Virus record (IMG/VR): IMGVR_UViG_3300029969_000011
Source of the DNA: a virus
Taxonomy: Duplodnaviria > Heunggongvirae > Uroviricota > Caudoviricetes
Length of the DNA stretch: 64,000 bases
Reading direction: 5' to 3' (one strand)
Position 1 is the first letter of the stretch, and every line of letters begins with the position of its first letter. Positions 1 to 64,000 of this stretch are shown in pieces. The notes beneath the pieces were generated by a model. The model worked only from the letters and a program-made list of their open reading frames with translations, was not told the DNA's origin and did not search any database. The position numbers and the translations under genes are program-made.

Positions 1-72
1 TTTCTATATATATTATATCATAATATATAAAAAAAGTCAAAGAATTTTTAGTTCTTTGACTCTCAAAATCAG

Positions 73-708
73 TTATGTGAACTCAATATCATAGATTTTC
101 TTGGAGAATTTATGTCTCTTAAAGGTAATATGACCGCCGATTTCAAGTCTTTCCCAGTCTCCCTCTGATATTTTATAGGTCTGATATTCTCCTTCCTCAT
201 CTACTCCGATAACTTCGTACCATTTATCTGTGCCGCGGCGCCGCTTATCTCCGAGTTGAGGGTTGTCAACATCATATGGAAGGTCGCAAGGCTTTTCGCA
301 AGGAGTAGACCCCTCTAATCCGCTATTATCTATTGAGCCATTGTTGCACCATTCATTAGTCTTGTAATGATAGCGGGTAGTATAGTAATACTCATAATGA
401 TACTTCTCAGAATGATAGTGTCCATCTGAGTCTGTGTATGCAGACTTGTCAACTACCTTCTTCTGATGTCGTATTTGTTCTGTCCAAATATCATATGCAT
501 CTGCTGGCGGCCACCATTCAGATGTATGTGAGCAAGCTTTATAGCGTTGTACAGGTATATCCCAGTTCCAACGCAGATGCTCGATTGTCATTGAACCTGT
601 GACTGGTATGGAGAGAAATATGATAATACTCGCAAGTATAGTTATAGCTATTGCTCCGATACAGCCCTCTTCGTGGTCGTAATAAAACTCTTTAATACGC
701 TCTATCAT
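73..708 (-). CDS. hypothetical membrane protein (N-terminal TM helix)
   Basis: 211-aa ORF; hydrophobic N-terminus GAIAITILASIIIFLSIPVTG; tiles with neighbouring minus-strand ORFs. Confidence 0.45.
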   Translation of the reverse strand: MIERIKEFYYDHEEGCIGAIAITILASIIIFLSIPVTGSMTIEHLRWNWDIPVQRYKACSHTSEWWPPADAYDIWTEQIRHQKKVVDKSAYTDSDGHYHSEKYHYEYYYTTRYHYKTNEWCNNGSIDNSGLEGSTPCEKPCDLPYDVDNPQLGDKRRRGTDKWYEVIGVDEEGEYQTYKISEGDWERLEIGGHITFKRHKFSKKIYDIEFT

Positions 709-1016
709 AGCTTATTGTATCCTTTCTCTTGATGCTCCGCCGCCAAGTCAAGAAGAGACTGCGGAGCGACTCGTCCCTCTTTCTCATAGTACCTGTTAAT
801 TTGTGCTGGTCTTGCGATAAGAGTTGTGACCAGCCTGTTTGTGATTGCATTATAGATGATAATGATGCCAGTATCGGTTACGCAATGTATCTCAGGACCG
901 TCTTTATGACCTCTATCCCAGTAGAACTTTTCAATAACATTGCCATAACCGATGACATCGTGGATGAACTTCTCGCGTGAGCTACGCTCATTTTTATAAT
1001 GGCTTGTTCTCTCCAT
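705..1016 (-). CDS. hypothetical protein
   Basis: 103-aa ORF, 4-nt overlap with downstream gene, same strand as operon. Confidence 0.4.
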   Translation of the reverse strand: MERTSHYKNERSSREKFIHDVIGYGNVIEKFYWDRGHKDGPEIHCVTDTGIIIIYNAITNRLVTTLIARPAQINRYYEKEGRVAPQSLLDLAAEHQEKGYNKL

Positions 1017-1317
1017 TTCTTATAAGCTCCTCTCTGTAAGGACATCCTTCGCAAGTATCTGTGTTACATTCGCCGCACCAAGCGTTTGCAGGAATAGGAT
1101 TTTCAATGGGCATATTTTCATAAGGCTTTTTAAGTTCTCTTTCCATAAACTCTTCGTCCTCCTTCTGTACTCTCTTAAACTCTGCGATTACTTTTTCGCT
1201 AAAACCTTGGAATGGTCTGTACTCATATTTGCACCCCTCACAAGTGCTGGCACCGCATTCGCCGCACCAAACACCAAGAGCGTTCCAACCTATTCCATCT
1301 TTGTGTAAGCCACTCAT
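994..1317 (-). CDS. Cys-rich zinc-ribbon protein (two CGEC...CEGC motifs)
   Basis: 107-aa ORF with duplicated CxxC-x-CxxC modules. Confidence 0.45.
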   Translation of the reverse strand: MSGLHKDGIGWNALGVWCGECGASTCEGCKYEYRPFQGFSEKVIAEFKRVQKEDEEFMERELKKPYENMPIENPIPANAWCGECNTDTCEGCPYREELIRNGENKPL

Positions 1318-1658
1318 TCCATTTCCTCCATTTCCTTTTCAAGGAGCTTCTTGAACTCCATAACTCTCTGAATGTACCAAGGCTCCTCCATAGTCTTCTC
1401 GATAAGCTCCTTGTTATTCTCAATCCACTCAACGCACTGGCGGCGAGTCTTCTGGATAGTAATGCAAGTACCAGAGTAGAGGTCTGTTGCCGCCCACTTA
1501 GTCCAGCCTGCACGCTTAGTGCAAATCTTGTGGAAACCGATTGTGTAGTCGTCATTTGCCCAACCAGAGACAATCTTAATGGGCTTTTCAGCCTTGTCTA
1601 TAAGTCTGATTGGGAATGTGTGCATATGAAAACCCATTAAGATACCTCCTTTAATCAA
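1314..1658 (-). CDS. hypothetical protein
   Basis: 114-aa ORF tiling between 994..1317 and 1651..2502; alternative-frame ORFs 1212..1640/1238..1573 rejected. Confidence 0.4.
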   Translation of the reverse strand: MIKGGILMGFHMHTFPIRLIDKAEKPIKIVSGWANDDYTIGFHKICTKRAGWTKWAATDLYSGTCITIQKTRRQCVEWIENNKELIEKTMEEPWYIQRVMEFKKLLEKEMEEME

Positions 1659-2502
1659 TCCATTTAAGTAAAATCTGACAATGCGTATTGTCTACGAGGT
1701 CTATGTCGAAGTCCTCCTTAACCTTTTCCTTTACGAAAGGAAGGATATACTGTCTTGCATAGACGATTTCATAGTTGCCGTTCTCGATTATTTTATTGAG
1801 TAAGTCCTCAAAGTAGATTGGGAAATAGTTTTCTCTTACTTCTCTCTCCCAGTTCTCGATATAACGATACTTCATAAGGAAGTGAAGAACGTCTTTATTT
1901 TCAACTTCACAGCTTCTTTCATCTGCATCATAGCCGTTATGAACAAGGAAATTCTGCCACTGTTTTGTATCAAACTCGTGTATTTTATCATAATACTTGT
2001 TCCAATATTCATTACGGAAATTATGAATACCGCTCTGTGTATGTTCTACTATTGGGTTAACAAGATTTACAGACCTGTCAACCATCATATCTCTGATAGC
2101 GATATACTTATAGTTATCATTAAGAACGTGATTCCAGAAGTCATCAATTTCCTCATCAGTGCAGTAAGAATAAACCTCGTGGATAACGCTACTAAGATTA
2201 AGGAGATAATTCTCTTTTACTTGAACTCCTCCAAGGTTTACTGCCGCCTTCATAAAAGGACAGTTTGTTAATGCCCTGTCGAGCATCTTCTCGTTATTAT
2301 CGACTCCGATGAATTTAACGTTCTCATTATGCTGAAGATACAACTGCTGATAAGCTTTGTCGATAAGTGCTCCGTCAGCACAACCGAAGTCAACAACTGC
2401 GTCTATCTTTTCATTTTCAAGAAGTGGTATCCAGAACAGTTTGTCGTCAAGCGACTTCTGCATACCTTCTATATATGTTGTATAATTATCAATAGCTGTC
2501 AT
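1651..2502 (-). CDS. class I SAM-dependent methyltransferase
   Basis: 283 aa; motif I VVDFGCADGALID (DxGxGxG-like); preceded by consensus promoter. Confidence 0.55.
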   Translation of the reverse strand: MTAIDNYTTYIEGMQKSLDDKLFWIPLLENEKIDAVVDFGCADGALIDKAYQQLYLQHNENVKFIGVDNNEKMLDRALTNCPFMKAAVNLGGVQVKENYLLNLSSVIHEVYSYCTDEEIDDFWNHVLNDNYKYIAIRDMMVDRSVNLVNPIVEHTQSGIHNFRNEYWNKYYDKIHEFDTKQWQNFLVHNGYDADERSCEVENKDVLHFLMKYRYIENWEREVRENYFPIYFEDLLNKIIENGNYEIVYARQYILPFVKEKVKEDFDIDLVDNTHCQILLKWID

Positions 2503-2534
2503 TTAACATCTTTCCTTTCATCTTTTCTATATAT

Positions 2535-2563
2535 ATTATAACATAAAATATAAAAAATGTCAA
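2535..2563 (-). promoter_or_regulatory. σ70 consensus promoter (TTGACA 2558-2563, 17-bp spacer, TATAAT 2535-2540, read on minus strand)
   Basis: Reverse complement of 2535-2563 reads TTGACA-17 nt-TATAAT; one instance of the repeated intergenic cassette. Confidence 0.6.
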
Positions 2564-2608
2564 ATTTTTATTAAAAAGAAAAGGAGCATTACTGCTCCTT
2601 TCTCTCTT

Positions 2609-3055
2609 TTATTCTCCCTTATTTCTTGCGTCTACTGGAATGTCATCGACAGAAGGTATGTCCTCAATAACATCAAAGTCATTGCAGGCATATTCATTCC
2701 ACCAGTTTGTCCACTTATTATTAGCCCAATACTGAGCATCAGTTAAATCGCTATTATATTTCTCGACCTCATCCCAAAGGTTAGGGTCTTCAGCACCATT
2801 TTCCCAAAGCGTTATACGAGCTGACAGTCCTCTATAGCGACTATCCCACTCTTTATAAGAAGTTTCATAACCACTTTTTGACCTTTCTGTTGCCGCAGTA
2901 CCTGCTAATGCTATCGTGCCGCCGCCTCCTATGAAGAGACAAAGTATTACCATCCAAGCTCCAGCATCTGGTATCCAATCGGTTAATGAAGATGGAAGGA
3001 GAAGACCTAAAAGTCCGATAGCTAACATTGATATTAATATAATTCCGAGTATCAT
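2609..3055 (-). CDS. membrane protein, tandem paralog 1
   Basis: 148 aa; N-terminal TM; shares YK[EK]WD[ST]R...LWE[NQ]G..D..L...........L.D[AE]QYW[AS].N.WTNW[WF]N[ED].AC..FD motif with 3057..3485. Confidence 0.5.
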   Translation of the reverse strand: MILGIILISMLAIGLLGLLLPSSLTDWIPDAGAWMVILCLFIGGGGTIALAGTAATERSKSGYETSYKEWDSRYRGLSARITLWENGAEDPNLWDEVEKYNSDLTDAQYWANNKWTNWWNEYACNDFDVIEDIPSVDDIPVDARNKGE

Positions 3056-3056
3056 A

Positions 3057-3485
3057 TTATTCCTCGCTTTCTATCATATTCTTTGGTATTTCAATCTTAT
3101 CAAAATGCTGACAAGCGCTGTCATTAAACCAGTTTGTCCAAAGATTAGAGCTCCAGTATTGCTCATCTACAAGCTCTACGTTGAAATTTGTTATGTCGCT
3201 GAAAAGAGTATTGTCTGCATTGCCCTGTTCCCACAGGTCTATTCTTTCTTCCAGTGCCGCGCGTCTGGTATCCCACTTTTTATACGAGTTGTCATACTGA
3301 CACTGTTCTATGGGAATTGCAAAAGCACAAATTGCACTTGCTCCAATGCCGCATATACAAAGCAGCTGAGCAAATAGAGCCACTCCAAAATGGTTGTCAA
3401 AATAGCAACGGTCCTTCTTTAAACCTATCACTCTTATAACATAGGCAATAATGATTGCGCTTATAAAGATTAACATAAGTATCAT
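3057..3485 (-). CDS. membrane protein, tandem paralog 2
   Basis: 142 aa; paralogous to 2609..3055. Confidence 0.5.
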   Translation of the reverse strand: MILMLIFISAIIIAYVIRVIGLKKDRCYFDNHFGVALFAQLLCICGIGASAICAFAIPIEQCQYDNSYKKWDTRRAALEERIDLWEQGNADNTLFSDITNFNVELVDEQYWSSNLWTNWFNDSACQHFDKIEIPKNMIESEE

Positions 3486-3487
3486 AA

Positions 3488-3943
3488 TTAGTCCTCCTTA
3501 ATAGATGTTCCTCTTATATCTGACATAAACATAACATACTGGTCAATAACTTCCTGCAAAAATTCATTTGCAGAAACTTCTTCCCATTCTTTTTCCCATT
3601 CCTTTACAGGGTCTTCTGCTTCACAAGCCTTTGAGAAAATAGTATCTATCTCAACTGTTGGTACAGATGGGCCGCCATTATCATTGTCCATAGAAGTCTT
3701 GAGCACAGGAATCTGAAACTCATTAAATGAGACACCAAGTGCTCTATATACTTCAAATGGCACAGAATAAACGAATACTACTCGATTGTCTTTACGATTA
3801 CGATAAGCTTTACCAACTAAAGGCTTTAATCTTTCTTTCTGTATCTCGCGTCTCTGTTCTGAAAGATGAAAAAGCTCACTGTTAATCCTTATTGACTCTT
3901 CATTGAGTTCGTGATATTTTTCTTTTATCTCTTTTAATGTCAT
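3488..3943 (-). CDS. hypothetical protein
   Basis: 151-aa ORF. Confidence 0.45.
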   Translation of the reverse strand: MTLKEIKEKYHELNEESIRINSELFHLSEQRREIQKERLKPLVGKAYRNRKDNRVVFVYSVPFEVYRALGVSFNEFQIPVLKTSMDNDNGGPSVPTVEIDTIFSKACEAEDPVKEWEKEWEEVSANEFLQEVIDQYVMFMSDIRGTSIKED

Positions 3944-3955
3944 ATTGTTTCCTCC

Positions 3956-4327
3956 TTACCACCAAACAAGGTTATAAAATTCTTCTGGAAATGTGCCGTC
4001 AGCGAACTTTTTATCTGCTATCTCAGTTATCTTCTTAGCAAGATAATTTATTCTATCAGCATCTTTTTCGCCTTCTTCTGCATACTCTTCGCTGTCAAAA
4101 TAAAAGGTATCACTATCGCATCTTTCAAAAGACTCATTACCATACATCTGAGCATAATTTCTCCATACGATGTCACCGATAATCTCAATGTCTCTTGCCT
4201 GAGCTTCAGTAAGCTGTACGTGCTCATACCAAATCTGTCTATGATTTGGCAGCCCCATTTCCTCACAGAATATATCTGTCAAATCGCGGCAATCTATTAC
4301 TGGTATATTTTTAAATGACTCATGCAT
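3956..4327 (-). CDS. hypothetical protein
   Basis: ORF 3956..4390 trimmed to internal ATG (4327) preceded by GGAGAG RBS to avoid 70-nt overlap. Confidence 0.4.
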   Translation of the reverse strand: MHESFKNIPVIDCRDLTDIFCEEMGLPNHRQIWYEHVQLTEAQARDIEIIGDIVWRNYAQMYGNESFERCDSDTFYFDSEEYAEEGEKDADRINYLAKKITEIADKKFADGTFPEEFYNLVWW

Positions 4328-4898
4328 TAGCTTCTCTCTCCTTCTCATCAATAATATAATGAATAACATTGTAAGCTTCGGGCCAGCCATATACGTGACC
4401 TACGCGTTCATCATCTTCATTCCAAGGATAACCCATACAAAGTGGAGTATATGAAATATCTCCCACAAGATTATCCATACAATCGTCAAGTAATATGTCA
4501 AGTTTGAGAAGTTGCTTCTGACGAATGTTTATAGTGTGACTTTCAACATATCCTTCAGGGAAGAAGCTAAGATTACGAGATAAGTGCTTAATCTTTTTGC
4601 GTAAATTCTCAGGCAAAGAACTGGTTACAAAGTAAATTTCGTGTCCCTCTTGGTAAAGTTTCTTAATATACTTCTTTGCATACTTGATAAGTTTAACCTT
4701 TTTCCACATATACTTAGACTCAAAGGCTTCCTTAACAAGACGAGAATAGCCGACTGGCAAATTTTTCTCCAGCCAATACTCCTTTACATCATCAATTTTT
4801 AAATTGAGATTTGGTATTCTCTCGTTTAAATACTCGATAACTGCTTCAGTAGTATTAACAACTACATTATCGAGGTCTATACCGATTTTTAATGTCAT
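4320..4898 (-). CDS. HAD-superfamily 5'(3')-deoxyribonucleotidase-like protein
   Basis: 192 aa; N-terminal IGIDLDNVV matches HAD motif I (DxDx[TV]). Confidence 0.45.
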   Translation of the reverse strand: MTLKIGIDLDNVVVNTTEAVIEYLNERIPNLNLKIDDVKEYWLEKNLPVGYSRLVKEAFESKYMWKKVKLIKYAKKYIKKLYQEGHEIYFVTSSLPENLRKKIKHLSRNLSFFPEGYVESHTINIRQKQLLKLDILLDDCMDNLVGDISYTPLCMGYPWNEDDERVGHVYGWPEAYNVIHYIIDEKEREANA

Positions 4899-5284
4899 TC
4901 ATTATCCTCCTCTACAGGGACCCACATTGTCTTAGTTACTTCCTTATATTCGCACTTTTCCGCCACTTGAGCATCATACTCAGGAATACCATAGCTATCA
5001 TGATAAGCAAAGGTCATCATATAGTTTTCATTATCTTCAATTTCAAAGATATAATCTCGCCAGATATATCCGTGGTCGAAGTATTCACCATCTTGACTCT
5101 CATAAGGAAAGACCTCGTAGTTAAAGAGTACAGCAATTTCATCAGAAGTAATCGTTATTCCTGACCTGAACTTCTCCTTTAATCTTGAAGCTATATACTC
5201 CATTTCCTTATTGGCTTCTTCCTCATTATTATTGACCCTATAATTATTGTAATTTTCAATTAACTCCGCATAATCGTATCCCAT
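4895..5284 (-). CDS. hypothetical acidic protein
   Basis: 129-aa ORF. Confidence 0.4.
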   Translation of the reverse strand: MGYDYAELIENYNNYRVNNNEEEANKEMEYIASRLKEKFRSGITITSDEIAVLFNYEVFPYESQDGEYFDHGYIWRDYIFEIEDNENYMMTFAYHDSYGIPEYDAQVAEKCEYKEVTKTMWVPVEEDNE

Positions 5285-5285
5285 T

Positions 5286-5951
5286 TTAATCCTCCTTATT
5301 TAACCTATTCTTTAAACAGAACTTATCATAAAGCAAATCTATCTTCGCAATATCTCGCTGTGTTAATATTGAAAATGTATGTGCTTTATAATGAAGATTA
5401 GCTATCTTTTGTGCCCCTGTCATCGCCTTTATATCAACAGGACGATGGCGTTTATCATATATAAATATTAAGTCCTCTTTGATAATTTCAAAGACAATGG
5501 TATCACATATCTTACGGTTCTGCGGCGCGCCATTCTTTCTGAGAGTTCCGACCTCGACGCCGCCGTAGCGATTTATAATGTTACGATAAAGCTTGACTGC
5601 TTCTTCATTATCTGCATAACAACGCCACTCGGCACTTTCGATGCCATACTTCAAGAACATATCCTTGAACATCTGAATAGCATCTTTCATAAAGGTTCTG
5701 TTGTGCTTTCTGAAAGCCATCAGTCCGAAGTTCATTGCACGCTTTGAGGGTTCATATACCCAGTATGAGAAGAAACCGACTACTTCTCCCTGTTCATTGA
5801 CAGAAACAAACTGATACTGATTATCGGGTTTGTCTGCTATATCAGGTATGCCAGGGGTAGTATCATAATAATACATATAATCTGGGTCATACCAAGTCTC
5901 AGCAATCTTTTCCTTTAGCTGAGCTTCATATAATATTGCAGGTTTAATCAT
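5286..5951 (-). CDS. hypothetical protein
   Basis: ORF 5286..6020 trimmed to ATG 5951 with AGGAAGGAGA RBS. Confidence 0.4.
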   Translation of the reverse strand: MIKPAILYEAQLKEKIAETWYDPDYMYYYDTTPGIPDIADKPDNQYQFVSVNEQGEVVGFFSYWVYEPSKRAMNFGLMAFRKHNRTFMKDAIQMFKDMFLKYGIESAEWRCYADNEEAVKLYRNIINRYGGVEVGTLRKNGAPQNRKICDTIVFEIIKEDLIFIYDKRHRPVDIKAMTGAQKIANLHYKAHTFSILTQRDIAKIDLLYDKFCLKNRLNKED

Positions 5952-5965
5952 TTTATTCTCCTTCC

Positions 5966-6154
5966 TTATTTCAAAAAGAATTGTACGAAATCGAAGTTTA
6001 TCTTTAAACACTCCTTGCATAGATGCACTTCTTTATGTTCTACCAAAAACAGACCTCTCTTTGGGTAGAGAACTATTCTATTATCAGTATGTTCACTATA
6101 TGAGATTTTCTTTTTACATCTATCGCAATAATATTCTATAGTTTCCTTTTTCAT
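5966..6154 (-). CDS. small C4 zinc-ribbon protein
   Basis: CDRC...CKEC; start at ATG 6152-6154 with GAGGGCGG RBS. Confidence 0.35.
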   Translation of the reverse strand: MKKETIEYYCDRCKKKISYSEHTDNRIVLYPKRGLFLVEHKEVHLCKECLKINFDFVQFFLK

Positions 6155-6387
6155 TAGCCGCCCTCGTTTTTCTTTCTTAAATAAAACTCGAAGCCGCAGT
6201 TGCAAACAAATCCTTTGTATAAGATTCCTGCTCGCGGCGGCGCAAATATAACGAACTTCATCCAGTGCTTTGGACATTTATACCGTCCGCTATTGCCATC
6301 ATCATTGGCATTTGCAACGTGTACTCTAAAGAAAGAACCAAGTTCGTCAAGCTCTTCCTTTGTAAAACTATATGTCTTGTCAACCAT
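6154..6387 (-). CDS. hypothetical Cys-containing protein
   Basis: 77-aa ORF. Confidence 0.35.
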   Translation of the reverse strand: MVDKTYSFTKEELDELGSFFRVHVANANDDGNSGRYKCPKHWMKFVIFAPPRAGILYKGFVCNCGFEFYLRKKNEGG

Positions 6388-6813
6388 TTACTTCACCTCT
6401 GGCTTCTCCTTAAAGAACTTACGAATATTGAACCATTTGTTCTTAGTGATGTGCCCGATGTCAGTAATAATGCCGTCAGTGATTTTTATTCTGAGATACT
6501 TATTAGGTAAATCTTCCCACTTGTTTACACCGATTACCTTTAGAACTTCTCTTATCAGTTCATCGGTATAAGGATAGCTTATATATTCTGTTGGTCCAAG
6601 TGATGGAGTAGTGAAATGACCGAACTGAGTTGTGAAATCAGAGCAATAGTCTGGTGTTGAAAGAGAAGGGTGCGCGTCATCATAGAATATAGTTCTTATG
6701 TAAAAGAACAATGGCCCTGTGCCGTCGTAGAGACCAAGACAAGTGGACTCTATCTGTGCATTATAAATTCCGTCAACCATTACTTGTCCTCCTCGTTGAG
6801 GTACTTGATGCAC
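6388..6813 (-). CDS. hypothetical protein
   Basis: 141-aa ORF. Confidence 0.4.
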   Translation of the reverse strand: MHQVPQRGGQVMVDGIYNAQIESTCLGLYDGTGPLFFYIRTIFYDDAHPSLSTPDYCSDFTTQFGHFTTPSLGPTEYISYPYTDELIREVLKVIGVNKWEDLPNKYLRIKITDGIITDIGHITKNKWFNIRKFFKEKPEVK

Positions 6814-7349
6814 TCATCAACCTTTGCATTGAAATCCTCAATAACCTGCTCAATAGAAACAGGTGTGCAGTTATGTGCATCTGCCGCCACGTTGTACATA
6901 TAAGGTCTGTCCTCGAAGAACTTATCCTTGCTATGAGTGTGACCGAAGATGTTGATTACTGCTCTATGAGGGTCCTGCTCAAGACCTGCTGTGAGTGTAG
7001 GATAATGGCAGAGGAAGAATGTTCTCTTCTTGTACTTAAGACGGAGTGCGTCAGCAATCTCGACAATATTATCCCAGTTGTCATACTCATCAATCTTAGC
7101 AGGCGTATCGTGATTTCCTACAATAAGATGAATCCTGCCCTTCAGAGTGTAGAGAACGTCCTTAATGAACTCCCAATCTGTGCCGAGGAAGAAGTCTCCA
7201 ACAACATAGATGTCGTCCTCATCTGTAACAGTCTTATTCCAATTTTCAATGAGAGCCTTATGCATCTCATTAATGTTGCTGAACCCTCTCGGTCCAAATA
7301 CGAACTCTCGGTCATGACCAAAATGGCAATCGCTAATAAAATAAATCAT
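6780..7349 (-). CDS. calcineurin-like metallophosphoesterase
   Basis: MIYFISDCHFGHD...VVGDFF...GNHD motifs; start ATG 7349 with GGAGG RBS. Confidence 0.65.
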   Translation of the reverse strand: MIYFISDCHFGHDREFVFGPRGFSNINEMHKALIENWNKTVTDEDDIYVVGDFFLGTDWEFIKDVLYTLKGRIHLIVGNHDTPAKIDEYDNWDNIVEIADALRLKYKKRTFFLCHYPTLTAGLEQDPHRAVINIFGHTHSKDKFFEDRPYMYNVAADAHNCTPVSIEQVIEDFNAKVDECIKYLNEEDK

Positions 7350-7499
7350 TTTAATCCTCCTTTTCAACAGATGCCGCCTCAGCCTTGAACAGAAAAACCT
7401 GCTCACGCATTTCCTTATTAGCATCTTCTAACTTTTCAAAAGCCTTTATTCTTATCCACTTGTGATTAAATTTTGCATATACTACAAACATTATCTCAC

Positions 7500-7578
7500 T
7501 TCTTTCTCATTTTCTATATATATTATATCATAATATAAAAAAAAAGTCAAAGGTTTTTACGCCTTTGACTTTCATAAA
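7500..7578 (-). promoter_or_regulatory. fused intrinsic terminator + σ70 promoter cassette
   Basis: Minus-strand reads GAAAGTCAAAGGcgtaaaaaCCTTTGAC-T9 hairpin, then TGATATAAT extended -10. Confidence 0.6.
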
Positions 7579-9156
7579 TTAGTCTTCCTTCTTCTCGATT
7601 AACTTACTGCCGAGAACGCCACCGAGGATTGACTGAATGTCAATACCTGTTGAGCCCTTCAAGCCATCATTAACCTGATTGAGGGTTGTCATTATATCGC
7701 CTGTGAGCTTAGCTGTGTTACCTTCACCGTACATAGTGATTTTGTCAATCTGTGCCATAGGTGATGCGATTGCTCCAGCGATTGCAGGAAGCTGCTCGAA
7801 GTAAACCTTGAGTGCTTCAATCTGCATATCCATCTTAGCAGCGTCGCCGTACTGCTTCATAGCTTCAGCCTTCTTGAGGATACCCTCGGCTTCAGCCTCT
7901 GCCTTAGCAAGGAGAGCTGCCGCTTCAGCTTCACCCTTTGCCTTAATACCTGCTGCTTCAGCTTCCATAGCTGCCTGCTGTGCGAGAGCGGCTGCCTTAC
8001 GTGCCTCTGCCTTCTGCTGCTCTTCGTAAAGAGCTGCTTCTGCAGCGACCTTCTTAGCTTCTGCTTCACGCTCTGCCTGAACCTTCTGAGCCTCTGCCTG
8101 ACGCTCAATTTCGTTCTTCTTAGCTTCTGCTGACTTCTGACGCTCGAACAAGTCTGCTTCTGCCGCCTTCTGTGTTTCGATGAGACGAGCTTCAGCTTCC
8201 TGCTGTCTTGCGTACTTGTCTGCTTCTGCCTTCTTCTTGATTTCTGCTTCAAGAGCCTTCTCGGTGATGGCTACATTACGCTCCTTCAACTCGATTTCCT
8301 TTTCGAGCTTAGCAAGGTTTGCATCAGCGGTTGTAGTCTCAACAGTCTTACGCTGTTCCTGCTCCTGAATCTGGTATGCAGCGTCGGCTTCTGCCTTCTT
8401 GATGTCTGCCTGCTTCTTGAGTTCTGCCTTCTGAATAGCAAGCTCATTCTTCTTCTTAGCGATTTCTGTGTCTGCCGCAACCTGTGCATCGTTGGCATCC
8501 TTCTGTGCCTTAGCCTGAGCGATTGCGATTTCCTTTTCAGCATCTGCCTTAGCGATTGCCGCCTTCTTCTGAATCTTTACGGTATTGTCGATACCGAGGT
8601 TCTCGATAAGTCCCTGCTCATCAGAGAAATTCTGAACATTGAATGAAACAATTTCGAGACCCATAGCCCTGAAGTCAGGACCTGCATTTTCCGCAACCAT
8701 TTCTGCGAACTTCTTTCGGTCATTTACCATCTCTTCCAAGGTCATCTGACCGATGATTTCACGCATATTACCTTCAAGCACTTCTCGTGCTACCTTCGCG
8801 ATGTCTGTGACGTCCTTATTAAGGAAGTTCTCTGCCGCGATTGATAAAAGTTCTGGATTGCTGGATACCTTTACGTTTACATTACCATCAGCAATTACAT
8901 TGATGTAGTCTGCCGTTGGAACTGAGTTGGAAGTCTTTACGTCTATCTGAATTAACTGGAGAGTTAACTTATCCAATCTTTCGAGGAATGGAATCTTGAT
9001 AGATGACTTACCGATGACGGTCTTTTTACGAAGACCTGAGATGATGAATGCGGTGTCTGGCGGAGCCTTTACATAACCCGTCGCTATAATTACGATGAGT
9101 AAGATGATGGCGAGACCGCCGAGAATGAGTCCAAGATTAGCTAAAATTACTGACAT
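7579..9156 (-). CDS. flotillin-like SPFH/band-7 domain protein
   Basis: 525 aa; N-terminal TM, SPFH core, long Ala/Glu/Lys-rich coiled coil (EA repeats) typical of flotillin/YqiK. Confidence 0.65.
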   Translation of the reverse strand: MSVILANLGLILGGLAIILLIVIIATGYVKAPPDTAFIISGLRKKTVIGKSSIKIPFLERLDKLTLQLIQIDVKTSNSVPTADYINVIADGNVNVKVSSNPELLSIAAENFLNKDVTDIAKVAREVLEGNMREIIGQMTLEEMVNDRKKFAEMVAENAGPDFRAMGLEIVSFNVQNFSDEQGLIENLGIDNTVKIQKKAAIAKADAEKEIAIAQAKAQKDANDAQVAADTEIAKKKNELAIQKAELKKQADIKKAEADAAYQIQEQEQRKTVETTTADANLAKLEKEIELKERNVAITEKALEAEIKKKAEADKYARQQEAEARLIETQKAAEADLFERQKSAEAKKNEIERQAEAQKVQAEREAEAKKVAAEAALYEEQQKAEARKAAALAQQAAMEAEAAGIKAKGEAEAAALLAKAEAEAEGILKKAEAMKQYGDAAKMDMQIEALKVYFEQLPAIAGAIASPMAQIDKITMYGEGNTAKLTGDIMTTLNQVNDGLKGSTGIDIQSILGGVLGSKLIEKKED

Positions 9157-9183
9157 ATTTTTGTCCTCCTTAATATTTTAACA

Positions 9184-9363
9184 TCAGCCATCGCAGTGGT
9201 CTGGTGTTATTGTCAAGTTGCCTACGGCGAAGTTTCTCGCCACTCTGAGTGCCCGCTCTGTCTCTTCGAGCCGCTTTTCAAGTTCCCTTATATACGCGAC
9301 TGTTTGAGGCGGGCTGGTTTCAATCATTGTCTTGAGTTCCCAATCTGTTAACTTCTTATACAT
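9184..9363 (-). CDS. small hypothetical protein (59 aa)
   Basis: ATG 9361-9363, MYKKLTDWELK..., below ORF-track length cutoff. Confidence 0.3.
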   Translation of the reverse strand: MYKKLTDWELKTMIETSPPQTVAYIRELEKRLEETERALRVARNFAVGNLTITPDHCDG

Positions 9364-9541
9364 AGATTACATACACTCCATTCCTATGTTTTATTAGGTT
9401 TACTCTGCGTTGAGCATATTCAACCCATTGAGATTTATTTCCAACGGCGATGCCCTCAAAAAGAACATCGTCGTGAAAAGTCAAGCGGATACTTACTTCA
9501 GCGAAAGCTTCAAGAGCCGCTATTAGATTCTCCAGTGTCAT
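9356..9541 (-). CDS. hypothetical protein
   Basis: 61-aa ORF. Confidence 0.35.
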   Translation of the reverse strand: MTLENLIAALEAFAEVSIRLTFHDDVLFEGIAVGNKSQWVEYAQRRVNLIKHRNGVYVIYV

Positions 9542-9740
9542 TGTCGTACTCCTTTACGATTGTGACCATATCCTTATTAACGCCAGTCTTCATCACAAAG
9601 TCAGTAAGGATACCTTCGATAGTATTATCGAGTTCCTTTTCTGATTTAGCTGTAAGATATGTCCATGACTTATGCTCTGTATTGCCGCTGAGTCCTTCAG
9701 CGGAAGGAGCTGTGAATGTTACCTTTACATTAATATCCAT
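9510..9740 (-). CDS. hypothetical protein
   Basis: 76-aa ORF. Confidence 0.4.
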   Translation of the reverse strand: MDINVKVTFTAPSAEGLSGNTEHKSWTYLTAKSEKELDNTIEGILTDFVMKTGVNKDMVTIVKEYDNDTGESNSGS

Positions 9741-9751
9741 ATGAGTCCTCC

Positions 9752-10684
9752 TTATCTGCTCTTAAGCATATCTCTTACGTATGTCATTGTAAGGCTACCG
9801 CAAATCTTACCAAAGTTCTCGCAAGCTGCGACTACCTCTGGCTCCTCCTTACGGCAATCCTCATACATCATCTTAGGAAGTACCTTTGCGATTGCTCCCA
9901 TATCGTGCTCGTCCCAATCAGGTCTAAGCTGACCCTCATCGACAAGCTTCTGAAGACACTTCTCAGTTCTACGAGCAGTTGCAACACTTGCTATGTACTG
10001 TCTCTCAGCCTCTCTCTTCTTGAGCTCCTCTGGGTCTACAGGCTTGTGATGGTCCTGATGAACCTCGGAAAACTTCTCTGCGACAATCTTAAGGTATGAA
10101 GGAGTTCTGCTGTTCTTGTTGTCAAGTCTGTCCTGAGACTTAATAACGACGCCCTCACCACAAGGCTCTGCGCCGAGCATAGACTGACCTACAAGCTGGT
10201 AAACAGTATCCCAACCTCTGAACTCACCTGTGTAGAAGATAGGAACAAAGTAGATTACCTGCTGAGTAAGCTGTACTGCGTTCTCAAGTCCCTTGAAGAT
10301 TGCGTATGTGTCCTCGTGAGGGAGGTACTCCTCTGTCTGAGTATCCCATACGTCGAACATATAGAAGTTCTTGTATCTGTTCTCAGGGTACTTGATTGTA
10401 TGCTTTGTAAGCCACTCGCCGAAGATTACATATCTGCCGTGCTGTGTAAGCATATCAATCTGAGAAACGTTGAGCTGCTGTGCCCAGTTCCAGAAACCGT
10501 TGAGTGTGTTAGCCTCATTAAGCTGGTTCTTACGAGAAAACGCAAGAACAGTATTTGTTGTGGGGTCATATGTGAATGATGCATTTGAGCCGTCAACCTT
10601 CTCGGTAATCGTTACCTGCTCACCGAGTGAAAAGACGGTATCATACTTCTCCTTGAAACGCTCGATATCTACATACTTTTTCAT
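9752..10684 (-). CDS. ATP-dependent RNA ligase (T4 Rnl2-like)
   Basis: 310 aa; N-terminus MKKY...; nucleotidyltransferase motif I TEKVDGSN (KxDG); size and layout like Rnl2. Confidence 0.65.
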   Translation of the reverse strand: MKKYVDIERFKEKYDTVFSLGEQVTITEKVDGSNASFTYDPTTNTVLAFSRKNQLNEANTLNGFWNWAQQLNVSQIDMLTQHGRYVIFGEWLTKHTIKYPENRYKNFYMFDVWDTQTEEYLPHEDTYAIFKGLENAVQLTQQVIYFVPIFYTGEFRGWDTVYQLVGQSMLGAEPCGEGVVIKSQDRLDNKNSRTPSYLKIVAEKFSEVHQDHHKPVDPEELKKREAERQYIASVATARRTEKCLQKLVDEGQLRPDWDEHDMGAIAKVLPKMMYEDCRKEEPEVVAACENFGKICGSLTMTYVRDMLKSR

Positions 10685-10749
10685 TTCTTTTTACCTCTTT
10701 CTCATTTTCTATATATATTATATCATAAAATATAAAAAATGTCAAATTT

Positions 10750-11118
10750 TTATATGAATTTTCCGCCGTTAATTATTCTTAGGTCCTTGTATTCAGGGAG
10801 TTCGAGAAGTTCATCATCATTTATTGCTCGATAATAACCATTATTTGTAGGGAAACAAACAGCAGTTTTGTCACATACAAGTTTACCACAGATACGGCAT
10901 ATTCTACCAACGCAGAGTCCGTACCAGTCGTCATAGTTAATGAGAACTTTCTCATAGTCATGCTTATGGTTAGCTTTCTTAACCTTTTCTTTTACCTTCT
11001 TCTTACCTGTTGAAGGTTTATTTTGCGCCGCCTCACCATAAAAATTATTAAGAGAAGAGCGACTGCCGCCCTCTCCATCCCAACATTCATTTACCTTTCT
11101 GTAATCTCCCTTGCCCAT
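10750..11118 (-). CDS. Cys-rich hypothetical protein
   Basis: 122 aa; CVGRICRICGKLVCD. Confidence 0.4.
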   Translation of the reverse strand: MGKGDYRKVNECWDGEGGSRSSLNNFYGEAAQNKPSTGKKKVKEKVKKANHKHDYEKVLINYDDWYGLCVGRICRICGKLVCDKTAVCFPTNNGYYRAINDDELLELPEYKDLRIINGGKFI

Positions 11119-11341
11119 TAGCTACCTCCATATCTTTTCTTGTTTTCCGTGCCCACTTATTCCATTTTTCGATAGCTTCTTTGCTTGATTTTACATTGAT
11201 AACTTCATACATTTTAACTGACATTGGACAGTTATGTGTCCTGCATTTTATAATCCAGTAAAAGTATGAAGCCATTCCGATTATCTCTTCCTGCTTTTTA
11301 GAGATTGTCATTTCATTATCACAATAAGGACATCTTTCCAT
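11087..11341 (-). CDS. small zinc-ribbon protein
   Basis: CPYCDNE...C..HNC. Confidence 0.4.
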   Translation of the reverse strand: MERCPYCDNEMTISKKQEEIIGMASYFYWIIKCRTHNCPMSVKMYEVINVKSSKEAIEKWNKWARKTRKDMEVANGQGRLQKGK

Positions 11342-11631
11342 TACTTCGTCTCCTCAAAATCTTTTACACCGATGCCGATTAAATCTCCTATACCATAAAA
11401 GAGGTCATCGCCGTTAGAATGTAACGGAACGCCAAGGCATCTCTTATGCTTACCAACATTCGGCGGTCCCATATCTCTGACCTGTGACTCGAAACTTACT
11501 TTGTCAATAGTAAATTTTTCAGTAAAGACAAGTCCACAGCTTCGACATTTATAATAACGTGTACCGTCATAATACTTTTCTCTTCCCATTATGTCCTCCT
11601 TAATATACCAGACCAGAGTGACACATTCCAA
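11341..11631 (-). CDS. small zinc-binding hypothetical protein
   Basis: 96 aa; CRSCG. Confidence 0.4.
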   Translation of the reverse strand: MECVTLVWYIKEDIMGREKYYDGTRYYKCRSCGLVFTEKFTIDKVSFESQVRDMGPPNVGKHKRCLGVPLHSNGDDLFYGIGDLIGIGVKDFEETK

Positions 11632-12004
11632 AGACCAATGTCTCTGGCGTATGGATTATCTCTCTGAACATATTAACTTCTGTAAGATAATCTCTGAAAG
11701 TTTTTGCAATGCGCCGCCCTTCCTTACAGAGAATGATATTCTTCGGCGGCTCATAGTAACCATACACACTCCAGTCCTCAGCTTCTTTGATAAAAAGATG
11801 GTCTACATCAAGAATAACAAGAGCTATTCTGGTCATACCAATGAGCTTAGTCATATCGTGTATCTGTGTATTTGTATCTGCCGCTGTAGGCTTAATGTAA
11901 ATTGCGGAGTTTACTTCTGTATCAATAGGAAGTATAAACTCCTTCTTATACTTTTCAAGAATAGTAAAAGGAATATCCTTTAATTTCATTATTGTAAACT
12001 CCAT
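11600..12004 (-). CDS. hypothetical protein
   Basis: 134-aa ORF. Confidence 0.4.
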   Translation of the reverse strand: MEFTIMKLKDIPFTILEKYKKEFILPIDTEVNSAIYIKPTAADTNTQIHDMTKLIGMTRIALVILDVDHLFIKEAEDWSVYGYYEPPKNIILCKEGRRIAKTFRDYLTEVNMFREIIHTPETLVFGMCHSGLVY

Positions 12005-12120
12005 TTATTTTTCTCCTTTAACTGATTTTCTATATATATTATAACATAAAATAAGCGGAAAGTCAAATTTTTTATTGACTCTCCGCTTTTATAGTTAAAT
12101 ATTACGTTTCAGTTGTCGCG

Positions 12121-13278
12121 TCAATTTTCGCTGGGCTTTGCGCTTGAGTCCTTCTGGACGCCGAAGCCTTTCGCCATAAGCATTGCCATCAAAAAATCCT
12201 TATTGTCGCCGCCAGACTTATCGCTGAGCATAAGGAAAGGAAGCATTGCATTCATGTCCATTGTGCCGCCGTTAGCATTGTTCATCATAGAGAACATAAG
12301 CATAGAGCTCATATCTGTATTACCGTCGCTGAACATAAGGAAAGGAAGTATGTTGCCGAATGGATTCTCAGCATTTGCATTTGTGCCGCCGAACATATCC
12401 ATAGGTGTCATAATCTTAGTGTAGAAATCGAAACCGAAGATAGACTTCTTAGGTGCGAAAGTCTTGATTTCATTGCTCTTAGGCTCAACAGCAACGATAG
12501 CTGTCTTTGCGTTCTCCTTTACGACAAGAGGAGTTCTGTCAGCAGGGTGAAGGATTACATCACCAACTGCAAGCTGTGACTTAGACACAGGCATTGCAAA
12601 GATAGGAATGTCCATTACCATATCAGATACATTGGTAAGTGAACCGTCCTCATTATATACGTTATATGTTACGCCGTCTTCTGCCTTAAAAGCGATACCG
12701 TTGAAAGAATACTTGATGGTATTTGTATCTACCTTACCGAACATAAAGTCGCCCATTAACTTTTTCATATTCATTGATTTTTCCTCCTTAATAACTTCTA
12801 TACTTTTGCCATTTTTAAACACTATTTTAGGCTCTGAATTTACATCACTCAAAGAGAATGAATGTATTGCATCGCCTATTGTTACTACGTCATCTTTCTT
12901 CACATAGAGTGAAGAAGGTTCGTATTTAACATATACTGGCTCACACTTTTTAATGTCGTAATCTATAATTTTAGACCATGCGCCAAGTGCGCTAAGAGCC
13001 TCGAGTTTAGCAGGCATACACTTGTAATTAACGTCTCGAAATACTTCTAAGACCTGCATCCAGCTATCGCCATAAGGGTCTTTCTTAATTGTTCCCATAG
13101 ACACGGAATCAACATCTGACAAATGCTGAGTTACACGAGCATTGGTCAATACCTTGATTTTGTCACCAACGGCTAAGCCATTAAGTGTAGCAACTTCGTA
13201 GTAATAGACCTTTGCGTCAGGACTATAATTACCGTCTCTATTAGGGAAGATAGCTGCAATAAAATCGCCTTTAGCCAT
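12121..13278 (-). CDS. hypothetical protein with Met-rich repetitive C-terminus
   Basis: 385 aa; repeats PFLMFSDGN/PFLMLSDKSGG; strong GGAGGAAGAA RBS. Confidence 0.45.
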   Translation of the reverse strand: MAKGDFIAAIFPNRDGNYSPDAKVYYYEVATLNGLAVGDKIKVLTNARVTQHLSDVDSVSMGTIKKDPYGDSWMQVLEVFRDVNYKCMPAKLEALSALGAWSKIIDYDIKKCEPVYVKYEPSSLYVKKDDVVTIGDAIHSFSLSDVNSEPKIVFKNGKSIEVIKEEKSMNMKKLMGDFMFGKVDTNTIKYSFNGIAFKAEDGVTYNVYNEDGSLTNVSDMVMDIPIFAMPVSKSQLAVGDVILHPADRTPLVVKENAKTAIVAVEPKSNEIKTFAPKKSIFGFDFYTKIMTPMDMFGGTNANAENPFGNILPFLMFSDGNTDMSSMLMFSMMNNANGGTMDMNAMLPFLMLSDKSGGDNKDFLMAMLMAKGFGVQKDSSAKPSEN

Positions 13279-13516
13279 TTCTTCCTCCTTCTTTCCTGTT
13301 AATACTTCAAGATTAAAAGCTGGTGTGCTAAATGATACTGATATACTTTTATTGGTCTACCACGGCATTTCAAGCATACCGCTGCAGGAACAAACTGAAT
13401 CGTAAGAAGTCTCAACTTTTAGGTCTGAAACTTCCCCGAAGTCAATCTGAATTTTCTCGCCTTTTGAATTTGTGCCCCAACCTATAAGTTTATAGGTCTA
13501 TGGCATAGTAGGGTAC

Positions 13517-14359
13517 TCACTGTACATTCTCATTCCTCCAGATTTCGTCGCTTAACGCACGCTTAATGATGAGGAATTTCTGCTCGTCCATACTGTCAAG
13601 AACAGACTGGTCAAAGTTTAGACCCTCTTCTCTGTACTTAGCGAGCCAAGCATCTGCCTCTTCAACGATACGCTTACCAAGGTCCTTAGCCTGAGCCGCA
13701 GAGTAGTTGATTTGTCTATCCTTAACACCAAGGATTTCACCCCAGTATCTCTGCATATTCAAGTCTGAACCCTTAAATGGGTTAAGAATGTACGCGTAGT
13801 CTTCCTGCTTAAATTTTGAAAGCATAGCAAGCAATCTCATTTCGTGAGAGAGCTGCTTTGAAGCATAACCGTACTTCTCGACTTCCTCGACCTGAACTGG
13901 ATAAGGGTGGTCAAGAGCATTAAACTTTTCCTTAATCTGACCGACAATAGCCTTTAATGCAGACTCTTCATTTGCGTGTGCAATAGCGTCCCTATTAAGA
14001 ATAAACCAGAACATAGGGCTGTAATCTGGATTTACCCAGAACCAGTCTGAGTAAAGAAGCTCAACAAAGTTTGAAGAACCCTTCTTCCACTGGTCAACGA
14101 TAAGACGAATGTCCTTAACATCGACCTGACCGTTGAAAGGCATTTCTTCAACATGGCTTACAGGCTTTGAGTTGAATACAATATCCCTCAGTGAAGGAAC
14201 GACAACTGCCTTGTAATCGTAGTCACTCTTAGGTCGTCTCAGATTGTAGTTCTGAGCACCGTATAGAGCGATAAAGATTACATTAAAACCTCTTTTCTGA
14301 AGCTCCCTGACTGCAACGTGCATAAGCTCCTCTTCTGGCATTATCACTTTCTCGTCCAT
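13517..14359 (-). CDS. Pol-beta-superfamily nucleotidyltransferase (NTP_transf_2-like)
   Basis: YGAQNYNLRRPKSDYDYKAVV matches the hG[GS]x9-13Dh[DE]h nucleotidyltransferase signature. Confidence 0.4.
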   Translation of the reverse strand: MDEKVIMPEEELMHVAVRELQKRGFNVIFIALYGAQNYNLRRPKSDYDYKAVVVPSLRDIVFNSKPVSHVEEMPFNGQVDVKDIRLIVDQWKKGSSNFVELLYSDWFWVNPDYSPMFWFILNRDAIAHANEESALKAIVGQIKEKFNALDHPYPVQVEEVEKYGYASKQLSHEMRLLAMLSKFKQEDYAYILNPFKGSDLNMQRYWGEILGVKDRQINYSAAQAKDLGKRIVEEADAWLAKYREEGLNFDQSVLDSMDEQKFLIIKRALSDEIWRNENVQ

Positions 14360-14423
14360 TTTCTTCTCTCCTTTCCTTTATTATAATAATATTATATCAT
14401 AGATTATTTATAAAGTCAAATTT

Positions 14424-14906
14424 TTAACTGTATCTGTAAGCTACAAAGATAACGTTATTCTCCTTCTCGACTTCTTCCAGTGTTTTCTTCATCACTGACC
14501 AGTCGCCGCCACCAAGACCGCAACCAAAAAGATAAGGAATAGCTATCGGCATCTGAGCGTAATCAGCAGGAATACATTCAAGTTCTCTGTAGCCGAGTAT
14601 CATATCAGTAAAACCGTCCTTTACTGCCTGATAATCTGTATAGCATTTATCTCTGCCATAGTCATCTTGACCAAAGATATTCCATATTTCGTGTCCATCT
14701 GCGGTCCAAGCACAACCTGTACCTAATGGAGACTTGTGATTGATAGCCCAGTATTCATCAATGAACTCCTTATAGACATCAAAGACTTCGGGATAGCGGT
14801 CTTTAATTGTCCTTGCTAAGCCGCCGCCCATAACTCCTCGACAGTTTACCTGATGAGCTATAATGTGTACGTCTGTATTTAAAACATCACCGTGGGTAAT
14901 TATCAT
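14424..14906 (-). CDS. macrodomain protein (ADP-ribose binding/hydrolase)
   Basis: GDVLNTDVHIIAHQVNCRGVMGGGLARTI aligns to the macrodomain GDI..vDvIVNAAN..l.GGGGV..AI motif; later GCGLGGGDW; start ATG 14906 with GGAGGAAG RBS. Confidence 0.6.
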   Translation of the reverse strand: MIITHGDVLNTDVHIIAHQVNCRGVMGGGLARTIKDRYPEVFDVYKEFIDEYWAINHKSPLGTGCAWTADGHEIWNIFGQDDYGRDKCYTDYQAVKDGFTDMILGYRELECIPADYAQMPIAIPYLFGCGLGGGDWSVMKKTLEEVEKENNVIFVAYRYS

Positions 14907-15202
14907 TCGTCTTCCTCCTTTATTCCATAATCGTCCCATTCCGCATCATCGGGAATCCAGGTCCAGCTATCTTCAAGGGCAGTTCGATAAGATGTAACAA
15001 CTACTCTGTGCTGCTTATATGCAACCGCATTTATATCAAAAGGATGGTCTAATATCCACTTGTCGATATAATCACCGAAGTCTTCTTCCTCAGATAGCTC
15101 ATAAAGATTTATAGGGCTTATAGGAGTATCCCTATCTTCAGGCTTTGCAAAGAACCATACCATTAATGTTCTCAATCGGTCAACCTCCAATTTATGTATC
15201 AT
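14903..15202 (-). CDS. hypothetical acidic protein
   Basis: 99-aa ORF. Confidence 0.4.
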   Translation of the reverse strand: MIHKLEVDRLRTLMVWFFAKPEDRDTPISPINLYELSEEEDFGDYIDKWILDHPFDINAVAYKQHRVVVTSYRTALEDSWTWIPDDAEWDDYGIKEEDE

Positions 15203-15393
15203 TAGTCCTCCTTAAGTGTCTGCTTGACATCATCAACTGTAAACTTTATACCCATGCCAGTGCTTTTGAGGAAATCTGTTGCCTTCTTTGTATCCTCTTC
15301 AGACTCAATATCTTCATCAAAATAAATGATAAGATACCAGAGCATAAAGATTACAAGTGCCGCCGTAAATAAAATTGCTATCATAATCTTCAC
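15202..15393 (-). CDS. small membrane protein
   Basis: 63 aa; TM segment IMIAILFTAALVIFMLWYLIIYF. Confidence 0.4.
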   Translation of the reverse strand: MKIMIAILFTAALVIFMLWYLIIYFDEDIESEEDTKKATDFLKSTGMGIKFTVDDVKQTLKED

Positions 15394-15463
15394 TCCTTTT
15401 CACTTTCTATAAATATTATATCATATATAATAAAAAAAGTCAAAGCTTTTATAGCTTTGACTC

Positions 15464-15730
15464 TTAGAAAATTTTGTACGGCGGCACTATAAGGTCGCAT
15501 CTACCCTCTCCGGACCAGTAAAATCTAATCCACGGTTTGGGTTTACGCCATTCGCCGCCCCAGCCTTCGCTGATTTTTATTTGCCTTAGTTTAAGTTCGT
15601 CCTTAATTTCAGAAGATAATGGTGGGATATATGCGTTAAAATATATTGTTACGCCACTATACCCATTACAACTTGCCTTATCAATCCAATATGCAAGATA
15701 CTGGTATTGAATATGGTTAATGAGCCCCAT
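15464..15730 (-). CDS. hypothetical protein
   Basis: 88 aa; GGAGGAATTG RBS. Confidence 0.4.
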   Translation of the reverse strand: MGLINHIQYQYLAYWIDKASCNGYSGVTIYFNAYIPPLSSEIKDELKLRQIKISEGWGGEWRKPKPWIRFYWSGEGRCDLIVPPYKIF

Positions 15731-15779
15731 TACAATTCCTCCATATAAAAAAAATAGAGCAGACTAACGTCTACTCTTT

Positions 15780-16346
15780 TAAAACGGTAGTTTTTAAGAA
15801 CACGATTGCCAGTCAATAGCCTTGACTGTTGGCTTAAACTGTAAAGTATAGCGCAATGCTTCCTTAACTGTTTTACTATCATTTGATTGTTCAAAAATAG
15901 TTGCTGATGCAATCGTAATATAAGAACTCGACTTCCTGCTGGGTCCACCAGACTTTTCCTTCCATTACCCTGAAGGGGGATAGGTTCTTATACCTATAAG
16001 CAAGTCGTCATGGTGACTAACCAGTGCCATACCATTTCAGATATGGGAATTTTACTATGACGTTTCCGACGCATCGGATTCGCCGTCACCCTGTCCGAAG
16101 ACCATAGGTGACTTCCTGTTATCTAAATTCATATCAAATCTATTATAGAAGATTGCTGATAGAAGTCGAAACCATTTTTTATTTTAACGAGGGCGCGGCA
16201 CCACGTCCTCATCTTGCTCAGTGAGCTTTCTTTATTTATAGGACGTTGCTCTACGTCCATTCTCTCGTAAGTCAATACGAAGACTATTGCCCTCGTACTG
16301 TTGTATTTATAAGTGGGATTTTACTCCCACCCATACAACATTTTCA
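15780..16346 (-). ncRNA. candidate structured non-coding RNA (possible Y-RNA-like partner of the TROVE protein)
   Basis: About 560 nt with no credible ORF (15730..15948 judged spurious), locally GC-richer with many short inverted repeats; ends in a hairpin + T-run terminator at about 15745-15780; directly downstream of the Ro60-like gene. Confidence 0.3.
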
Positions 16347-17828
16347 TTACTTCCAAGAATATACATCCTTAGAAAGTATCTTGACCATAGCCTCATAAGC
16401 ATTGCACTCGATGAGTTCTCTAAGGTCATTGAATGGACCTACACCAGAACCGCTGCAGTAACTGATGTTATCGTAGATAGTACCGATGTAGTTGTCCTGA
16501 CGTGCCTCAACATTCCAGCTTACGACCTTAGTCTCAGGGAGACCAGCCTCGCGAAGCTTCTTGTTCCACTTACCGACAATGGAGTCAGCAGTGTCTGGAC
16601 GTACGTCGTAGTCGAACTGACCGTCTGATATAACTACAAGAGCCTTTGGAACCTCGCGGGTTCTTACAGCAGTCTTATAGATAAGCTCGAAAGCCTTATC
16701 AAGGTTAGTGTTGTAACCCATGTCAGTTGACATTACCTTTCTAAGACACTCCTCAAGTCCCCAGCTATCCTCGAGGGATATGAAGTGAGGATTGTTAGTG
16801 AATGTCATATAAAGGTTGTGGTATGCACCCTTATTACGCTGAGCGAAGTAAGTTGCAAGACCAACAGAAGTTGCCATAGGCTGACCTAACATGGAGCCAG
16901 ATACATCTGCCATTACGACAACATCGTACTCTCCGCTAACGTAGTTAGGAAGAGCCTTCCACTGAGCTTCGTCTACAGGGTCAAGATGGTAACGAGAGCT
17001 ACCATACATATACTTGTACACGATGTCGTATGGGTAAAGAGTAGAAGCATTTACCTTAGCCTCGCCCTTTTCAAGGGAAGCCTTGTAAGCTGCAAATCTC
17101 TCCTGACAACGCTTGTTGTAAGTCTTGATATATCTGCTCATTGCAACAGATGGAACAGACTGGAAGTCTATCTCATCCCACTTACCAGCAGACATCTTTG
17201 TCTCGACGACGCCGATGTGTGCACGAAGCTTTGCAAGAGTCTTACGATATGTACGCTCGGTAAGACCGAGGTAACGACAAGCTCTACGACCAAGCTTACG
17301 AGTCTCCTGAGAAGAAGTATTGATAGATGGCATCCACTTAGCAAGGATGGAGATAGGCTGGTTCTTAGCCATACCCTCTGCATCAGCACGAAGCTGCTTG
17401 GAGATAAACTCCCATACCTTTGCCTCAATTACTGGATACTTTCCGTTAAGGAAGATGAAAAGGTCATCCCATCTACCTGTATCAACAATGGTCTGAAGAT
17501 TGCGGACAATCTTCTGAGGGTCGATACGACCGAGTTCTGCAAGCAGAATACGACCGATACGTCTCTCACCAAGACCACAGTCTCTGATGTTACGAGCGTA
17601 AAGGATAAGGTTATCTGCAAGAGTAGGGTTCTCCTGTCTTGCTGCCTTCCAATCGCTGATTATAGCGGAAGCATCTCTCTTTCTCATACCACCTATCTTT
17701 GCATAGATGTCAAGAAGAGCGCCGCCGTTTGTTGAACTATATGCGAGTCCACCGTTTTCGGTAAGTGTCTGATTAGCCATTGCCTTAGCTGCGTTTACGA
17801 AATTACTCATTACACATCTCTCCTTCAA
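16347..17828 (-). CDS. Ro60-like protein (TROVE-like helical N-terminal region + vWA domain)
   Basis: 493 aa; C-terminal vWA MIDAS VVVMADVSGSM (DxSxS); N-terminal ~300 aa helical region consistent with a TROVE module. Confidence 0.5.
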   Translation of the reverse strand: MKERCVMSNFVNAAKAMANQTLTENGGLAYSSTNGGALLDIYAKIGGMRKRDASAIISDWKAARQENPTLADNLILYARNIRDCGLGERRIGRILLAELGRIDPQKIVRNLQTIVDTGRWDDLFIFLNGKYPVIEAKVWEFISKQLRADAEGMAKNQPISILAKWMPSINTSSQETRKLGRRACRYLGLTERTYRKTLAKLRAHIGVVETKMSAGKWDEIDFQSVPSVAMSRYIKTYNKRCQERFAAYKASLEKGEAKVNASTLYPYDIVYKYMYGSSRYHLDPVDEAQWKALPNYVSGEYDVVVMADVSGSMLGQPMATSVGLATYFAQRNKGAYHNLYMTFTNNPHFISLEDSWGLEECLRKVMSTDMGYNTNLDKAFELIYKTAVRTREVPKALVVISDGQFDYDVRPDTADSIVGKWNKKLREAGLPETKVVSWNVEARQDNYIGTIYDNISYCSGSGVGPFNDLRELIECNAYEAMVKILSKDVYSWK

Positions 17829-17900
17829 GATAATTATTTTTGTTTGCTGTTTTTATCTTACTTATATATTATACTATAAAATATAATTTTTGTCAAATAT

Positions 17901-18455
17901 TTAATTGCACCTGTCTTCGTAAAAGGTTGCTACCCTACGAAAAATAGAGTCTGGCGCCGCCACAAATTCCTTCTGCCACTCTCTTTTGAAAGTTTTGAAG
18001 TATTCATCGACTTCCATATCGCCGAAAACATAAACTCTTATATTATTTCGTCTTGAGAAAACTTGTCTATGATAGACTATCTCCTTAAAGACTTCTAAGT
18101 CTCGCTTATCCTTAATCGAAATCGTAAGTCCATCAATGCCCCAGAGGTTCTTTTCTCTTTTATAAAGATACTCATATAACTCATAAGCATTGGTATAAAC
18201 ATACACCTTTTTGATATTAGGATAAGTTCCTTTTAAAAAGGAAGCTGTCATACAAGGGTCTGCATATGCAAATGGTTCGCCGCCCGTCAAGAAAATGTTT
18301 TCAGCTTCTTCAAGCTCTTCATTCGTAACGACGGGAATTTCATTTACATTATACTGCTTATTGCAACAAAGCGGGCAATTTCTATCACAACGATTTGTAA
18401 TCATTATGTGAATATTACGCTTCGTTATATCTGTCTTTTCATTTAATTGAGCCAT
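17901..18455 (-). CDS. radical SAM activase, NrdG-like (anaerobic RNR activating protein) or QueE-like
   Basis: 184 aa; CDRNCPLCCN = CxxxCxxC followed by CN as in NrdG (CPGCYN); GGEP motif. Confidence 0.5.
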   Translation of the reverse strand: MAQLNEKTDITKRNIHIMITNRCDRNCPLCCNKQYNVNEIPVVTNEELEEAENIFLTGGEPFAYADPCMTASFLKGTYPNIKKVYVYTNAYELYEYLYKREKNLWGIDGLTISIKDKRDLEVFKEIVYHRQVFSRRNNIRVYVFGDMEVDEYFKTFKREWQKEFVAAPDSIFRRVATFYEDRCN

Positions 18456-18695
18456 TTAAACTCGTCCTTTCCATTTGATTTTCTATAAATATTATACTAT
18501 ATTTTATAAAAAAAGTCAAATTTTTGAGGGAAAAATAAGGGCAACGTCGCAACGCTACCCTTACTCAGCTTTCGCTGATGGTATCAATTTAAACACGATA
18601 GGTTTGTGGCGGACCGCCGCCTGTATAAACGGGGGAGTCGAACCCCACGTAACCAATTTCTGAGGGTTTACATTTGGTTTGCTGAACTATCGTTA

Positions 18696-18787
18696 TGGCG
18701 ACGAAGTGAGGTGTCGAGCCCCATACCGCTCATCACGGTACCAACTGCTTTCAAGGCAGTGCTCAAGGCCGCTTGAGATACTCCGCC
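18696..18787 (-). tRNA. tRNA-Ser (anticodon TGA), class II
   Basis: CCA+G73; T-arm; long variable arm (taccg/cggta); anticodon loop reads tttcaag on plus strand (codon TCA); acceptor pairs with two G-U. Confidence 0.5.
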
Positions 18788-18999
18788 ATTATCAAGATAC
18801 GTTTTTTTCTCGTGCCTCTGCCAATTGGGCTACTCCCCGATATGCTGCCCGAGACAGGAATCGAACCGTTACCCTCCGCCTTCTTCAGGCGGCGTGCACA
18901 CCTATGCACTACAAGGGCAGTCTGGTCGGGGAGGATGGGATTCGAACCCACACTCATCGTGCTCCTAACGCATTAATTGAGTAGCTGACGTATCTTTAT

Positions 19000-19075
19000 T
19001 GGTGCCGAGGGGGAGAGTCGAACTCCCTACGCCAAGCTCTTCAGGCTTGCGCTCTACCAGTTGAGCTACCTCGGC
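19000..19075 (-). tRNA. tRNA-Phe (GAA)
   Basis: Perfect cloverleaf: acceptor gccgagg/cctcggc, T-arm gggag-agtcgaa-ctccc, anticodon loop tcttcag (codon TTC), CCA encoded. Confidence 0.75.
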
Positions 19076-19208
19076 ATTATCAAGACAGTTATACTTATAA
19101 ACTCTACCCGTTGAGCTACGCGACGCGAACGCCACGGTGGGATTCGAACCCACATCCCCCTTTGTGCAAAAAAGAAAAAGTTTTAAGTGTTTTGCTGAAC
19201 TGCCTTAT

Positions 19209-19285
19209 TGGTCGGGGCGGTGGGATTCGAACCCACAGAATCGTGATTTTGAGTCACGCACGTTTACCAGTTACGTCACGCCCCG
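19209..19285 (-). tRNA. tRNA, anticodon CAA (Leu-type anticodon) with class I (short variable arm) body
   Basis: Perfect acceptor cggggcg/cgccccg, T-arm, D-arm acgt-ttaccagtt-acgt; anticodon loop ttttgag (codon TTG); 5-nt variable loop. Confidence 0.55.
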
Positions 19286-19412
19286 ATATAAAATGCAAAA
19301 TATGAAGAGGATACCACACCCTGCAGAGGCCCATATTTATTTATATCCCGCACCATAAGCTTCTTCGCGCTTCAATCCGTCGACTGTCCTCATGGCCATC
19401 CGTGCGGTTTTC

Positions 19413-19488
19413 TGGGTGGAAAGATGAGATTCGAACTCACACCTTCATGGGCCACAACCATGCGCTCTACCATTAAGCTACTCACCAC
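19413..19488 (-). tRNA. tRNA-His (GTG)
   Basis: Anticodon loop gccacaa (codon CAC); extra 5' G-1 and C73 discriminator + CCA characteristic of tRNA-His. Confidence 0.7.
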
Positions 19489-19595
19489 ATCAATTCCGAC
19501 TTTAACCCAAGTCGGCAGGGTTAAATAAAACCAAATCTGCCTCCACACAGTGGAGTTAGCTGTAGACAATAGCACTGAACATAACTATTCCTACT

Positions 19596-19671
19596 TGGTC
19601 TCGGTTATAGGACTCGAACCTATGACTTTCTCCTTGTAAGGGAGACACTCTCGCCGCTGAGTTAAACCGAG
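19596..19671 (-). tRNA. tRNA-Val (TAC)
   Basis: Perfect acceptor ctcggtt/aaccgag, T-arm atagg-actcgaa-cctat, anticodon loop ttgtaag (codon GTA). Confidence 0.7.
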
Positions 19672-19698
19672 ATTATCAAGACTCTCTATACCTTGCGG

Positions 19699-19772
19699 TT
19701 CCGGAAGGGGGATTCGAACCCCCATATGTACGATTTTAGGTCGTATGACTTAGCCACTTTGTCTATTCTGGA
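19699..19772 (-). tRNA. tRNA-like, anticodon region TAA with irregular loop (C33?)
   Basis: T-arm ggggg-attcgaa-ccccc, acceptor tccggaa/ttctgga; anticodon stem tacga/tcgta with loop ttttagg. Confidence 0.35.
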
Positions 19773-19920
19773 AAGGAATATTGCTGAAGAGTCTTTATTT
19801 GGTTCGGGTATGCTTATCGGAGTCAAGTACTCGCAGTTCCTCTTTCGAGGTATTTTCTTCGGAGTAAAGACCTTAAGGTTCGCGTAACCTCTCGTGCCCT
19901 AACCCATATCCGAAACCCGA

Positions 19921-19997
19921 TGGTGCCGTTAGAGGGACTCGAACCCACACTAACCAGTTCCTAAGACTGGCGCCTCTGCCAATTGGGCTATAACGGC
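19921..19997 (-). tRNA. tRNA, anticodon TAG (Leu-type anticodon) with class I, Gln-like body
   Basis: Perfect acceptor gccgtta/taacggc + CCA, anticodon stem ccagt/actgg loop tcctaag (codon CTA), 5-nt variable loop, 3-bp D-stem. Confidence 0.5.
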
Positions 19998-20061
19998 ATT
20001 GTTAAACAGTTCGAGTTACGGTCAAACTGAAGGTAAGCACCGATTAAGCAGCCAGATACTC

Positions 20062-20292
20062 CTATTCAGAATAATCAAGCTTTTCAATTCTTTTCATATC
20101 GGAATATGTAACCTGCTTCCAACCACTCTTAGGGTGGTTAAAGGCACACATCCAGCAGGAACAATGAATTTTACCTTTGGCTAACTTTCCGTCGCAATCA
20201 CAAAACCAATGATGAGTTTCATCAATGATATGTCTTTTGCGAGCTATGTGTTGTCTTCTCTGATAACGATAGTATGCTCTATCTCTTTCCAT
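20062..20292 (-). CDS. Arg-rich zinc-finger protein inside the tRNA array
   Basis: 76 aa; basic N-terminus, HxxxC...CxC...CxxC cluster. Confidence 0.4.
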   Translation of the reverse strand: MERDRAYYRYQRRQHIARKRHIIDETHHWFCDCDGKLAKGKIHCSCWMCAFNHPKSGWKQVTYSDMKRIEKLDYSE

Positions 20293-20432
20293 TGTGCCGC
20301 CCTCCGAAAAATTATAATAACGAATATAGGCAACCCACTACTTACTTTCCTTACCAGCGTAAATTAAGCACCTTCGCTACGTATTGCTACTACCTCAGTA
20401 TTTAATTTACTATGCCCTTCCCTCGATATTCG

Positions 20433-20975
20433 TTACTTAGTAATTCTGTTTGCGATACCAGAAGCAGCGTAGCTGTCTGGCTTGATAGCAACCTCGAAGC
20501 CGCAAGTCTTAATCCAAGAGGTAATCTCAGTAATAAGCTGATTTGTCTTACCTGCGTGACCAATGTCAGCGTGGACAGCGAAAGTAAATCTTCCGTCATT
20601 AGACATTTGCTCAAGGTCAATATCATAGTCGATAAGAGCATAAGCAAGAGCATCTACGAAACCTGTTGCGTTCTCAATAGAACGAGAAGTCTCTTCCTGT
20701 ATCTTAGTCTTAAGAACTCTTATCTTTGGTATATCTTGCTTGCGATAGAAGAAAATGCCGCCATCACCGATACGGTGAACAGCAATTACTTCCACCATTC
20801 TTGTGCACTTGTGGTTCTGGCTATCTGTACCCACAGTTATTTCGTATGAGGCGTTAGGTGCCTTTGCGATGTAGTCGGCTACAATAGAGCCTATCTGTGA
20901 ATAACGAACCTTCTCACCATTACCACGAGTAAATATCTTCTCGGTAATCACGGTTAATCTCTCCTTTATATTCAA
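20433..20975 (-). CDS. YkuK/DUF458-like RNase H-fold protein
   Basis: 180 aa; VGTDSQ and AVHADIGH motifs resemble the GTDSQ/HADSN signatures of the YkuK family. Confidence 0.4.
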   Translation of the reverse strand: MNIKERLTVITEKIFTRGNGEKVRYSQIGSIVADYIAKAPNASYEITVGTDSQNHKCTRMVEVIAVHRIGDGGIFFYRKQDIPKIRVLKTKIQEETSRSIENATGFVDALAYALIDYDIDLEQMSNDGRFTFAVHADIGHAGKTNQLITEITSWIKTCGFEVAIKPDSYAASGIANRITK

Positions 20976-21107
20976 ATATTCAAGACAGTTATGTTAGCTA
21001 CCTTTTGATTAAAATTCAAATGCTTTTAAAGAATTGCTGGACTGTCTTAGTGGTGATAATACGTGCCGCGGCACCACAGACCGCTATATGTGGTCGCACG
21101 TATTCTC

Positions 21108-21194
21108 TGGTCGGCTCGGTGGGACTCGAACCCACACGCCCTTGCGGGCACCAGCTCCTTAGGCTGGCGCGTCTGCCAATTCCGCCACGAGCCG
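21108..21194 (-). tRNA. tRNA-Leu (anticodon AAG), class II
   Basis: 87 nt; perfect acceptor cggctcg/cgagccg + CCA; long variable arm gccc-ttg-cgggc; anticodon loop tccttag (codon CTT). Confidence 0.55.
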
Positions 21195-21262
21195 ATTTAT
21201 CAAGACTCATCTTGTGTTTTTATATGCCCAAAAAACTTTCAGAGTTGCTGCTGAGTCTTATC

Positions 21263-21339
21263 TGGTCGGAGATGCGGGACTCGAACCCACGGCCTCTCGC
21301 TCCCAAGGCGAGCGCTCTACCAAACTGAGCTAATCCCCG
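21263..21339 (-). tRNA. tRNA-Pro (TGG)
   Basis: Anticodon stem ctcgc/gcgag, loop tcccaag (codon CCA); D-arm gctc-taccaaact-gagc; CCA encoded. Confidence 0.65.
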
Positions 21340-21409
21340 ATTAATTGGCGGCTTCAGGGACGCTACAAGATAACCAACCGCCAGAGTTATCACGCACTTA
21401 ATGTCCCAA

Positions 21410-21486
21410 TGGTCGGCGAGATGGGATTCGAACCCACACTGAATGGATTTTAAGTCCATTGCCTCTGCCTGTTGCGCTACTCGCCG
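21410..21486 (-). tRNA. tRNA, anticodon TAA (Leu-type anticodon) with class I body
   Basis: Perfect acceptor cggcgag/ctcgccg + CCA; anticodon stem atgga/tccat loop ttttaag (codon TTA); 5-nt variable loop. Confidence 0.5.
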
Positions 21487-21606
21487 ATAAGCCTATTAAA
21501 TAGGCTACAAGATATAACCCCTTTTACCGCGGGGCAGTCTCCCCAATATAATTGGTTGGGGAGATAGGAATTGAACCTACAAAAGTGAGTTGCTGATATA
21601 TCTTAG

Positions 21607-21683
21607 TGGTCACGCCAGCGAGGCTCGAACTCGCATTTTAGCCTTGAAAGAGCTACTTCCTACACCTGTTAGAAGATGGCGCG
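21607..21683 (-). tRNA. tRNA-Glu (TTC)
   Basis: T-arm gcgag-gctcgaa-ctcgc, anticodon loop ttgaaag (codon GAA), CCA encoded. Confidence 0.6.
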
Positions 21684-21835
21684 ATTCATCAAGATGTGCT
21701 TTTACCTCTCATGAGGATTTGAACCTTACCGTCCCCTTTTTGGGGCTGTGCTACCAGATTACACCATAACGCCGAGAGGATTTAAAATGGCGGCGTTAAA
21801 AACTTTAAAGAAAAAGTTGCTGACACATCTTTATT

Positions 21836-21909
21836 TGGTTGCGCAGACAGGACTCGAACCTATATCAACGGATAATGACTCCGTTATGCTACCTTTGCAC
21901 TACCGCGCG
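21836..21909 (-). tRNA. initiator tRNA-fMet (CAT)
   Basis: Anticodon loop taatgac (anticodon CAT); 5' CGCGCGG / 3' CTGCGCAACCA with C1·A72 mismatch, as in bacterial initiator tRNA. Confidence 0.6.
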
Positions 21910-22760
21910 TTCTCTTTATTTTCTATAATTATTATAGCATAAATTATAAAAAATGTCAAATTTTTGATTTCTAAGTCATTTCGTAAGCACTCTCACCGCG
22001 TGAAGGTAGACTTAATTGAGAGTATTTCTTCAACAATCTTGGGTGCCGCCACATCTCCTGCACACAGGAGACAGGGTACTCGAACCCCTCCATCGCCAGT
22101 TGCTGAAAGGAATTTCAACCTAATCTCATTAGTTATAAAGCCACTGAGCTGTAGCTATGCGAATAATTTGCCGCAATCAACGGGCGACTATTCTAATCGC
22201 CGTCATAACCAACACAAGTTATGAACCATTGTAATGTCGTCAGGTTCCCACACTTACGCAGTAAACGCGCCGCTTAACCACTTGGTTTAGGTATGTTCAT
22301 AACCAAGAAATTTTCCCTTTTACATCGTCAGCAGTAGATGTCGTAATTTTATCGGTACTTCCCCGAATGGACATTGCGTGCCTATCGTACTCACGGTAAT
22401 GTACGTAACCGCTGCCGTGCCAGCCAATACACGGATTTATACTGCCATCACACAGTCGGGCAGGTCTGTGATGGGTCTCTGCCCAATTTGGTTTTTGTGG
22501 TTTTAAACAGTCCAATGAGTAAACCTCAACTCAACTGTAGAGAATATTTGGTGGTTCGCTCTCTCTCAGCGAAGGTGTAAAGGGAGTTTAAACCACTTCC
22601 TCGTGGGGTTTTAACGTCTTTTCCTTGACAAGTCTCGCCGCAACCAGTACCATTTAAGGTACGCCAATCACTACGGGTTGCACATCCTTACTTTACCTGC
22701 CCAACAGGTCGGCGGTTGGACCCGCCAGTGTCCCTTTTATTCTCTTTAAGTAATTGGCAA

Positions 22761-22835
22761 TGGTGTGGGATAGGAGAATCGAACTCCCACCGCCTGTTTG
22801 GAAGACAGGAATACTGACCGTTATACGAATCCCAC
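22761..22835 (-). tRNA. tRNA-Gly (TCC)
   Basis: Perfect acceptor gtgggat/atcccac + CCA; anticodon stem cctgt/acagg, loop ttggaag (codon GGA). Confidence 0.65.
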
Positions 22836-23045
22836 ATTAGTTCTTATTTTTAAGTATAATTTATTATAACATATTCTAAGAAAAAAGTCAAATTTTTAAT
22901 AGTGATTGTCTTTGTAGGGGTCTGTCTTCTTCTTATCATGGGTTGCGGCGATGATGTCTGGCATAACCTCTATGAGCTTCCAAAGAAGTACGGTTACGCA
23001 AACAACTATTAGGTACTGCATCAGACAGACCTCCTTTCAAGACAT

Positions 23046-23120
23046 TGGTTTCTCCGCTTGGATTCGAACCAAGGAATGGCAGTTTTAGAGACTGCTGTCT
23101 TAAGCCTCTTGACGACGGAG
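23046..23120 (-). tRNA. suppressor tRNA, anticodon CTA (reads TAG); tRNA-Gln-like body
   Basis: Perfect acceptor ttctccg/cggagaa + CCA; T-arm cttgg-attcgaa-ccaag; anticodon stem gcagt/actgc, loop tttagag = C-U-CUA-A-A; 3-bp D-stem, variable loop CATTC as in E. coli tRNA-Gln. Confidence 0.7.
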
Positions 23121-23125
23121 AATTA

Positions 23126-23201
23126 TGGTTGCCGCTCTGGGAATCGAACCCAGTAAGACGGAGTTAGAGTCCGTTGTCCTCGCCAACTAAACGAAGCGGC
23201 A
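23126..23201 (-). tRNA. second suppressor tRNA, anticodon CTA (reads TAG)
   Basis: Perfect acceptor tgccgct/agcggca + CCA; T-arm ctggg-aatcgaa-cccag; anticodon stem acgga/tccgt, loop gttagag (anticodon CUA); 3-bp D-stem. Confidence 0.65.
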
Positions 23202-23342
23202 AAATTCTCCAAGACGCCTTTACATTTACCTTTTAAACATTTTAAGTGTTCTATTGTAAGAAATGATTGCAGGATGCGTCTTTCATTCTTATAAAATAAT
23301 TATAACATATTTTATAAAAATTGTCAAATTTTTGAGTGCTTA

Positions 23343-23606
23343 TTAGTCTACAGCAGTTGTAGTAGTTGTCTCTGTTGTAGTCTCTTCTGCCTCAGTTTCT
23401 GTGGTAGTAGTTGTTTCTTCGGTAGCCTCAGTTGTCTCCTCTGCTACTGTTGTAGCTTCAGTTGTTTCAGCTTCTGTTGTTTCAACTTCTGTTGTAACTA
23501 CTGTTGTGGTTTCACTGTTGCTTCCGCTATCCTTTGATGTATCGCAAGAAACAAAAGTTACAGCCATAGCGCCTGCCATAAGACAAGCTAAAATAGCCTT
23601 CTTCAT
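23343..23606 (-). CDS. small secreted lipoprotein, Thr/Glu-rich
   Basis: 87 aa; signal peptide + TFVSC lipobox-like; (ETT)n low-complexity tail; located inside tRNA array. Confidence 0.45.
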   Translation of the reverse strand: MKKAILACLMAGAMAVTFVSCDTSKDSGSNSETTTVVTTEVETTEAETTEATTVAEETTEATEETTTTTETEAEETTTETTTTTAVD

Positions 23607-23949
23607 TGTGTTTCACCTCTTTGCTTTTTAAATAAGAACCCTTGCTTGTATATCGAAACCTCGTATTATATCCACAGTCACATCGTGATTTACTCCCACA
23701 CAAGAGGGCTACCATGGAGAAGGGGCACGCCCCGAGATGGGCGGCAATAATCATAGAACGCTATACGAAAAGCATAACGTACTAAGGAACTCTTTCCACA
23801 CGTGGTGGATGAGCTATCGTATTTCTACGACCCCGCACAGCGGGTAGAAGTCATAATGACCTCTTAACAGTAATTTTGATTGAGCCGCGTTTCCTCTTTT
23901 AAGTCTGACTAACTGCGGTAAAAAATCCAGACTTCAAAATTACTTTTAA

Positions 23950-24043
23950 GAAATCATTATGGCGCGGTCGGGGAGACTCGAACTCCCACACCGATTGCTC
24001 GATTACTCATAGTTTAGCAAACTACTGCCTTACCAAATTAGGC
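23950..24043 (-). tRNA. tRNA-Ser (GCT), class II
   Basis: CCA + G73; perfect acceptor gcggtcg/cgaccgc; long variable region; anticodon loop ttagcaa (codon AGC). Confidence 0.5.
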
Positions 24044-24188
24044 TTACGACCGCATTATCAAGATACGTTTTTTCGATATACGTTGTTCTACCAGTTGAAC
24101 TACTCCGCCATATTGGCGACGGAGGCAGGACTTGAACCTACACCTACGGCGTGATAGGCAATCTATTGCTTGCTGACGTATCTTAGTT

Positions 24189-24266
24189 TGGTGTGCCTGA
24201 TGGGACTCGAACCCATGACCCCCTGATTAAAAGTCAGGTGTTCTATGCCAACTGAACTACAGGCAC
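24189..24266 (-). tRNA. tRNA-Lys (TTT)
   Basis: Perfect cloverleaf; acceptor gtgcctg/caggcac; anticodon loop ttaaaag (codon AAA). Confidence 0.75.
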
Positions 24267-24366
24267 ATTAACATCCGCTGAGCATCTTATTGGAACGCTT
24301 TCACCATGCGAGACCTCTATTGTTTATTTGCTGGCAGAATTTGAACCATTAACCATAGCGAATATT

Positions 24367-24442
24367 TGGTGGGACGCCTGAGATTCGAACTCAGATAAGC
24401 TCGGTTATGAGCCGAGTGCACTAACCATTGTACTAACGTCCC
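24367..24442 (-). tRNA. elongator tRNA-Met (CAT) or tRNA-Ile2 (CAT, lysidine)
   Basis: T-arm ctgag-attcgaa-ctcag; anticodon stem ctcgg/ccgag, loop ttatgag (anticodon CAT). Confidence 0.6.
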
Positions 24443-24490
24443 ATTAAAGAAAGGAAAGGGGCATACTTTCAAGATGGCTATGCCAGACCA

Positions 24491-24564
24491 CTAAGTTATT
24501 GGCTTCGGCAAAGGGAGTCGAACCCCTATCAACAGAGCCAAAATCTGTTGTCCTACCATTAGAC
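24491..24564 (-). tRNA. tRNA-Gln (TTG)
   Basis: G73 + CCA; anticodon stem acaga/tctgt, loop gccaaaa (codon CAA); 3-bp D-stem GTC/GAC. Confidence 0.65.
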
Positions 24565-24601
24565 GATACCGAAATCTATGGAGTCATAAAGACTCCAAAT
24601 A

Positions 24602-24961
24602 TTACTTTTTGTTAGTTTTGTCTTTGCCTTTATCTTTATCTTTATCTTTATCCTTGTCTTTTCCTTCGGTATCTTCTTTGGTTTCTTCTTTTGCCATTGT
24701 AGAAGTCCAGCCAACCATCTGTTCAGCTAACCAGCCTGGGAGTCCAAAATATACTTCTCCCAAAACTTCATTTATTTCTGTGAGGTAAACCCAGCCTTCG
24801 CCAGGGATGTTGGCTCTACATTTTGCTTTACCCTTACCTTTGTCAACATATTCTGACTTCAGATATTCGATAAGCTCATCTACTGTCATACCATAAGTAG
24901 CTTCTTTTCTTACGTCTTTTTCAGACTTTTTAGTTACTTTGGTTATCTTTTCGACTTTCAT
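24602..24961 (-). CDS. hypothetical protein with C-terminal (DK)n repeat
   Basis: 119 aa; the DNA microsatellite ctttat(c) encodes DKDKDKDKDK. Confidence 0.4.
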   Translation of the reverse strand: MKVEKITKVTKKSEKDVRKEATYGMTVDELIEYLKSEYVDKGKGKAKCRANIPGEGWVYLTEINEVLGEVYFGLPGWLAEQMVGWTSTMAKEETKEDTEGKDKDKDKDKDKGKDKTNKK

Positions 24962-25006
24962 TTTCTCACCTCACTATAAATATTATATCATATTTTATTT
25001 AAAAAG

Positions 25007-25471
25007 TCAAATTTTTGAAAACTCTTGAATATCATAATCGTGGTTTCTAAACCACTTATGTATCATAAGTCTCTCAGAACAAAGCTGTTCAGGTTTCTCA
25101 TAAACTATGAGAGCGGCAACAGGTTCTTCTTCAAAATGTAAGAAGTCTTGAACCCGATGTCCAATGCTTTCAAACCTCTCCATTATATTATCATAATTGA
25201 GGTATTTGAGCTGTAAATAATAATCGTGCAGAAAGTTACAAGTGTTTGGATTCTGCTTACATGACTTGCCGCCACACTCAGCGATGTTCTGAAAATCTGG
25301 TACAAATGGCTCTGCTCGGCACCCAATAAGGACACCATTCTTATCAACATAAGTTGACTTCATATCGCCGTTAATATGATACCAAGCAGGGTCAGATATT
25401 GCTGTACTTAATGGAATGATATTAGGAGTAAAGAATCTTATTTGGTAAAAATAAGATGTTACTATTTTCAT
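25007..25471 (-). CDS. hypothetical protein
   Basis: 154-aa ORF. Confidence 0.4.
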   Translation of the reverse strand: MKIVTSYFYQIRFFTPNIIPLSTAISDPAWYHINGDMKSTYVDKNGVLIGCRAEPFVPDFQNIAECGGKSCKQNPNTCNFLHDYYLQLKYLNYDNIMERFESIGHRVQDFLHFEEEPVAALIVYEKPEQLCSERLMIHKWFRNHDYDIQEFSKI

Positions 25472-25602
25472 TCCTCGCCGCGACCTTCACCTTCAAGGGA
25501 TACTATCTTCTCCCAACACTCAGGGCAAAGTGTAGCCTCTTCATCAACTGATTCAAAAGGCTTGCCGCACTCTTCACAGATTACTTCATATGTATCAGCC
25601 AT
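25469..25602 (-). CDS. small zinc-ribbon protein (44 aa)
   Basis: MADTYEVICEECGKPF...CPECW; GGAGCG RBS; below ORF-track cutoff. Confidence 0.35.
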
Positions 25603-25667
25603 TTAAAATCGCTCCTTTTTAATAATGTAATAATATTATATTATATTTTATTTAAAAAGTCAAATTT

Positions 25668-25970
25668 TTAATTGGTCTTTTCAGCGAAAGTCCAAGCCTT
25701 TCTTCCGTCAGCAAGAATATAAATTCCATTTATCTGGAACTTCTCAGGCTTCTCATAAACAATCTCAACCTTGTGCTTAACGCCGTCAAGTCTGTCCTGC
25801 TCAAGGCTTGTTCTGAACTCCTTACCGCTCATCTTAAAAATTTGATTGTCGGTAACTTTAAGTGATGTTACCCCATTCTCATCTTCAACTTTTTCGAGCA
25901 TTGTTACATTCATAAGAACCTTAGACTTTACTATATCCCAAGGCTGGAATCCTCTCTGTTTTAAATCCAT
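25668..25970 (-). CDS. hypothetical protein
   Basis: 100-aa ORF. Confidence 0.4.
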   Translation of the reverse strand: MDLKQRGFQPWDIVKSKVLMNVTMLEKVEDENGVTSLKVTDNQIFKMSGKEFRTSLEQDRLDGVKHKVEIVYEKPEKFQINGIYILADGRKAWTFAEKTN

Positions 25971-26407
25971 TACTTTTCCTCCTTAAAATCGTTCCTTAGT
26001 TTCATCAAGGTGTAACCAAGCTGATTACGACCTACGCCGCGGCAACTGGGACAAGTGCATATACCCCAGTATCTATCGTGCCAAGTTGTAGCTTCAACAA
26101 GAGTCTCATCACCAGTTTCAAGGAGAGCTTCCTTTAACTCTGGGTTTTGAGTAAACTTCTCATAAAGAACATCGTACATAACTTGGTCTTTAACCTGTTC
26201 CCAGTCAGGACGAAGGTTTGCACTTCTACCCATAGACTTAGCAAAAGAAGGTGGTCTGTCCGCATACTTCTCTGCATTTTCAGGCTCTTTCTGTGATTGA
26301 AATGCCGCCTCGGAGTTAGTAAAATGAATACCCTTATAAGTAAAAGAGGACGCATAAAAGTTACTTAAGAAACCATATTTGCCTATATTACCTGTAAAAT
26401 GTATCAT
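25970..26407 (-). CDS. NADAR-domain protein (YbiA/DUF1768-like)
   Basis: 145 aa; GKYGFLSNFY...EAAFQSQK...RPDWEQVKDQVMYDVLYEKFTQNPELKEALLETGDETLVEA...WG...GRNQLGYTLMKLR matches the NADAR consensus. Confidence 0.6.
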   Translation of the reverse strand: MIHFTGNIGKYGFLSNFYASSFTYKGIHFTNSEAAFQSQKEPENAEKYADRPPSFAKSMGRSANLRPDWEQVKDQVMYDVLYEKFTQNPELKEALLETGDETLVEATTWHDRYWGICTCPSCRGVGRNQLGYTLMKLRNDFKEEK

Positions 26408-26500
26408 ATATTTCCTCCCGTTTGATTTTCTATAAATATTATATAATAATATTTTTAAAAAGTCAAATTTTTAATCATAATATTCCGTTGCAAATTTATC

Positions 26501-27064
26501 CTATTCATTTTCCAGCCACTCTTTTGTCTGTGCTTTATGGATATAATCCAGCACTTCATTACAAATACGAGTGTATCCTTCTTCAGTACCGTCCATTATC
26601 CAGTAGTAAATATCGTGGCTTTCAAGGAATTTCTTTATTCTGACATCAATCTCTTTCGCTTCTTCCTCTGTCTGATTCCTGCCAACAGGATTGTAAGGCT
26701 TTTTTCGATTGATAAAAAAGTTAATGTTATCATAAGTATTAAACACATCCATTACTAAATGTTCGTAGTGCGGGCCCAAGACTGGGTTCTGATTATAAAA
26801 TACGCCGAGCGGCAATGGGCTATCTGTGATGATAACATCCACCTGGTCGCGGCACCTGTCCATTTTATAGGACTGTTTACCGAAAACATATTCCTGACAT
26901 CTTAATGCTGAATAGTTCTTCTCCCAAGTTTTATCCTTAGCAAACTCAGTTATCAACTCGCAATTAACACCTTTCATCTTTAATTGACTAAAAATAAAAG
27001 CTGCCGCCGTAGACTTTCCTGCACCGGGGCCTGCAAATAAGTTTATGACTATTGGCTTCTTCAT
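26501..27064 (-). CDS. P-loop NTPase / nucleotide kinase-like protein
   Basis: 187 aa; Walker A FAGPGAGKST. Confidence 0.5.
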   Translation of the reverse strand: MKKPIVINLFAGPGAGKSTAAAFIFSQLKMKGVNCELITEFAKDKTWEKNYSALRCQEYVFGKQSYKMDRCRDQVDVIITDSPLPLGVFYNQNPVLGPHYEHLVMDVFNTYDNINFFINRKKPYNPVGRNQTEEEAKEIDVRIKKFLESHDIYYWIMDGTEEGYTRICNEVLDYIHKAQTKEWLENE

Positions 27065-27162
27065 TGGCTTTCCCTCCTTTCTGATTATATAAATATTATA
27101 TCACAGAAAAAATAAAAAGTCAAGAAAAAGAAAGAGGGATTCTTCCGAACCCCTCAAAGCTA

Positions 27163-27657
27163 TTAACCAGTAATAGCTTCCTCTATACCACCTGGTGTAG
27201 TCTCAACTTCGTCATCAAGCTCATCAGCAAGCTCTTTAATCTGAGCCTGAATGAGTCCACGCTGATGTTCAAGTATTGTCTTGACTGTTGCAGCATAGCT
27301 GCCGTCTGCCCAGTCCTTAATCTCCGCGTCAATATTACCAAAGTTAAAGCTTGTATCGCCAACCTTAATAATGACATCCTTCTTCTTTGTTTCAAGGTTC
27401 TCAAGCATACGATTAATCATCGCAGCCTTCTTAGAGAGCTTGCAAATCTGTGCTTCCTTACTGTTCTTTCCTGGCTCTGGCTCAGGTTCTGGCTGAGGAG
27501 GGAAAGGAGGGAAAGGAGGAGGAGGACATGGAGGAACTGGAGGGAATGGATAATCTGGTGGCATTGGAGGGAATGGAGGGCAAGCTGGTCCTAAGTACAT
27601 ACCAACGTCGCCGCACTTACAGCCGTTCTTTTTAGAATAATCTGGATACTGATACAT
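27163..27657 (-). CDS. proline-rich hypothetical protein
   Basis: 164 aa; PPFPPMPPDYPFPPVPPCPPPPFPPFPPQPEPEPEP tract. Confidence 0.4.
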   Translation of the reverse strand: MYQYPDYSKKNGCKCGDVGMYLGPACPPFPPMPPDYPFPPVPPCPPPPFPPFPPQPEPEPEPGKNSKEAQICKLSKKAAMINRMLENLETKKKDVIIKVGDTSFNFGNIDAEIKDWADGSYAATVKTILEHQRGLIQAQIKELADELDDEVETTPGGIEEAITG

Positions 27658-27775
27658 ATCAGAGTTCTAAGGCTTATCAATATTTGGCATTAAAATTCCC
27701 CCTATAAATAAATTAGGGTATCCGAAGATACCCTTCTTATATAAGGTAAAAATTGCCTTTGGGAATTATAATCTT

Positions 27776-28681
27776 TTAGTGCGCCGCCTTATCAGCTTCG
27801 TGAAGACGCTCAAGGTCACGCATAAAGTCTGCACTATAACGAGCTGCCATCTTCTCCATATACTTCTCGCCCTTGTAGTGGTCCATATGGTGGTTGATTA
27901 AAAGAACGATATAGTGATTACGGTCAGAGCAACCAGTATGAGATAAGTAGAAGTATGCTCCTACATTCTCATGGTTATAGAAGTGTGCCTCTTCTGTAGG
28001 GTTGTTGCGAGCGTCGTGATAAACCTTGCAGTAAGGCTTACCAATATCGTGGAAGAGTGCCGCAGTTCTTACTAAGTCAGAACGAGTTGAGTCTCTTACT
28101 GTCTTATTCATCTCGTCAACGATATACTTCTCTGCCGCTCTCATATGTGCGCCGATAGTTAAAGAGTGGTGATGATTATCGTGAGGGATATTATCAGCTT
28201 CGAAAAGCATTTCTCCTATTACATCGAAGTTATTATCATTACCGAAAGTCATTATCTTATCCCAACCCTCAGAGTAGTCAGGTACCTCGAAGCTTCTAAG
28301 CATACGGTCGAGAACGAACTCAGGAACGACACGCTCACGGGAAGCATTACGCTCCTTTACAACCTCGAAAGGAGGTACGCAAAGAACGCATATCTTTACA
28401 AGGTCAGGTATCTTAGATAACTCCTTTAAGAAGCCTATACGACGCTTAGCATTGACGTTTGTTGCGTCATAGTAAACATCGACATTAGCCTTTAAAAGGT
28501 CGCGAGTACGAGTTAACATTAAGTTGAATACTTCTGCGTTATGAGTCTGGTCATTAACGTCTCCAAATACGTCCTGCCGTATCTGGTCAGAAGATACATA
28601 AGCTGCTTCAGAGAAGTAAGCCTTATATAAAGTAGACTTACCAGAGCCAGGGAGTCCTACAGTGAAAAATAATCTTGGCAT
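27776..28681 (-). CDS. polynucleotide 5'-kinase (T4 Pnk-like) fused to an HD-domain phosphohydrolase
   Basis: N-terminus LFFTVGLPGSGKST plus downstream kinase region resembling T4 Pnkp; C-terminus HHHSLTIGAHM...LFHDIGK = HD motifs; start ATG 28681 with AAGGAGA RBS. Confidence 0.6.
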   Translation of the reverse strand: MPRLFFTVGLPGSGKSTLYKAYFSEAAYVSSDQIRQDVFGDVNDQTHNAEVFNLMLTRTRDLLKANVDVYYDATNVNAKRRIGFLKELSKIPDLVKICVLCVPPFEVVKERNASRERVVPEFVLDRMLRSFEVPDYSEGWDKIMTFGNDNNFDVIGEMLFEADNIPHDNHHHSLTIGAHMRAAEKYIVDEMNKTVRDSTRSDLVRTAALFHDIGKPYCKVYHDARNNPTEEAHFYNHENVGAYFYLSHTGCSDRNHYIVLLINHHMDHYKGEKYMEKMAARYSADFMRDLERLHEADKAAH

Positions 28682-28683
28682 AT

Positions 28684-28908
28684 TTAGTCTCCTTTCCATT
28701 TTACAAATCCGCCAATGTTAATAATGAAATATGCTATATACATTAAAACCATTGGCAAATTAAATACTCCTACAATATTGACCGCTATCCATAGGAAGTT
28801 TCCTATTATCCAAGCTATCCAACCAATACGCTTTTTTAACATAATGAGGATATTTCCGCCGAGACTAAAGATAGCTCCAAGAATAGAAAGTATCAATATC
28901 AAATTCAT
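28684..28908 (-). CDS. small multi-TM membrane protein
   Basis: 74 aa, three hydrophobic segments. Confidence 0.4.
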   Translation of the reverse strand: MNLILILSILGAIFSLGGNILIMLKKRIGWIAWIIGNFLWIAVNIVGVFNLPMVLMYIAYFIINIGGFVKWKGD

Positions 28909-28991
28909 TTTATCACCTTTGATATAAATATTATACTATAAATCAGAAAAAAAGTCAAAGGTTTTTAAGCCTTTGACTTATAAAAGTTAGA

Positions 28992-29134
28992 TTAGTCCTT
29001 ATTAGGTTCCTCATCTTTATCTTCTTCTTCTTCCTTGTTTGCTGCGGCAAGAGCTGCTGCTTCGATTTCTTTCAAAGTACCAGCATCAATGAACTCTCTT
29101 CTTGTGCCGCCACCGATAATCATATCCATGTTCA
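28992..29134 (-). CDS. small acidic protein (47 aa)
   Basis: ATG 29132-29134 with GGAGGCAG RBS; below ORF-track cutoff. Confidence 0.3.
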
Positions 29135-29734
29135 TTATTCTGCCTCCTTTACCTTATAGTATGTTCCAGTACCCCAATCATTAGGCTGTGAACTAAGAAG
29201 TACGTATTTTGTTCCTTCTAATTCGTAGTATGTATTCTCTGCGAACGCTGGTGAGTATGTAGTAGTTGAAGTAAATTCTACTGGAGTAAATACATAAGAG
29301 CCTTCTGCTCCACTTCTTGTATAGAATGTTCCAGTTCCCCAACCTGCTGGCTGTTCAGTTAATGCTACTGCACTCTGTTCATTTGAATCATAGTAGATGC
29401 CAGATTCAAAAGCTGGTGAGTATGTAGTAGTTGAACTAAATGTCACAGCCTCATACTCTGGAGTTGGCTCTGGAGCATTAGTATCCTCTGCCCAAGTCTC
29501 AAAAGCCTGTGCGTAAGCAACTACACCTGCACCCATAAGTTCCTGCTTTGTTCCTGGCTGAGGGTAAATAGTTTTCTCGAAGCCTTCAATAGTAGGCTTA
29601 GTCTTACTATCACCAACTGCCAATGACTGAGCAGGCTGTGGCTTTGTACTCTGCTGATATTCAGCTTCACGATATGCCGCAGGACCATAGAAGGACTCCT
29701 TAATTCCATGCATTGGTCTTGAATTATAAGTCAT
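29135..29734 (-). CDS. hypothetical protein with internal tandem ~45-aa repeat
   Basis: Repeat ...STTTYSPAFE..YY...........QP..WGTGT.Y... occurs twice; start trimmed to ATG 29734 with GGAGGG RBS. Confidence 0.4.
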   Translation of the reverse strand: MTYNSRPMHGIKESFYGPAAYREAEYQQSTKPQPAQSLAVGDSKTKPTIEGFEKTIYPQPGTKQELMGAGVVAYAQAFETWAEDTNAPEPTPEYEAVTFSSTTTYSPAFESGIYYDSNEQSAVALTEQPAGWGTGTFYTRSGAEGSYVFTPVEFTSTTTYSPAFAENTYYELEGTKYVLLSSQPNDWGTGTYYKVKEAE

Positions 29735-29791
29735 TGTTTTCCCTCCTTTATTAAGAATAAGCAGAAACCTCTGCTTCAAAATAAAGTAGAT

Positions 29792-29980
29792 TTATATAAC
29801 ATTTCCTCTAACTATTATCTCTCTCTGTACATAATAATAGTCACATCCGCCGCCTTGCTTTAATCTTTCGCCCATTTCTTCTGCTTGATACTGCTCTTCA
29901 AAAACTTGATAAAGTTTTGCACTTATAGAGTTATAACTTCCGATGTATAAAAGATAACAAAACATAATCAGCACCTCCAT
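29792..29980 (-). CDS. small hypothetical protein
   Basis: 62-aa ORF. Confidence 0.3.
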   Translation of the reverse strand: MEVLIMFCYLLYIGSYNSISAKLYQVFEEQYQAEEMGERLKQGGGCDYYYVQREIIVRGNVI

Positions 29981-30027
29981 ATACAGGTTGCGCCGCGACC
30001 CTCAAAATTAAAGACCGCGGCTTAGTT

Positions 30028-30339
30028 TTAACGATACTGGTGATAGAAGGATTGAACGAATCTATCCCATTCCTTATTGATAAGATTGCATATTTTCTCT
30101 GCATCCTTCTTATTCTTGAACACACAGTGAGGGAAACCTGTGCGACCCTTTATCGTGCCGCCATTGACAGCACAGTAGCGAAGATACTCAGGGTAAGTAA
30201 AACCGAGGAGTCTTGCGGCGAGGACGCCATATGAACCACGGAGAATTAAGTTTGGATTTTTGTCGTGAAAGTCTTCTGTAAGACCAATCGTATAATTGAC
30301 AAGTTCACAGTCTTCACGAACTGTAAAAGCCTTTTCCAT
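30028..30339 (-). CDS. hypothetical protein
   Basis: 103-aa ORF. Confidence 0.4.
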   Translation of the reverse strand: MEKAFTVREDCELVNYTIGLTEDFHDKNPNLILRGSYGVLAARLLGFTYPEYLRYCAVNGGTIKGRTGFPHCVFKNKKDAEKICNLINKEWDRFVQSFYHQYR

Positions 30340-30878
30340 TAAAATACTCCTTCCGCATAATATTTTGTATTACAATATTCACAACTCATTGTACTTAAAC
30401 TAATTGTGCCGCCGCAGCGTTCACAAGTAGGTACAGGTTTAAGTCCTTGTAACATAGGTATTTTCTTCTCCTCATCTTCTGGCTTTTTAATTCTCTTAAC
30501 CCAGTCTTTACATAAGTCAACAAGAAGAGTTTCTCCCCCAAAACAACTGTCATTACACATCTCAAGGAAAGGAGCTCGTCCAACAGAGAAAGTATTTCTC
30601 CAAGGTATCTTATAGGAATAGAATTTCTTTTCCCAGTAGATGAGAATGAAAAGCTTCTCGTCGAAAAGATTAAGCTGTTGAAAAAGTTTTATTTTTCTGT
30701 CATATTCTCTTAATACAAATTCCTCTACCCTATCCATTTGCTGATGATGGCTAAGACCACAGACCATAGTTGCAGGATAATCTTCTCTATATGGCCATTG
30801 TCCCATTTGAACTACTGGATAGCCATTAAATGTAACTATCTCATGAATAGCCTCATCATTAGTTTTAACACATCTCAT
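30339..30878 (-). CDS. hypothetical protein with C-terminal zinc ribbon
   Basis: 179 aa; CERCGG...CEYCN. Confidence 0.4.
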   Translation of the reverse strand: MRCVKTNDEAIHEIVTFNGYPVVQMGQWPYREDYPATMVCGLSHHQQMDRVEEFVLREYDRKIKLFQQLNLFDEKLFILIYWEKKFYSYKIPWRNTFSVGRAPFLEMCNDSCFGGETLLVDLCKDWVKRIKKPEDEEKKIPMLQGLKPVPTCERCGGTISLSTMSCEYCNTKYYAEGVF

Positions 30879-31198
30879 CAGAATATCTCCCTTCTCAGAG
30901 CTTCAAGTTCAGCCCTTTCAGTTGCATCTATAGAGCAAGTCTTAAGAAGTGCTTCAGGAACGCCGCAACTTTGTGCAATTAAATCATTAATCTTCATAAT
31001 GAAGCCGCCACAATCATTCGCTTCCTTATCAAAAGTTATCTGAATACGCTGTGACTTAGGAACGTAGTCAGGAATTATATACTTGCTTACTGTGCTAACT
31101 GAACGTCCTACAGCTTCAGCAACCCTTGCCTTTACTTTAAATTCACAATAAAGCTCGTTAATAAGCTCTATCTCTTCCTGTGTAACTTTATTAGCCAC
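30878..31198 (-). CDS. putative HTH DNA-binding protein
   Basis: 106 aa; AEAVGRSVSTVSKYI helix-turn-helix-like. Confidence 0.4.
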   Translation of the reverse strand: MANKVTQEEIELINELYCEFKVKARVAEAVGRSVSTVSKYIIPDYVPKSQRIQITFDKEANDCGGFIMKINDLIAQSCGVPEALLKTCSIDATERAELEALRREIF

Positions 31199-31412
31199 AA
31201 TACCTCTCTCCTTTCGACTTCACAAATTCACGAAATTCCTGTTTATTTTTTAAGTTCATTTCTTCTCTTGGATTCTTATTATCAGACATAATGAATATAG
31301 GTTCTTCATCAAGATTCAAGCCTGTCACTCTATTCGCAAGGATTTCAATGTTTTTAGCTAAGAGTGAGGCGATATGTCCGCTATCGTTAGCAGAAACAAT
31401 AGCTACTCTCAT
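31191..31412 (-). CDS. hypothetical protein
   Basis: 73-aa ORF. Confidence 0.35.
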   Translation of the reverse strand: MRVAIVSANDSGHIASLLAKNIEILANRVTGLNLDEEPIFIMSDNKNPREEMNLKNKQEFREFVKSKGERYCG

Positions 31413-31413
31413 A

Positions 31414-31671
31414 TTATTCCTCCCTTTCCTTTAACCAAGCTGACTTACCAGTCTTGGAAATGTAAAGCCAGTTCTCCATCATTTCTCCTTCAGGATAGCC
31501 CTCGACTAACTTTACCTTTAAATCGAGATTAGCTGTCTGAGAGAGAAACTCTTTTTTCTTCATTTTAATTGAATGTTCTTTTTCTTCGCCGTAGGAATTG
31601 ACTGTTGTAATCATAAGATTAAAACGTGAAGCCAAAGCCTGCTCAGCGAGGACTCTATTTGTTCCCGTCAT
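31414..31671 (-). CDS. hypothetical protein
   Basis: 85-aa ORF. Confidence 0.35.
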   Translation of the reverse strand: MTGTNRVLAEQALASRFNLMITTVNSYGEEKEHSIKMKKKEFLSQTANLDLKVKLVEGYPEGEMMENWLYISKTGKSAWLKEREE

Positions 31672-31755
31672 TCTAATCTCTCCTTTACTTTTATAATAAT
31701 ATTATACTATAAAATATAAAAAAAGTCAAAGCTTTTTTAGCTTTGACTTTCTTAA

Positions 31756-32089
31756 ATCAGTTTTCATTTGCTTCCTAATTAGAAGTATCTTCGGCAGGCG
31801 TTGCTTCTGAGAAATTAAGGAAGAGACTGTCGTCAATACAATTGACTATTTTTGTAACTCTACCTCCCTCATCTACATCAAACTGAACAACCTGTCCATT
31901 GAGGTTTTCCCAGTTTGGTGTGTCTGCCGCCTGAAGGATACCTGCGATTCCATTTAAGTCTTGTATTATAATTGGACCTACGGGATAATGCTGCTCTTTA
32001 GTTGCAACTACAAGCTATACTCCCATTACCCATTCGTCACCGTTCTTTGCAAGTCCAAGATATGTACCAGTAATCTTACCATTCATCAT
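31756..32089 (-). CDS. hypothetical protein with in-frame TAG codons (missed by ORF track)
   Basis: ATG 32087-32089 with GGAGGAG RBS; reads MMNGKITGTYLGLAKNGDEWVMGV-TAG-LVVATKEQ... to a TGA; only TAG interrupts the frame. Confidence 0.4.
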
Positions 32090-32104
32090 TAGAAAATCTC
32101 CTCC

Positions 32105-32815
32105 TTAGAAAATTGTTTCTTTACTATCATCTGCAATCATACGCACATCATCGTAAAGGATTATTCCGTCTGGAGTTACCTTATCAACGTGGTAATGACC
32201 ACAATAATGTTGTTTATAAATAGTTTCATTTAAAACCTTATCAAGCATAAGGTCAGATACAGTAGATTTGAAACCAAGAAAGTTACAAATCTTTGAGCCG
32301 CCAGTGTGAGAAAAGACATAATCTACTGTGCCGCGATAGCAAGAAAGATTAGCCTTTGCTATCTCAACTTCTTCCTCTGTTATTTGCTCCTGCTCCCACC
32401 AAGAGGTATGTGGATGACGATAACGCTTACCGTCAATAAATATATCGTGTGAGTCTGCCCCATTCATAACAAGACAATCCTGACCACACAGATGATATAT
32501 TTTACCAGTCATAGCGTAGTAGATAGAATCAGAAACTTGATAGCACTCTTCGCCGCCGAATGTAGTGGTAGGAAGCTGTTCAATTCTGTCGTAGTTCTCG
32601 TGATTACCAAGGACACAGAAAGTTGTCCAAGGCTTATCGTTCAAAAACTTTTGCCAAAATCTCTCCTGAGAACTATCAGCCCAAATGAAACCTGCGTCTC
32701 CCATTATGACAAGAATATCTTCTTTAGTCAAATCATTACATTTAAAATGGCGGCTATTTAATTTTGACATATCGAGACCACCGTGGGTGTCTCCTGTGAC
32801 AAATAATCTTGCCAT
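32105..32815 (-). CDS. calcineurin-like metallophosphoesterase
   Basis: 236 aa; GDTHG...GDAG...GNHEN motifs. Confidence 0.65.
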   Translation of the reverse strand: MARLFVTGDTHGGLDMSKLNSRHFKCNDLTKEDILVIMGDAGFIWADSSQERFWQKFLNDKPWTTFCVLGNHENYDRIEQLPTTTFGGEECYQVSDSIYYAMTGKIYHLCGQDCLVMNGADSHDIFIDGKRYRHPHTSWWEQEQITEEEVEIAKANLSCYRGTVDYVFSHTGGSKICNFLGFKSTVSDLMLDKVLNETIYKQHYCGHYHVDKVTPDGIILYDDVRMIADDSKETIF

Positions 32816-32827
32816 AAAAATCTCTCC

Positions 32828-33091
32828 TTATTCGTGAATATAGTTGCCGTCGCCGCCCTCGATATTTATCCAAGGTTCAACAACAGAATAAAGGTCATTA
32901 TCACTCTCGAACCAGATGTCATCGCCCCACTCAGCGTGAGCCATTAAAACACCAAGAAAACTTCTTGCGTCGACTCTGTAACGACCATTGCTATGGACAA
33001 GCTCCATACGACTTTCATCATTTAAAAAGTTTAACTTTCTACTGAAAGCTTCAACGTCCTTATAACCATCGAGATAAATTCTTACTCTCAT
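32828..33091 (-). CDS. hypothetical protein
   Basis: 87-aa ORF. Confidence 0.4.
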   Translation of the reverse strand: MRVRIYLDGYKDVEAFSRKLNFLNDESRMELVHSNGRYRVDARSFLGVLMAHAEWGDDIWFESDNDLYSVVEPWINIEGGDGNYIHE

Positions 33092-33253
33092 TCTCTTTCC
33101 TCCTTACTTAGAGTTGCCGAAGAAACCATCAAGGACAGCTTTAGTAAGGACATATACAATTATGCCAAATAATATCAATCCCATTTGAATTTCTCCTTTC
33201 ATCTTTTGATATAAAAATTATATCATAAAAGAAAGGGAAAGTCAAATAATTGA

Positions 33254-33643
33254 TTATCCCTTTCTGATGTTATATCCATACTGGTCGGAGTGATAAAATT
33301 CTATCCAGTATTTTTCTTTTTCGGTCTGTTCTTCTTTTGGGCAAACCTCTACGATTTCCCAAGTGAAGTTCTCCAAACCTTCTTTGAACATAGCGTCATA
33401 GATTTGACCAGCTATTCGTTCAATATTACAGCCGCGCTTAGCATGGGTACGCCAACGGTCTATAAACTTTGTTGTTTTACCAATATAAACTTTTTCATCA
33501 TTTATATTAGTAATCTTATAAATGCCGCCCTTATCTTTCTTGTCACCAAGAACTCGTTTAAAGAGCTCCTCTATTTGAGTTTTATAGTAAGTCTCATATA
33601 GGAGTTTATAAAAGATTTCTGGACGGGAGAAGCCAGGTGCCAT
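33254..33643 (-). CDS. GIY-YIG homing endonuclease (possibly the C-terminal part of a TAG-readthrough fusion starting at 34285)
   Basis: GIYKITNINDEKVYIGKT...R..H, catalytic E near the end; no RBS at its ATG and the frame stays open upstream through three TAGs to ATG 34285. Confidence 0.55.
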   Translation of the reverse strand: MAPGFSRPEIFYKLLYETYYKTQIEELFKRVLGDKKDKGGIYKITNINDEKVYIGKTTKFIDRWRTHAKRGCNIERIAGQIYDAMFKEGLENFTWEIVEVCPKEEQTEKEKYWIEFYHSDQYGYNIRKG

Positions 33644-34285
33644 AGACTTTAACTTAGCTATATCTGAAAGAGTTAAAGTATCGAGAGTAATGTGATAGAA
33701 GTCGCGTTGCTTACGAACTTCCTCATCTTTCTTAAACTAAGCTACGATTGCCGCCTGTCTTTGTTCAAAGGCTTTAATTTCTTCAGTCAACGCCGCCTTT
33801 TTCAAATTTATTTCGTCGCTGAACGTCTAAAAATTTACAGCCAACTGCTCCTTATCTTTCTCATATTGAGCCTGAACACCAGCTATCTTCTTTTCTCGTT
33901 CTGCTGTCGCCGCGGCAACGATTTCAGCATTTTCTTTTTGACGCTCAAGTTCAGCTTCCCTATCCATTTTAGCATACTCTTCACGAGTTGCTATATATTG
34001 TGCGTCAAGTCTTTGTACATCGGTATTATATTGAGCTTTCTTCTCTTCGAGCATACAGGTGTATTCTCTTAATGATGCCTGTTTTCCTGCAATCTCCTTT
34101 TGGATTTCATCCGTCATTTCCTTGACGGCGGCATCTTTCTTCTCAATAAGTCCTTTCTTAACTTTCTCCTATTCGGAAGAAAACTTTAGCTTACCTTTAA
34201 GAGACTTAACCGATAGAATATCGCAGACGGCATATGTAATGCCGCCACACACGATACCAAGTAATATGACCAATATCCATATCAT
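33644..34285 (-). CDS. TM + coiled-coil protein interrupted only by TAG codons
   Basis: ATG 34283-34285 with AGGGGTG RBS; MIWILVILGIVCGGITYAVC TM then coiled coil; TAGs at about 34169, 33827 and 33737 are the only stops; contains ORF 33827..34117. Confidence 0.4.
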
Positions 34286-34611
34286 TCAGTATTCACCCCT
34301 GAAGCTAAATCAATTCCCACTATAAATGGATATTGAGCAGATAGATTATAACCATGTCCATCTTTACATTGGGAGTTAAATTTCTTGATATAAAAACTAC
34401 GCCACTCATTTAATTTTTCGTTTGGAAATTCTCCTATTATATAAAATAGAAAATTCTCTTTCCCATACTTTTCCATTTCGTTGAGAAGTAAAGGATTTTC
34501 TTTTATTTCTTCTTTAATATAATGGCGATATATGATTTTAGGACTTTCAATTGTTTTACCCACATATATCTTTCCATTAATTAAATTTTTAAGATAGTAT
34601 AAGTATCCCAT
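34282..34611 (-). CDS. GIY-YIG homing endonuclease
   Basis: 109 aa; GYLYYLKNLINGKIYVGKT = GIY...YIG motif. Confidence 0.55.
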   Translation of the reverse strand: MGYLYYLKNLINGKIYVGKTIESPKIIYRHYIKEEIKENPLLLNEMEKYGKENFLFYIIGEFPNEKLNEWRSFYIKKFNSQCKDGHGYNLSAQYPFIVGIDLASGVNTE

Positions 34612-35432
34612 TACTCCATTTCAGCTCCACAGTCTGGGCAGTACTTAGTTTTCTCCTGAAATGCTCCTTCACATTCTGAACACCAGTAATATGTACACAT
34701 ACCACTTGGAGTACTATCGTGCATTTTAGCCCATTCATATACATCTATCCAGCGACCCTTTGGACGCCAAGTAAATTCCTTAATAGGCTTATGTCTACCG
34801 CAGCAATCCTTTGCGCTTTCTGGACAAGCCTTAATCTGTCCTGCTTCACACTTAGGCACAAGAACAGTAGAAAGTATTGCCTTTTCTTCATCAGAAATCT
34901 GTCGTGCCGCCAAGACCTCTCTTGTCATACCATTGGCAACCTCATGGATTTCCTTTGAAGCTCTGCTACACATACGCTCATTACAGAAGTGCATAAACGC
35001 TCTTAAATTAAAAGTAATATAGATTACTGTTGGAGTAGCATTAGGAAGAACGTCACGAGCATCTTCGGTTCTTACTCCTTTACCAATCATTAGTTTATAC
35101 TCAGCAAGAGCATTGTCGCAGTAATAACTGAGTTCTTCTTTAAGTTCTGCTGGTACTCCATCTAATGCCCAGTCTAAATCATCGTAAGTTACATAGCGCT
35201 GAGACTGTTGTGAATATGAAGCGATTCTATGTCTTACAATCTGATGAGAACAAACTCTTGAAATTCCTTCTACCCTAAAAGTAAATGAGCAATGTTCAAG
35301 AACAGAATGATGCCCCGAACGAATACAACCCTTTATAACATTAAGGTCAGGTTCACTATCATAACAAGCTGCTGCCGCCTCAGCACAAACATATAACGGA
35401 TTAGGTGTATATCCTACAAGTGTTACTTTCAT
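34611..35432 (-). CDS. thyX: flavin-dependent thymidylate synthase ThyX with C-terminal zinc-ribbon extension
   Basis: 273 aa; ThyX signature RHRIASYSQQSQRY (RHRxxxxxxxS); C-terminus CSEC...CPDCG. Confidence 0.75.
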   Translation of the reverse strand: MKVTLVGYTPNPLYVCAEAAAACYDSEPDLNVIKGCIRSGHHSVLEHCSFTFRVEGISRVCSHQIVRHRIASYSQQSQRYVTYDDLDWALDGVPAELKEELSYYCDNALAEYKLMIGKGVRTEDARDVLPNATPTVIYITFNLRAFMHFCNERMCSRASKEIHEVANGMTREVLAARQISDEEKAILSTVLVPKCEAGQIKACPESAKDCCGRHKPIKEFTWRPKGRWIDVYEWAKMHDSTPSGMCTYYWCSECEGAFQEKTKYCPDCGAEME

Positions 35433-35448
35433 TCTTTATCTTCCTCCA

Positions 35449-36006
35449 TTACTTCTCGCTTAGGTTTATTTCTTCATTGTTCATAGACTCAAATAAGATT
35501 GCATCATCAATCATACGCGAAACATCAGTATAAAGTATTGGAGTGTAATTCCAATGTTCCATACTGAGGTTCAAGATATTGTTTTTGAATCTTTCCTTTT
35601 TCTTACTTAAAGACTGCGCCGCCGCATAGTATTTTACTTCATGACTTCCGAAGTTTCGTGGTTCTACGGCGATAATAGCTGGCTGTTCCTCGCCACATAT
35701 CTCGCCAATTGTGTATCCACCGACACAGATGGTTCGTGAAATTCCAAAATTTAGCCATTTTTCTTTTGAAAAAAATCCTGATGGAAGGTCTTCCCCATAG
35801 TCGATTATCTCCAATGTGCCCGTGAGCTGCGATATGACTTCTTTTATTTTATCTTCACCAGCTTCTTTATTAACAAAGTTTCCGATAATAAGAGCAATAT
35901 CATCTGGTTTTATAACCGAACGCCAGTTCTTAATTACTCTCTGTGTGATTTTCTCATCTGTCAATAGATTTGCGTCAGCACAGATATAAACTTTTCCCAT
36001 AGCCAT
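35449..36006 (-). CDS. hypothetical protein
   Basis: 185-aa ORF. Confidence 0.4.
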   Translation of the reverse strand: MAMGKVYICADANLLTDEKITQRVIKNWRSVIKPDDIALIIGNFVNKEAGEDKIKEVISQLTGTLEIIDYGEDLPSGFFSKEKWLNFGISRTICVGGYTIGEICGEEQPAIIAVEPRNFGSHEVKYYAAAQSLSKKKERFKNNILNLSMEHWNYTPILYTDVSRMIDDAILFESMNNEEINLSEK

Positions 36007-36200
36007 TTCCTCCTTTTCATTCTTTTATTAAATTATAACACAAATATTTTAAAAAGTCAAATAATTAAAAAAAAGAGTAGTCAATGACTACTCCTTTCGT
36101 TTGCGTGTTCCCATTTCGATATTTTCTGTTTTTGCCTTTTTACTTTTCTCGCTTACGCAATTGAGTTGCCAAGTCAATCACATATCTTTTCTAATGGGTA

Positions 36201-36701
36201 TTAGATAGTGCGGAAGTGGTTATATTTTCCATCTCCCCACCATTGGTTGCAAGTCCAGCCTGCAAATGTGTCGGGGTTGTTAAAGTAATAATCTACAGCG
36301 TCTGCCATCGCTGAGTAATGGATTGAGCCGCCGCAGAAATAATCTGAATATTTATTAAATCCCCAAGGAGCACAAGTCTGGTCGAGTACTGCTTCAACCG
36401 AACCAGGCCAACGAGAATCATTTACCATATTCATTACTGAAGCTACGATTTTTGCTCTTTCGTAGACATCAGGCATTCCACCGTATTCACTTGCGACAAT
36501 CTTGCAAAGCAATGTGTAATCATAATCGCTAACTACAGGAGCGGTTGCATTGCTTACATACGGATTTACTATTTCTAAATTTGGATTACATTCGCTACAT
36601 TTTCTACACTCAATATCGTTTGTATCTGTGATTTCATAACAAGTTGAATCAACCCAGTGACAAGTTGACTTATGTATATAGTGTGTACTTGGTTTGTACA
36701 C
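36201..36701 (-). CDS. cell-wall hydrolase (SleB/Hydrolase_2-like)
   Basis: 166 aa; LLCKIVASEYGGMPDVYERAKIVASVMNMVN resembles the SleB-family core. Confidence 0.45.
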   Translation of the reverse strand: MYKPSTHYIHKSTCHWVDSTCYEITDTNDIECRKCSECNPNLEIVNPYVSNATAPVVSDYDYTLLCKIVASEYGGMPDVYERAKIVASVMNMVNDSRWPGSVEAVLDQTCAPWGFNKYSDYFCGGSIHYSAMADAVDYYFNNPDTFAGWTCNQWWGDGKYNHFRTI

Positions 36702-36725
36702 TGTGTACTCTCTTGGTGTCTCTGC

Positions 36726-37088
36726 CTATGTTGGTGCCGCTTCAGTAACTTCGGCAGTTGTTACTGGTGCCGCCGGCTCAGTTTCTTCAACTGAGGAAGT
36801 GGATGTGCTTGTGAGTGTTGTAGTTGTGGATGTGCTTGTGAGCGAAGTTGTGGATGTGCTTGTGGTTGTAGTTGAGGTAACAGTGGTAGCTGTTGTGACT
36901 GGAGTTGTTGTAACTACTGTTGTAGTTGTTGACTCAGTTATTTCAGTAACCATTGCCGCCTTTACTGGCAGGTTTGTGCCGTGAGCTTTGTCAGTTCTTA
37001 CCACGGTAGGTGTCGCTAAACAAAGCACGACAGCAGCTGCAAGAACTGCTGTCGCAACCTGAATTGTTCTTTTTACAGTTATTTTCAT
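36726..37088 (-). CDS. secreted Thr-rich low-complexity protein
   Basis: Start ATG 37088 with GGAGG RBS; signal peptide MKITVKRTIQVATAVLAAAVVLCLA; (T/S/V)-rich repeats. Confidence 0.45.
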   Translation of the reverse strand: MKITVKRTIQVATAVLAAAVVLCLATPTVVRTDKAHGTNLPVKAAMVTEITESTTTTVVTTTPVTTATTVTSTTTTSTSTTSLTSTSTTTTLTSTSTSSVEETEPAAPVTTAEVTEAAPT

Positions 37089-37203
37089 TATAAATTCCTC
37101 CTTTTCGTCCTTGCGGACTATGAGGGGAACACGCATTTATACCGCCCGTTTAGCGGACGGCGATATATTTAAGTAGAAAATTATATAACCCCTTATATAA
37201 AAT

Positions 37204-37704
37204 TCATACTGAAATATCATTTTCAATTAAATCATCGAAGCCCCAAAAGACAATTCTTAATTTTTCTTCGGTAATATGAGCACAGTATCCTCGAACCCCT
37301 CTTACTGGAGTATGAAAAATAGCTGTGTAAACTACACCTTTTATTATTTCTTGTTCAGAATAAAGTTCTTTTAGTTCTTCAAGAATTTCAAGGTAATCAT
37401 CTGGATTACTTAAATCATCATATGTGGATAAGTAATTTAATGCTACTGCAAACACGTCAAATGGCTCAGCCAAACCAATAAAGGTACGTGGCTCTATTAT
37501 AGGAACTTGTGCAAAGTATTCAGTAGGAATATCTACCTTAAACCCCGCTTCTCTTAGTTGCTTTTTAACTAAAGCAAGTAGAATAACTTTTTCTCCTTCT
37601 GATAAATTAAACATCGGAGTTTTACATTCTACCAAAGCCATATGTGCCGCGAGAGCAATTTCTATTACATAGTCCTCATTATCACATAATACTTTCGTTT
37701 TCAA
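37204..37704 (-). CDS. hypothetical protein
   Basis: 166-aa ORF, 4-nt overlap with helicase gene. Confidence 0.4.
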   Translation of the reverse strand: MKTKVLCDNEDYVIEIALAAHMALVECKTPMFNLSEGEKVILLALVKKQLREAGFKVDIPTEYFAQVPIIEPRTFIGLAEPFDVFAVALNYLSTYDDLSNPDDYLEILEELKELYSEQEIIKGVVYTAIFHTPVRGVRGYCAHITEEKLRIVFWGFDDLIENDISV

Positions 37705-38819
37705 AACTCAATCATCTCCGTGGTGGACTTATCAAAGATTCTGCCCGCCTCGGCTGATTTCGGAAGTGCTCTGTGACCTTTCTTAGTTCTTGGAGCAATA
37801 GCATTACACCAATATAATGCGTTCTCTGCTCTTGTTGCTGCGACGTATGAGATTTTACGTTCCTCTTCATTATAGAGACGTGCGCCTGTAACAATTACAT
37901 TTTTATTTTCAAGACCTTTAGCTGAATGAATAGTGAGAACCTTAACACGATTACTTGTTAAAAGTGCTGCGAGTTCATCCAAATCAAGGTCTCCCTTTTT
38001 AAAGGTGACGTTTGGAATTTTTCTACTGTTTAAAATATCCTGTGCCGCCGCAAGCTCATTATTGGTTCTGGTTAATATAAACCAAGAACCCCAGTTCTGT
38101 GAAAGCTCCAGTTCTTCAAGAGCTTCAATAAACGGCATACGCTCTTCTTTTCCTTCAAGAATACCTACCCTCGTTTTAACTGGCATTGAACTTGGACTTA
38201 GCTTTGTGTAAGAGTCCAAGAAACTTTCTGCAAAGCGAACAATGTTTGGTGCATTGCGGTAGTTTTCAGTTAAGTAATATTTTTTGAAATCGGTATCTTT
38301 CCACATAGAAATTAGGTATTCATCTGTACAACCTCGGAAGCCGTAGATAGCTTGTCTGTTATCTCCTACGAAAAAGATATTTTCGGTTGGAATTTTCATT
38401 AAAAATTGATATTCCAGAGGGCTTAAATCCTGACACTCATCAATAAGTAAATGCTTGATTTTAGGAAACTTTGAAGAAGGTATCTTTACTGCCCTTAGAA
38501 GAATAGCATCAAAGTCATAATCGTCAAGATACTTTTGAGTATCAATGCCGTTAATAGTACAAATCTTATTACCATAAGAATGGATAGTACCGATAAAAGC
38601 TCCTGATGCCGCCCCGCCTATACGACGTTTCATTTCATCAGCCGCCATATTAGTAAATGATATTGCAACTATATCTTGTGGAAAAACATTTTTTTCTTCT
38701 ATTAGAACTCGAACCCTTTCAGTTAAAACTCTTGTCTTTCCGCAGGCTGCGGTTGCGAGGCATAGTATTTTAGGCTCTTCAGCATAAATAACTTTCTTTT
38801 GTCTTTCATTAAAATTCAT
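37701..38819 (-). CDS. compact UvrD/PcrA-like helicase
   Basis: 372 aa; N-terminal CLATAACGKTRVLTERV...AISFTNMAADEM (UvrD motifs I/Ia) and C-terminal VLTIHSAKGLE (motif VI). Confidence 0.55.
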   Translation of the reverse strand: MNFNERQKKVIYAEEPKILCLATAACGKTRVLTERVRVLIEEKNVFPQDIVAISFTNMAADEMKRRIGGAASGAFIGTIHSYGNKICTINGIDTQKYLDDYDFDAILLRAVKIPSSKFPKIKHLLIDECQDLSPLEYQFLMKIPTENIFFVGDNRQAIYGFRGCTDEYLISMWKDTDFKKYYLTENYRNAPNIVRFAESFLDSYTKLSPSSMPVKTRVGILEGKEERMPFIEALEELELSQNWGSWFILTRTNNELAAAQDILNSRKIPNVTFKKGDLDLDELAALLTSNRVKVLTIHSAKGLENKNVIVTGARLYNEEERKISYVAATRAENALYWCNAIAPRTKKGHRALPKSAEAGRIFDKSTTEMIEF

Positions 38820-38885
38820 TCATACCTCTCCTCCAATTTGATTACTGTAAACATTATACCACAAGAAAAAGAAAAAGTCAATCAT

Positions 38886-39458
38886 TTAAGATTGACTTTC
38901 TTCTTCATCAAGTATTGCATCTTCCAAATTGGCAGCTCGTCTTTCCAAAACACCAATCTTATATATTAATTCATTCATATTAGGTTCTGCTGGACGCTCT
39001 TGCCATTCAGGAAGTGCAGGATAACGTCTTTTAAGAACATTATAAGTAATTCTATCGTAGTTAATGCCAGACTCATCGTGATAACCTTGATAAATAAAGT
39101 AAATGAAGTCGGGTCCTATAAGCCCCTCTGCAACTAACTCTTGATATTCTTCCCAAGTTTCATTGTAGTGATAAGGAAGGTATTCCCATTTATAGGTTAC
39201 ATCATTTGAATCTGTATCCTTGATATTGCCGCGAGCAAATTCTCGTGCAACTAATTCATCAATCTTAGCTTCTGTTAATGAAGCAATAAAACGATAGACA
39301 GTTTGTTTATCTTCATCACCATTAACATTAGAAAAGTCAAAATTCATTTCTGCTTTTCTTTCTCCGTCATTAGGCTCAAAAGTATATGTTTTCGGGGTGG
39401 CCTTTTCACCAGGCTCAGCCCCGATATCATATTTAAACTTCTTTGTAAAATCAGACAT
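38886..39458 (-). CDS. hypothetical protein
   Basis: 190-aa ORF. Confidence 0.4.
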   Translation of the reverse strand: MSDFTKKFKYDIGAEPGEKATPKTYTFEPNDGERKAEMNFDFSNVNGDEDKQTVYRFIASLTEAKIDELVAREFARGNIKDTDSNDVTYKWEYLPYHYNETWEEYQELVAEGLIGPDFIYFIYQGYHDESGINYDRITYNVLKRRYPALPEWQERPAEPNMNELIYKIGVLERRAANLEDAILDEEESQS

Positions 39459-40610
39459 TATTCATCGCTCCATAGAATTGCTGGAGATAATCTTCTGCTT
39501 TCTTATCAATTATGTAGAAATCAGCGCCATGCTTCTTTGGCAAGAATGTTGGCCAATCCCACCAAAAAACTCCAGCGAAGTATGGGTCGTCTTTGAATAC
39601 TTCCATACAAGACATATAGAAATTCAACTGTTCATCTTCATCATATGAGAGGCTTTCTGTAAAGTCCCAAGGATGAGCAGAAGCATTCATTACTGAGCGG
39701 CATCCTACTTCCATAAAAATAAATTGTTTGCCGCGGTCCTTCGCAATAGCATCAAGACGATAACGAATTTCCCACCATCTTTTTACAAGAGAGTCGTAGC
39801 TATTATCTACTGGTCCATCGAGGTACTCTGCACCGACTGGATAATAAGCAGAAGTGCCAAGATAATCACAAAGCTCAAACCATTGCTGGTCATCTTCATG
39901 GTCATGATTAGTGTTGTAAACAATTTTACCTTTATAAACACGACGGACTTCTTTAATTATATATTCCCAGTCATACTTACGGTGTTCAGTGCCAAGCATT
40001 TCACAGCCGATACATAGCATTTCTGCTCCACACTCTTGTGCTATTTCTGCGTAGTTGAGGATAAAGTTTTTATAGCTTTCAAACCAAGGGCCCCAATAAG
40101 CATTTAGGTCGTCCATATTGAGGTCTGGGAAGCCGATATGGGCTCTCCAAACATTATCTCTTGAATGTACCATAGGTTTTAAACAAACTTTAACCCCACG
40201 TTTATGCGCCGCCCTGACAAATTCTTTAATATCGCCTTCCGTTGGCGTTGCCAAGTGGTCTGCATAAATTCGAGTTGAATGATATGTGTCTTGATAGTTT
40301 ACTATTGTTAAGCAAACCCAATTATTATTAAGCTTATACATACGCTCCTGAGATTCTATTCCCTCAGCAGATTTAATTTCGCCTCTATTTGCGAAGTATC
40401 CATAAGTCATACCCCACATCTTCTCATTTTTATTGACTAGCGGCACAGGAGTCTTTGCTGTAGGGAAGGGTTCCCAAGGAAGTGCCGCCGAGATAAAAGG
40501 TGCACCGTCTGAATATCCGATATTAGGCCCACCGATATATGATGTTAATCCAGTCGCTCCATCGGTTCCATAGAACTAAGGAGGATTTGGATATATCATT
40601 TCTGTACTCA
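39451..40610 (-). CDS. TIM-barrel glycoside hydrolase with one in-frame TAG
   Basis: ORF 39451..40446 (GTG start in track) extends in frame to ATG 40608-40610 (GGGAGGG RBS) across a single TAG at about 40573; sequence features suggest a glycoside hydrolase. Confidence 0.45.
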
Positions 40611-40703
40611 TTTGCTATATCCCTCCCAAAAAATTTCACTATTTAAATAAGGTATCATACCTTATATTATAATATTAACATAAATTTTGAAAAAAGTCAA
40701 ATA

Positions 40704-41807
40704 TTAAACTGGTTCGTTGTATATAAATTCTGTTAATGAATTGCCATTATAAATAACTTCTGTCATTTGATTTCCGTCATAATAAAATGGAACACCAGTT
40801 GGAGGTGGTGGCGGATTTTCTGGTATATCAAGCATAACTGGAATATACGGGAATCCGTTATTTCTGTTCGGGTCAATGTGCCAATCTGTTGTTGCAGCTG
40901 AGTCAGTGCTGATTATGAAACCTTTGCTGTCAAGGTCGCTTTTGGACTTCATTTCTATTGTAGTTGCGCCAATTGTGCCTGTAGGTAATGTACCGCTGTA
41001 TTTATCAGTATTAACTAAGACGGAACTCATTTGTCCATAGTCCAAACGGAATCCGCCGGAAATATCGGCATTTATAACAGTCTTTTGAAAAGTAGTAATA
41101 TAAGAAAATCCAGCTATACCAGATACGTTACCTTCAATATAACAATAGTAAAAAGCACCATATAACTCATAATCATTGTTTTCATAGGTTGCACGAATAT
41201 TACAATATCTAATTCCAGCTTGCCAGTTCACTCCATTTGTAATCGAGCCGTCACCATTAAATGTTAGATTAAAACTACATACATCGATATATCCTAACAT
41301 ATATGTAACGTCAATTATAGCATTATATTCTTGACCAACAGAATATTTCTAAGCTGCTTCAAGACTACCTAAAAAACGACAATACCTTATAAAAGTTCCA
41401 CTACCAGAAGTTTGTGCTGAAGCCAATAATGCCACCGAAGCTCTCTATGAAGTATTTCCAGTCATATGTGCTGCAACACCATTAGAATCGACTATGAAAT
41501 CAATGAAATCAAGATATTCAACTCGACCACTGGCTTCATGTCCAGAAATTATAAATCCATAGTAGCTATAAGTGCCTGAAGTATTAGTAACTTTGGCATT
41601 TTTTATCTACCAGCCATTACCGTTGATAAATCCACGCAGCGGTATGTTATGCACTTCTCCATCTGTGTAGTAGTCACGCATATCAAATACGCCGCCACCC
41701 TCTGGTAATTCAGTATACTTATTATCTGCTGTGGTGCATTGTAGAAATTCTTCCCAAGTCGTAGGCTTGTAAGGGTCTGCAGATGTGCCGCTGCCCGTTA
41801 TCGCCAT
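40704..41807 (-). CDS. tail-associated structural protein with in-frame TAG codons
   Basis: Frame-2 ORFs 40704..41300 and 41607..41807 joined across TAGs; ATG 41805-41807 with GGAGGTGG RBS overlapping the TAA of the upstream fibre gene (TAATG). Confidence 0.45.
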
Positions 41808-44800
41808 TAATTTCCACCTCCATCGACAAAGTACATAATACCAGGTTCAGTTGCTTCAGAAGCAGACTAAACAACTTGAATTGGAATTTGAGTTAATAAT
41901 GCTTTGAGTGCTTCAAGCTATTTGAAACTAAATGATATTTCTTCATTAGTATTTGGATTACTTAAAGTAATACCACTTTCACCGCCTACCACTTCTGCTT
42001 TAATTCTAATACCATTATATAATCTAAATTCTGAATCATCAGTAATTTCTACAATAGGATTATTAGCATAGCTATTCAAGTGAGCATTACTATTATAGTA
42101 ATATCTATATACTATTGTAATAGAATCGTTAGAATTTAAAATAATACTCTCATACTGGTCAACAATCTATCCACTTAAGAAAGTTTCAAAATCAGCATAG
42201 TCAGCACCTGCTTCAAACTGTTTAATAAATTCATATTTATCAGTTAAATCATAAGTCTCAGTAGGAGTAAAAGTATAGCTCAAATGAGAATATGCTCCTT
42301 GGCTCCAACCTTCTCTAAGTACACAGTTAACAGGTCCGTATGCCTGAATAATTGGAGACTAATCCCAAGTCTCAGTACCAACTCTATCTGCTGTTTGAAT
42401 TGGACGATACCATTCTTTACCTAAATGTTGTGCCGCGCCCTAATATACAGAAGTTGTTGCTACTTTGTATCTTGGATGTTCTGCCGCATCATAGGTTCCT
42501 GTTTCTGCATTAGAGAAATCATAAGCTCCTACATTATAAGGTTTAGAAGAACTCTGATTTAAGAAGGTTTGAATATCTTCTGGTAAATCAGCATAAGGAG
42601 TATTAGGATAATTAAGTTTGTAATCAGTAGTATTATTTACAGTATTTTTAACTAAATAACTGTCGTATTCTGCAATAAAATTCTTTACCTTATAATAATA
42701 GTATCCATATCTTTGCTGATAATAAGTAACTGTACAATTAGTTCCAGCAACAACTCGGTCACATTTAAAAGCATTTCTAAAGAATGCTTGTACTTTACTA
42801 TTATTAAAGAAAGTGCTTGCGCTGGTTGATATATATGAATCAATATAAACTGTATATTCAGAAGAAACTAAATCTTTAACATTTTTAACTTCAAGTGACT
42901 CAATGTACTCATATAAGCTAACTTCAGACCAAGAAGTGTAAGCATTTTTTAATACTATCTGATAATTACTATTATCTTCTCCTCCTACTATATTACGGAC
43001 TCCCTTCTTAATGCCTGCTTCCGCACCGCTCATATTAGAAGAGCCTATATATTTATAAATATAATCCTTTTTATCAGTAACAGTATGAGTTTTTGTAATT
43101 GTTATATTAGTAATATCCAAATAATATGAACCTAAATAATAACGATATGTTGTAGAACTACCAGAATAACGTGATAATTGAGCATCTGATTTAAGGGTAA
43201 GAGCAAAATTATTTCCGTATCCAAAAGTATCTCTTATCCAGTCTTTAAATTCTTGTGACTATACTAATGTACTTTCCGTATAATAAGTATTAGAATTAAA
43301 ATACTAAGTTGTATTCCAGTTAATTATTTTAACATTATTAATTGTTAAAGTTTCTGTATATTTTATTGGAAGTTTTGTTTTAGATGTTCCAGTAAATCTA
43401 TTCCAAGTGTAATCATCATTATGAGGGTCGCCATTTGGTAGAGTAGTTGCATTTTTTAATTCAGTCGCAAATTGAGTTTCAATATCAGAAGTTGACATAT
43501 TGCTTAAATCAGTATCAACAACAATTTCGCCCTAAACAGAAATTTCCTTAGTTGTTTCATACATTTTTGGATAATGCTCATATTTAGTTCTACTATACTT
43601 TTCAGCTACAGGATTGACTTCGCTATTTCTTAAAATTACAGTACCGCTCCAAGACTCTAAATGAGTATTGCCGTCAATCTAAATAAAAGAATCATTACCT
43701 TCAAATATTCCCTTAAATCTATCCCATTGACAAATAATCTCACTATGTTTTGGTTCTACTGTTAAACCAAAAGCATACTTAGGGTCAAATTTAATTGCTG
43801 TAGTTCCACTTGGTTCAAAAAAGATAGAAGTCTCTGCAGAACTATCTGGACCAAATCGGAAATATGTACTACTTCCGTCATTAGGAACAATGTCTCCAAT
43901 AAGTTTAGAATTTCCTCCAATTCCATATTTAATTTGAGTTGTACTATTTCCACCACAAGAAGCTACAATACCAATAGTAGAACTATCTCTTGTTGCTAAT
44001 TGCATACCCAATCTACCTGATTCTGAAGAACAGATATGCATACTAACAGGTCCTTCATAAGCAACTAAAGGATAACCTATATACTTTTTCATTATATTTA
44101 AATCATCAAACTTAGTATTTATACTACAATGAGGATGGTCATAATCAAAAGTTCCAATCTAACTATGTTCAATACAGTTAGCTCTTGTACTATAATCTAC
44201 CCAACTACCATTAAAGAAAATATTTGAACTACCATCCCATCCATCATGGTCTTTTCCATTAGTAATGGCACCACTACCAAAAACCATCTGTCCTCTATCG
44301 ACAGAAACACAAGCAGGAAATTCTTCAGTACCTCTCATTCTTACCATAGACCCTGGATGAATATAAACTTGGGTTCTGTAACCTTCCTATAATTTAATTC
44401 CATGATTAGTATCGTGATATCCATTAGAATACTGACCACCATTAATATGAATATCAGCATTACCAGATAAAATTGCTGTCGCATTATTTCTCATTTGTAA
44501 AGTAGCTCTTTCATAAATAGAAACTGTTGCTCCGTCATGAATTTGGAGTATAGGAGAATTATCATTATCTCTGCCACTAAAAGGATTAATATACTTTCTA
44601 ATATCTTCTCTGTCGGGATGAGCCTATCCAAGCCAATAATTAGGTCCTGGATTAGCATACATATCAATTAAACAGTTACCTCTCATTGAAATAGCCGGAG
44701 TGCTACGAGGGTCTGCTCCGCCAAGCATTTCAATTTTTGCAGTTCCTTTAATTTTAATAGTAGGGCTTGTCAAAGTTTCTTCAAAGTCTTCTCCGCCCCA

Positions 44801-45358
44801 CCATTTTATACCACTATATACAGTTTCTTTTGTGCCTATTTCAATTTTTGAGTCTCCATAAATTTTAGCTATAGCAGAATCTGCACTGCTAAAACCATTT
44901 TTTAAATAGGTAATTGGATAATTAAACACGCCCTAAGTTGAGGCAGGTTTTATTGTACCAAAAGCGGTTTCAAATGGAGGTCCTTCAATCATTCCAATTC
45001 CGAAATAAGTTGGTGAAGGAGTTACTCCACCTGTCACAGGAGTTATATTATTATCTTTCCAAAATGGCATACTATAAAGATTACAGTCATTTCCTTTTGC
45101 CCATTCTTTAGGTTCAACATTTCCAGTTCCAGTAAGTAACTGAGAGTAGCTTGCCTTAATCGGAGGAACATCTGCTCCGAGTGGATAAAACCGCTCAGTT
45201 TCAATGTCATAGCGATAAGGGATATTTGTTTCTTCGACTATATATAAATGGTTCTCTTTCTTATCGGTTAAATCGAAAAGGTCTTCATAGGCATAGACAG
45301 TAGTTACGTCATCTTCTGCTGCACCGAAAGGAATCCCATTACGAAATATAATTCCCAT
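41807..45358 (-). CDS. large tail fibre / receptor-binding protein (about 1183 codons) with many in-frame TAG codons
   Basis: Six frame-1 ORF fragments (42440..43120 to 44933..45358) separated only by TAG; hand translation of 41807-42440 shows only TAG interruptions ending at TAA 41807-41809; N-terminus MGIIFRNGIPFGAAEDD paralogous to the gene at 47565. Confidence 0.5.
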
Positions 45359-45435
45359 TTATTATGACCTCCTATCATAGTGTGCCGCCCCTCAGATTTT
45401 TAGAAGGGCGGCGCATTTAATTTATATTATTCTCT

Positions 45436-47565
45436 TTAAGTTTGTGGATGAATTATATTATATAAAGCCTATAAATCTGCCATACTAAAAGTAACGTCAG
45501 TAGTACCATCGCTAAATGTAAATTCAACCTCTGATGTTCCCTATTCAGCTTTAATCGTTGCGCCATCACGAAGACGAAGTTCTGACTCACCATACATTTC
45601 AAATACAGGAGCATGAGTAGATGTAGCTGAAGCAAGTCTTGGAATATCATTTGTAAATTTATATCTAATATGAACGATATAACTACTATTATTACTTTCA
45701 TTATTTATAGTATATGATATTAAAGTTCTATTATATGTAGCAAGTTCATCTAAAAAGTCTTGATATTTAGTAGAAGCCTCAAAATCTGATTTTGACATTG
45801 TTGTATTATTTGTAAAACTATATTCTCCAGTATACTCTCTTGAAATATCTGCCGCCATTGCAAAGTTAGATTCATCATACATCTAAAAGACAGGTTCAGA
45901 ATCATTCTATACAAATACAGTCCAATCTCTTCCTAAATGTGAATTGCTTGGGTGGCCACCATAAATGATATTTTCATTTGCAGGAGTTGTGGTTCTCATT
46001 ATAAATGAGCCACCATGTAATTCGCTATGGAAACTTCCTGATGTTTGAATATAAGCATTATCTCCTTCAATTAAAGCATCTAATGCACTCCATTGGCAAG
46101 TTATTTCAGTCGCTACATTTGGAGTAAAAGATATAGCACAGCTACCCTTTGGTGAGTAATTAATACTTGAAACACCATTTGGACAATAGTTAAAAACTGT
46201 ATTACTACTGCCGGCTGGTTCAATGTTGTAAGCTGCGACAGCATTTTTGCCGTGACACATATTAAACATTACTATTGCGCCGCTATCTGTACCAATCTTA
46301 ATATCTTCATAACCATATCCACTCCAGTCAATGGATGTATAAGCACCGCCACTTGGAGCTATTTTTGCAGCTAAATATCCGCTATCACCAATTGATAAAT
46401 GAGTTTTACCCATGATATTTAATGTAGGCTAAAAAAGTTTTGGCATTAAAGTAGAAGGAAGACTACCTGGGCTAACACTGGAATTATAAATAAAATTACG
46501 ATGATTATATAATCTATAGGAAAAACTAATTATACGACTACTTAAAGTGGCACCAAAATCATGGTCACTTGAATTATAATCATAAATTCCATTATGAATA
46601 CCATGCTATGCAGTTATTAAAAGTTTACCAGGACCGTCTCCACTGCTACTACTTTCAAGAGCAATCATTGGTCCATATTCGCCGCCATAGGTACCTGTTG
46701 ACCTTGTCATTCTAATCATTGCGCCCGGTTCCATATATAAACCAGTTCTTATTTGACCAGAATTAATCTGTTTACCATTAAGGTCAGTTAATGCTCCACC
46801 ACGGATAACAACATCTGCATTACCAGCCATTTCAAGACCCGCACTGTCTGCCATTTTAATAATAGAAGCGCCTTCCATTATAACCGTACTTGAATTTGAC
46901 ATATGGAAATATGGAAAAATTTCTGCATCACTTAAACGAGTATAGTTACTACCATAAGGAGAGTAACCTTGATAGGCATAATAAGCAACTTCAGACAGAC
47001 ATTTGTCACCAGAGCTATGCCTTGGTAAAGCGCGAGTATAGGTCTTCTAATTATTATGGTCCTAATAGGCATACATTTCAAAAATACCGGCTCCAAGCAT
47101 TGAGATGACAGGAGAACTTCCTTCTCTTTTCATCATCTATAGTAATGGAGAACCATACATAAAGAACTTGGCATTATTTTTATTTTCGCCCCAATATAAT
47201 TCTGAAACATCAGTTGTACTTCCTATTTCTATTGCTGTCATAGAAGTTTTCAATTTTGCAATGGATGAAACAGCGCCAGGACTTCCTATTGTCTCTGCAA
47301 ACCAAAAGCTATGAGGCTTTACTCCACCTTCTCCGTCACCTATTACTATTTCATTCTCATCTGCCGCGATATTAAAAGTTGCAGACAAAGGAACAAACTC
47401 TCTGTTCTCAACATCCCAATAATACTCAGTATTATCAGAAGTAGTAACATATAAATGATTTGTTTCTTTATTTGGCAGATTAGTTAAATCCTCAAAATTA
47501 GTTACAATAGTAACATCTTCTTTCGCCGCCCCAAAAGGTCTACCATTTCTAAATATAACTCCCAT
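45436..47565 (-). CDS. tail fibre paralog (about 709 codons) with in-frame TAG codons
   Basis: Frame-0 ORFs 45541..45882, 45907..46413, 46606..46902, 47137..47565 joined across TAGs (verified at 45541, 45883 and 45907); ends at TAA 45436-45438; GAGGAGG RBS; N-terminus MGVIFRNGRPFGAAKED. Confidence 0.5.
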
Positions 47566-47958
47566 TAAGTATCAACCTCCTCTTCTGCATCAGGGTCGAA
47601 TTCGGGGTGGTCTTCCTAATAAGCTGCGACAAGTTTATCATACTTAGTCATTAATTCATTTACTTTGTTAAGTAAATATTCAACAGCATCAGAAAACTCT
47701 ATATCTGTAACAAAGAATATTTGGTCTTTGTACTAATTCATAAAGTCTGGCTGTTCAGCGAGAGCAACATAATCATCCCAGGTTATGTCCTACTCATGCA
47801 TTTTACGCTGTTCATTTGCCATTTCCTTTGCACCTCCGTACAATTTGTTTTCTACATAATAAAGTAGAGATTTGAGTCGAAACGTCTAATCCTTTACTTA
47901 TTGATATTATAGCATAAAAATAGAGAGAAGTCAAGTGTTGACTTCTCTCTTTTTAATA

Positions 47959-50900
47959 TTAGCTTATATGCTTATCTATTCTTGTAATTGTAAGAGCTTC
48001 TGTTGGTATATTTGTTGCTTTCCAAGCTGAAGATTGACGTCCAGAGCTCTCATTTGGCCATAAGAATGTATATGGAGAATTAGCAATTTTCTTTCCATAG
48101 AACATTGGATAATGGAAGTCACAATCTCCATTTGGATTGTCCCAATTATGTCCATTATGGTCTACGTTGCCTTTTCCAGTAGGCATATCTGCCGCCGCAC
48201 CAATGATAATATAACCAATAGGAGGACGATTAAATATCCACTCTCCATTACTTACCCAGCAATTATCTATATTATGAGCTAAATATCTTGCTTCTGTTGA
48301 ACTTGTTGCAACGTCTTTGGCTATTTCTCCCCAGTTGAATAATATAAAAGCAGTATGACTTAAATCAGCATAAACATCTTTTTCATAGCTATCATTTTGA
48401 GCTTCATAGTCATAACAAATTGGTATAATAAATACCTAACGAGCATGACGTACATTAGAAACAAATGCGTCTCCATAATCGGCAATATCAGTCATTACAC
48501 AAGGTTCTAAAGCCGGATTTACTCTATTTGGATACTAAGCTAATGCAAATGCATTACCATAAATTAATCCAATTGACTCAATAAAAGCATTAATTTTAGC
48601 CATACCTCTTACTTCATTATTTACATCTATTAAGTCTGTCATATAAGAAGTAGCAACTCTTCCACTTGATGCATCGCCATTTATATTAATAAAATTAGTG
48701 AATAATCCTTGAGTATACCAACCACCAGTTACAGTATAAGATTGTCCATCCCAAGTATAAGTTTGGGCTGCTACTGCGTTAAGAGGAATAGTTCCATCCT
48801 TTACCCCTGAACTTAAAGTTAATCTTCTTGTTCCTTTTAATCCTCCATATCCACTATTTACAGTATCTATAAGATAACGGAATTGACTTTCATATCCTAC
48901 ACTTGGGTCTTGGTTAGCAGCTGAAGACCAGCACATTCCAGTATTATTGATTCCTTGTGAAATTCTGCCTTGAATCAATCCATTTGGACGTGCGCCACCA
49001 GAAGTAACATATGTCATTGAGCCACTACTACCAGTTTCTCCAGCTATTGTAAGATAAGAATAGCAGCCAAGACCTGAACGGACAATTGTTGTGCTTGCAC
49101 TTTCACTAACTTCTTTCAGCTCTCCTGTACAAGGTGCTGTTAAAGACTCTGTTGGTTTAAGCATATTTGAAAGCTAAATTAAATCTCTATATTTTTCTCC
49201 TGATTTATCTGTTAAACTTGGCTATAAATATTGAATACCTATTCCAGTTTTTCTTCCATAAACAGTATCCTTAAGAACAAAGCTTGGAGAATAACGATAT
49301 GTCGCTCTTGAGCAACATTCAAGATGCAAATTTAATGGCTAATAATTAGTATAATCACTAACACCGCCAGGCAATGAACCATCAATACCTTTAACATATG
49401 CCTTATCTGTATTAACTTTAGATGGGTCAAAATTAATCATTATTAATTCTAATTCTGCAACAGAATTATTAGGCATAGCAAGAACCTTAGTCGCATCATA
49501 CTTATAAGTAGCTCTACCGCTACTTTTGTTAGAGATAATTATTTCTGCCAAACTAAATTCATTAGAACCAGCTTCTCTATAATAAGCATAATAAGTTGGA
49601 TTATACATAATTATATTTAAATCTTTAATAAATTCAAAATCTGCTCCATTTGCTACCATATTATCTAATGTTTTCAAATACCATCCATCTCTTGTAGAAC
49701 CAGTATTTGCACTTGAAGCATCTACAGAAATATTATAGAAAAATGGATGTACCATTTTCTTTCCCTATATCTGTGATTTTGAAGTTGGGTTATCAGCAAC
49801 ATCAAAAGCAACTGTTGATTGATATAAATCCCATAAATTTAAAGATGTTGTACTATTATTTTGGCCGCCATTTGGATATGCGCCAGTTTTATTCCAAGAA
49901 GAACAAAATGACTCCCAATCAGTATAGTCCAATTCTCTACTATAATTACTTAAATTATTATAAATTGGTACTTTAATTTGTCTTGCTCCACTACCTTTCT
50001 AAATATTAACATAAAGATTTGTTAAAGTATATCCCTGGCACATTGAAGCAAATTTATCTCCAACAAGTTTTACCTAAGTCTGTCCATCAAGACCAAGTAA
50101 CAAATTAATCAAATTTACTTCACTGGTAATTTTATTAAGTTGTTTAATAATAGTATTGATAGCATCTACAATACCATCATCTCTCCAAACAGCCTCAACT
50201 AAAGCGTCGCAAACCTATCCAAGAACCCAAAAATTCTTATCTAAATCTTCTACTTCCACTCTACGAGAGTAGCGAGGCATAAGTAAATTCAAATAACTAC
50301 TGAGTTTAGATAGTCTATTTGAAGGGAAAATACCTGTCTCTTTAACATATGCAATAAAATCTTCTTTAGTTACATATGCTTTTTGAGTTTCATTTCTTTT
50401 ATTAATCTAATCTACAATAACCAAAATTTTTGTAGATAGTCTTGCGTCTATTAAAATTCCACCATCATAATGGACGGTATCCGCTTTATTTACAAAGTCA
50501 GTAGCACATTCAGTAAGAGTCTTTCCCTAAGCATTAAAATAACAAGTATATTCTTCTCTTTCAGGCTATGGAGTACCACTTTCTGGATAATATGATGTAT
50601 CAAAACAATCTAAGTATAATGTTCCATTTGTTCTCTTAACAATAGGAATGGACTAAGAGTGATAATTTATTGAACCATCTACATAATCTAATAAGACATC
50701 ATGTCTTCCTTCATTTTCATCCCATATGCGGTCAACTACAGTAGCTATTGAATTGTTCCACTTAACAGGGTCTAATTCTGTAATTTCCTGTATATCTCCA
50801 TATTCAAAAACTCTATTGAAAAATCCAACTGGCTAAGTAGCAGAACCTGTTGAATAAACAGCATACATAGCGAGACTAATTCTTGCATCATCTATACCAA

Positions 50901-51321
50901 GAACGCCATCATTACCGAAATCAAGTAAATCATAAAGCTGTTCGAGAGTAAGATTACCAACAAGGTATTCATCTTCAGGAATGTCGCCACCTTCTTCAAG
51001 AATTTTATTAGTAAAGTCCATATTCTTGATATGCATCGGAATCTCATCGTGGCGTGCTTCTCTATACTCAAGTCCAAGTTTATTAATTAAAGGTCTTGGA
51101 TTCAAATAGTCTGGTAGTGTTCCTGTTGCATCAGCCTACAAAAGAGTTCTTCTATACTAATCATCGAAAAGAGCTCTACTACCACCTATAGTATTATCAC
51201 CATTTTTAGTTTCGTCTATGTATAAATTAGTAGTAAGCTAATCAATTATACTATCCCAATCTATCATACCATTCGCATCTTTTTCAAGAAGGGTAGGCTC
51301 TAATATAATATCTTTACTCAT
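47959..51321 (-). CDS. large virion/tail protein (about 1120 codons) with in-frame TAG codons
   Basis: Frame-0 fragments 47959..48186, 48535..49164, 49339..49755, 50833..51105 plus upstream extension to ATG 51319-51321 (GGAGGAGG RBS); TAGs verified at 51136, 51157, 51238 and 48535; ends TAA 47959. Confidence 0.4.
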
Positions 51322-51683
51322 CTTCTTCCTCCTCCTTCTTTCCTATCACCCTTTCCCAAATCTTCTTTAGGGAATCAAAGCCATTCATACTAATGAACGC
51401 AATAATAAAACCATTAAGAACACTTGCCGCGATAGTAGCAAAACTAATAACAACGCCAGGTGCAAGGAATGGAATTATAACAGCAATGATTAGAGCAATA
51501 ATTAATGTTAATATCTAAGTAGGGAATTTCTTAGGTACTACATTTTTCATAACTTCAACTATAATCATAGTCAAAAATGCCATAGCACTTATTGAGCCTA
51601 AAGTTCCTAAACCTAAAGCTGCAAAAATACTCTCCATTGTTATCCCTCCTTTAAATTAAGGGGAGGTTTAACTCTCCCCTTTA

Positions 51684-52919
51684 TTATTTCTTAACAATTT
51701 TCATTTGAAGTTTATCAATCTTTCTACCATAGATACCTGCATAATCCTAAGTTCCAATTACCCAAGGTAAATAAGGACCGCCAACAGTAGATACTCTATA
51801 CTGAACTTCATATCCATTGACGCCAGTGAGATATGCCTGAACTCCGTCAATCATATAAGCAGGAAGTCCTGCATAACCATTATACCAGTCATTAGCATTA
51901 TACTTAGTTATCCAACCAAGCCAGCCGCCACCAATAATGTGAACACGATAATGGAGAACTCCTTCTGAAGCTTTCGCCATTAAACATCTTATTGGAGCAT
52001 AATTAATACCAGCATATCCCATATCATTTGAATCATTACAATTCTTTATTTCTCCAAGCCAAGAATTTGTACGGACTTTATAAATTACATCAATCTACTT
52101 CTTAGCTGGTGCAGCAGGAGTTGCTGGTTTAGCCGGAGTTGTTGGAGTAGGAGCTGGAGTAGCTGTTGGATATACAGCTTCACCTTTACTATTATAAATA
52201 GTATAACCTTCCTTCCAAGCTTTTTTAGCATTATCAAGAGAAGTATAAGCTCCAATCTAAGACTTAGTATCTGCCCAACTCTTACGAATACGGTACATTT
52301 CAGATGTTGATGGAGTTGTGCCGCCCTTCAACTTATTCAACTCTGCTATACAATTAGCTTTAAAAGTTGCCCAGTGAGGGAGGATATAAATTGGACACCA
52401 CTTGTATGGGTGCTTGCGAGTATTAAGATAATCGTTGCTTCCAGTAACACCATCACGAACATTAAGCCAATGAGTATGAGTGAAAAGATTATCTTCAACA
52501 TTGAGATTATATTTGTTAAGTAAATAAGCTACTAACTTCGCACAGTTAGCTTCTGCCTTTGCAGAATTTCCGATTACTTCTATAGCAATAGTTTTTCTAT
52601 TACCATTACCGCCGCCGTCAGCTGCGTGCCAACCACTTAAAGTAAGAGGGAGGCCCTACCAAGCACAATAATCATCAACGTAGAAATGAACTCTTACGTC
52701 ATTCATATTGCCGTTAACTGTTGCACGAGTATACTACTCTGCAGGAGTAGTATTTGAAGCTACTGAAATAGCCTCAGTATTATGAACAGTAACGCCCAAC
52801 GGAACAGCAGGAAGATTATAACCCGGCATATCAATACCATAAGGATTATGGTTTGTTAAAAGATATTCATAGACCTTTAACCCATTCCAAGTAAAGGTTT
52901 TATCCGGTGTAAGTGGCAT
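51684..52919 (-). CDS. endolysin: N-acetylmuramoyl-L-alanine amidase (Amidase_2/PGRP) + PT-rich linker + C-terminal cell-wall-binding domain, with in-frame TAGs
   Basis: ATG 52919 with GGAGG RBS; VHFYVDDYCAW-TAG-GLPLTLSGWHAADGGGNGNRKTIAIEVIG...THTHWLN...KWCP = Amidase_2 motifs; PTATPAPTPTTPAKPATPAAPAKK linker; frame-2 ORFs 52734..52919 and 51747..52022 joined; ends TAA 51684. Confidence 0.6.
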
Positions 52920-53080
52920 TATATCAACCTCCTTTATAGGAATAATCCTATTATTTCCTCTTATAAGTAGAAAAAGTCACAAGGACTTATAATAAATCCC
53001 TGTGACCTCTCTGTATATATAACTATTAATTGCAAAGCGGTTGAAGGGGCGCCGCCTGAGCCAGAGCAATTATATAGTTT

Positions 53081-55717
53081 TTAATAAGTTCTGAACTGTA
53101 GCTTATAAATTGAAGGTGTTGCATTATTTTGGCTTGAAGATGTTTCAATACCAACGAGATACTTACCAGAGTTTGGAAGTTCTCCGAGCATTATACCCTC
53201 AATATCATTTTGACTTGCTGTTCCATTATGAACAAAAGACATTGTGTATACTCCATTCTCTGCACCATTCATATGGTCGAGGAGCATTGAAATATACTAA
53301 GCGGTTGTTTTATTCTAATCATATGGGATAAGATGAACTTTAACTTCTGTACTTGTCCAGTCTCCTTCTGAAAGAGCACAGGTTGAAATAACACGGTCTG
53401 AAGCAAAGTCAAGAACACGATTAATGAACATTGCTTTTACAGGAGTTAAAAAGTTCTAATTGTTATCTCTTGCTTGCGGCTGGAAATTAAGACCAGAATG
53501 GAAACCAGTCGCACCATTGATAAGGCACATCTTACCATTATTAGTAGTGTCTAAAATTATCCACTCGTAAGAATCAACGTAGACATTATCCCAATAATAC
53601 TGAATAACATGAAAGTCATTGTTTGGGTCAATAACATAAGTATATTGACCCAAAGTATCAAGCATTTCCTATACGGTTAAATCTCCTGACATAAGTGTCT
53701 CAGGGATTTGAGAAATGACTTTAATCTGAGCACCGCCCTGCGGCATATGTAAAATTCCACTCATTTAAATCACTCCTTAATAATATGTAATTTCAAGCAT
53801 TATATCTCTATTACCTGTAATTACATCTTCTACTCTTACGCAACTATTCCATTCATTATCGTAATGAAGAGTAAAGTTTGGAGCACCTTCTGGACCAGAT
53901 GTAGTATCTGTAATTGAAGTTTTATTTGTAGTACCATTACTAATCTATAACCAGAAATAACCTGTTTTAATAACAAGACCAGGGCTATTACGACTAATTA
54001 CAGTATAACGAATTAACATATAATTTTTAGTAGTATCTACAACAACATCTACTTTGTCATGACCACAAATAGTAATAACTTTTCCATCATTACCTGCTCT
54101 TGCAAAAGTTGCGCCAACAACACTTGCATCGGTAATCATTGGTCGATAAACTCTATCTATCGCACCAGCATCATGAGTAACTGAAAATACTAAATTTAAA
54201 TTAGTCGGTCCAGTAAGGGTAAATGTTGTTTCACCATTATAGTTATCACAAATCTTTGTGCCGCTGTCTCGGTTATAAAGATTTAAAGCATATGTGGTAC
54301 TTGAACCACCAGTACATCCTGATAATTTGTAAGTTCCTGCTGGTAAAGCTTCTTTAATTTCAATTGATGCGCTACCAGAAGAACCATACTATTGACCATT
54401 TGTTACAACGTAGACGCTTCCATCCTAACGTTTATAAACAGTATATCCAGTTGCTTCAGTAACAGTACCTAATGTAATCAAGTTAGAAGAAATATCTGCA
54501 TTATCACATTTACTCTGTAGCGCCGCAACATCTGCTGCACTTGCTTTATTATTAAGAGCTGCTGTAATAACCTTATTCTGAACAGGATTTTCAGAAGCTA
54601 AACTTAAAGTATCATCAACTGTAATTACAGGAGTTACAGAAGTATATGAACCTTCAACTACAAGTAACATAGGAATATCAACTGAAGGCTGTTCACCATA
54701 TGCCTTAAATACGATTGAACCATTATTGATTGCCTGAATAATCATTTTAGCACCAAGCAAACCATTAAGCTGGTTCTCAGTAATTCCTGCCGCCGGACCA
54801 ACATCAATAAAGTTTGTTGTATTGATTGCCGCATTGCTATATGTATAATTATATGAACCGTCCTGCTGCTGTACCCAGTTAGCTGCTGAAAGTACGAAGC
54901 TATACTGCTCACTTCTGATTGTTACATCACCCGCATCAACATCTGCGCCCTCACTAAATAAAACAATTAAATGTTTATTGGCGTTAATTGTTGTACCAGT
55001 AATACTAATACCATCAGCACCAGGAGCACCGTCATCACCGTCTGTACCTGCAGGACCAGTCTGACCGTCAGCACCATTAGTTACTGTGAATGTTGATGTC
55101 GTGTTATTACTATAAGTAATAGTGTATGTATCTACAAGGCCAGTTGTATCAGTCTTTGTAACAGAAGTAATACCTCTACCGGCAGGACCTGTTGCACCAG
55201 TTGCACCATTAGTACCATTTATACCGTTTGTAACTGTAAATGTTGAACTTGAGCCTGATGTGTATGTGATAGTATATGTATCAACATTATCAACTGTAGC
55301 TGTTTTTGAAATAGAAGCAATACCTCTACCAGCAGGACCTGTTGCACCAGTTGCACCAATAAGTGAAGCTAAGAAATCTGCTTCTGAACCTTCATTACCT
55401 GCATCAAGCCAAATTTCATATGCAGAAGCACCGTCTTCTCCATCCTGACCATCTGTACCATCTTGTCCATTAGTACCGTCAGTACCATTAGTACCATCAG
55501 CACCATTAGTAACTGTGAATGTATCTGAGTTACCATTTGTATATGTAATTGTATATGTATCAACAAGACCAGAAGTACTGCTCTTTGTAATTGATGAAAT
55601 ACCATTACCGGCAGGACCTTGTAAGTTACCTGCATCAATAAATCCATTTACTGCCGCGGGGTCAGAACTGTTGGTGTAAACCCAAAGATGTCCGTTAATT
55701 ACATAACAATCACCCAT
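53081..55717 (-). CDS. collagen-like / β-repeat tail fibre (C-terminal portion), with in-frame TAGs
   Basis: Frame-1 ORFs 54425..55717 (GTDGTNGQDGTDGQDGEDG collagen-like tract; repeated [SG]xVDTYTIxYTNG...TFTVTNG modules), 53945..54139, 53456..53665, 53081..53287; 54140-54424 checked open except TAG; ends TAA 53081. Confidence 0.45.
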
Positions 55718-55762
55718 CTGCTGACCGCTTGAAGGAAGATTACTTGAACTTGAAAGCTCTCC

Positions 55763-56419
55763 CTTAATGATAACTGATGTACCATCTGCGCCCTTTACAA
55801 CACCTGCATCAAGTGATTGGTTATTGCTAAGAGTGATGATAAGGTGTCCAGAAGCATTAACTGTTGCTCCAGTAATTGAAACACCATCAGTACCGTTTGT
55901 ACCATTAATACCATTAGTACCATTAGTACCGTTTGTTACAGTAAATGTTGTTGTGTTTGTATCGGTAAATGTAATTGTATAGGTATCTACATTACCTGAT
56001 GTACTTGTCTTTTCGATTGAAGCGATACCTACGCCATTTGTTCCATTAGTACCATTTGTTCCGTTTGTACCATTGGTACCATTTGTAACAGTGAAAGTAG
56101 CGTGTCCACCATTTGTATAGTTAATGGTGTATGTATCAACATTACCCTCTGAAACAGGACCAGTAATAGAAGAAATACCATTACCAGTTGCACCCGTTGC
56201 ACCAGTCTGACCAGTAGAACCTTTAGAACCATTGGTTACTTCATAAGTTGAGGGAGAACCGGTTGTATAGTTTATTTGGTATGTATCAGTTGCACCTTCA
56301 ATACCTGGCTAATCGCCGCCTGTACTTGAAAGCCAAACTATAGATTCAATACCTTTTCCGTCTTTACCAGCTGGACCTTGGCCGCCACCGCCACCATTAA
56401 CGAAAGGATTAAAACTCAT
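55763..56419 (-). CDS. collagen-like repeat fibre protein (N-terminal portion or separate paralog)
   Basis: ATG 56417-56419 with GGGAGGTGAG RBS; MSFNPFVNGGGGGQGPAGKDGKG...(NGT)n with the same VDTYTI.YTNG...TFTVTNG repeats; one TAG; in-frame TAA at 55763-55765. Confidence 0.4.
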
Positions 56420-56435
56420 TTATCTCACCTCCCAT

Positions 56436-56718
56436 TAATATATGAACCATATTTTTTTAGTACATCCTGTTTTAAAAGTGACTGAATGTATCATCATATG
56501 GTTTGCTCCATCATAAGGGGTAATGAATTGTCCAGTAGATGGAACAATATTTGGAACGCCGTTAATTGTCAACTCTTCTCCGGCTGACTCTTCGAAGGCA
56601 ATAAACTGAATTTTGCACTATTGACCTGGAGGAACAGTTCCAGTCAATTCCTTAAAAAGTAAAGGAACAATATTCTCGTCTGCCTAAGCAGTAATTTCAA
56701 CACAAGCATACTGTGCCA
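56436..56718 (-). CDS. hypothetical protein with two in-frame TAGs
   Basis: ATG 56716-56718 overlapping the upstream TAA (TAATG), GGAGGGG RBS; MAQYACVEITA-TAG-ADENIVPLLFKELTGTVPPGQ-TAG-CKIQF... Confidence 0.35.
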
Positions 56719-56967
56719 TTAGATTTCCCCTCCTAATTCGTTAAAAATTTCTTTTATTTTATCTAAATCATTCTCATCATCAAATACAACAGTTATTACA
56801 TCTCCCATTTTATACTAAGCACTTAATATGCCAATGAGAGATTTACCGTTAATAACTCTTTCACCAGACTGAATATGTATTGATGAATGAAGTTGACTTA
56901 AATCCCAGTTTAACATAGTAGCTGTTCTTGCTACAATATCTCTATTTAATTTATATTGAAGTTTCAT
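56719..56967 (-). CDS. HPr/Crh-like phosphocarrier-fold protein with one in-frame TAG
   Basis: ATG 56965-56967 with AAAGGAGGAA RBS; ...LNRDIVARTATML...IHIQSGERVINGKSLIGILSA-TAG-YKMGDVITVVFDDENDLDKIKEIFNELGG aligns to HPr (GLHARPA...KGKSVNLKSIMGVMSLG...ITI.AeG.De..A); His15 replaced, Ser46 retained. Confidence 0.4.
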
Positions 56968-57046
56968 TCTCAATTCCTCCTTTAATATAATAACATTCTG
57001 TACAACAATAGTCAACATTTCGATTACAATAGCAATTAAATTGTTG

Positions 57047-57075
57047 ACTTTTTACCTCAATTATGTTATACTTAG
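57047..57075 (+). promoter_or_regulatory. σ70-like promoter for plus-strand operon (TTGACT-17-TATACT)
   Basis: ttgactttttacctcaattatgttatact in divergent intergenic region. Confidence 0.5.
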
Positions 57076-57102
57076 ATGAAAATAAAAAATGAGGTGAAGA
57101 AA

Positions 57103-58044
57103 ATGAATGTAATCACAAAAGCTTTGCTCGAAGCAAAACTTGAACATCATAATCTTAACTTGTTCTATCCTATCGGCTATGGAAATGAAGCCGAAACAAA
57201 TATGAGAATAGAACAAAAAATAAGCGAGTTCCTTAACCGATATGGCAAATATGCAGAAACTCATACATTTGTTTTAGAATATCACGACGATATCATAAGT
57301 GCTATGTGTTACAGAATGTTAAAAGCTATATCTGCTATGTCTACACCTATTAATTTGGTCATATATGGCAAGCGCCGCAAGACCAAAGATATTGTGAGGG
57401 GAGTAAAGAGAATCGGCAATTACCGATTGAAGAAATTAATGAAGCAAGAAAAAGCTATCTATATTTCTCCCTTTAATCCTCTATATAAAGTAACTGACTC
57501 TAAGGACATCTTCAGAGATTTCCCTAATGTTACTTGGTATCCAATGAAAGAATTTACTCCGTATCAATTGAAGGCAATTAGATTATTTTATCATCTTGGA
57601 TATATTAAGAATGATATAATTGAAAATGATACTATTATAAATAATCTTCAGCATTGGTGTGAATGTAGCTATTCAATGGAAAATCACGCTTGGGAAAATA
57701 TGAGCTTCCACTTTAATGACAATATTATTGAACCTTATGAGAGAGACATAATAGTCCTTTTCTTGACTCCTTCTCTCGAAAAGAATACAATATTATTGAG
57801 GGAAGTTGAGAAAACAGATTCGATTGTGCTCTACAAGTTCCCTGACAATGTAAGTGATGAAATACACGATAAAATAATTGACCAGCTCAGACAATATTCT
57901 ATCTTTATTAAGAGTCATTCAAATGCTTACGGCTATTTAAATGACATTGATAAAGGAATTACTATTGAAGAATATCAAGAATTTTTCGGCAGTCATATAA
58001 CTATATTAAATGAAAATAGCATAAAGGAGGAAGAAAATGTTTGA
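57103..58044 (+). CDS. hypothetical protein
   Basis: ORF 57076..58044; preferred start ATG 57103 after GAGGTGA RBS. Confidence 0.45.
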   Translation: MNVITKALLEAKLEHHNLNLFYPIGYGNEAETNMRIEQKISEFLNRYGKYAETHTFVLEYHDDIISAMCYRMLKAISAMSTPINLVIYGKRRKTKDIVRGVKRIGNYRLKKLMKQEKAIYISPFNPLYKVTDSKDIFRDFPNVTWYPMKEFTPYQLKAIRLFYHLGYIKNDIIENDTIINNLQHWCECSYSMENHAWENMSFHFNDNIIEPYERDIIVLFLTPSLEKNTILLREVEKTDSIVLYKFPDNVSDEIHDKIIDQLRQYSIFIKSHSNAYGYLNDIDKGITIEEYQEFFGSHITILNENSIKEEENV

Positions 58045-58540
58045 TATAAAAATTTTTATAGTAAATGGATAGGGCGGCTCAGGTAAAACTACTTTTGAGA
58101 ATTTTGTAGCTTAGGCTTGTGAAGGCGATGTCGCCGCCGTCTCAATGATTGATTATACAAAGCAATGTGCCGCCAAGCTTGGTTGGAATGGAGCCAAAGA
58201 AGATAAGGACAGACGTTTTCTTAGTAATTTAAAAGATGCTCTTACAGCTTGGGATGACAGCCCATTCCTTACCACTTGTGCTATGGCTCATATGGCAATT
58301 AAAGAAGGTTGTGAAATTGTCTTTATCGACGCAAGGGAGCCTGATGATATTGACAGATTAAAGGAAGCATTTAGTTGCCTTACAGTCCTTGTAAAAAGAG
58401 GAGGTCAGAAAGACTATGGAAATCATGCTGATGATGACGTTTTTAATTATAATTATGACATCGTTATTGAGAATAATGGAACGCTCGATGAACTTCGTGC
58501 TTCGGCAGAAGAGTTCGTCAAAATGACGAAAGGAGAATAA
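58037..58540 (+). CDS. P-loop NTPase with two in-frame TAGs
   Basis: ATG 58037 after AAAGGAGGAAG RBS; MFDIKIFIVNG-TAG-GGSGKTTFENFVA-TAG-ACEG... is in frame with ORF 58145..58540; TAG-to-Q completes Walker A GQGGSGKT. Confidence 0.45.
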
Positions 58541-58541
58541 T

Positions 58542-59048
58542 ATGATATTAAATTATTACACTGATGGCGCCGCAACAATGAGAAAGGTCAACAATGAATA
58601 TGTCCGTGAAGCTGGCGGCTGGGGCGTTATTTGTCTTGATGAGGATATGAAAGAATATAATCGTCTCTCTGGCGGCGAGAAGGAAACCACAAACAATCGT
58701 ATGGAGTTAATGGCTATATGGAACGCCCTCAATCTTGCGGAATATGAGACTCGTTTTGAGAAAGGTCCATGCACAGTTAATATCTATTCTGACAGCGCTT
58801 ATTGCATAAATATCTTTACTCAATGGATAAAGGGTTGGATAGCAAGAGGTTGGAAGAAAGCAGATAAAAAGCCAATCGAAAATCTTATTCTTATTCAGCA
58901 GATATGGGACAAGATGAATCAAGTTGCAGGTGAAGGCTCATTTAATTCTGTTAATTTTATTAAGGTAAAAGGACACGATGACGTTTACTGGAATAATGAA
59001 GCAGATAAATTAGCTGTCGCCGCGAAGGAGGAGATAGCCAATGGGTAA
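58542..59048 (+). CDS. rnhA: ribonuclease HI
   Basis: 168 aa; YTDGA, TNNRMEL, YSDSAY, KGHDD, NNEADKLA = RNase H catalytic D-E-D-H-D motifs. Confidence 0.75.
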   Translation: MILNYYTDGAATMRKVNNEYVREAGGWGVICLDEDMKEYNRLSGGEKETTNNRMELMAIWNALNLAEYETRFEKGPCTVNIYSDSAYCINIFTQWIKGWIARGWKKADKKPIENLILIQQIWDKMNQVAGEGSFNSVNFIKVKGHDDVYWNNEADKLAVAAKEEIANG

Positions 59049-59337
59049 TATGTTTCATCCCGATTTATTACCAGAGTCAAGCGACCCAGAAGGTTCAAAA
59101 AGATATGAAGCTACAATCTTTGTTAATTACTTCCCTGCTGAAAAAGAGGGCGTAAAACATATTGATTTAATATCTACTAATAAATTATTTATTGTTCAAG
59201 CATACGGTCCTGACTTCAAAAAAATATCATCAAGTGTATTTGATGGTATCGTTCTCAAAGAAAAGAATGGTAGTTATTCTTGGTGGAGACATATAAAAGC
59301 AAAATATCGTTATCCAATAATTAAATATGAAGATTAA
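59041..59337 (+). CDS. hypothetical protein
   Basis: 98-aa ORF. Confidence 0.4.
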   Translation: MGNMFHPDLLPESSDPEGSKRYEATIFVNYFPAEKEGVKHIDLISTNKLFIVQAYGPDFKKISSSVFDGIVLKEKNGSYSWWRHIKAKYRYPIIKYED

Positions 59338-59395
59338 GTCAAGAGTAAAATCTTGACTTTTCTTTTTATTTGTGCTATAATTATAATATAAATGA
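59338..59395 (+). promoter_or_regulatory. fused intrinsic terminator + σ70 promoter cassette (plus-strand version)
   Basis: gtcaagag-taaaa-tcttgac + T-run; TTGACT (in hairpin 3' arm)-17 bp-TATAAT; AAAGGAG RBS before 59413. Confidence 0.55.
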
Positions 59396-59412
59396 GAAAG
59401 GAGTAAAGCTTA

Positions 59413-59718
59413 ATGAGCTGTATTAATTGTGAATATGCAAGAAGAGCAGAAAATAAAGAATATGTAGGTTGCTGCTTACTTGTAAAACTTTCTTATGCGC
59501 ATCCTGCGAGATTTGCTTATGAAGGCGACCAGTTATTTGACTTCTATGAAAAAGACAGTATATGTACTGGCTGGGTAAATTTAAGTTATAGACCAGATGA
59601 AACAGGTAAAGAAGGAATGATAACAAACTATATTCCTTGTTTTAAGAAAGATGACGTTTGTAAACATTTTAAAGAAAAAGGATATACAGGAGGATTATTA
59701 GATGAGTATGATTATTGA
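59413..59718 (+). CDS. Cys-rich hypothetical protein
   Basis: 101 aa; CINCEY...GCC. Confidence 0.4.
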   Translation: MSCINCEYARRAENKEYVGCCLLVKLSYAHPARFAYEGDQLFDFYEKDSICTGWVNLSYRPDETGKEGMITNYIPCFKKDDVCKHFKEKGYTGGLLDEYDY

Positions 59719-60832
59719 TGGTATCGACTTTGAAAATCTTGAGGCGGAGAAGTATTGGTCTTTCCCCAAGACATACAAGGGTGATAAGCAGGCGGACACC
59801 AAGAATATGATTATGTCTGGTAATTATATTGGTGCAGAGAAAAAGGACGGACATTATGCTCGTTTCATTAAGGATATGGACGGCAATATGAGACTTCAGG
59901 GAAGAAGCGAGAGCGTAAATGGCGGCTATCTTAATAAGATAGAATGGGTTCCTCAGTGTCAGGATTTCTTCAACAGCCTTCCTAACGGAACAGTTCTTCT
60001 TGGAGAACTTTATTTCCCTACACAGCGCGGTTCTCGTAAGGTTACTACAATTCTTGGTTGTTTAAAGGATAAAGCTCTTGAACGTCAGGAGAAGGGCGAA
60101 AAGCTTCATTACTACGTTTTTGATATATGGGCATATAATGGTAAGTCTCTTCTTGATACTCCATTCCAGACAAGAATTGAGCAGTATCTTGATTATGAAA
60201 TACTTGACCTTTTTAAGGGCGAAGATTATGTAGAAGATGCTTGCTACTATGAAGGACAGGAGCTCTGGGATAACCTCGGTAAGATTCTCAATGAAGGCGG
60301 CGAGGGAGTAGTAATTACTCAGAAAACTGCTAAGGCGGCACCAGGTAAGCGTACTGCTCGTAAGACATTAAAGGTTAAAATGGAAATTGAGCAGACTATT
60401 GATGCTTTCCTTGACGGAAATTACAAGCAACCAACTCGTCTTTATAATGGTAAAGAAATAATGACTTGGCCCTATTGGGAGAACGAAAAGACTATGGAAA
60501 AGTCTAATATTAACCGTTACAAGGATTACAATGACGGACTTCCTTGGGTTCCTGTTACAAAGCCATATTACTATGGTTGGGCTTCTGCCGTATCAATTTC
60601 TGTTATGAAGGACGGTAAGCCATTCCATATTGGCTGGATAAGCGGTATTACAGATGAAATGAAGGAAGGTATTATCAAGACTCCTGATAAGTATATCGGT
60701 AACGTTTTTGAAATAACCTGTATGGAAGTTGAGAAAATCGACGGCAATTATTCACTTCGTCACGGAAAGTTCGTTGCGCCGCGCCCCGATAAAAATGCTA
60801 AGGATTGCACCTTCGACCAAATAGACTCTTAA
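59702..60832 (+). CDS. ATP-dependent DNA ligase
   Basis: 376 aa; motif I AEKKDGHYARF (KxDG), motif III LLGELYFP, motif IV EGGEGVVITQK, motif V LKVKME. Confidence 0.65.
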   Translation: MSMIIDGIDFENLEAEKYWSFPKTYKGDKQADTKNMIMSGNYIGAEKKDGHYARFIKDMDGNMRLQGRSESVNGGYLNKIEWVPQCQDFFNSLPNGTVLLGELYFPTQRGSRKVTTILGCLKDKALERQEKGEKLHYYVFDIWAYNGKSLLDTPFQTRIEQYLDYEILDLFKGEDYVEDACYYEGQELWDNLGKILNEGGEGVVITQKTAKAAPGKRTARKTLKVKMEIEQTIDAFLDGNYKQPTRLYNGKEIMTWPYWENEKTMEKSNINRYKDYNDGLPWVPVTKPYYYGWASAVSISVMKDGKPFHIGWISGITDEMKEGIIKTPDKYIGNVFEITCMEVEKIDGNYSLRHGKFVAPRPDKNAKDCTFDQIDS

Positions 60833-60919
60833 AAATCTATAAGAAGTTGAGTACGAAATCACTTAATCTTTAGAGGAGAGACTTTATGTCTCTCTATTTT
60901 TTTTAAGAGGTGAGTGGTT

Positions 60920-61765
60920 ATGAAAGAGTATTTTCTAACTCCGATAGAAATTAAGGAGCCTCCACGTCATACACAGATTCATCCTCGTTGTTATACTTGT
61001 AAGAAATTCCCTGTTTGTAATCTTAGAGAAGATTACTTAAAAACTGCATTACTTATGCAGAGAATACTTGGTGACCCATAGGACGATAGAGAATTGGGTT
61101 ACTACAATAGCTCTTGGGGCAGAGTGCCTGGATACAAGGGCTATAATTTTGAAAACCCAGGCGAATACTTCCCAGAGACTATTACAACAGAAAAGAATAC
61201 TGGTACTTTCAAAGAAGCTAAGTACCGCAACAAAGATATAGTTCAGTTCATTTATGATATTGAAGGTTACTTTGTTTTATTCAATGCTGTATATGATTAG
61301 GACGACGGAGTATTTGACTTCAGCGAAGGAAGGGAAATCTATTACGGATTAAAGTATACTCTTAGCGATGACTCTATGGTAGAGCTTGCCGTTGGTCTTG
61401 AATCTTGGCGTCTCGAAATGATAGCACACGAAGAGGATTCAAAAGATTTGGAGGTCATCAACACAACTTATTTCTCCGCAAAATTAGAATGTGATTTCTA
61501 TGAATGGGAGAAAGGTTTGACAGAAGAAGAAGGAATCAAGCGTATGATTGCTTTCTTCCCTAACGGTATTCCTTGTAAGGATGGTACTTATTACCATTTA
61601 GCTACTTTCCACATTGAACCACATAAGGTTCCTTGCTATCACCCAGAAAACGGAAAAGTTGCATTTGCTCCTATGCCTTATCCTGTATTTATTCCTCCAA
61701 GATGTAAAAAAGATTTACCTCGCCCACCAAGAAGAAGAGGCGACATTTGTGAATCAGATTTCTAA
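60920..61765 (+). CDS. hypothetical protein with two in-frame TAGs
   Basis: ATG 60920; ORFs 61094..61300 and 61376..61765 are in frame with it (offsets 174 and 456 nt), separated by TAG at about 61079 and about 61298. Confidence 0.4.
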
Positions 61766-61794
61766 AGGGGAACAAAAGTTAATTAACTTGTTCC

Positions 61795-62159
61795 GCCGCG
61801 GCGGGATACATTTTGAGCGAGAAGTGTCTTTTGAGGATTTACACGGAAAAGGACAAACGTTACTTCGTTTTGATTTTGCTTTATATCGTAATAATAAAAT
61901 ATGTTGTCTGGTAGAATATGACGGAATACAACATTTTCAATATACTCCACATTTCCATAAAAATCTTGCTGGTTTTAAGAAGTAGCAAGAATGGGATAGA
62001 AGAAAAAATAGTTATTGCTTAATGCATAAAATTCCTCTTATTCGAGTTCCATATTGGGATTTAGAAGATTTAACCCTAAAGAAGGTTTTATCTGACCCCT
62101 CTTATTAGGTTAAAAGCAAATATCATATAGATGATTTAAAACGACAAGGGGTGAGAAAA
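61795..62159 (+). CDS. Vsr/DUF559-like endonuclease-fold protein with two in-frame TAGs (start uncertain)
   Basis: Latter half of ORF 61614..61985 (GIHFEREVSF...LVEYDGIQHF) continues across TAG 61986 into ...KIPLIRVPYWDLEDL... to TGA about 62157. Confidence 0.3.
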
Positions 62160-62632
62160 TGAGCGAAGTATTAATAGCAGCTATTTTTGCTGGATTAGGT
62201 GGTTTAGTAGGCGCAGTCGGAAAAGTTATTGTTGATGTAATTCGAGCCAAGCACGAGCCTGATTAGGCAGACTTGGAATTAAAAGACGAACTACAGCGTG
62301 AAAAAGAAAAGAACGACACGGCAATCGCAACTTTCACAGACTTCGGGAAAGACATCAAGAAATGTGTGGAAGATATGAAAACGGAAATGAATTAGAAATT
62401 TGAGGATATGAATGAAAAGATTACTGATTACAGAGAAGAAACTCGTAATATAAATAAATCTGAATTAAGACATTCAATTACTCAAATTTATTATGAACGC
62501 AAAGATGCAAAAACCCTTGACCTCAGAACAAAAGATGACCTTTGTTCTTTATATGAAGCGTATAGTTCAATCGGTGGCAATTCATTTGCACACGAGCTGT
62601 ATGAAGAAATGATGAGTTGGGACGTCAAATAA
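62159..62632 (+). CDS. membrane-anchored coiled-coil protein with two in-frame TAGs
   Basis: ATG 62159 overlapping the upstream TGA; N-terminal TM VLIAAIFAGLGGLVGAVG; in frame (249 nt) with ORF 62408..62632. Confidence 0.4.
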
Positions 62633-62754
62633 TAAAAGAGTGGCCACGGCGCCACTCTTTTTTTATACTTTAACCTGATTTTGATAAAATCATTTCTAAT
62701 TTATTAGATGAACTTGTTGTCAATTTTACTTGTTATTACACTCCAAGTGAATAA

Positions 62755-62790
62755 TTTGACTTTTACAAATTTTTGGAGTATAATATTTAT
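62755..62790 (+). promoter_or_regulatory. σ70 consensus promoter (TTGACT-17-TATAAT)
   Basis: ttgacttttacaaatttttggagtataat upstream of nrdH-like gene. Confidence 0.5.
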
Positions 62791-62821
62791 AGAATAAATT
62801 AGAAAAGGAGTGAGTGCAAGT

Positions 62822-63040
62822 ATGGAAAGTATTACATTGTATTCAACAGGATGCCCAAAGTGTAATGTTCTTGAAAAGAAATTAACTGCCGCCGGCATTG
62901 AGTATGAGGTCGTAACTGACGAGAAAGTCATTGCAGATGTATGCGATACTATTGGTACAGATTTTCTTCCTATTTTGGAAGTAAATGGTGAATATTATGA
63001 TTTTGCTGCGGCAATAACATGGGTAGGTGAAAGAAGCTAA
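62822..63040 (+). CDS. nrdH: NrdH-like glutaredoxin (thioredoxin fold, CPKC)
   Basis: LYSTGCPKCNVLEKKL redox motif; immediately upstream of nrdD. Confidence 0.55.
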   Translation: MESITLYSTGCPKCNVLEKKLTAAGIEYEVVTDEKVIADVCDTIGTDFLPILEVNGEYYDFAAAITWVGERS

Positions 63041-64000
63041 TGCAGATAAATATTAAAGTTTCAAAGAATTTCACAACATAGTGGAATAAATTACAGAATG
63101 AGTTCGGCACTCAACTTGCAGACTTAAATGGTTTTGGGGATGAATAGCTTTCTTACGGTGACTTCATTGATAATTTCGTTGATGTCCCCGTTGTTGCAGA
63201 CAGCTCAATTGACTCAAACAGTAATGTAAGAAGAAAAGATATGGTAACTCTCCTTTCTGAAATGCCTAAGCCTCACAGAAAGCTTATGTCATTCCAGAAG
63301 ATTTATTACGAAATGCAGAAGGAATATGGTTTTAAGGCTGCTAATGAGTGGTTGCGCCGCGATTGGATGGGAGAAATCTATATGCACGATGCAGACACAG
63401 CAACATTCAAGTCCTATTGTTTTGCTTATGATTTAAAGGATTTGGCAGAAAAAGGACTATTCTTCCTTGGAGATACCTTCAATCCTAAGCCTCCTAAGCA
63501 TTTGACTACTTTTGTTGATTTCGTAAAGGAATATATTAACTTTGCAAGCAATAGAACTTCAGGAGCCGTTGGCTTACCAAACCTTATTCCTTATATGTAT
63601 TACTTCTGGAAGCAGGATTGGAACTGTGCTTATCTTGGTATGCAACAGTTTGAAGACTATGCAAAACAGAATATTCAGAGATTTATTTATGCTGTTAACC
63701 AGCCTTGCGTAAGAGATGGTCAGCAGTCAGCATTTACAAATACTTCTGTATTTGATAGAGAATATCTTATGGCGCTTTTCGGCGGTTCAGAGTTCCCAAA
63801 TGGTGATATGATGGTTGACCACATTGAAGGAATTATGGATTTCCAAAAGATGTATATGGAAGTTATGGCAGACGTTCGTCACGAGAATATGTTCACTTTC
63901 CCTGTTTCTACCATGTCTATGGTAAGAAAGAATGGTAAGTTCCTTGACGAAGAATTTGCAGAATGGGCTATCAAGCATAATATGCAATGGTCTGATAGTA
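63039..64000 (+). CDS. nrdD: anaerobic ribonucleoside-triphosphate reductase NrdD (5' portion, runs off window), with in-frame TAGs
   Basis: ATG 63039; ...WMGEIYMHDADTATF...FNPKPPKHLTTFVDF resembles E. coli NrdD HERGDIHYHDLDYSPF...EPPKSISTA; two TAGs near the N-terminus; partner NrdG-like activase at 17901..18455. Confidence 0.55.

Follow-up and report, generated by a model that had tools for sequence, protein, structure and literature searches.

Reassignment of TAG to glutamine in phages is already well described, and the concept is not new. Code-15 gut phages, including the large Firmicutes-infecting clades Jade, Sapphire and Agate, show the same pattern as the phage analysed here and come with a timing model (Borges et al., doi 10.1101/2021.08.26.457843, later Nat Microbiol 2022). 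In crAss-like phages the reassignment has been validated by metaproteomics (Peters et al. 2022, PMC9523058); crAss-like and Lak phages share the reassignment found here and infect Bacteroidota, whereas our phage looks Bacillota-associated and has no DNA-level sequence similarity to them. TAG occurs in 41 ORFs of the uncultivated gut phage phAss-1 ('Phassvirus' group), alongside three genes for suppressor tRNAs (Babkin et al. 2023, PMC10607447). phAss-1 is only remote kin: its genome measures 136 kb, its gene content differs, and its DNA ligase is a distant homolog of the one in our phage (25.6% identity).

The stretch of DNA analysed here, 64,000 nucleotides in length and hereafter called the window, very probably represents about one third of a ~150–190 kb tailed-phage genome, probably with a Bacillota host, that uses code 15 (TAG read as glutamine) with tandem tRNA-Gln-derived suppressors. 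Likened by description to the Borges et al. clades, as the window holds no terminase, this phage shares with them TAG at Gln positions, phage-encoded tRNA(CUA), TAG-rich structural and lysis genes, other genes that are compatible with the standard code, a mixture of code-11 and code-15 members, and genome size (150–210 kb in those clades, 150–190 kb among the relatives of this phage). It differs in possessing a tandem of two non-identical Gln-type suppressors with 3 nt between them, and the RF2/synthetase 'code change module' of those phages was not found in this window: among the window proteins, representing about one third of the genome, we saw no RF2, aminoacyl-tRNA synthetase or anti-RF1 genes.

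Reading TAG as sense gave ORFs of up to 1183, 1120–1128, 880 and 709–711 aa in the 39–64 kb region, where the standard code allowed no more than 627 aa, and these long frames contained no in-frame TAA or TGA. Codes with TGA or TAA as sense produced no ORF lengthening and were rejected. Across 69 curated genes (16,300 codons) we counted 81 in-frame TAG and no in-frame TAA or TGA, with two further in-frame TAG in the partial nrdD; the off-frames of the curated genes were rich in all three codons. Homology runs across TAGs in the Amidase_2 domain, phrog_15001, GH113, the Walker A motif and nrdD, and identical TAG positions were kept in independent assemblies. TAGs were placed uniformly along genes, and their +4 base context was the same as that of CAA and CAG, revealing neither position nor context bias. 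Because ORF lengths, frames free of TAA and TGA, homology across TAGs and the pattern in relatives all agree, TAG is a sense codon in this phage, as the original prediction had proposed; the coordinates given there for the three large fibre-like genes, the endolysin, the dNMP-kinase-like gene, the 110-aa protein and the GIY-YIG protein (Table 1) matched TAG-sense ORFs exactly.

Whether TAG is ever used as a stop is less clear-cut than the earlier claim that genes end in TAA or TGA and never in TAG. All 69 curated genes can end that way (TAA in 54, TGA in 15) and none requires a TAG terminator, compared with 3 of 24 genes ending in TAG in a standard-code relative (binomial p = 1e-4). However, in three left-arm genes (those of the AAA_28 NTPase and the 110-aa protein, and one at 20044–20292) a TAG lies 5–9 codons ahead of TAA or TGA and could be a genuine stop, which makes the "never" partly circular and gives p = 0.02 if up to three of the 69 genes end in TAG. 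For the AAA_28 NTPase, the relative L007 has TAC at the window's TAG188 and keeps the tail beyond it (DKFATEYYD vs DNFATEYYD), and two Gln codons of the window, CAA at codon 27 and CAG at codon 57, are TAG in L007.

Table 1. Coordinates and TAG content of the window features considered in the text (L numbers are relatives)
Feature	Position	Strand	TAG codons and matches
19-gene tRNA array holding SupA and SupB	18844–24573	-	ARAGORN/Rfam tRNA calls
SupB tRNA(CUA), 77 nt	23046–23122	-	U1-A72, A73, CCA encoded; ARAGORN; Rfam tRNA 55.4 bits
SupA tRNA(CUA), 76 nt	23126–23201	-	U1-A72, A73, CCA encoded; ARAGORN; Rfam tRNA 53.4 bits
tRNA-Gln(UUG), within array	24500–24573	-	ARAGORN/Rfam tRNA calls
AAA_28 NTPase, 197 codons	26471–27064	-	TAG codon 188, stop or sense
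110-aa protein	31757–32089	-	TAG codons 25, 105
Coiled-coil and GIY-YIG protein, 343 aa	33254–34285	-	3 internal TAG; Pfam GIY-YIG 8.8e-10
Secreted or membrane protein, 311 aa	36201–37136	-	1 TAG, in Thr/Ser-rich linker
GH113 glycoside hydrolase	39451–40611	-	1 TAG, codon 12 (40576–40578); Pfam GH113 6.5e-92
367-aa protein	40704–41807	-	3 TAG; TAG-sense ORF
Fibre-like protein, 1183 aa	41807–45358	-	13 TAG
Fibre-like protein, 709–711 aa	45436–47565	-	9 TAG
85-aa protein	47565–47822	-	3 TAG, partly conserved in L001 and L004
Large structural (fibre-like) protein, 1120–1128 aa	47959–51321	-	17 TAG
Putative holin, 107-aa membrane protein	51314–51637	-	1 TAG (51515–51517); phrog_18218 1.8e-13, holin phrog_1299 8.7e-5
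Amidase_2 endolysin, 411 aa	51684–52919	-	5 TAG: codons 62, 88, 221, 275, 391
227-aa protein	53081–53764	-	4 TAG; TAG vs CAG/CAA in L001
Collagen-like tail fibre, 880 aa	53777–56419	-	4 TAG; tail-fibre PHROGs, e.g. phrog_3904 2.1e-15
94-aa protein and HPr-like protein	56435–57018	-	2 TAG and 1 TAG; PF00381 on HPr-like ortholog
P-loop dNMP-kinase-like protein, 167 aa	58037–58540	+	TAG 58070–58072, 58112–58114; phrog_139 3.7e-10
Two proteins without assigned function, 281 aa and 157 aa	60920–62632	+	2 TAG each
nrdD 5' part (anaerobic ribonucleotide reductase)	63040–64000, off window end	+	TAG 63079, 63145

Recoding was unevenly distributed, with a focus on the fibre/lysis block and on the replication arm. 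TAG made up 35.8% of Gln-type codons in 39.4–57 kb versus 3.9% in 1–39.4 kb (Fisher p = 1.4e-19), and 12 of 12 genes in the fibre/lysis block carried TAG versus 7 of 51 in the left arm, where several TAGs sit within 12 codons of the predicted gene end. To describe the in-frame TAGs as genome-wide is to claim more than this distribution allows. With gene timing judged from function only, the division into early and late genes is not clean, as nrdD and the dNMP-kinase-like gene (replication/nucleotide metabolism) also carry TAG.

Within the fibre/lysis block, TAG interrupts lysis as well as structural genes, occurring in the putative holin (kept in L001 and L004), the endolysin and the fibre-type genes. 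The Pfam Amidase_2 match of the endolysin (residues 40–150, 1.7e-11) crosses TAG codons 62 and 88, in line with the predicted TAG inside the catalytic core, and its match to phrog_15001 (3e-79) covers four TAGs. For the three large fibre-like genes at 41–51 kb the predicted coordinates and TAG-only interruptions stood, but none of the three had a family match, and within the block only the collagen-like protein matched tail-fibre families. The two fibre-like proteins of 1183 and 709–711 aa have a common N-terminus, and the large structural protein was only 42% identical in L001 versus ~95% for its neighbours. The TAG expected near 40573 in a glycoside hydrolase was located in the GH113 gene.

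Outside this block, the Walker A motif of the dNMP-kinase-like protein reads G-TAG-GGSGKT (TAG at 58070–58072) and L004 has CAA at this position, such that TAG-to-Gln restores the motif as anticipated. The TAG-interrupted nrdD also proved to be a real gene: recognised through an RNase H look-up, it encodes a product that over 320 aa shares 99% identity with the 648-aa PF13597 NRDD product of L286, and the window's TAG14 is CAG in L286 while its CAG19 is TAG there. In the left arm, all three TAGs of the GIY-YIG gene were kept in L007. A Vsr-like nuclease with TAG, which had also been suggested, was not found among the window proteins by Pfam or PHROGs, GIY-YIG being the only nuclease type seen. 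The + strand ORFs in 1–25 kb resemble antisense noise.

Evaluating which amino acid TAG represents, we found that endolysin TAG codons 62, 88 and 221 fall on positions that are Gln in 120/120, 118/120 and 120/120 homologs, occupying three of only five conserved-Gln columns among 411 (p = 8.6e-6), and that the standard-code relative L153, which is syntenic with the window, has CAA at all three. Aligning the endolysin TAGs to Amidase_2-type homologs had been put forward as a check on the recoding, and it bore the recoding out. Every TAG in a conserved column sits in a Gln column, and in orthologs 84–99% identical TAG interchanges with CAG and CAA in both directions. When TAG is included, Gln-type codons amount to 3.1% in both the late block and the rest of the genome, and without TAG they drop to 2.0% in the late block. 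Because conserved-Gln columns, CAA in L153, two-way swaps and codon balance converge, we read TAG as standing for glutamine in this phage, an assignment drawn from comparative sequence evidence.

The two CUA tRNAs predicted at 23046–23201 were recovered by ARAGORN and Rfam, well above the Rfam tRNA gathering score of 29, and are not hand-folding artefacts; we term them SupA and SupB, and both are real and Gln-like. Each folds into a canonical cloverleaf with normal D and T loops and a 5-bp anticodon stem, yet they are only 66% identical to each other. The anticodon arm of SupA (CAACGGACTnnnACTCCGTC), searched against bacterial genomes, gave 124 matches, of which 120 belong to tRNA-Gln (UUG 70, CUG 50), mostly in Bacillota; it is therefore the arm of tRNA-Gln(CUG) with G36 changed to A. 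SupA, whose sequence is identical in L007 and L010, thus has the features of a Gln-type amber suppressor.

The classical Escherichia coli suppressor supE (glnV/glnX) is likewise a tRNA-Gln in which the CUG anticodon became CUA. SupA resembles it in its tRNA-Gln(CUG)-type body, changed only from G to A at anticodon position 36, and in keeping U1-A72. It differs in being phage-encoded, in having A73 rather than G73 and in the dozens of genes that depend on the suppressor of this genome, supE being a weak informational suppressor.

SupB, which follows SupA after 3 nt, shows the two features on which the original prediction based a Gln-like first tRNA, a D-stem of 3 bp and the variable loop CATTC. 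These features and the Gln-like character of SupB stand, but the Gln case is stronger for SupA. SupB is probably Gln-type. In E. coli genomes it resembled only tRNA-Gln genes (75–77% over nt 8–64, with weak E-values), and when typed against a set of bacterial tRNAs it came closest to Gln, a weak support since the set was collected with SupA's arm and is thus biased. In this set only Gln and Asn tRNAs carry U1-A72, the pair present in both suppressors, and Trp tRNAs have A1-U72. The Gln identity of SupB is less firmly based because, in a scan of viral contigs, its anticodon arm alone occurred mostly in phage tRNA-Ser(UGA) and tRNA-Trp(CCA) and was not Gln-specific. Both suppressors have A73 as discriminator, against G73 in the tRNA-Gln(UUG) that the phage itself encodes and in the majority of bacterial tRNA-Gln; MAGs of Ruminococcus and Oscillospiraceae (some Oscillospirales) do, however, contain tRNA-Gln with A73. 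The 188.6 kb genome of L007 carries the same tRNA array including the tandem CUA pair.

The relatives, 150–190 kb in size, are a mixture of recoded and standard-code genomes, and recoding is a trait that this phage shares with relatives. A megablast of 40447–64000 against GenBank phages gave no match, and by tblastn of the DNA ligase the nearest GenBank phages were those of Bacillus, Brevibacillus and Alicyclobacillus (25–33% identity). Given the Amidase_2 endolysin, these ligase neighbours and the Bacillota tRNA-Gln arm of SupA, the phage looks Bacillota-associated. In a class-II tRNA(CUA) clade (L024–L030), the early regions had no in-frame TAG by tblastn, and the contigs were not matched in a GH113 scan for late genes.

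To summarize how such a system may operate, the two tandem tRNA-Gln-derived tRNA(CUA) genes would be transcribed from the phage and presumably charged with glutamine by the host, either by GlnRS or by a non-discriminating GluRS with GatCAB, both of which use U1-A72, and the charged suppressors would out-compete release factor 1 at UAG. Being almost TAG-free, the left arm (nucleotide/RNA metabolism genes, tRNA-array flanks) should be translatable under the host's standard code, while full-length proteins from the block of fibre, holin and endolysin genes, and from a portion of the replication arm, would require the suppressors. Virion assembly and lysis would then hinge on a code switch, as in the late-gene timing model of Borges et al. 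Which enzyme charges the tRNAs, that they compete with RF1, that the switch is temporal and which host is involved are elements that we infer.

Among other readings, mixed decoding, in which SupA inserts glutamine and SupB (in relatives, the class-II tRNA in its place) another amino acid, leaving TAG ambiguous, appears improbable. It would fit the divergence between SupA and SupB, the Ser- and Trp-type rather than Gln-type anticodon arm of SupB, the 88-nt tRNA(CUA) with a long variable arm that fills the second slot in the near-identical L010, and the alignment of TAG at variable positions with many residues, including E, K, S and D. However, at conserved columns TAG keeps to Gln, CAG and CAA are its main non-identical partners in close orthologs, the U1-A72 of SupB is Gln/Asn-specific and at odds with the A1-U72 of Trp tRNAs, its best whole-body matches are tRNA-Gln, and as a class I tRNA it is not of the Ser, Leu or Tyr kind. 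More speculative than glutamine decoding itself, and rather unlikely in our estimate, is that the tandem suppressors are non-redundant and tuned to one host's Gln-charging route, making the set a determinant of host range or of an arms race. The pairing of U1-A72 with A73, seen in our comparisons only in tRNA-Gln of Ruminococcus/Oscillospiraceae-type Clostridia, suggests such tuning, possibly to the indirect GluRS/GatCAB route in a host without GlnRS, and the second slot turns over fast (the 88-nt form in a near-identical relative and, in a clade further removed, a Ser-like tRNA(CUA) of 94 nt). If this were true, TAG might have a meaning other than glutamine in some relatives.

That the host itself reads TAG as sense, with the phage merely matching it and the suppressors being supplementary, seems very unlikely: although code-matched phage–host pairs exist for code 25 (doi 10.1101/2021.08.26.457843), the left-arm avoidance of TAG would be unexpected if the host used TAG as a regular codon, syntenic relatives keep to the standard code and have genes that terminate in TAG, and the phage has its own suppressors. 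We give next to no weight to TAG still being a stop, with the interrupted genes as pseudogenes, assembly errors or cases of rare readthrough. The late genes are indeed fragmented in code 11, but TAG is the sole interruption in frames whose off-frames are full of all three stops, its positions are conserved across independent assemblies, essential lysis and structural genes carry it in every recoded relative, and two dedicated suppressor tRNAs are present, which effectively refutes this reading. Pyrrolysine has a vanishingly small probability. ARAGORN labels both tRNAs 'tRNA-Pyl', a label that follows from the CUA anticodon alone; the cloverleafs are canonical (53–55 bits on the general tRNA model) and lack the atypical pylT-type structure, no PylS or PylBCD domains were found among the window proteins scanned, and TAG aligns with Gln rather than Lys, and on these grounds this reading was rejected.

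With TAG read as glutamine, table 11 mis-annotates this contig and its relatives, fragmenting fibres, holin, endolysin and nrdD, and table 15 is needed. The phage adds a Bacillota-associated 150–190 kb lineage to the known code-15 phages, and its syntenic recoded and standard-code genomes, together with two-way TAG/CAG swaps in 99% identical genes, form a natural series for studying stop-codon capture. In the large protein collection that we searched, the relatives had already been called with table 15.

This phage reads TAG as sense, equivalent to CAA and CAG. Stop-to-stop ORFs over 40-64 kb reached 1183, 1128, 880 and 711 aa with TAG read as sense, versus a maximum of 627 aa under the standard code, and each coordinate pair given for an interrupted gene in the original prediction matched a TAG-sense ORF exactly. 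Our curated set of 69 genes contains 81 in-frame TAG and no in-frame TAA or TGA, bearing out the claim that only TAG breaks these frames, and both off-frames are rich in all three stop triplets. Homology continues across the TAG codons, as had been described for the endolysin and a P-loop protein: the Pfam Amidase_2 match covers endolysin residues 40-150 and with them TAG codons 62 and 88, a phrog_15001 match (3e-79) covers residues 3-350 and four TAGs, and the Walker A motif of the dNMP-kinase-like protein, G-x-GGSGKT, includes a TAG. The nrdD gene, also predicted to be split by TAG, starts at 63040, carries two TAGs and runs past the window end, which is why it is absent from the ORF listing. 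Codes with TGA or TAA as sense, tried in the same stop-to-stop test, did not produce giant ORFs.

The amino acid was read from an alignment that the original prediction had proposed, in which 120 full-length endolysin homologs found by search were aligned with MAFFT, revealing Gln at the column of TAG codon 62 in 120/120 homologs, of codon 88 in 118/120 and of codon 221 in 120/120. Conserved Gln occupies just 5 of the 411 columns, and three of these hold window TAGs, giving a hypergeometric p = 8.6e-6 for this placement; the remaining two are CAA or CAG in the window. Because some database proteins had themselves been called under code 15 (their loci carry in-frame TAG, and translation with table 11 does not yield the query), we examined the DNA of L153, a syntenic relative with the standard code (149.8 kb contig, GC 29%; 0 in-frame TAG and 3 TAG stops in 24 genes), where CAA stands at each of the three endolysin positions. 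Among orthologs at least 84% identical, CAG and CAA are the commonest partners of TAG other than TAG itself. A CAA and a CAG of the window's AAA_28 gene are TAG in the 188.6 kb relative L007, and in nrdD, 99% identical to that of relative L286 over 320 codons, window TAG14 is CAG in L286 and window CAG19 is TAG. Gln-type codons amount to 3.1% in the left arm (1-39.4 kb) and the late block (39.4-57.0 kb) alike when TAG is counted, and to 2.0% in the late block without it, with TAG positions uniform along genes and a +4 base context the same as that of CAA/CAG.

The TAG share of Gln-type codons differs between late block and left arm (Fisher p = 1.4e-19; see table), with the plus-strand arm intermediate and the partial nrdD (63040-64000) adding 2 TAG. 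The description of TAG as "genome-wide" in the original prediction is too strong, every late-block gene carrying it but only 7/51 genes of the left arm; its statement that lysis and structural genes are both affected stands, holin, endolysin and fibre-like genes all lying in the late block. Genes needing the suppressors are mainly those for fibres, lysis and replication. That genes never end in TAG fits the 69 curated genes as called (TAA 54, TGA 15), but 5 of the 11 left-arm TAGs lie at most 12 codons from a predicted start or stop, and these may fall outside the real gene or be genuine stops. L007 retains the 9-codon tail past the TAG of 26471-27064 and has TAC at the TAG position, so read-through of this TAG seems plausible. 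Elsewhere in this arm, the 470-aa product of 12121-13533 matches no family and has a repetitive, Met-rich C-terminal part (…MLPFLMFSD…MLMFSMM…MLPFLMLSD…); its two TAGs fall close to the N-terminus and may precede the true start.

Suppressor tRNAs, regions of differing TAG use, and other features of the window
Feature	Coordinates	Strand	Details
SupA, tRNA(CUA)	23126-23201	-	ARAGORN; Rfam tRNA covariance model 53.4 bits
SupB, tRNA(CUA)	23046-23122	-	ARAGORN; Rfam tRNA covariance model 55.4 bits
GH113, fibre-like proteins, holin, endolysin, collagen-like fibre	39.4-57.0 kb	-	genes with TAG 12/12; 63 TAG; 35.8% of Gln-type codons
RNA ligase, kinase-phosphatase, ThyX, UvrD, tRNA flanks, others	1-39.4 kb	-	genes with TAG 7/51; 11 TAG; 3.9% of Gln-type codons
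dNMP kinase, two unknowns, others	57.1-62.6 kb	+	genes with TAG 4/6; 7 TAG; 17.9% of Gln-type codons
Short Leu-anticodon tRNA	18844-18919		tRNA-model score only 33.7 bits
Short Leu-anticodon tRNA	19209-19285		
Short Leu-anticodon tRNA	19697-19772		apparent C at position 33; L007 counterpart without ARAGORN anticodon assignment
Short Leu-anticodon tRNA	19921-19997		
Short Leu-anticodon tRNA	21410-21486		
RNA repair/maintenance genes around the tRNA array	9752-10684, 13517-14939, 16347-17810, 25970-26407, 27776-28699		RNA ligase; nucleotidyltransferase and phosphatase; DUF2828/VWA (Ro-like); NADAR; AAA_33 kinase with HD domain
SPFH/flotillin-family protein	7579-9156		525 aa
Small HPr-like (PTS-HPr) protein	56719-57018		heads the late block; conserved in all relatives

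The phage carries two Gln-like tRNA(CUA) genes. ARAGORN found 19 tRNA genes on the minus strand at 18.8-24.6 kb, and the two with anticodon CUA, SupA and SupB, lie where they had been predicted, only 3 nt apart, scoring well over the Rfam tRNA model's gathering threshold of 29; the 3-bp D-stem and variable loop CATTC described earlier for one of them are correct for SupB. Each has the canonical cloverleaf fold, a 7-bp acceptor stem, U1-A72, A73 as the discriminator and an encoded CCA. In a scan of bacterial genomes, one per species, for the SupA anticodon arm (CAACGGACTnnnACTCCGTC, anticodon free), 120/124 among the matches listed, at the first 120 loci, lay in a tRNA-Gln (UUG 70, CUG 50), mostly in Bacilli and Clostridia; SupA is therefore tRNA-Gln(CUG) in body, with A in place of G at position 36. 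The classical supE suppressor carries the same anticodon change. The Gln identity of SupB is less clear than that of SupA: in 5,409 E. coli genomes it is similar to tRNA-Gln genes only (75-77% across nt 8-64; E-values weak), Gln is its closest isotype within a bacterial tRNA set that is itself Gln-enriched, and its anticodon arm by itself turns up mostly in tRNA-Ser(UGA) and tRNA-Trp(CCA) of phages. Within that tRNA set U1-A72 is found in tRNA-Gln and tRNA-Asn only, Trp tRNAs having A1-U72; A73 is unusual in tRNA-Gln and is present in Ruminococcus, Oscillospiraceae and Ruminiclostridium MAGs.

The second suppressor slot turns over rapidly among relatives. The tandem is identical in L007, and the near-identical relative L010 (ENA ERZ27264001 k141_57374) has an identical SupA and a 100% identical neighbouring 154-aa protein, with SupB replaced by an 88-nt tRNA(CUA) at 3539-3626. 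This tRNA has U1-A72, A73 and an extended variable arm, and it is unusual for a class-II body to carry a Gln-like acceptor end. More distant relatives with GC 48% (IMG/VR 3300045988_* and 2832442593_000001) carry a 94-nt, Ser-like class-II tRNA(CUA) with G73 (L024:9370-9463; also L025, L027, L029 and L030); it follows tRNA-Lys, in the slot that tRNA-Ser(GCU) fills in the window.

The U1-A72 pair is used by both GlnRS and GatCAB. Because of this, and because amber suppressors are readily glutaminylated (cited in Borges et al., 10.1101/2021.08.26.457843), we infer that host enzymes would charge SupA and SupB with Gln, and the charged suppressors would then compete with host RF1. Since the left arm is standard-code compatible, fibres, holin and endolysin may reach full length only once suppressors accumulate, as in the model that Borges et al. 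put forward. No candidates for RF2, a synthetase or an anti-RF1 factor were seen in the window; two thirds of the genome lie beyond it.

Borges et al. described TAG-to-Gln recoding with phage suppressor tRNAs that is late/lysis-enriched and patchy within clades; PMC9523058 reports validation of such recoding by proteomics in crAss-like phages, and it is reported for other gut phages too (PMC10607447). Given these phages, and public gene calls for this lineage that already use code 15, the window's recoding belongs to a known kind, and the original interpretation is supported by the ORF test, homology across TAGs, the Gln columns and the two tRNA(CUA). The least ordinary aspects are two different Gln-type suppressors in tandem with A73, the quick turnover of the second slot, and the direct display of TAG/CAG exchange by near-identical and standard-code relatives.

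GenBank phages gave no nucleotide match to 40447-64000, and the nearest phages by DNA ligase are Bacillus, Brevibacillus and Alicyclobacillus phages together with phAss-1, at 25-33% identity. Many syntenic relatives, on contigs of 150-190 kb, come from public assemblies and IMG/VR: the late block is recoded in L001, L004, L155, L276-L279 and L281 (23-106 TAG per 20 kb), and L153, L280 and L282-L285 use the standard code. One syntenic lineage thus mixes recoded genomes with standard-code genomes using TAG as stop. The Amidase_2 endolysin and the Bacillota-type tRNA-Gln arm suggest a Bacillota host; A73 is a weaker pointer, towards Oscillospirales.

The thyX gene (34611-35432) shares only 27% identity with its L007 counterpart, its flanking genes being 93-99% identical, and lies between two GIY-YIG ORFs (34282-34611 and 33254-34285); the region 33254-35432 looks like a gene replacement linked to a homing endonuclease. 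The large fibre-like genes (41807-51321) have 32-42% identity to relatives L001/L004 or no ortholog, with neighbours at 95-99%, and behave like hypervariable cassettes with a probable role in host range; a conserved N-terminus, MGxIFRNGxPFGAA, is common to the proteins of 41807-45358 and 45436-47565. Within the tRNA array, 5 of the 6 Leu-anticodon tRNAs are just 76-77 nt in length, without the long variable arm that bacterial tRNA-Leu typically has, and directly upstream of the suppressors lies a small minus-strand ORF (23343-23612; 89 codons stop-to-stop, no TAG) whose product combines a lipoprotein-like signal (MKKAILACLMAGAMAVTFVSC…) with a tail rich in Thr and Glu.
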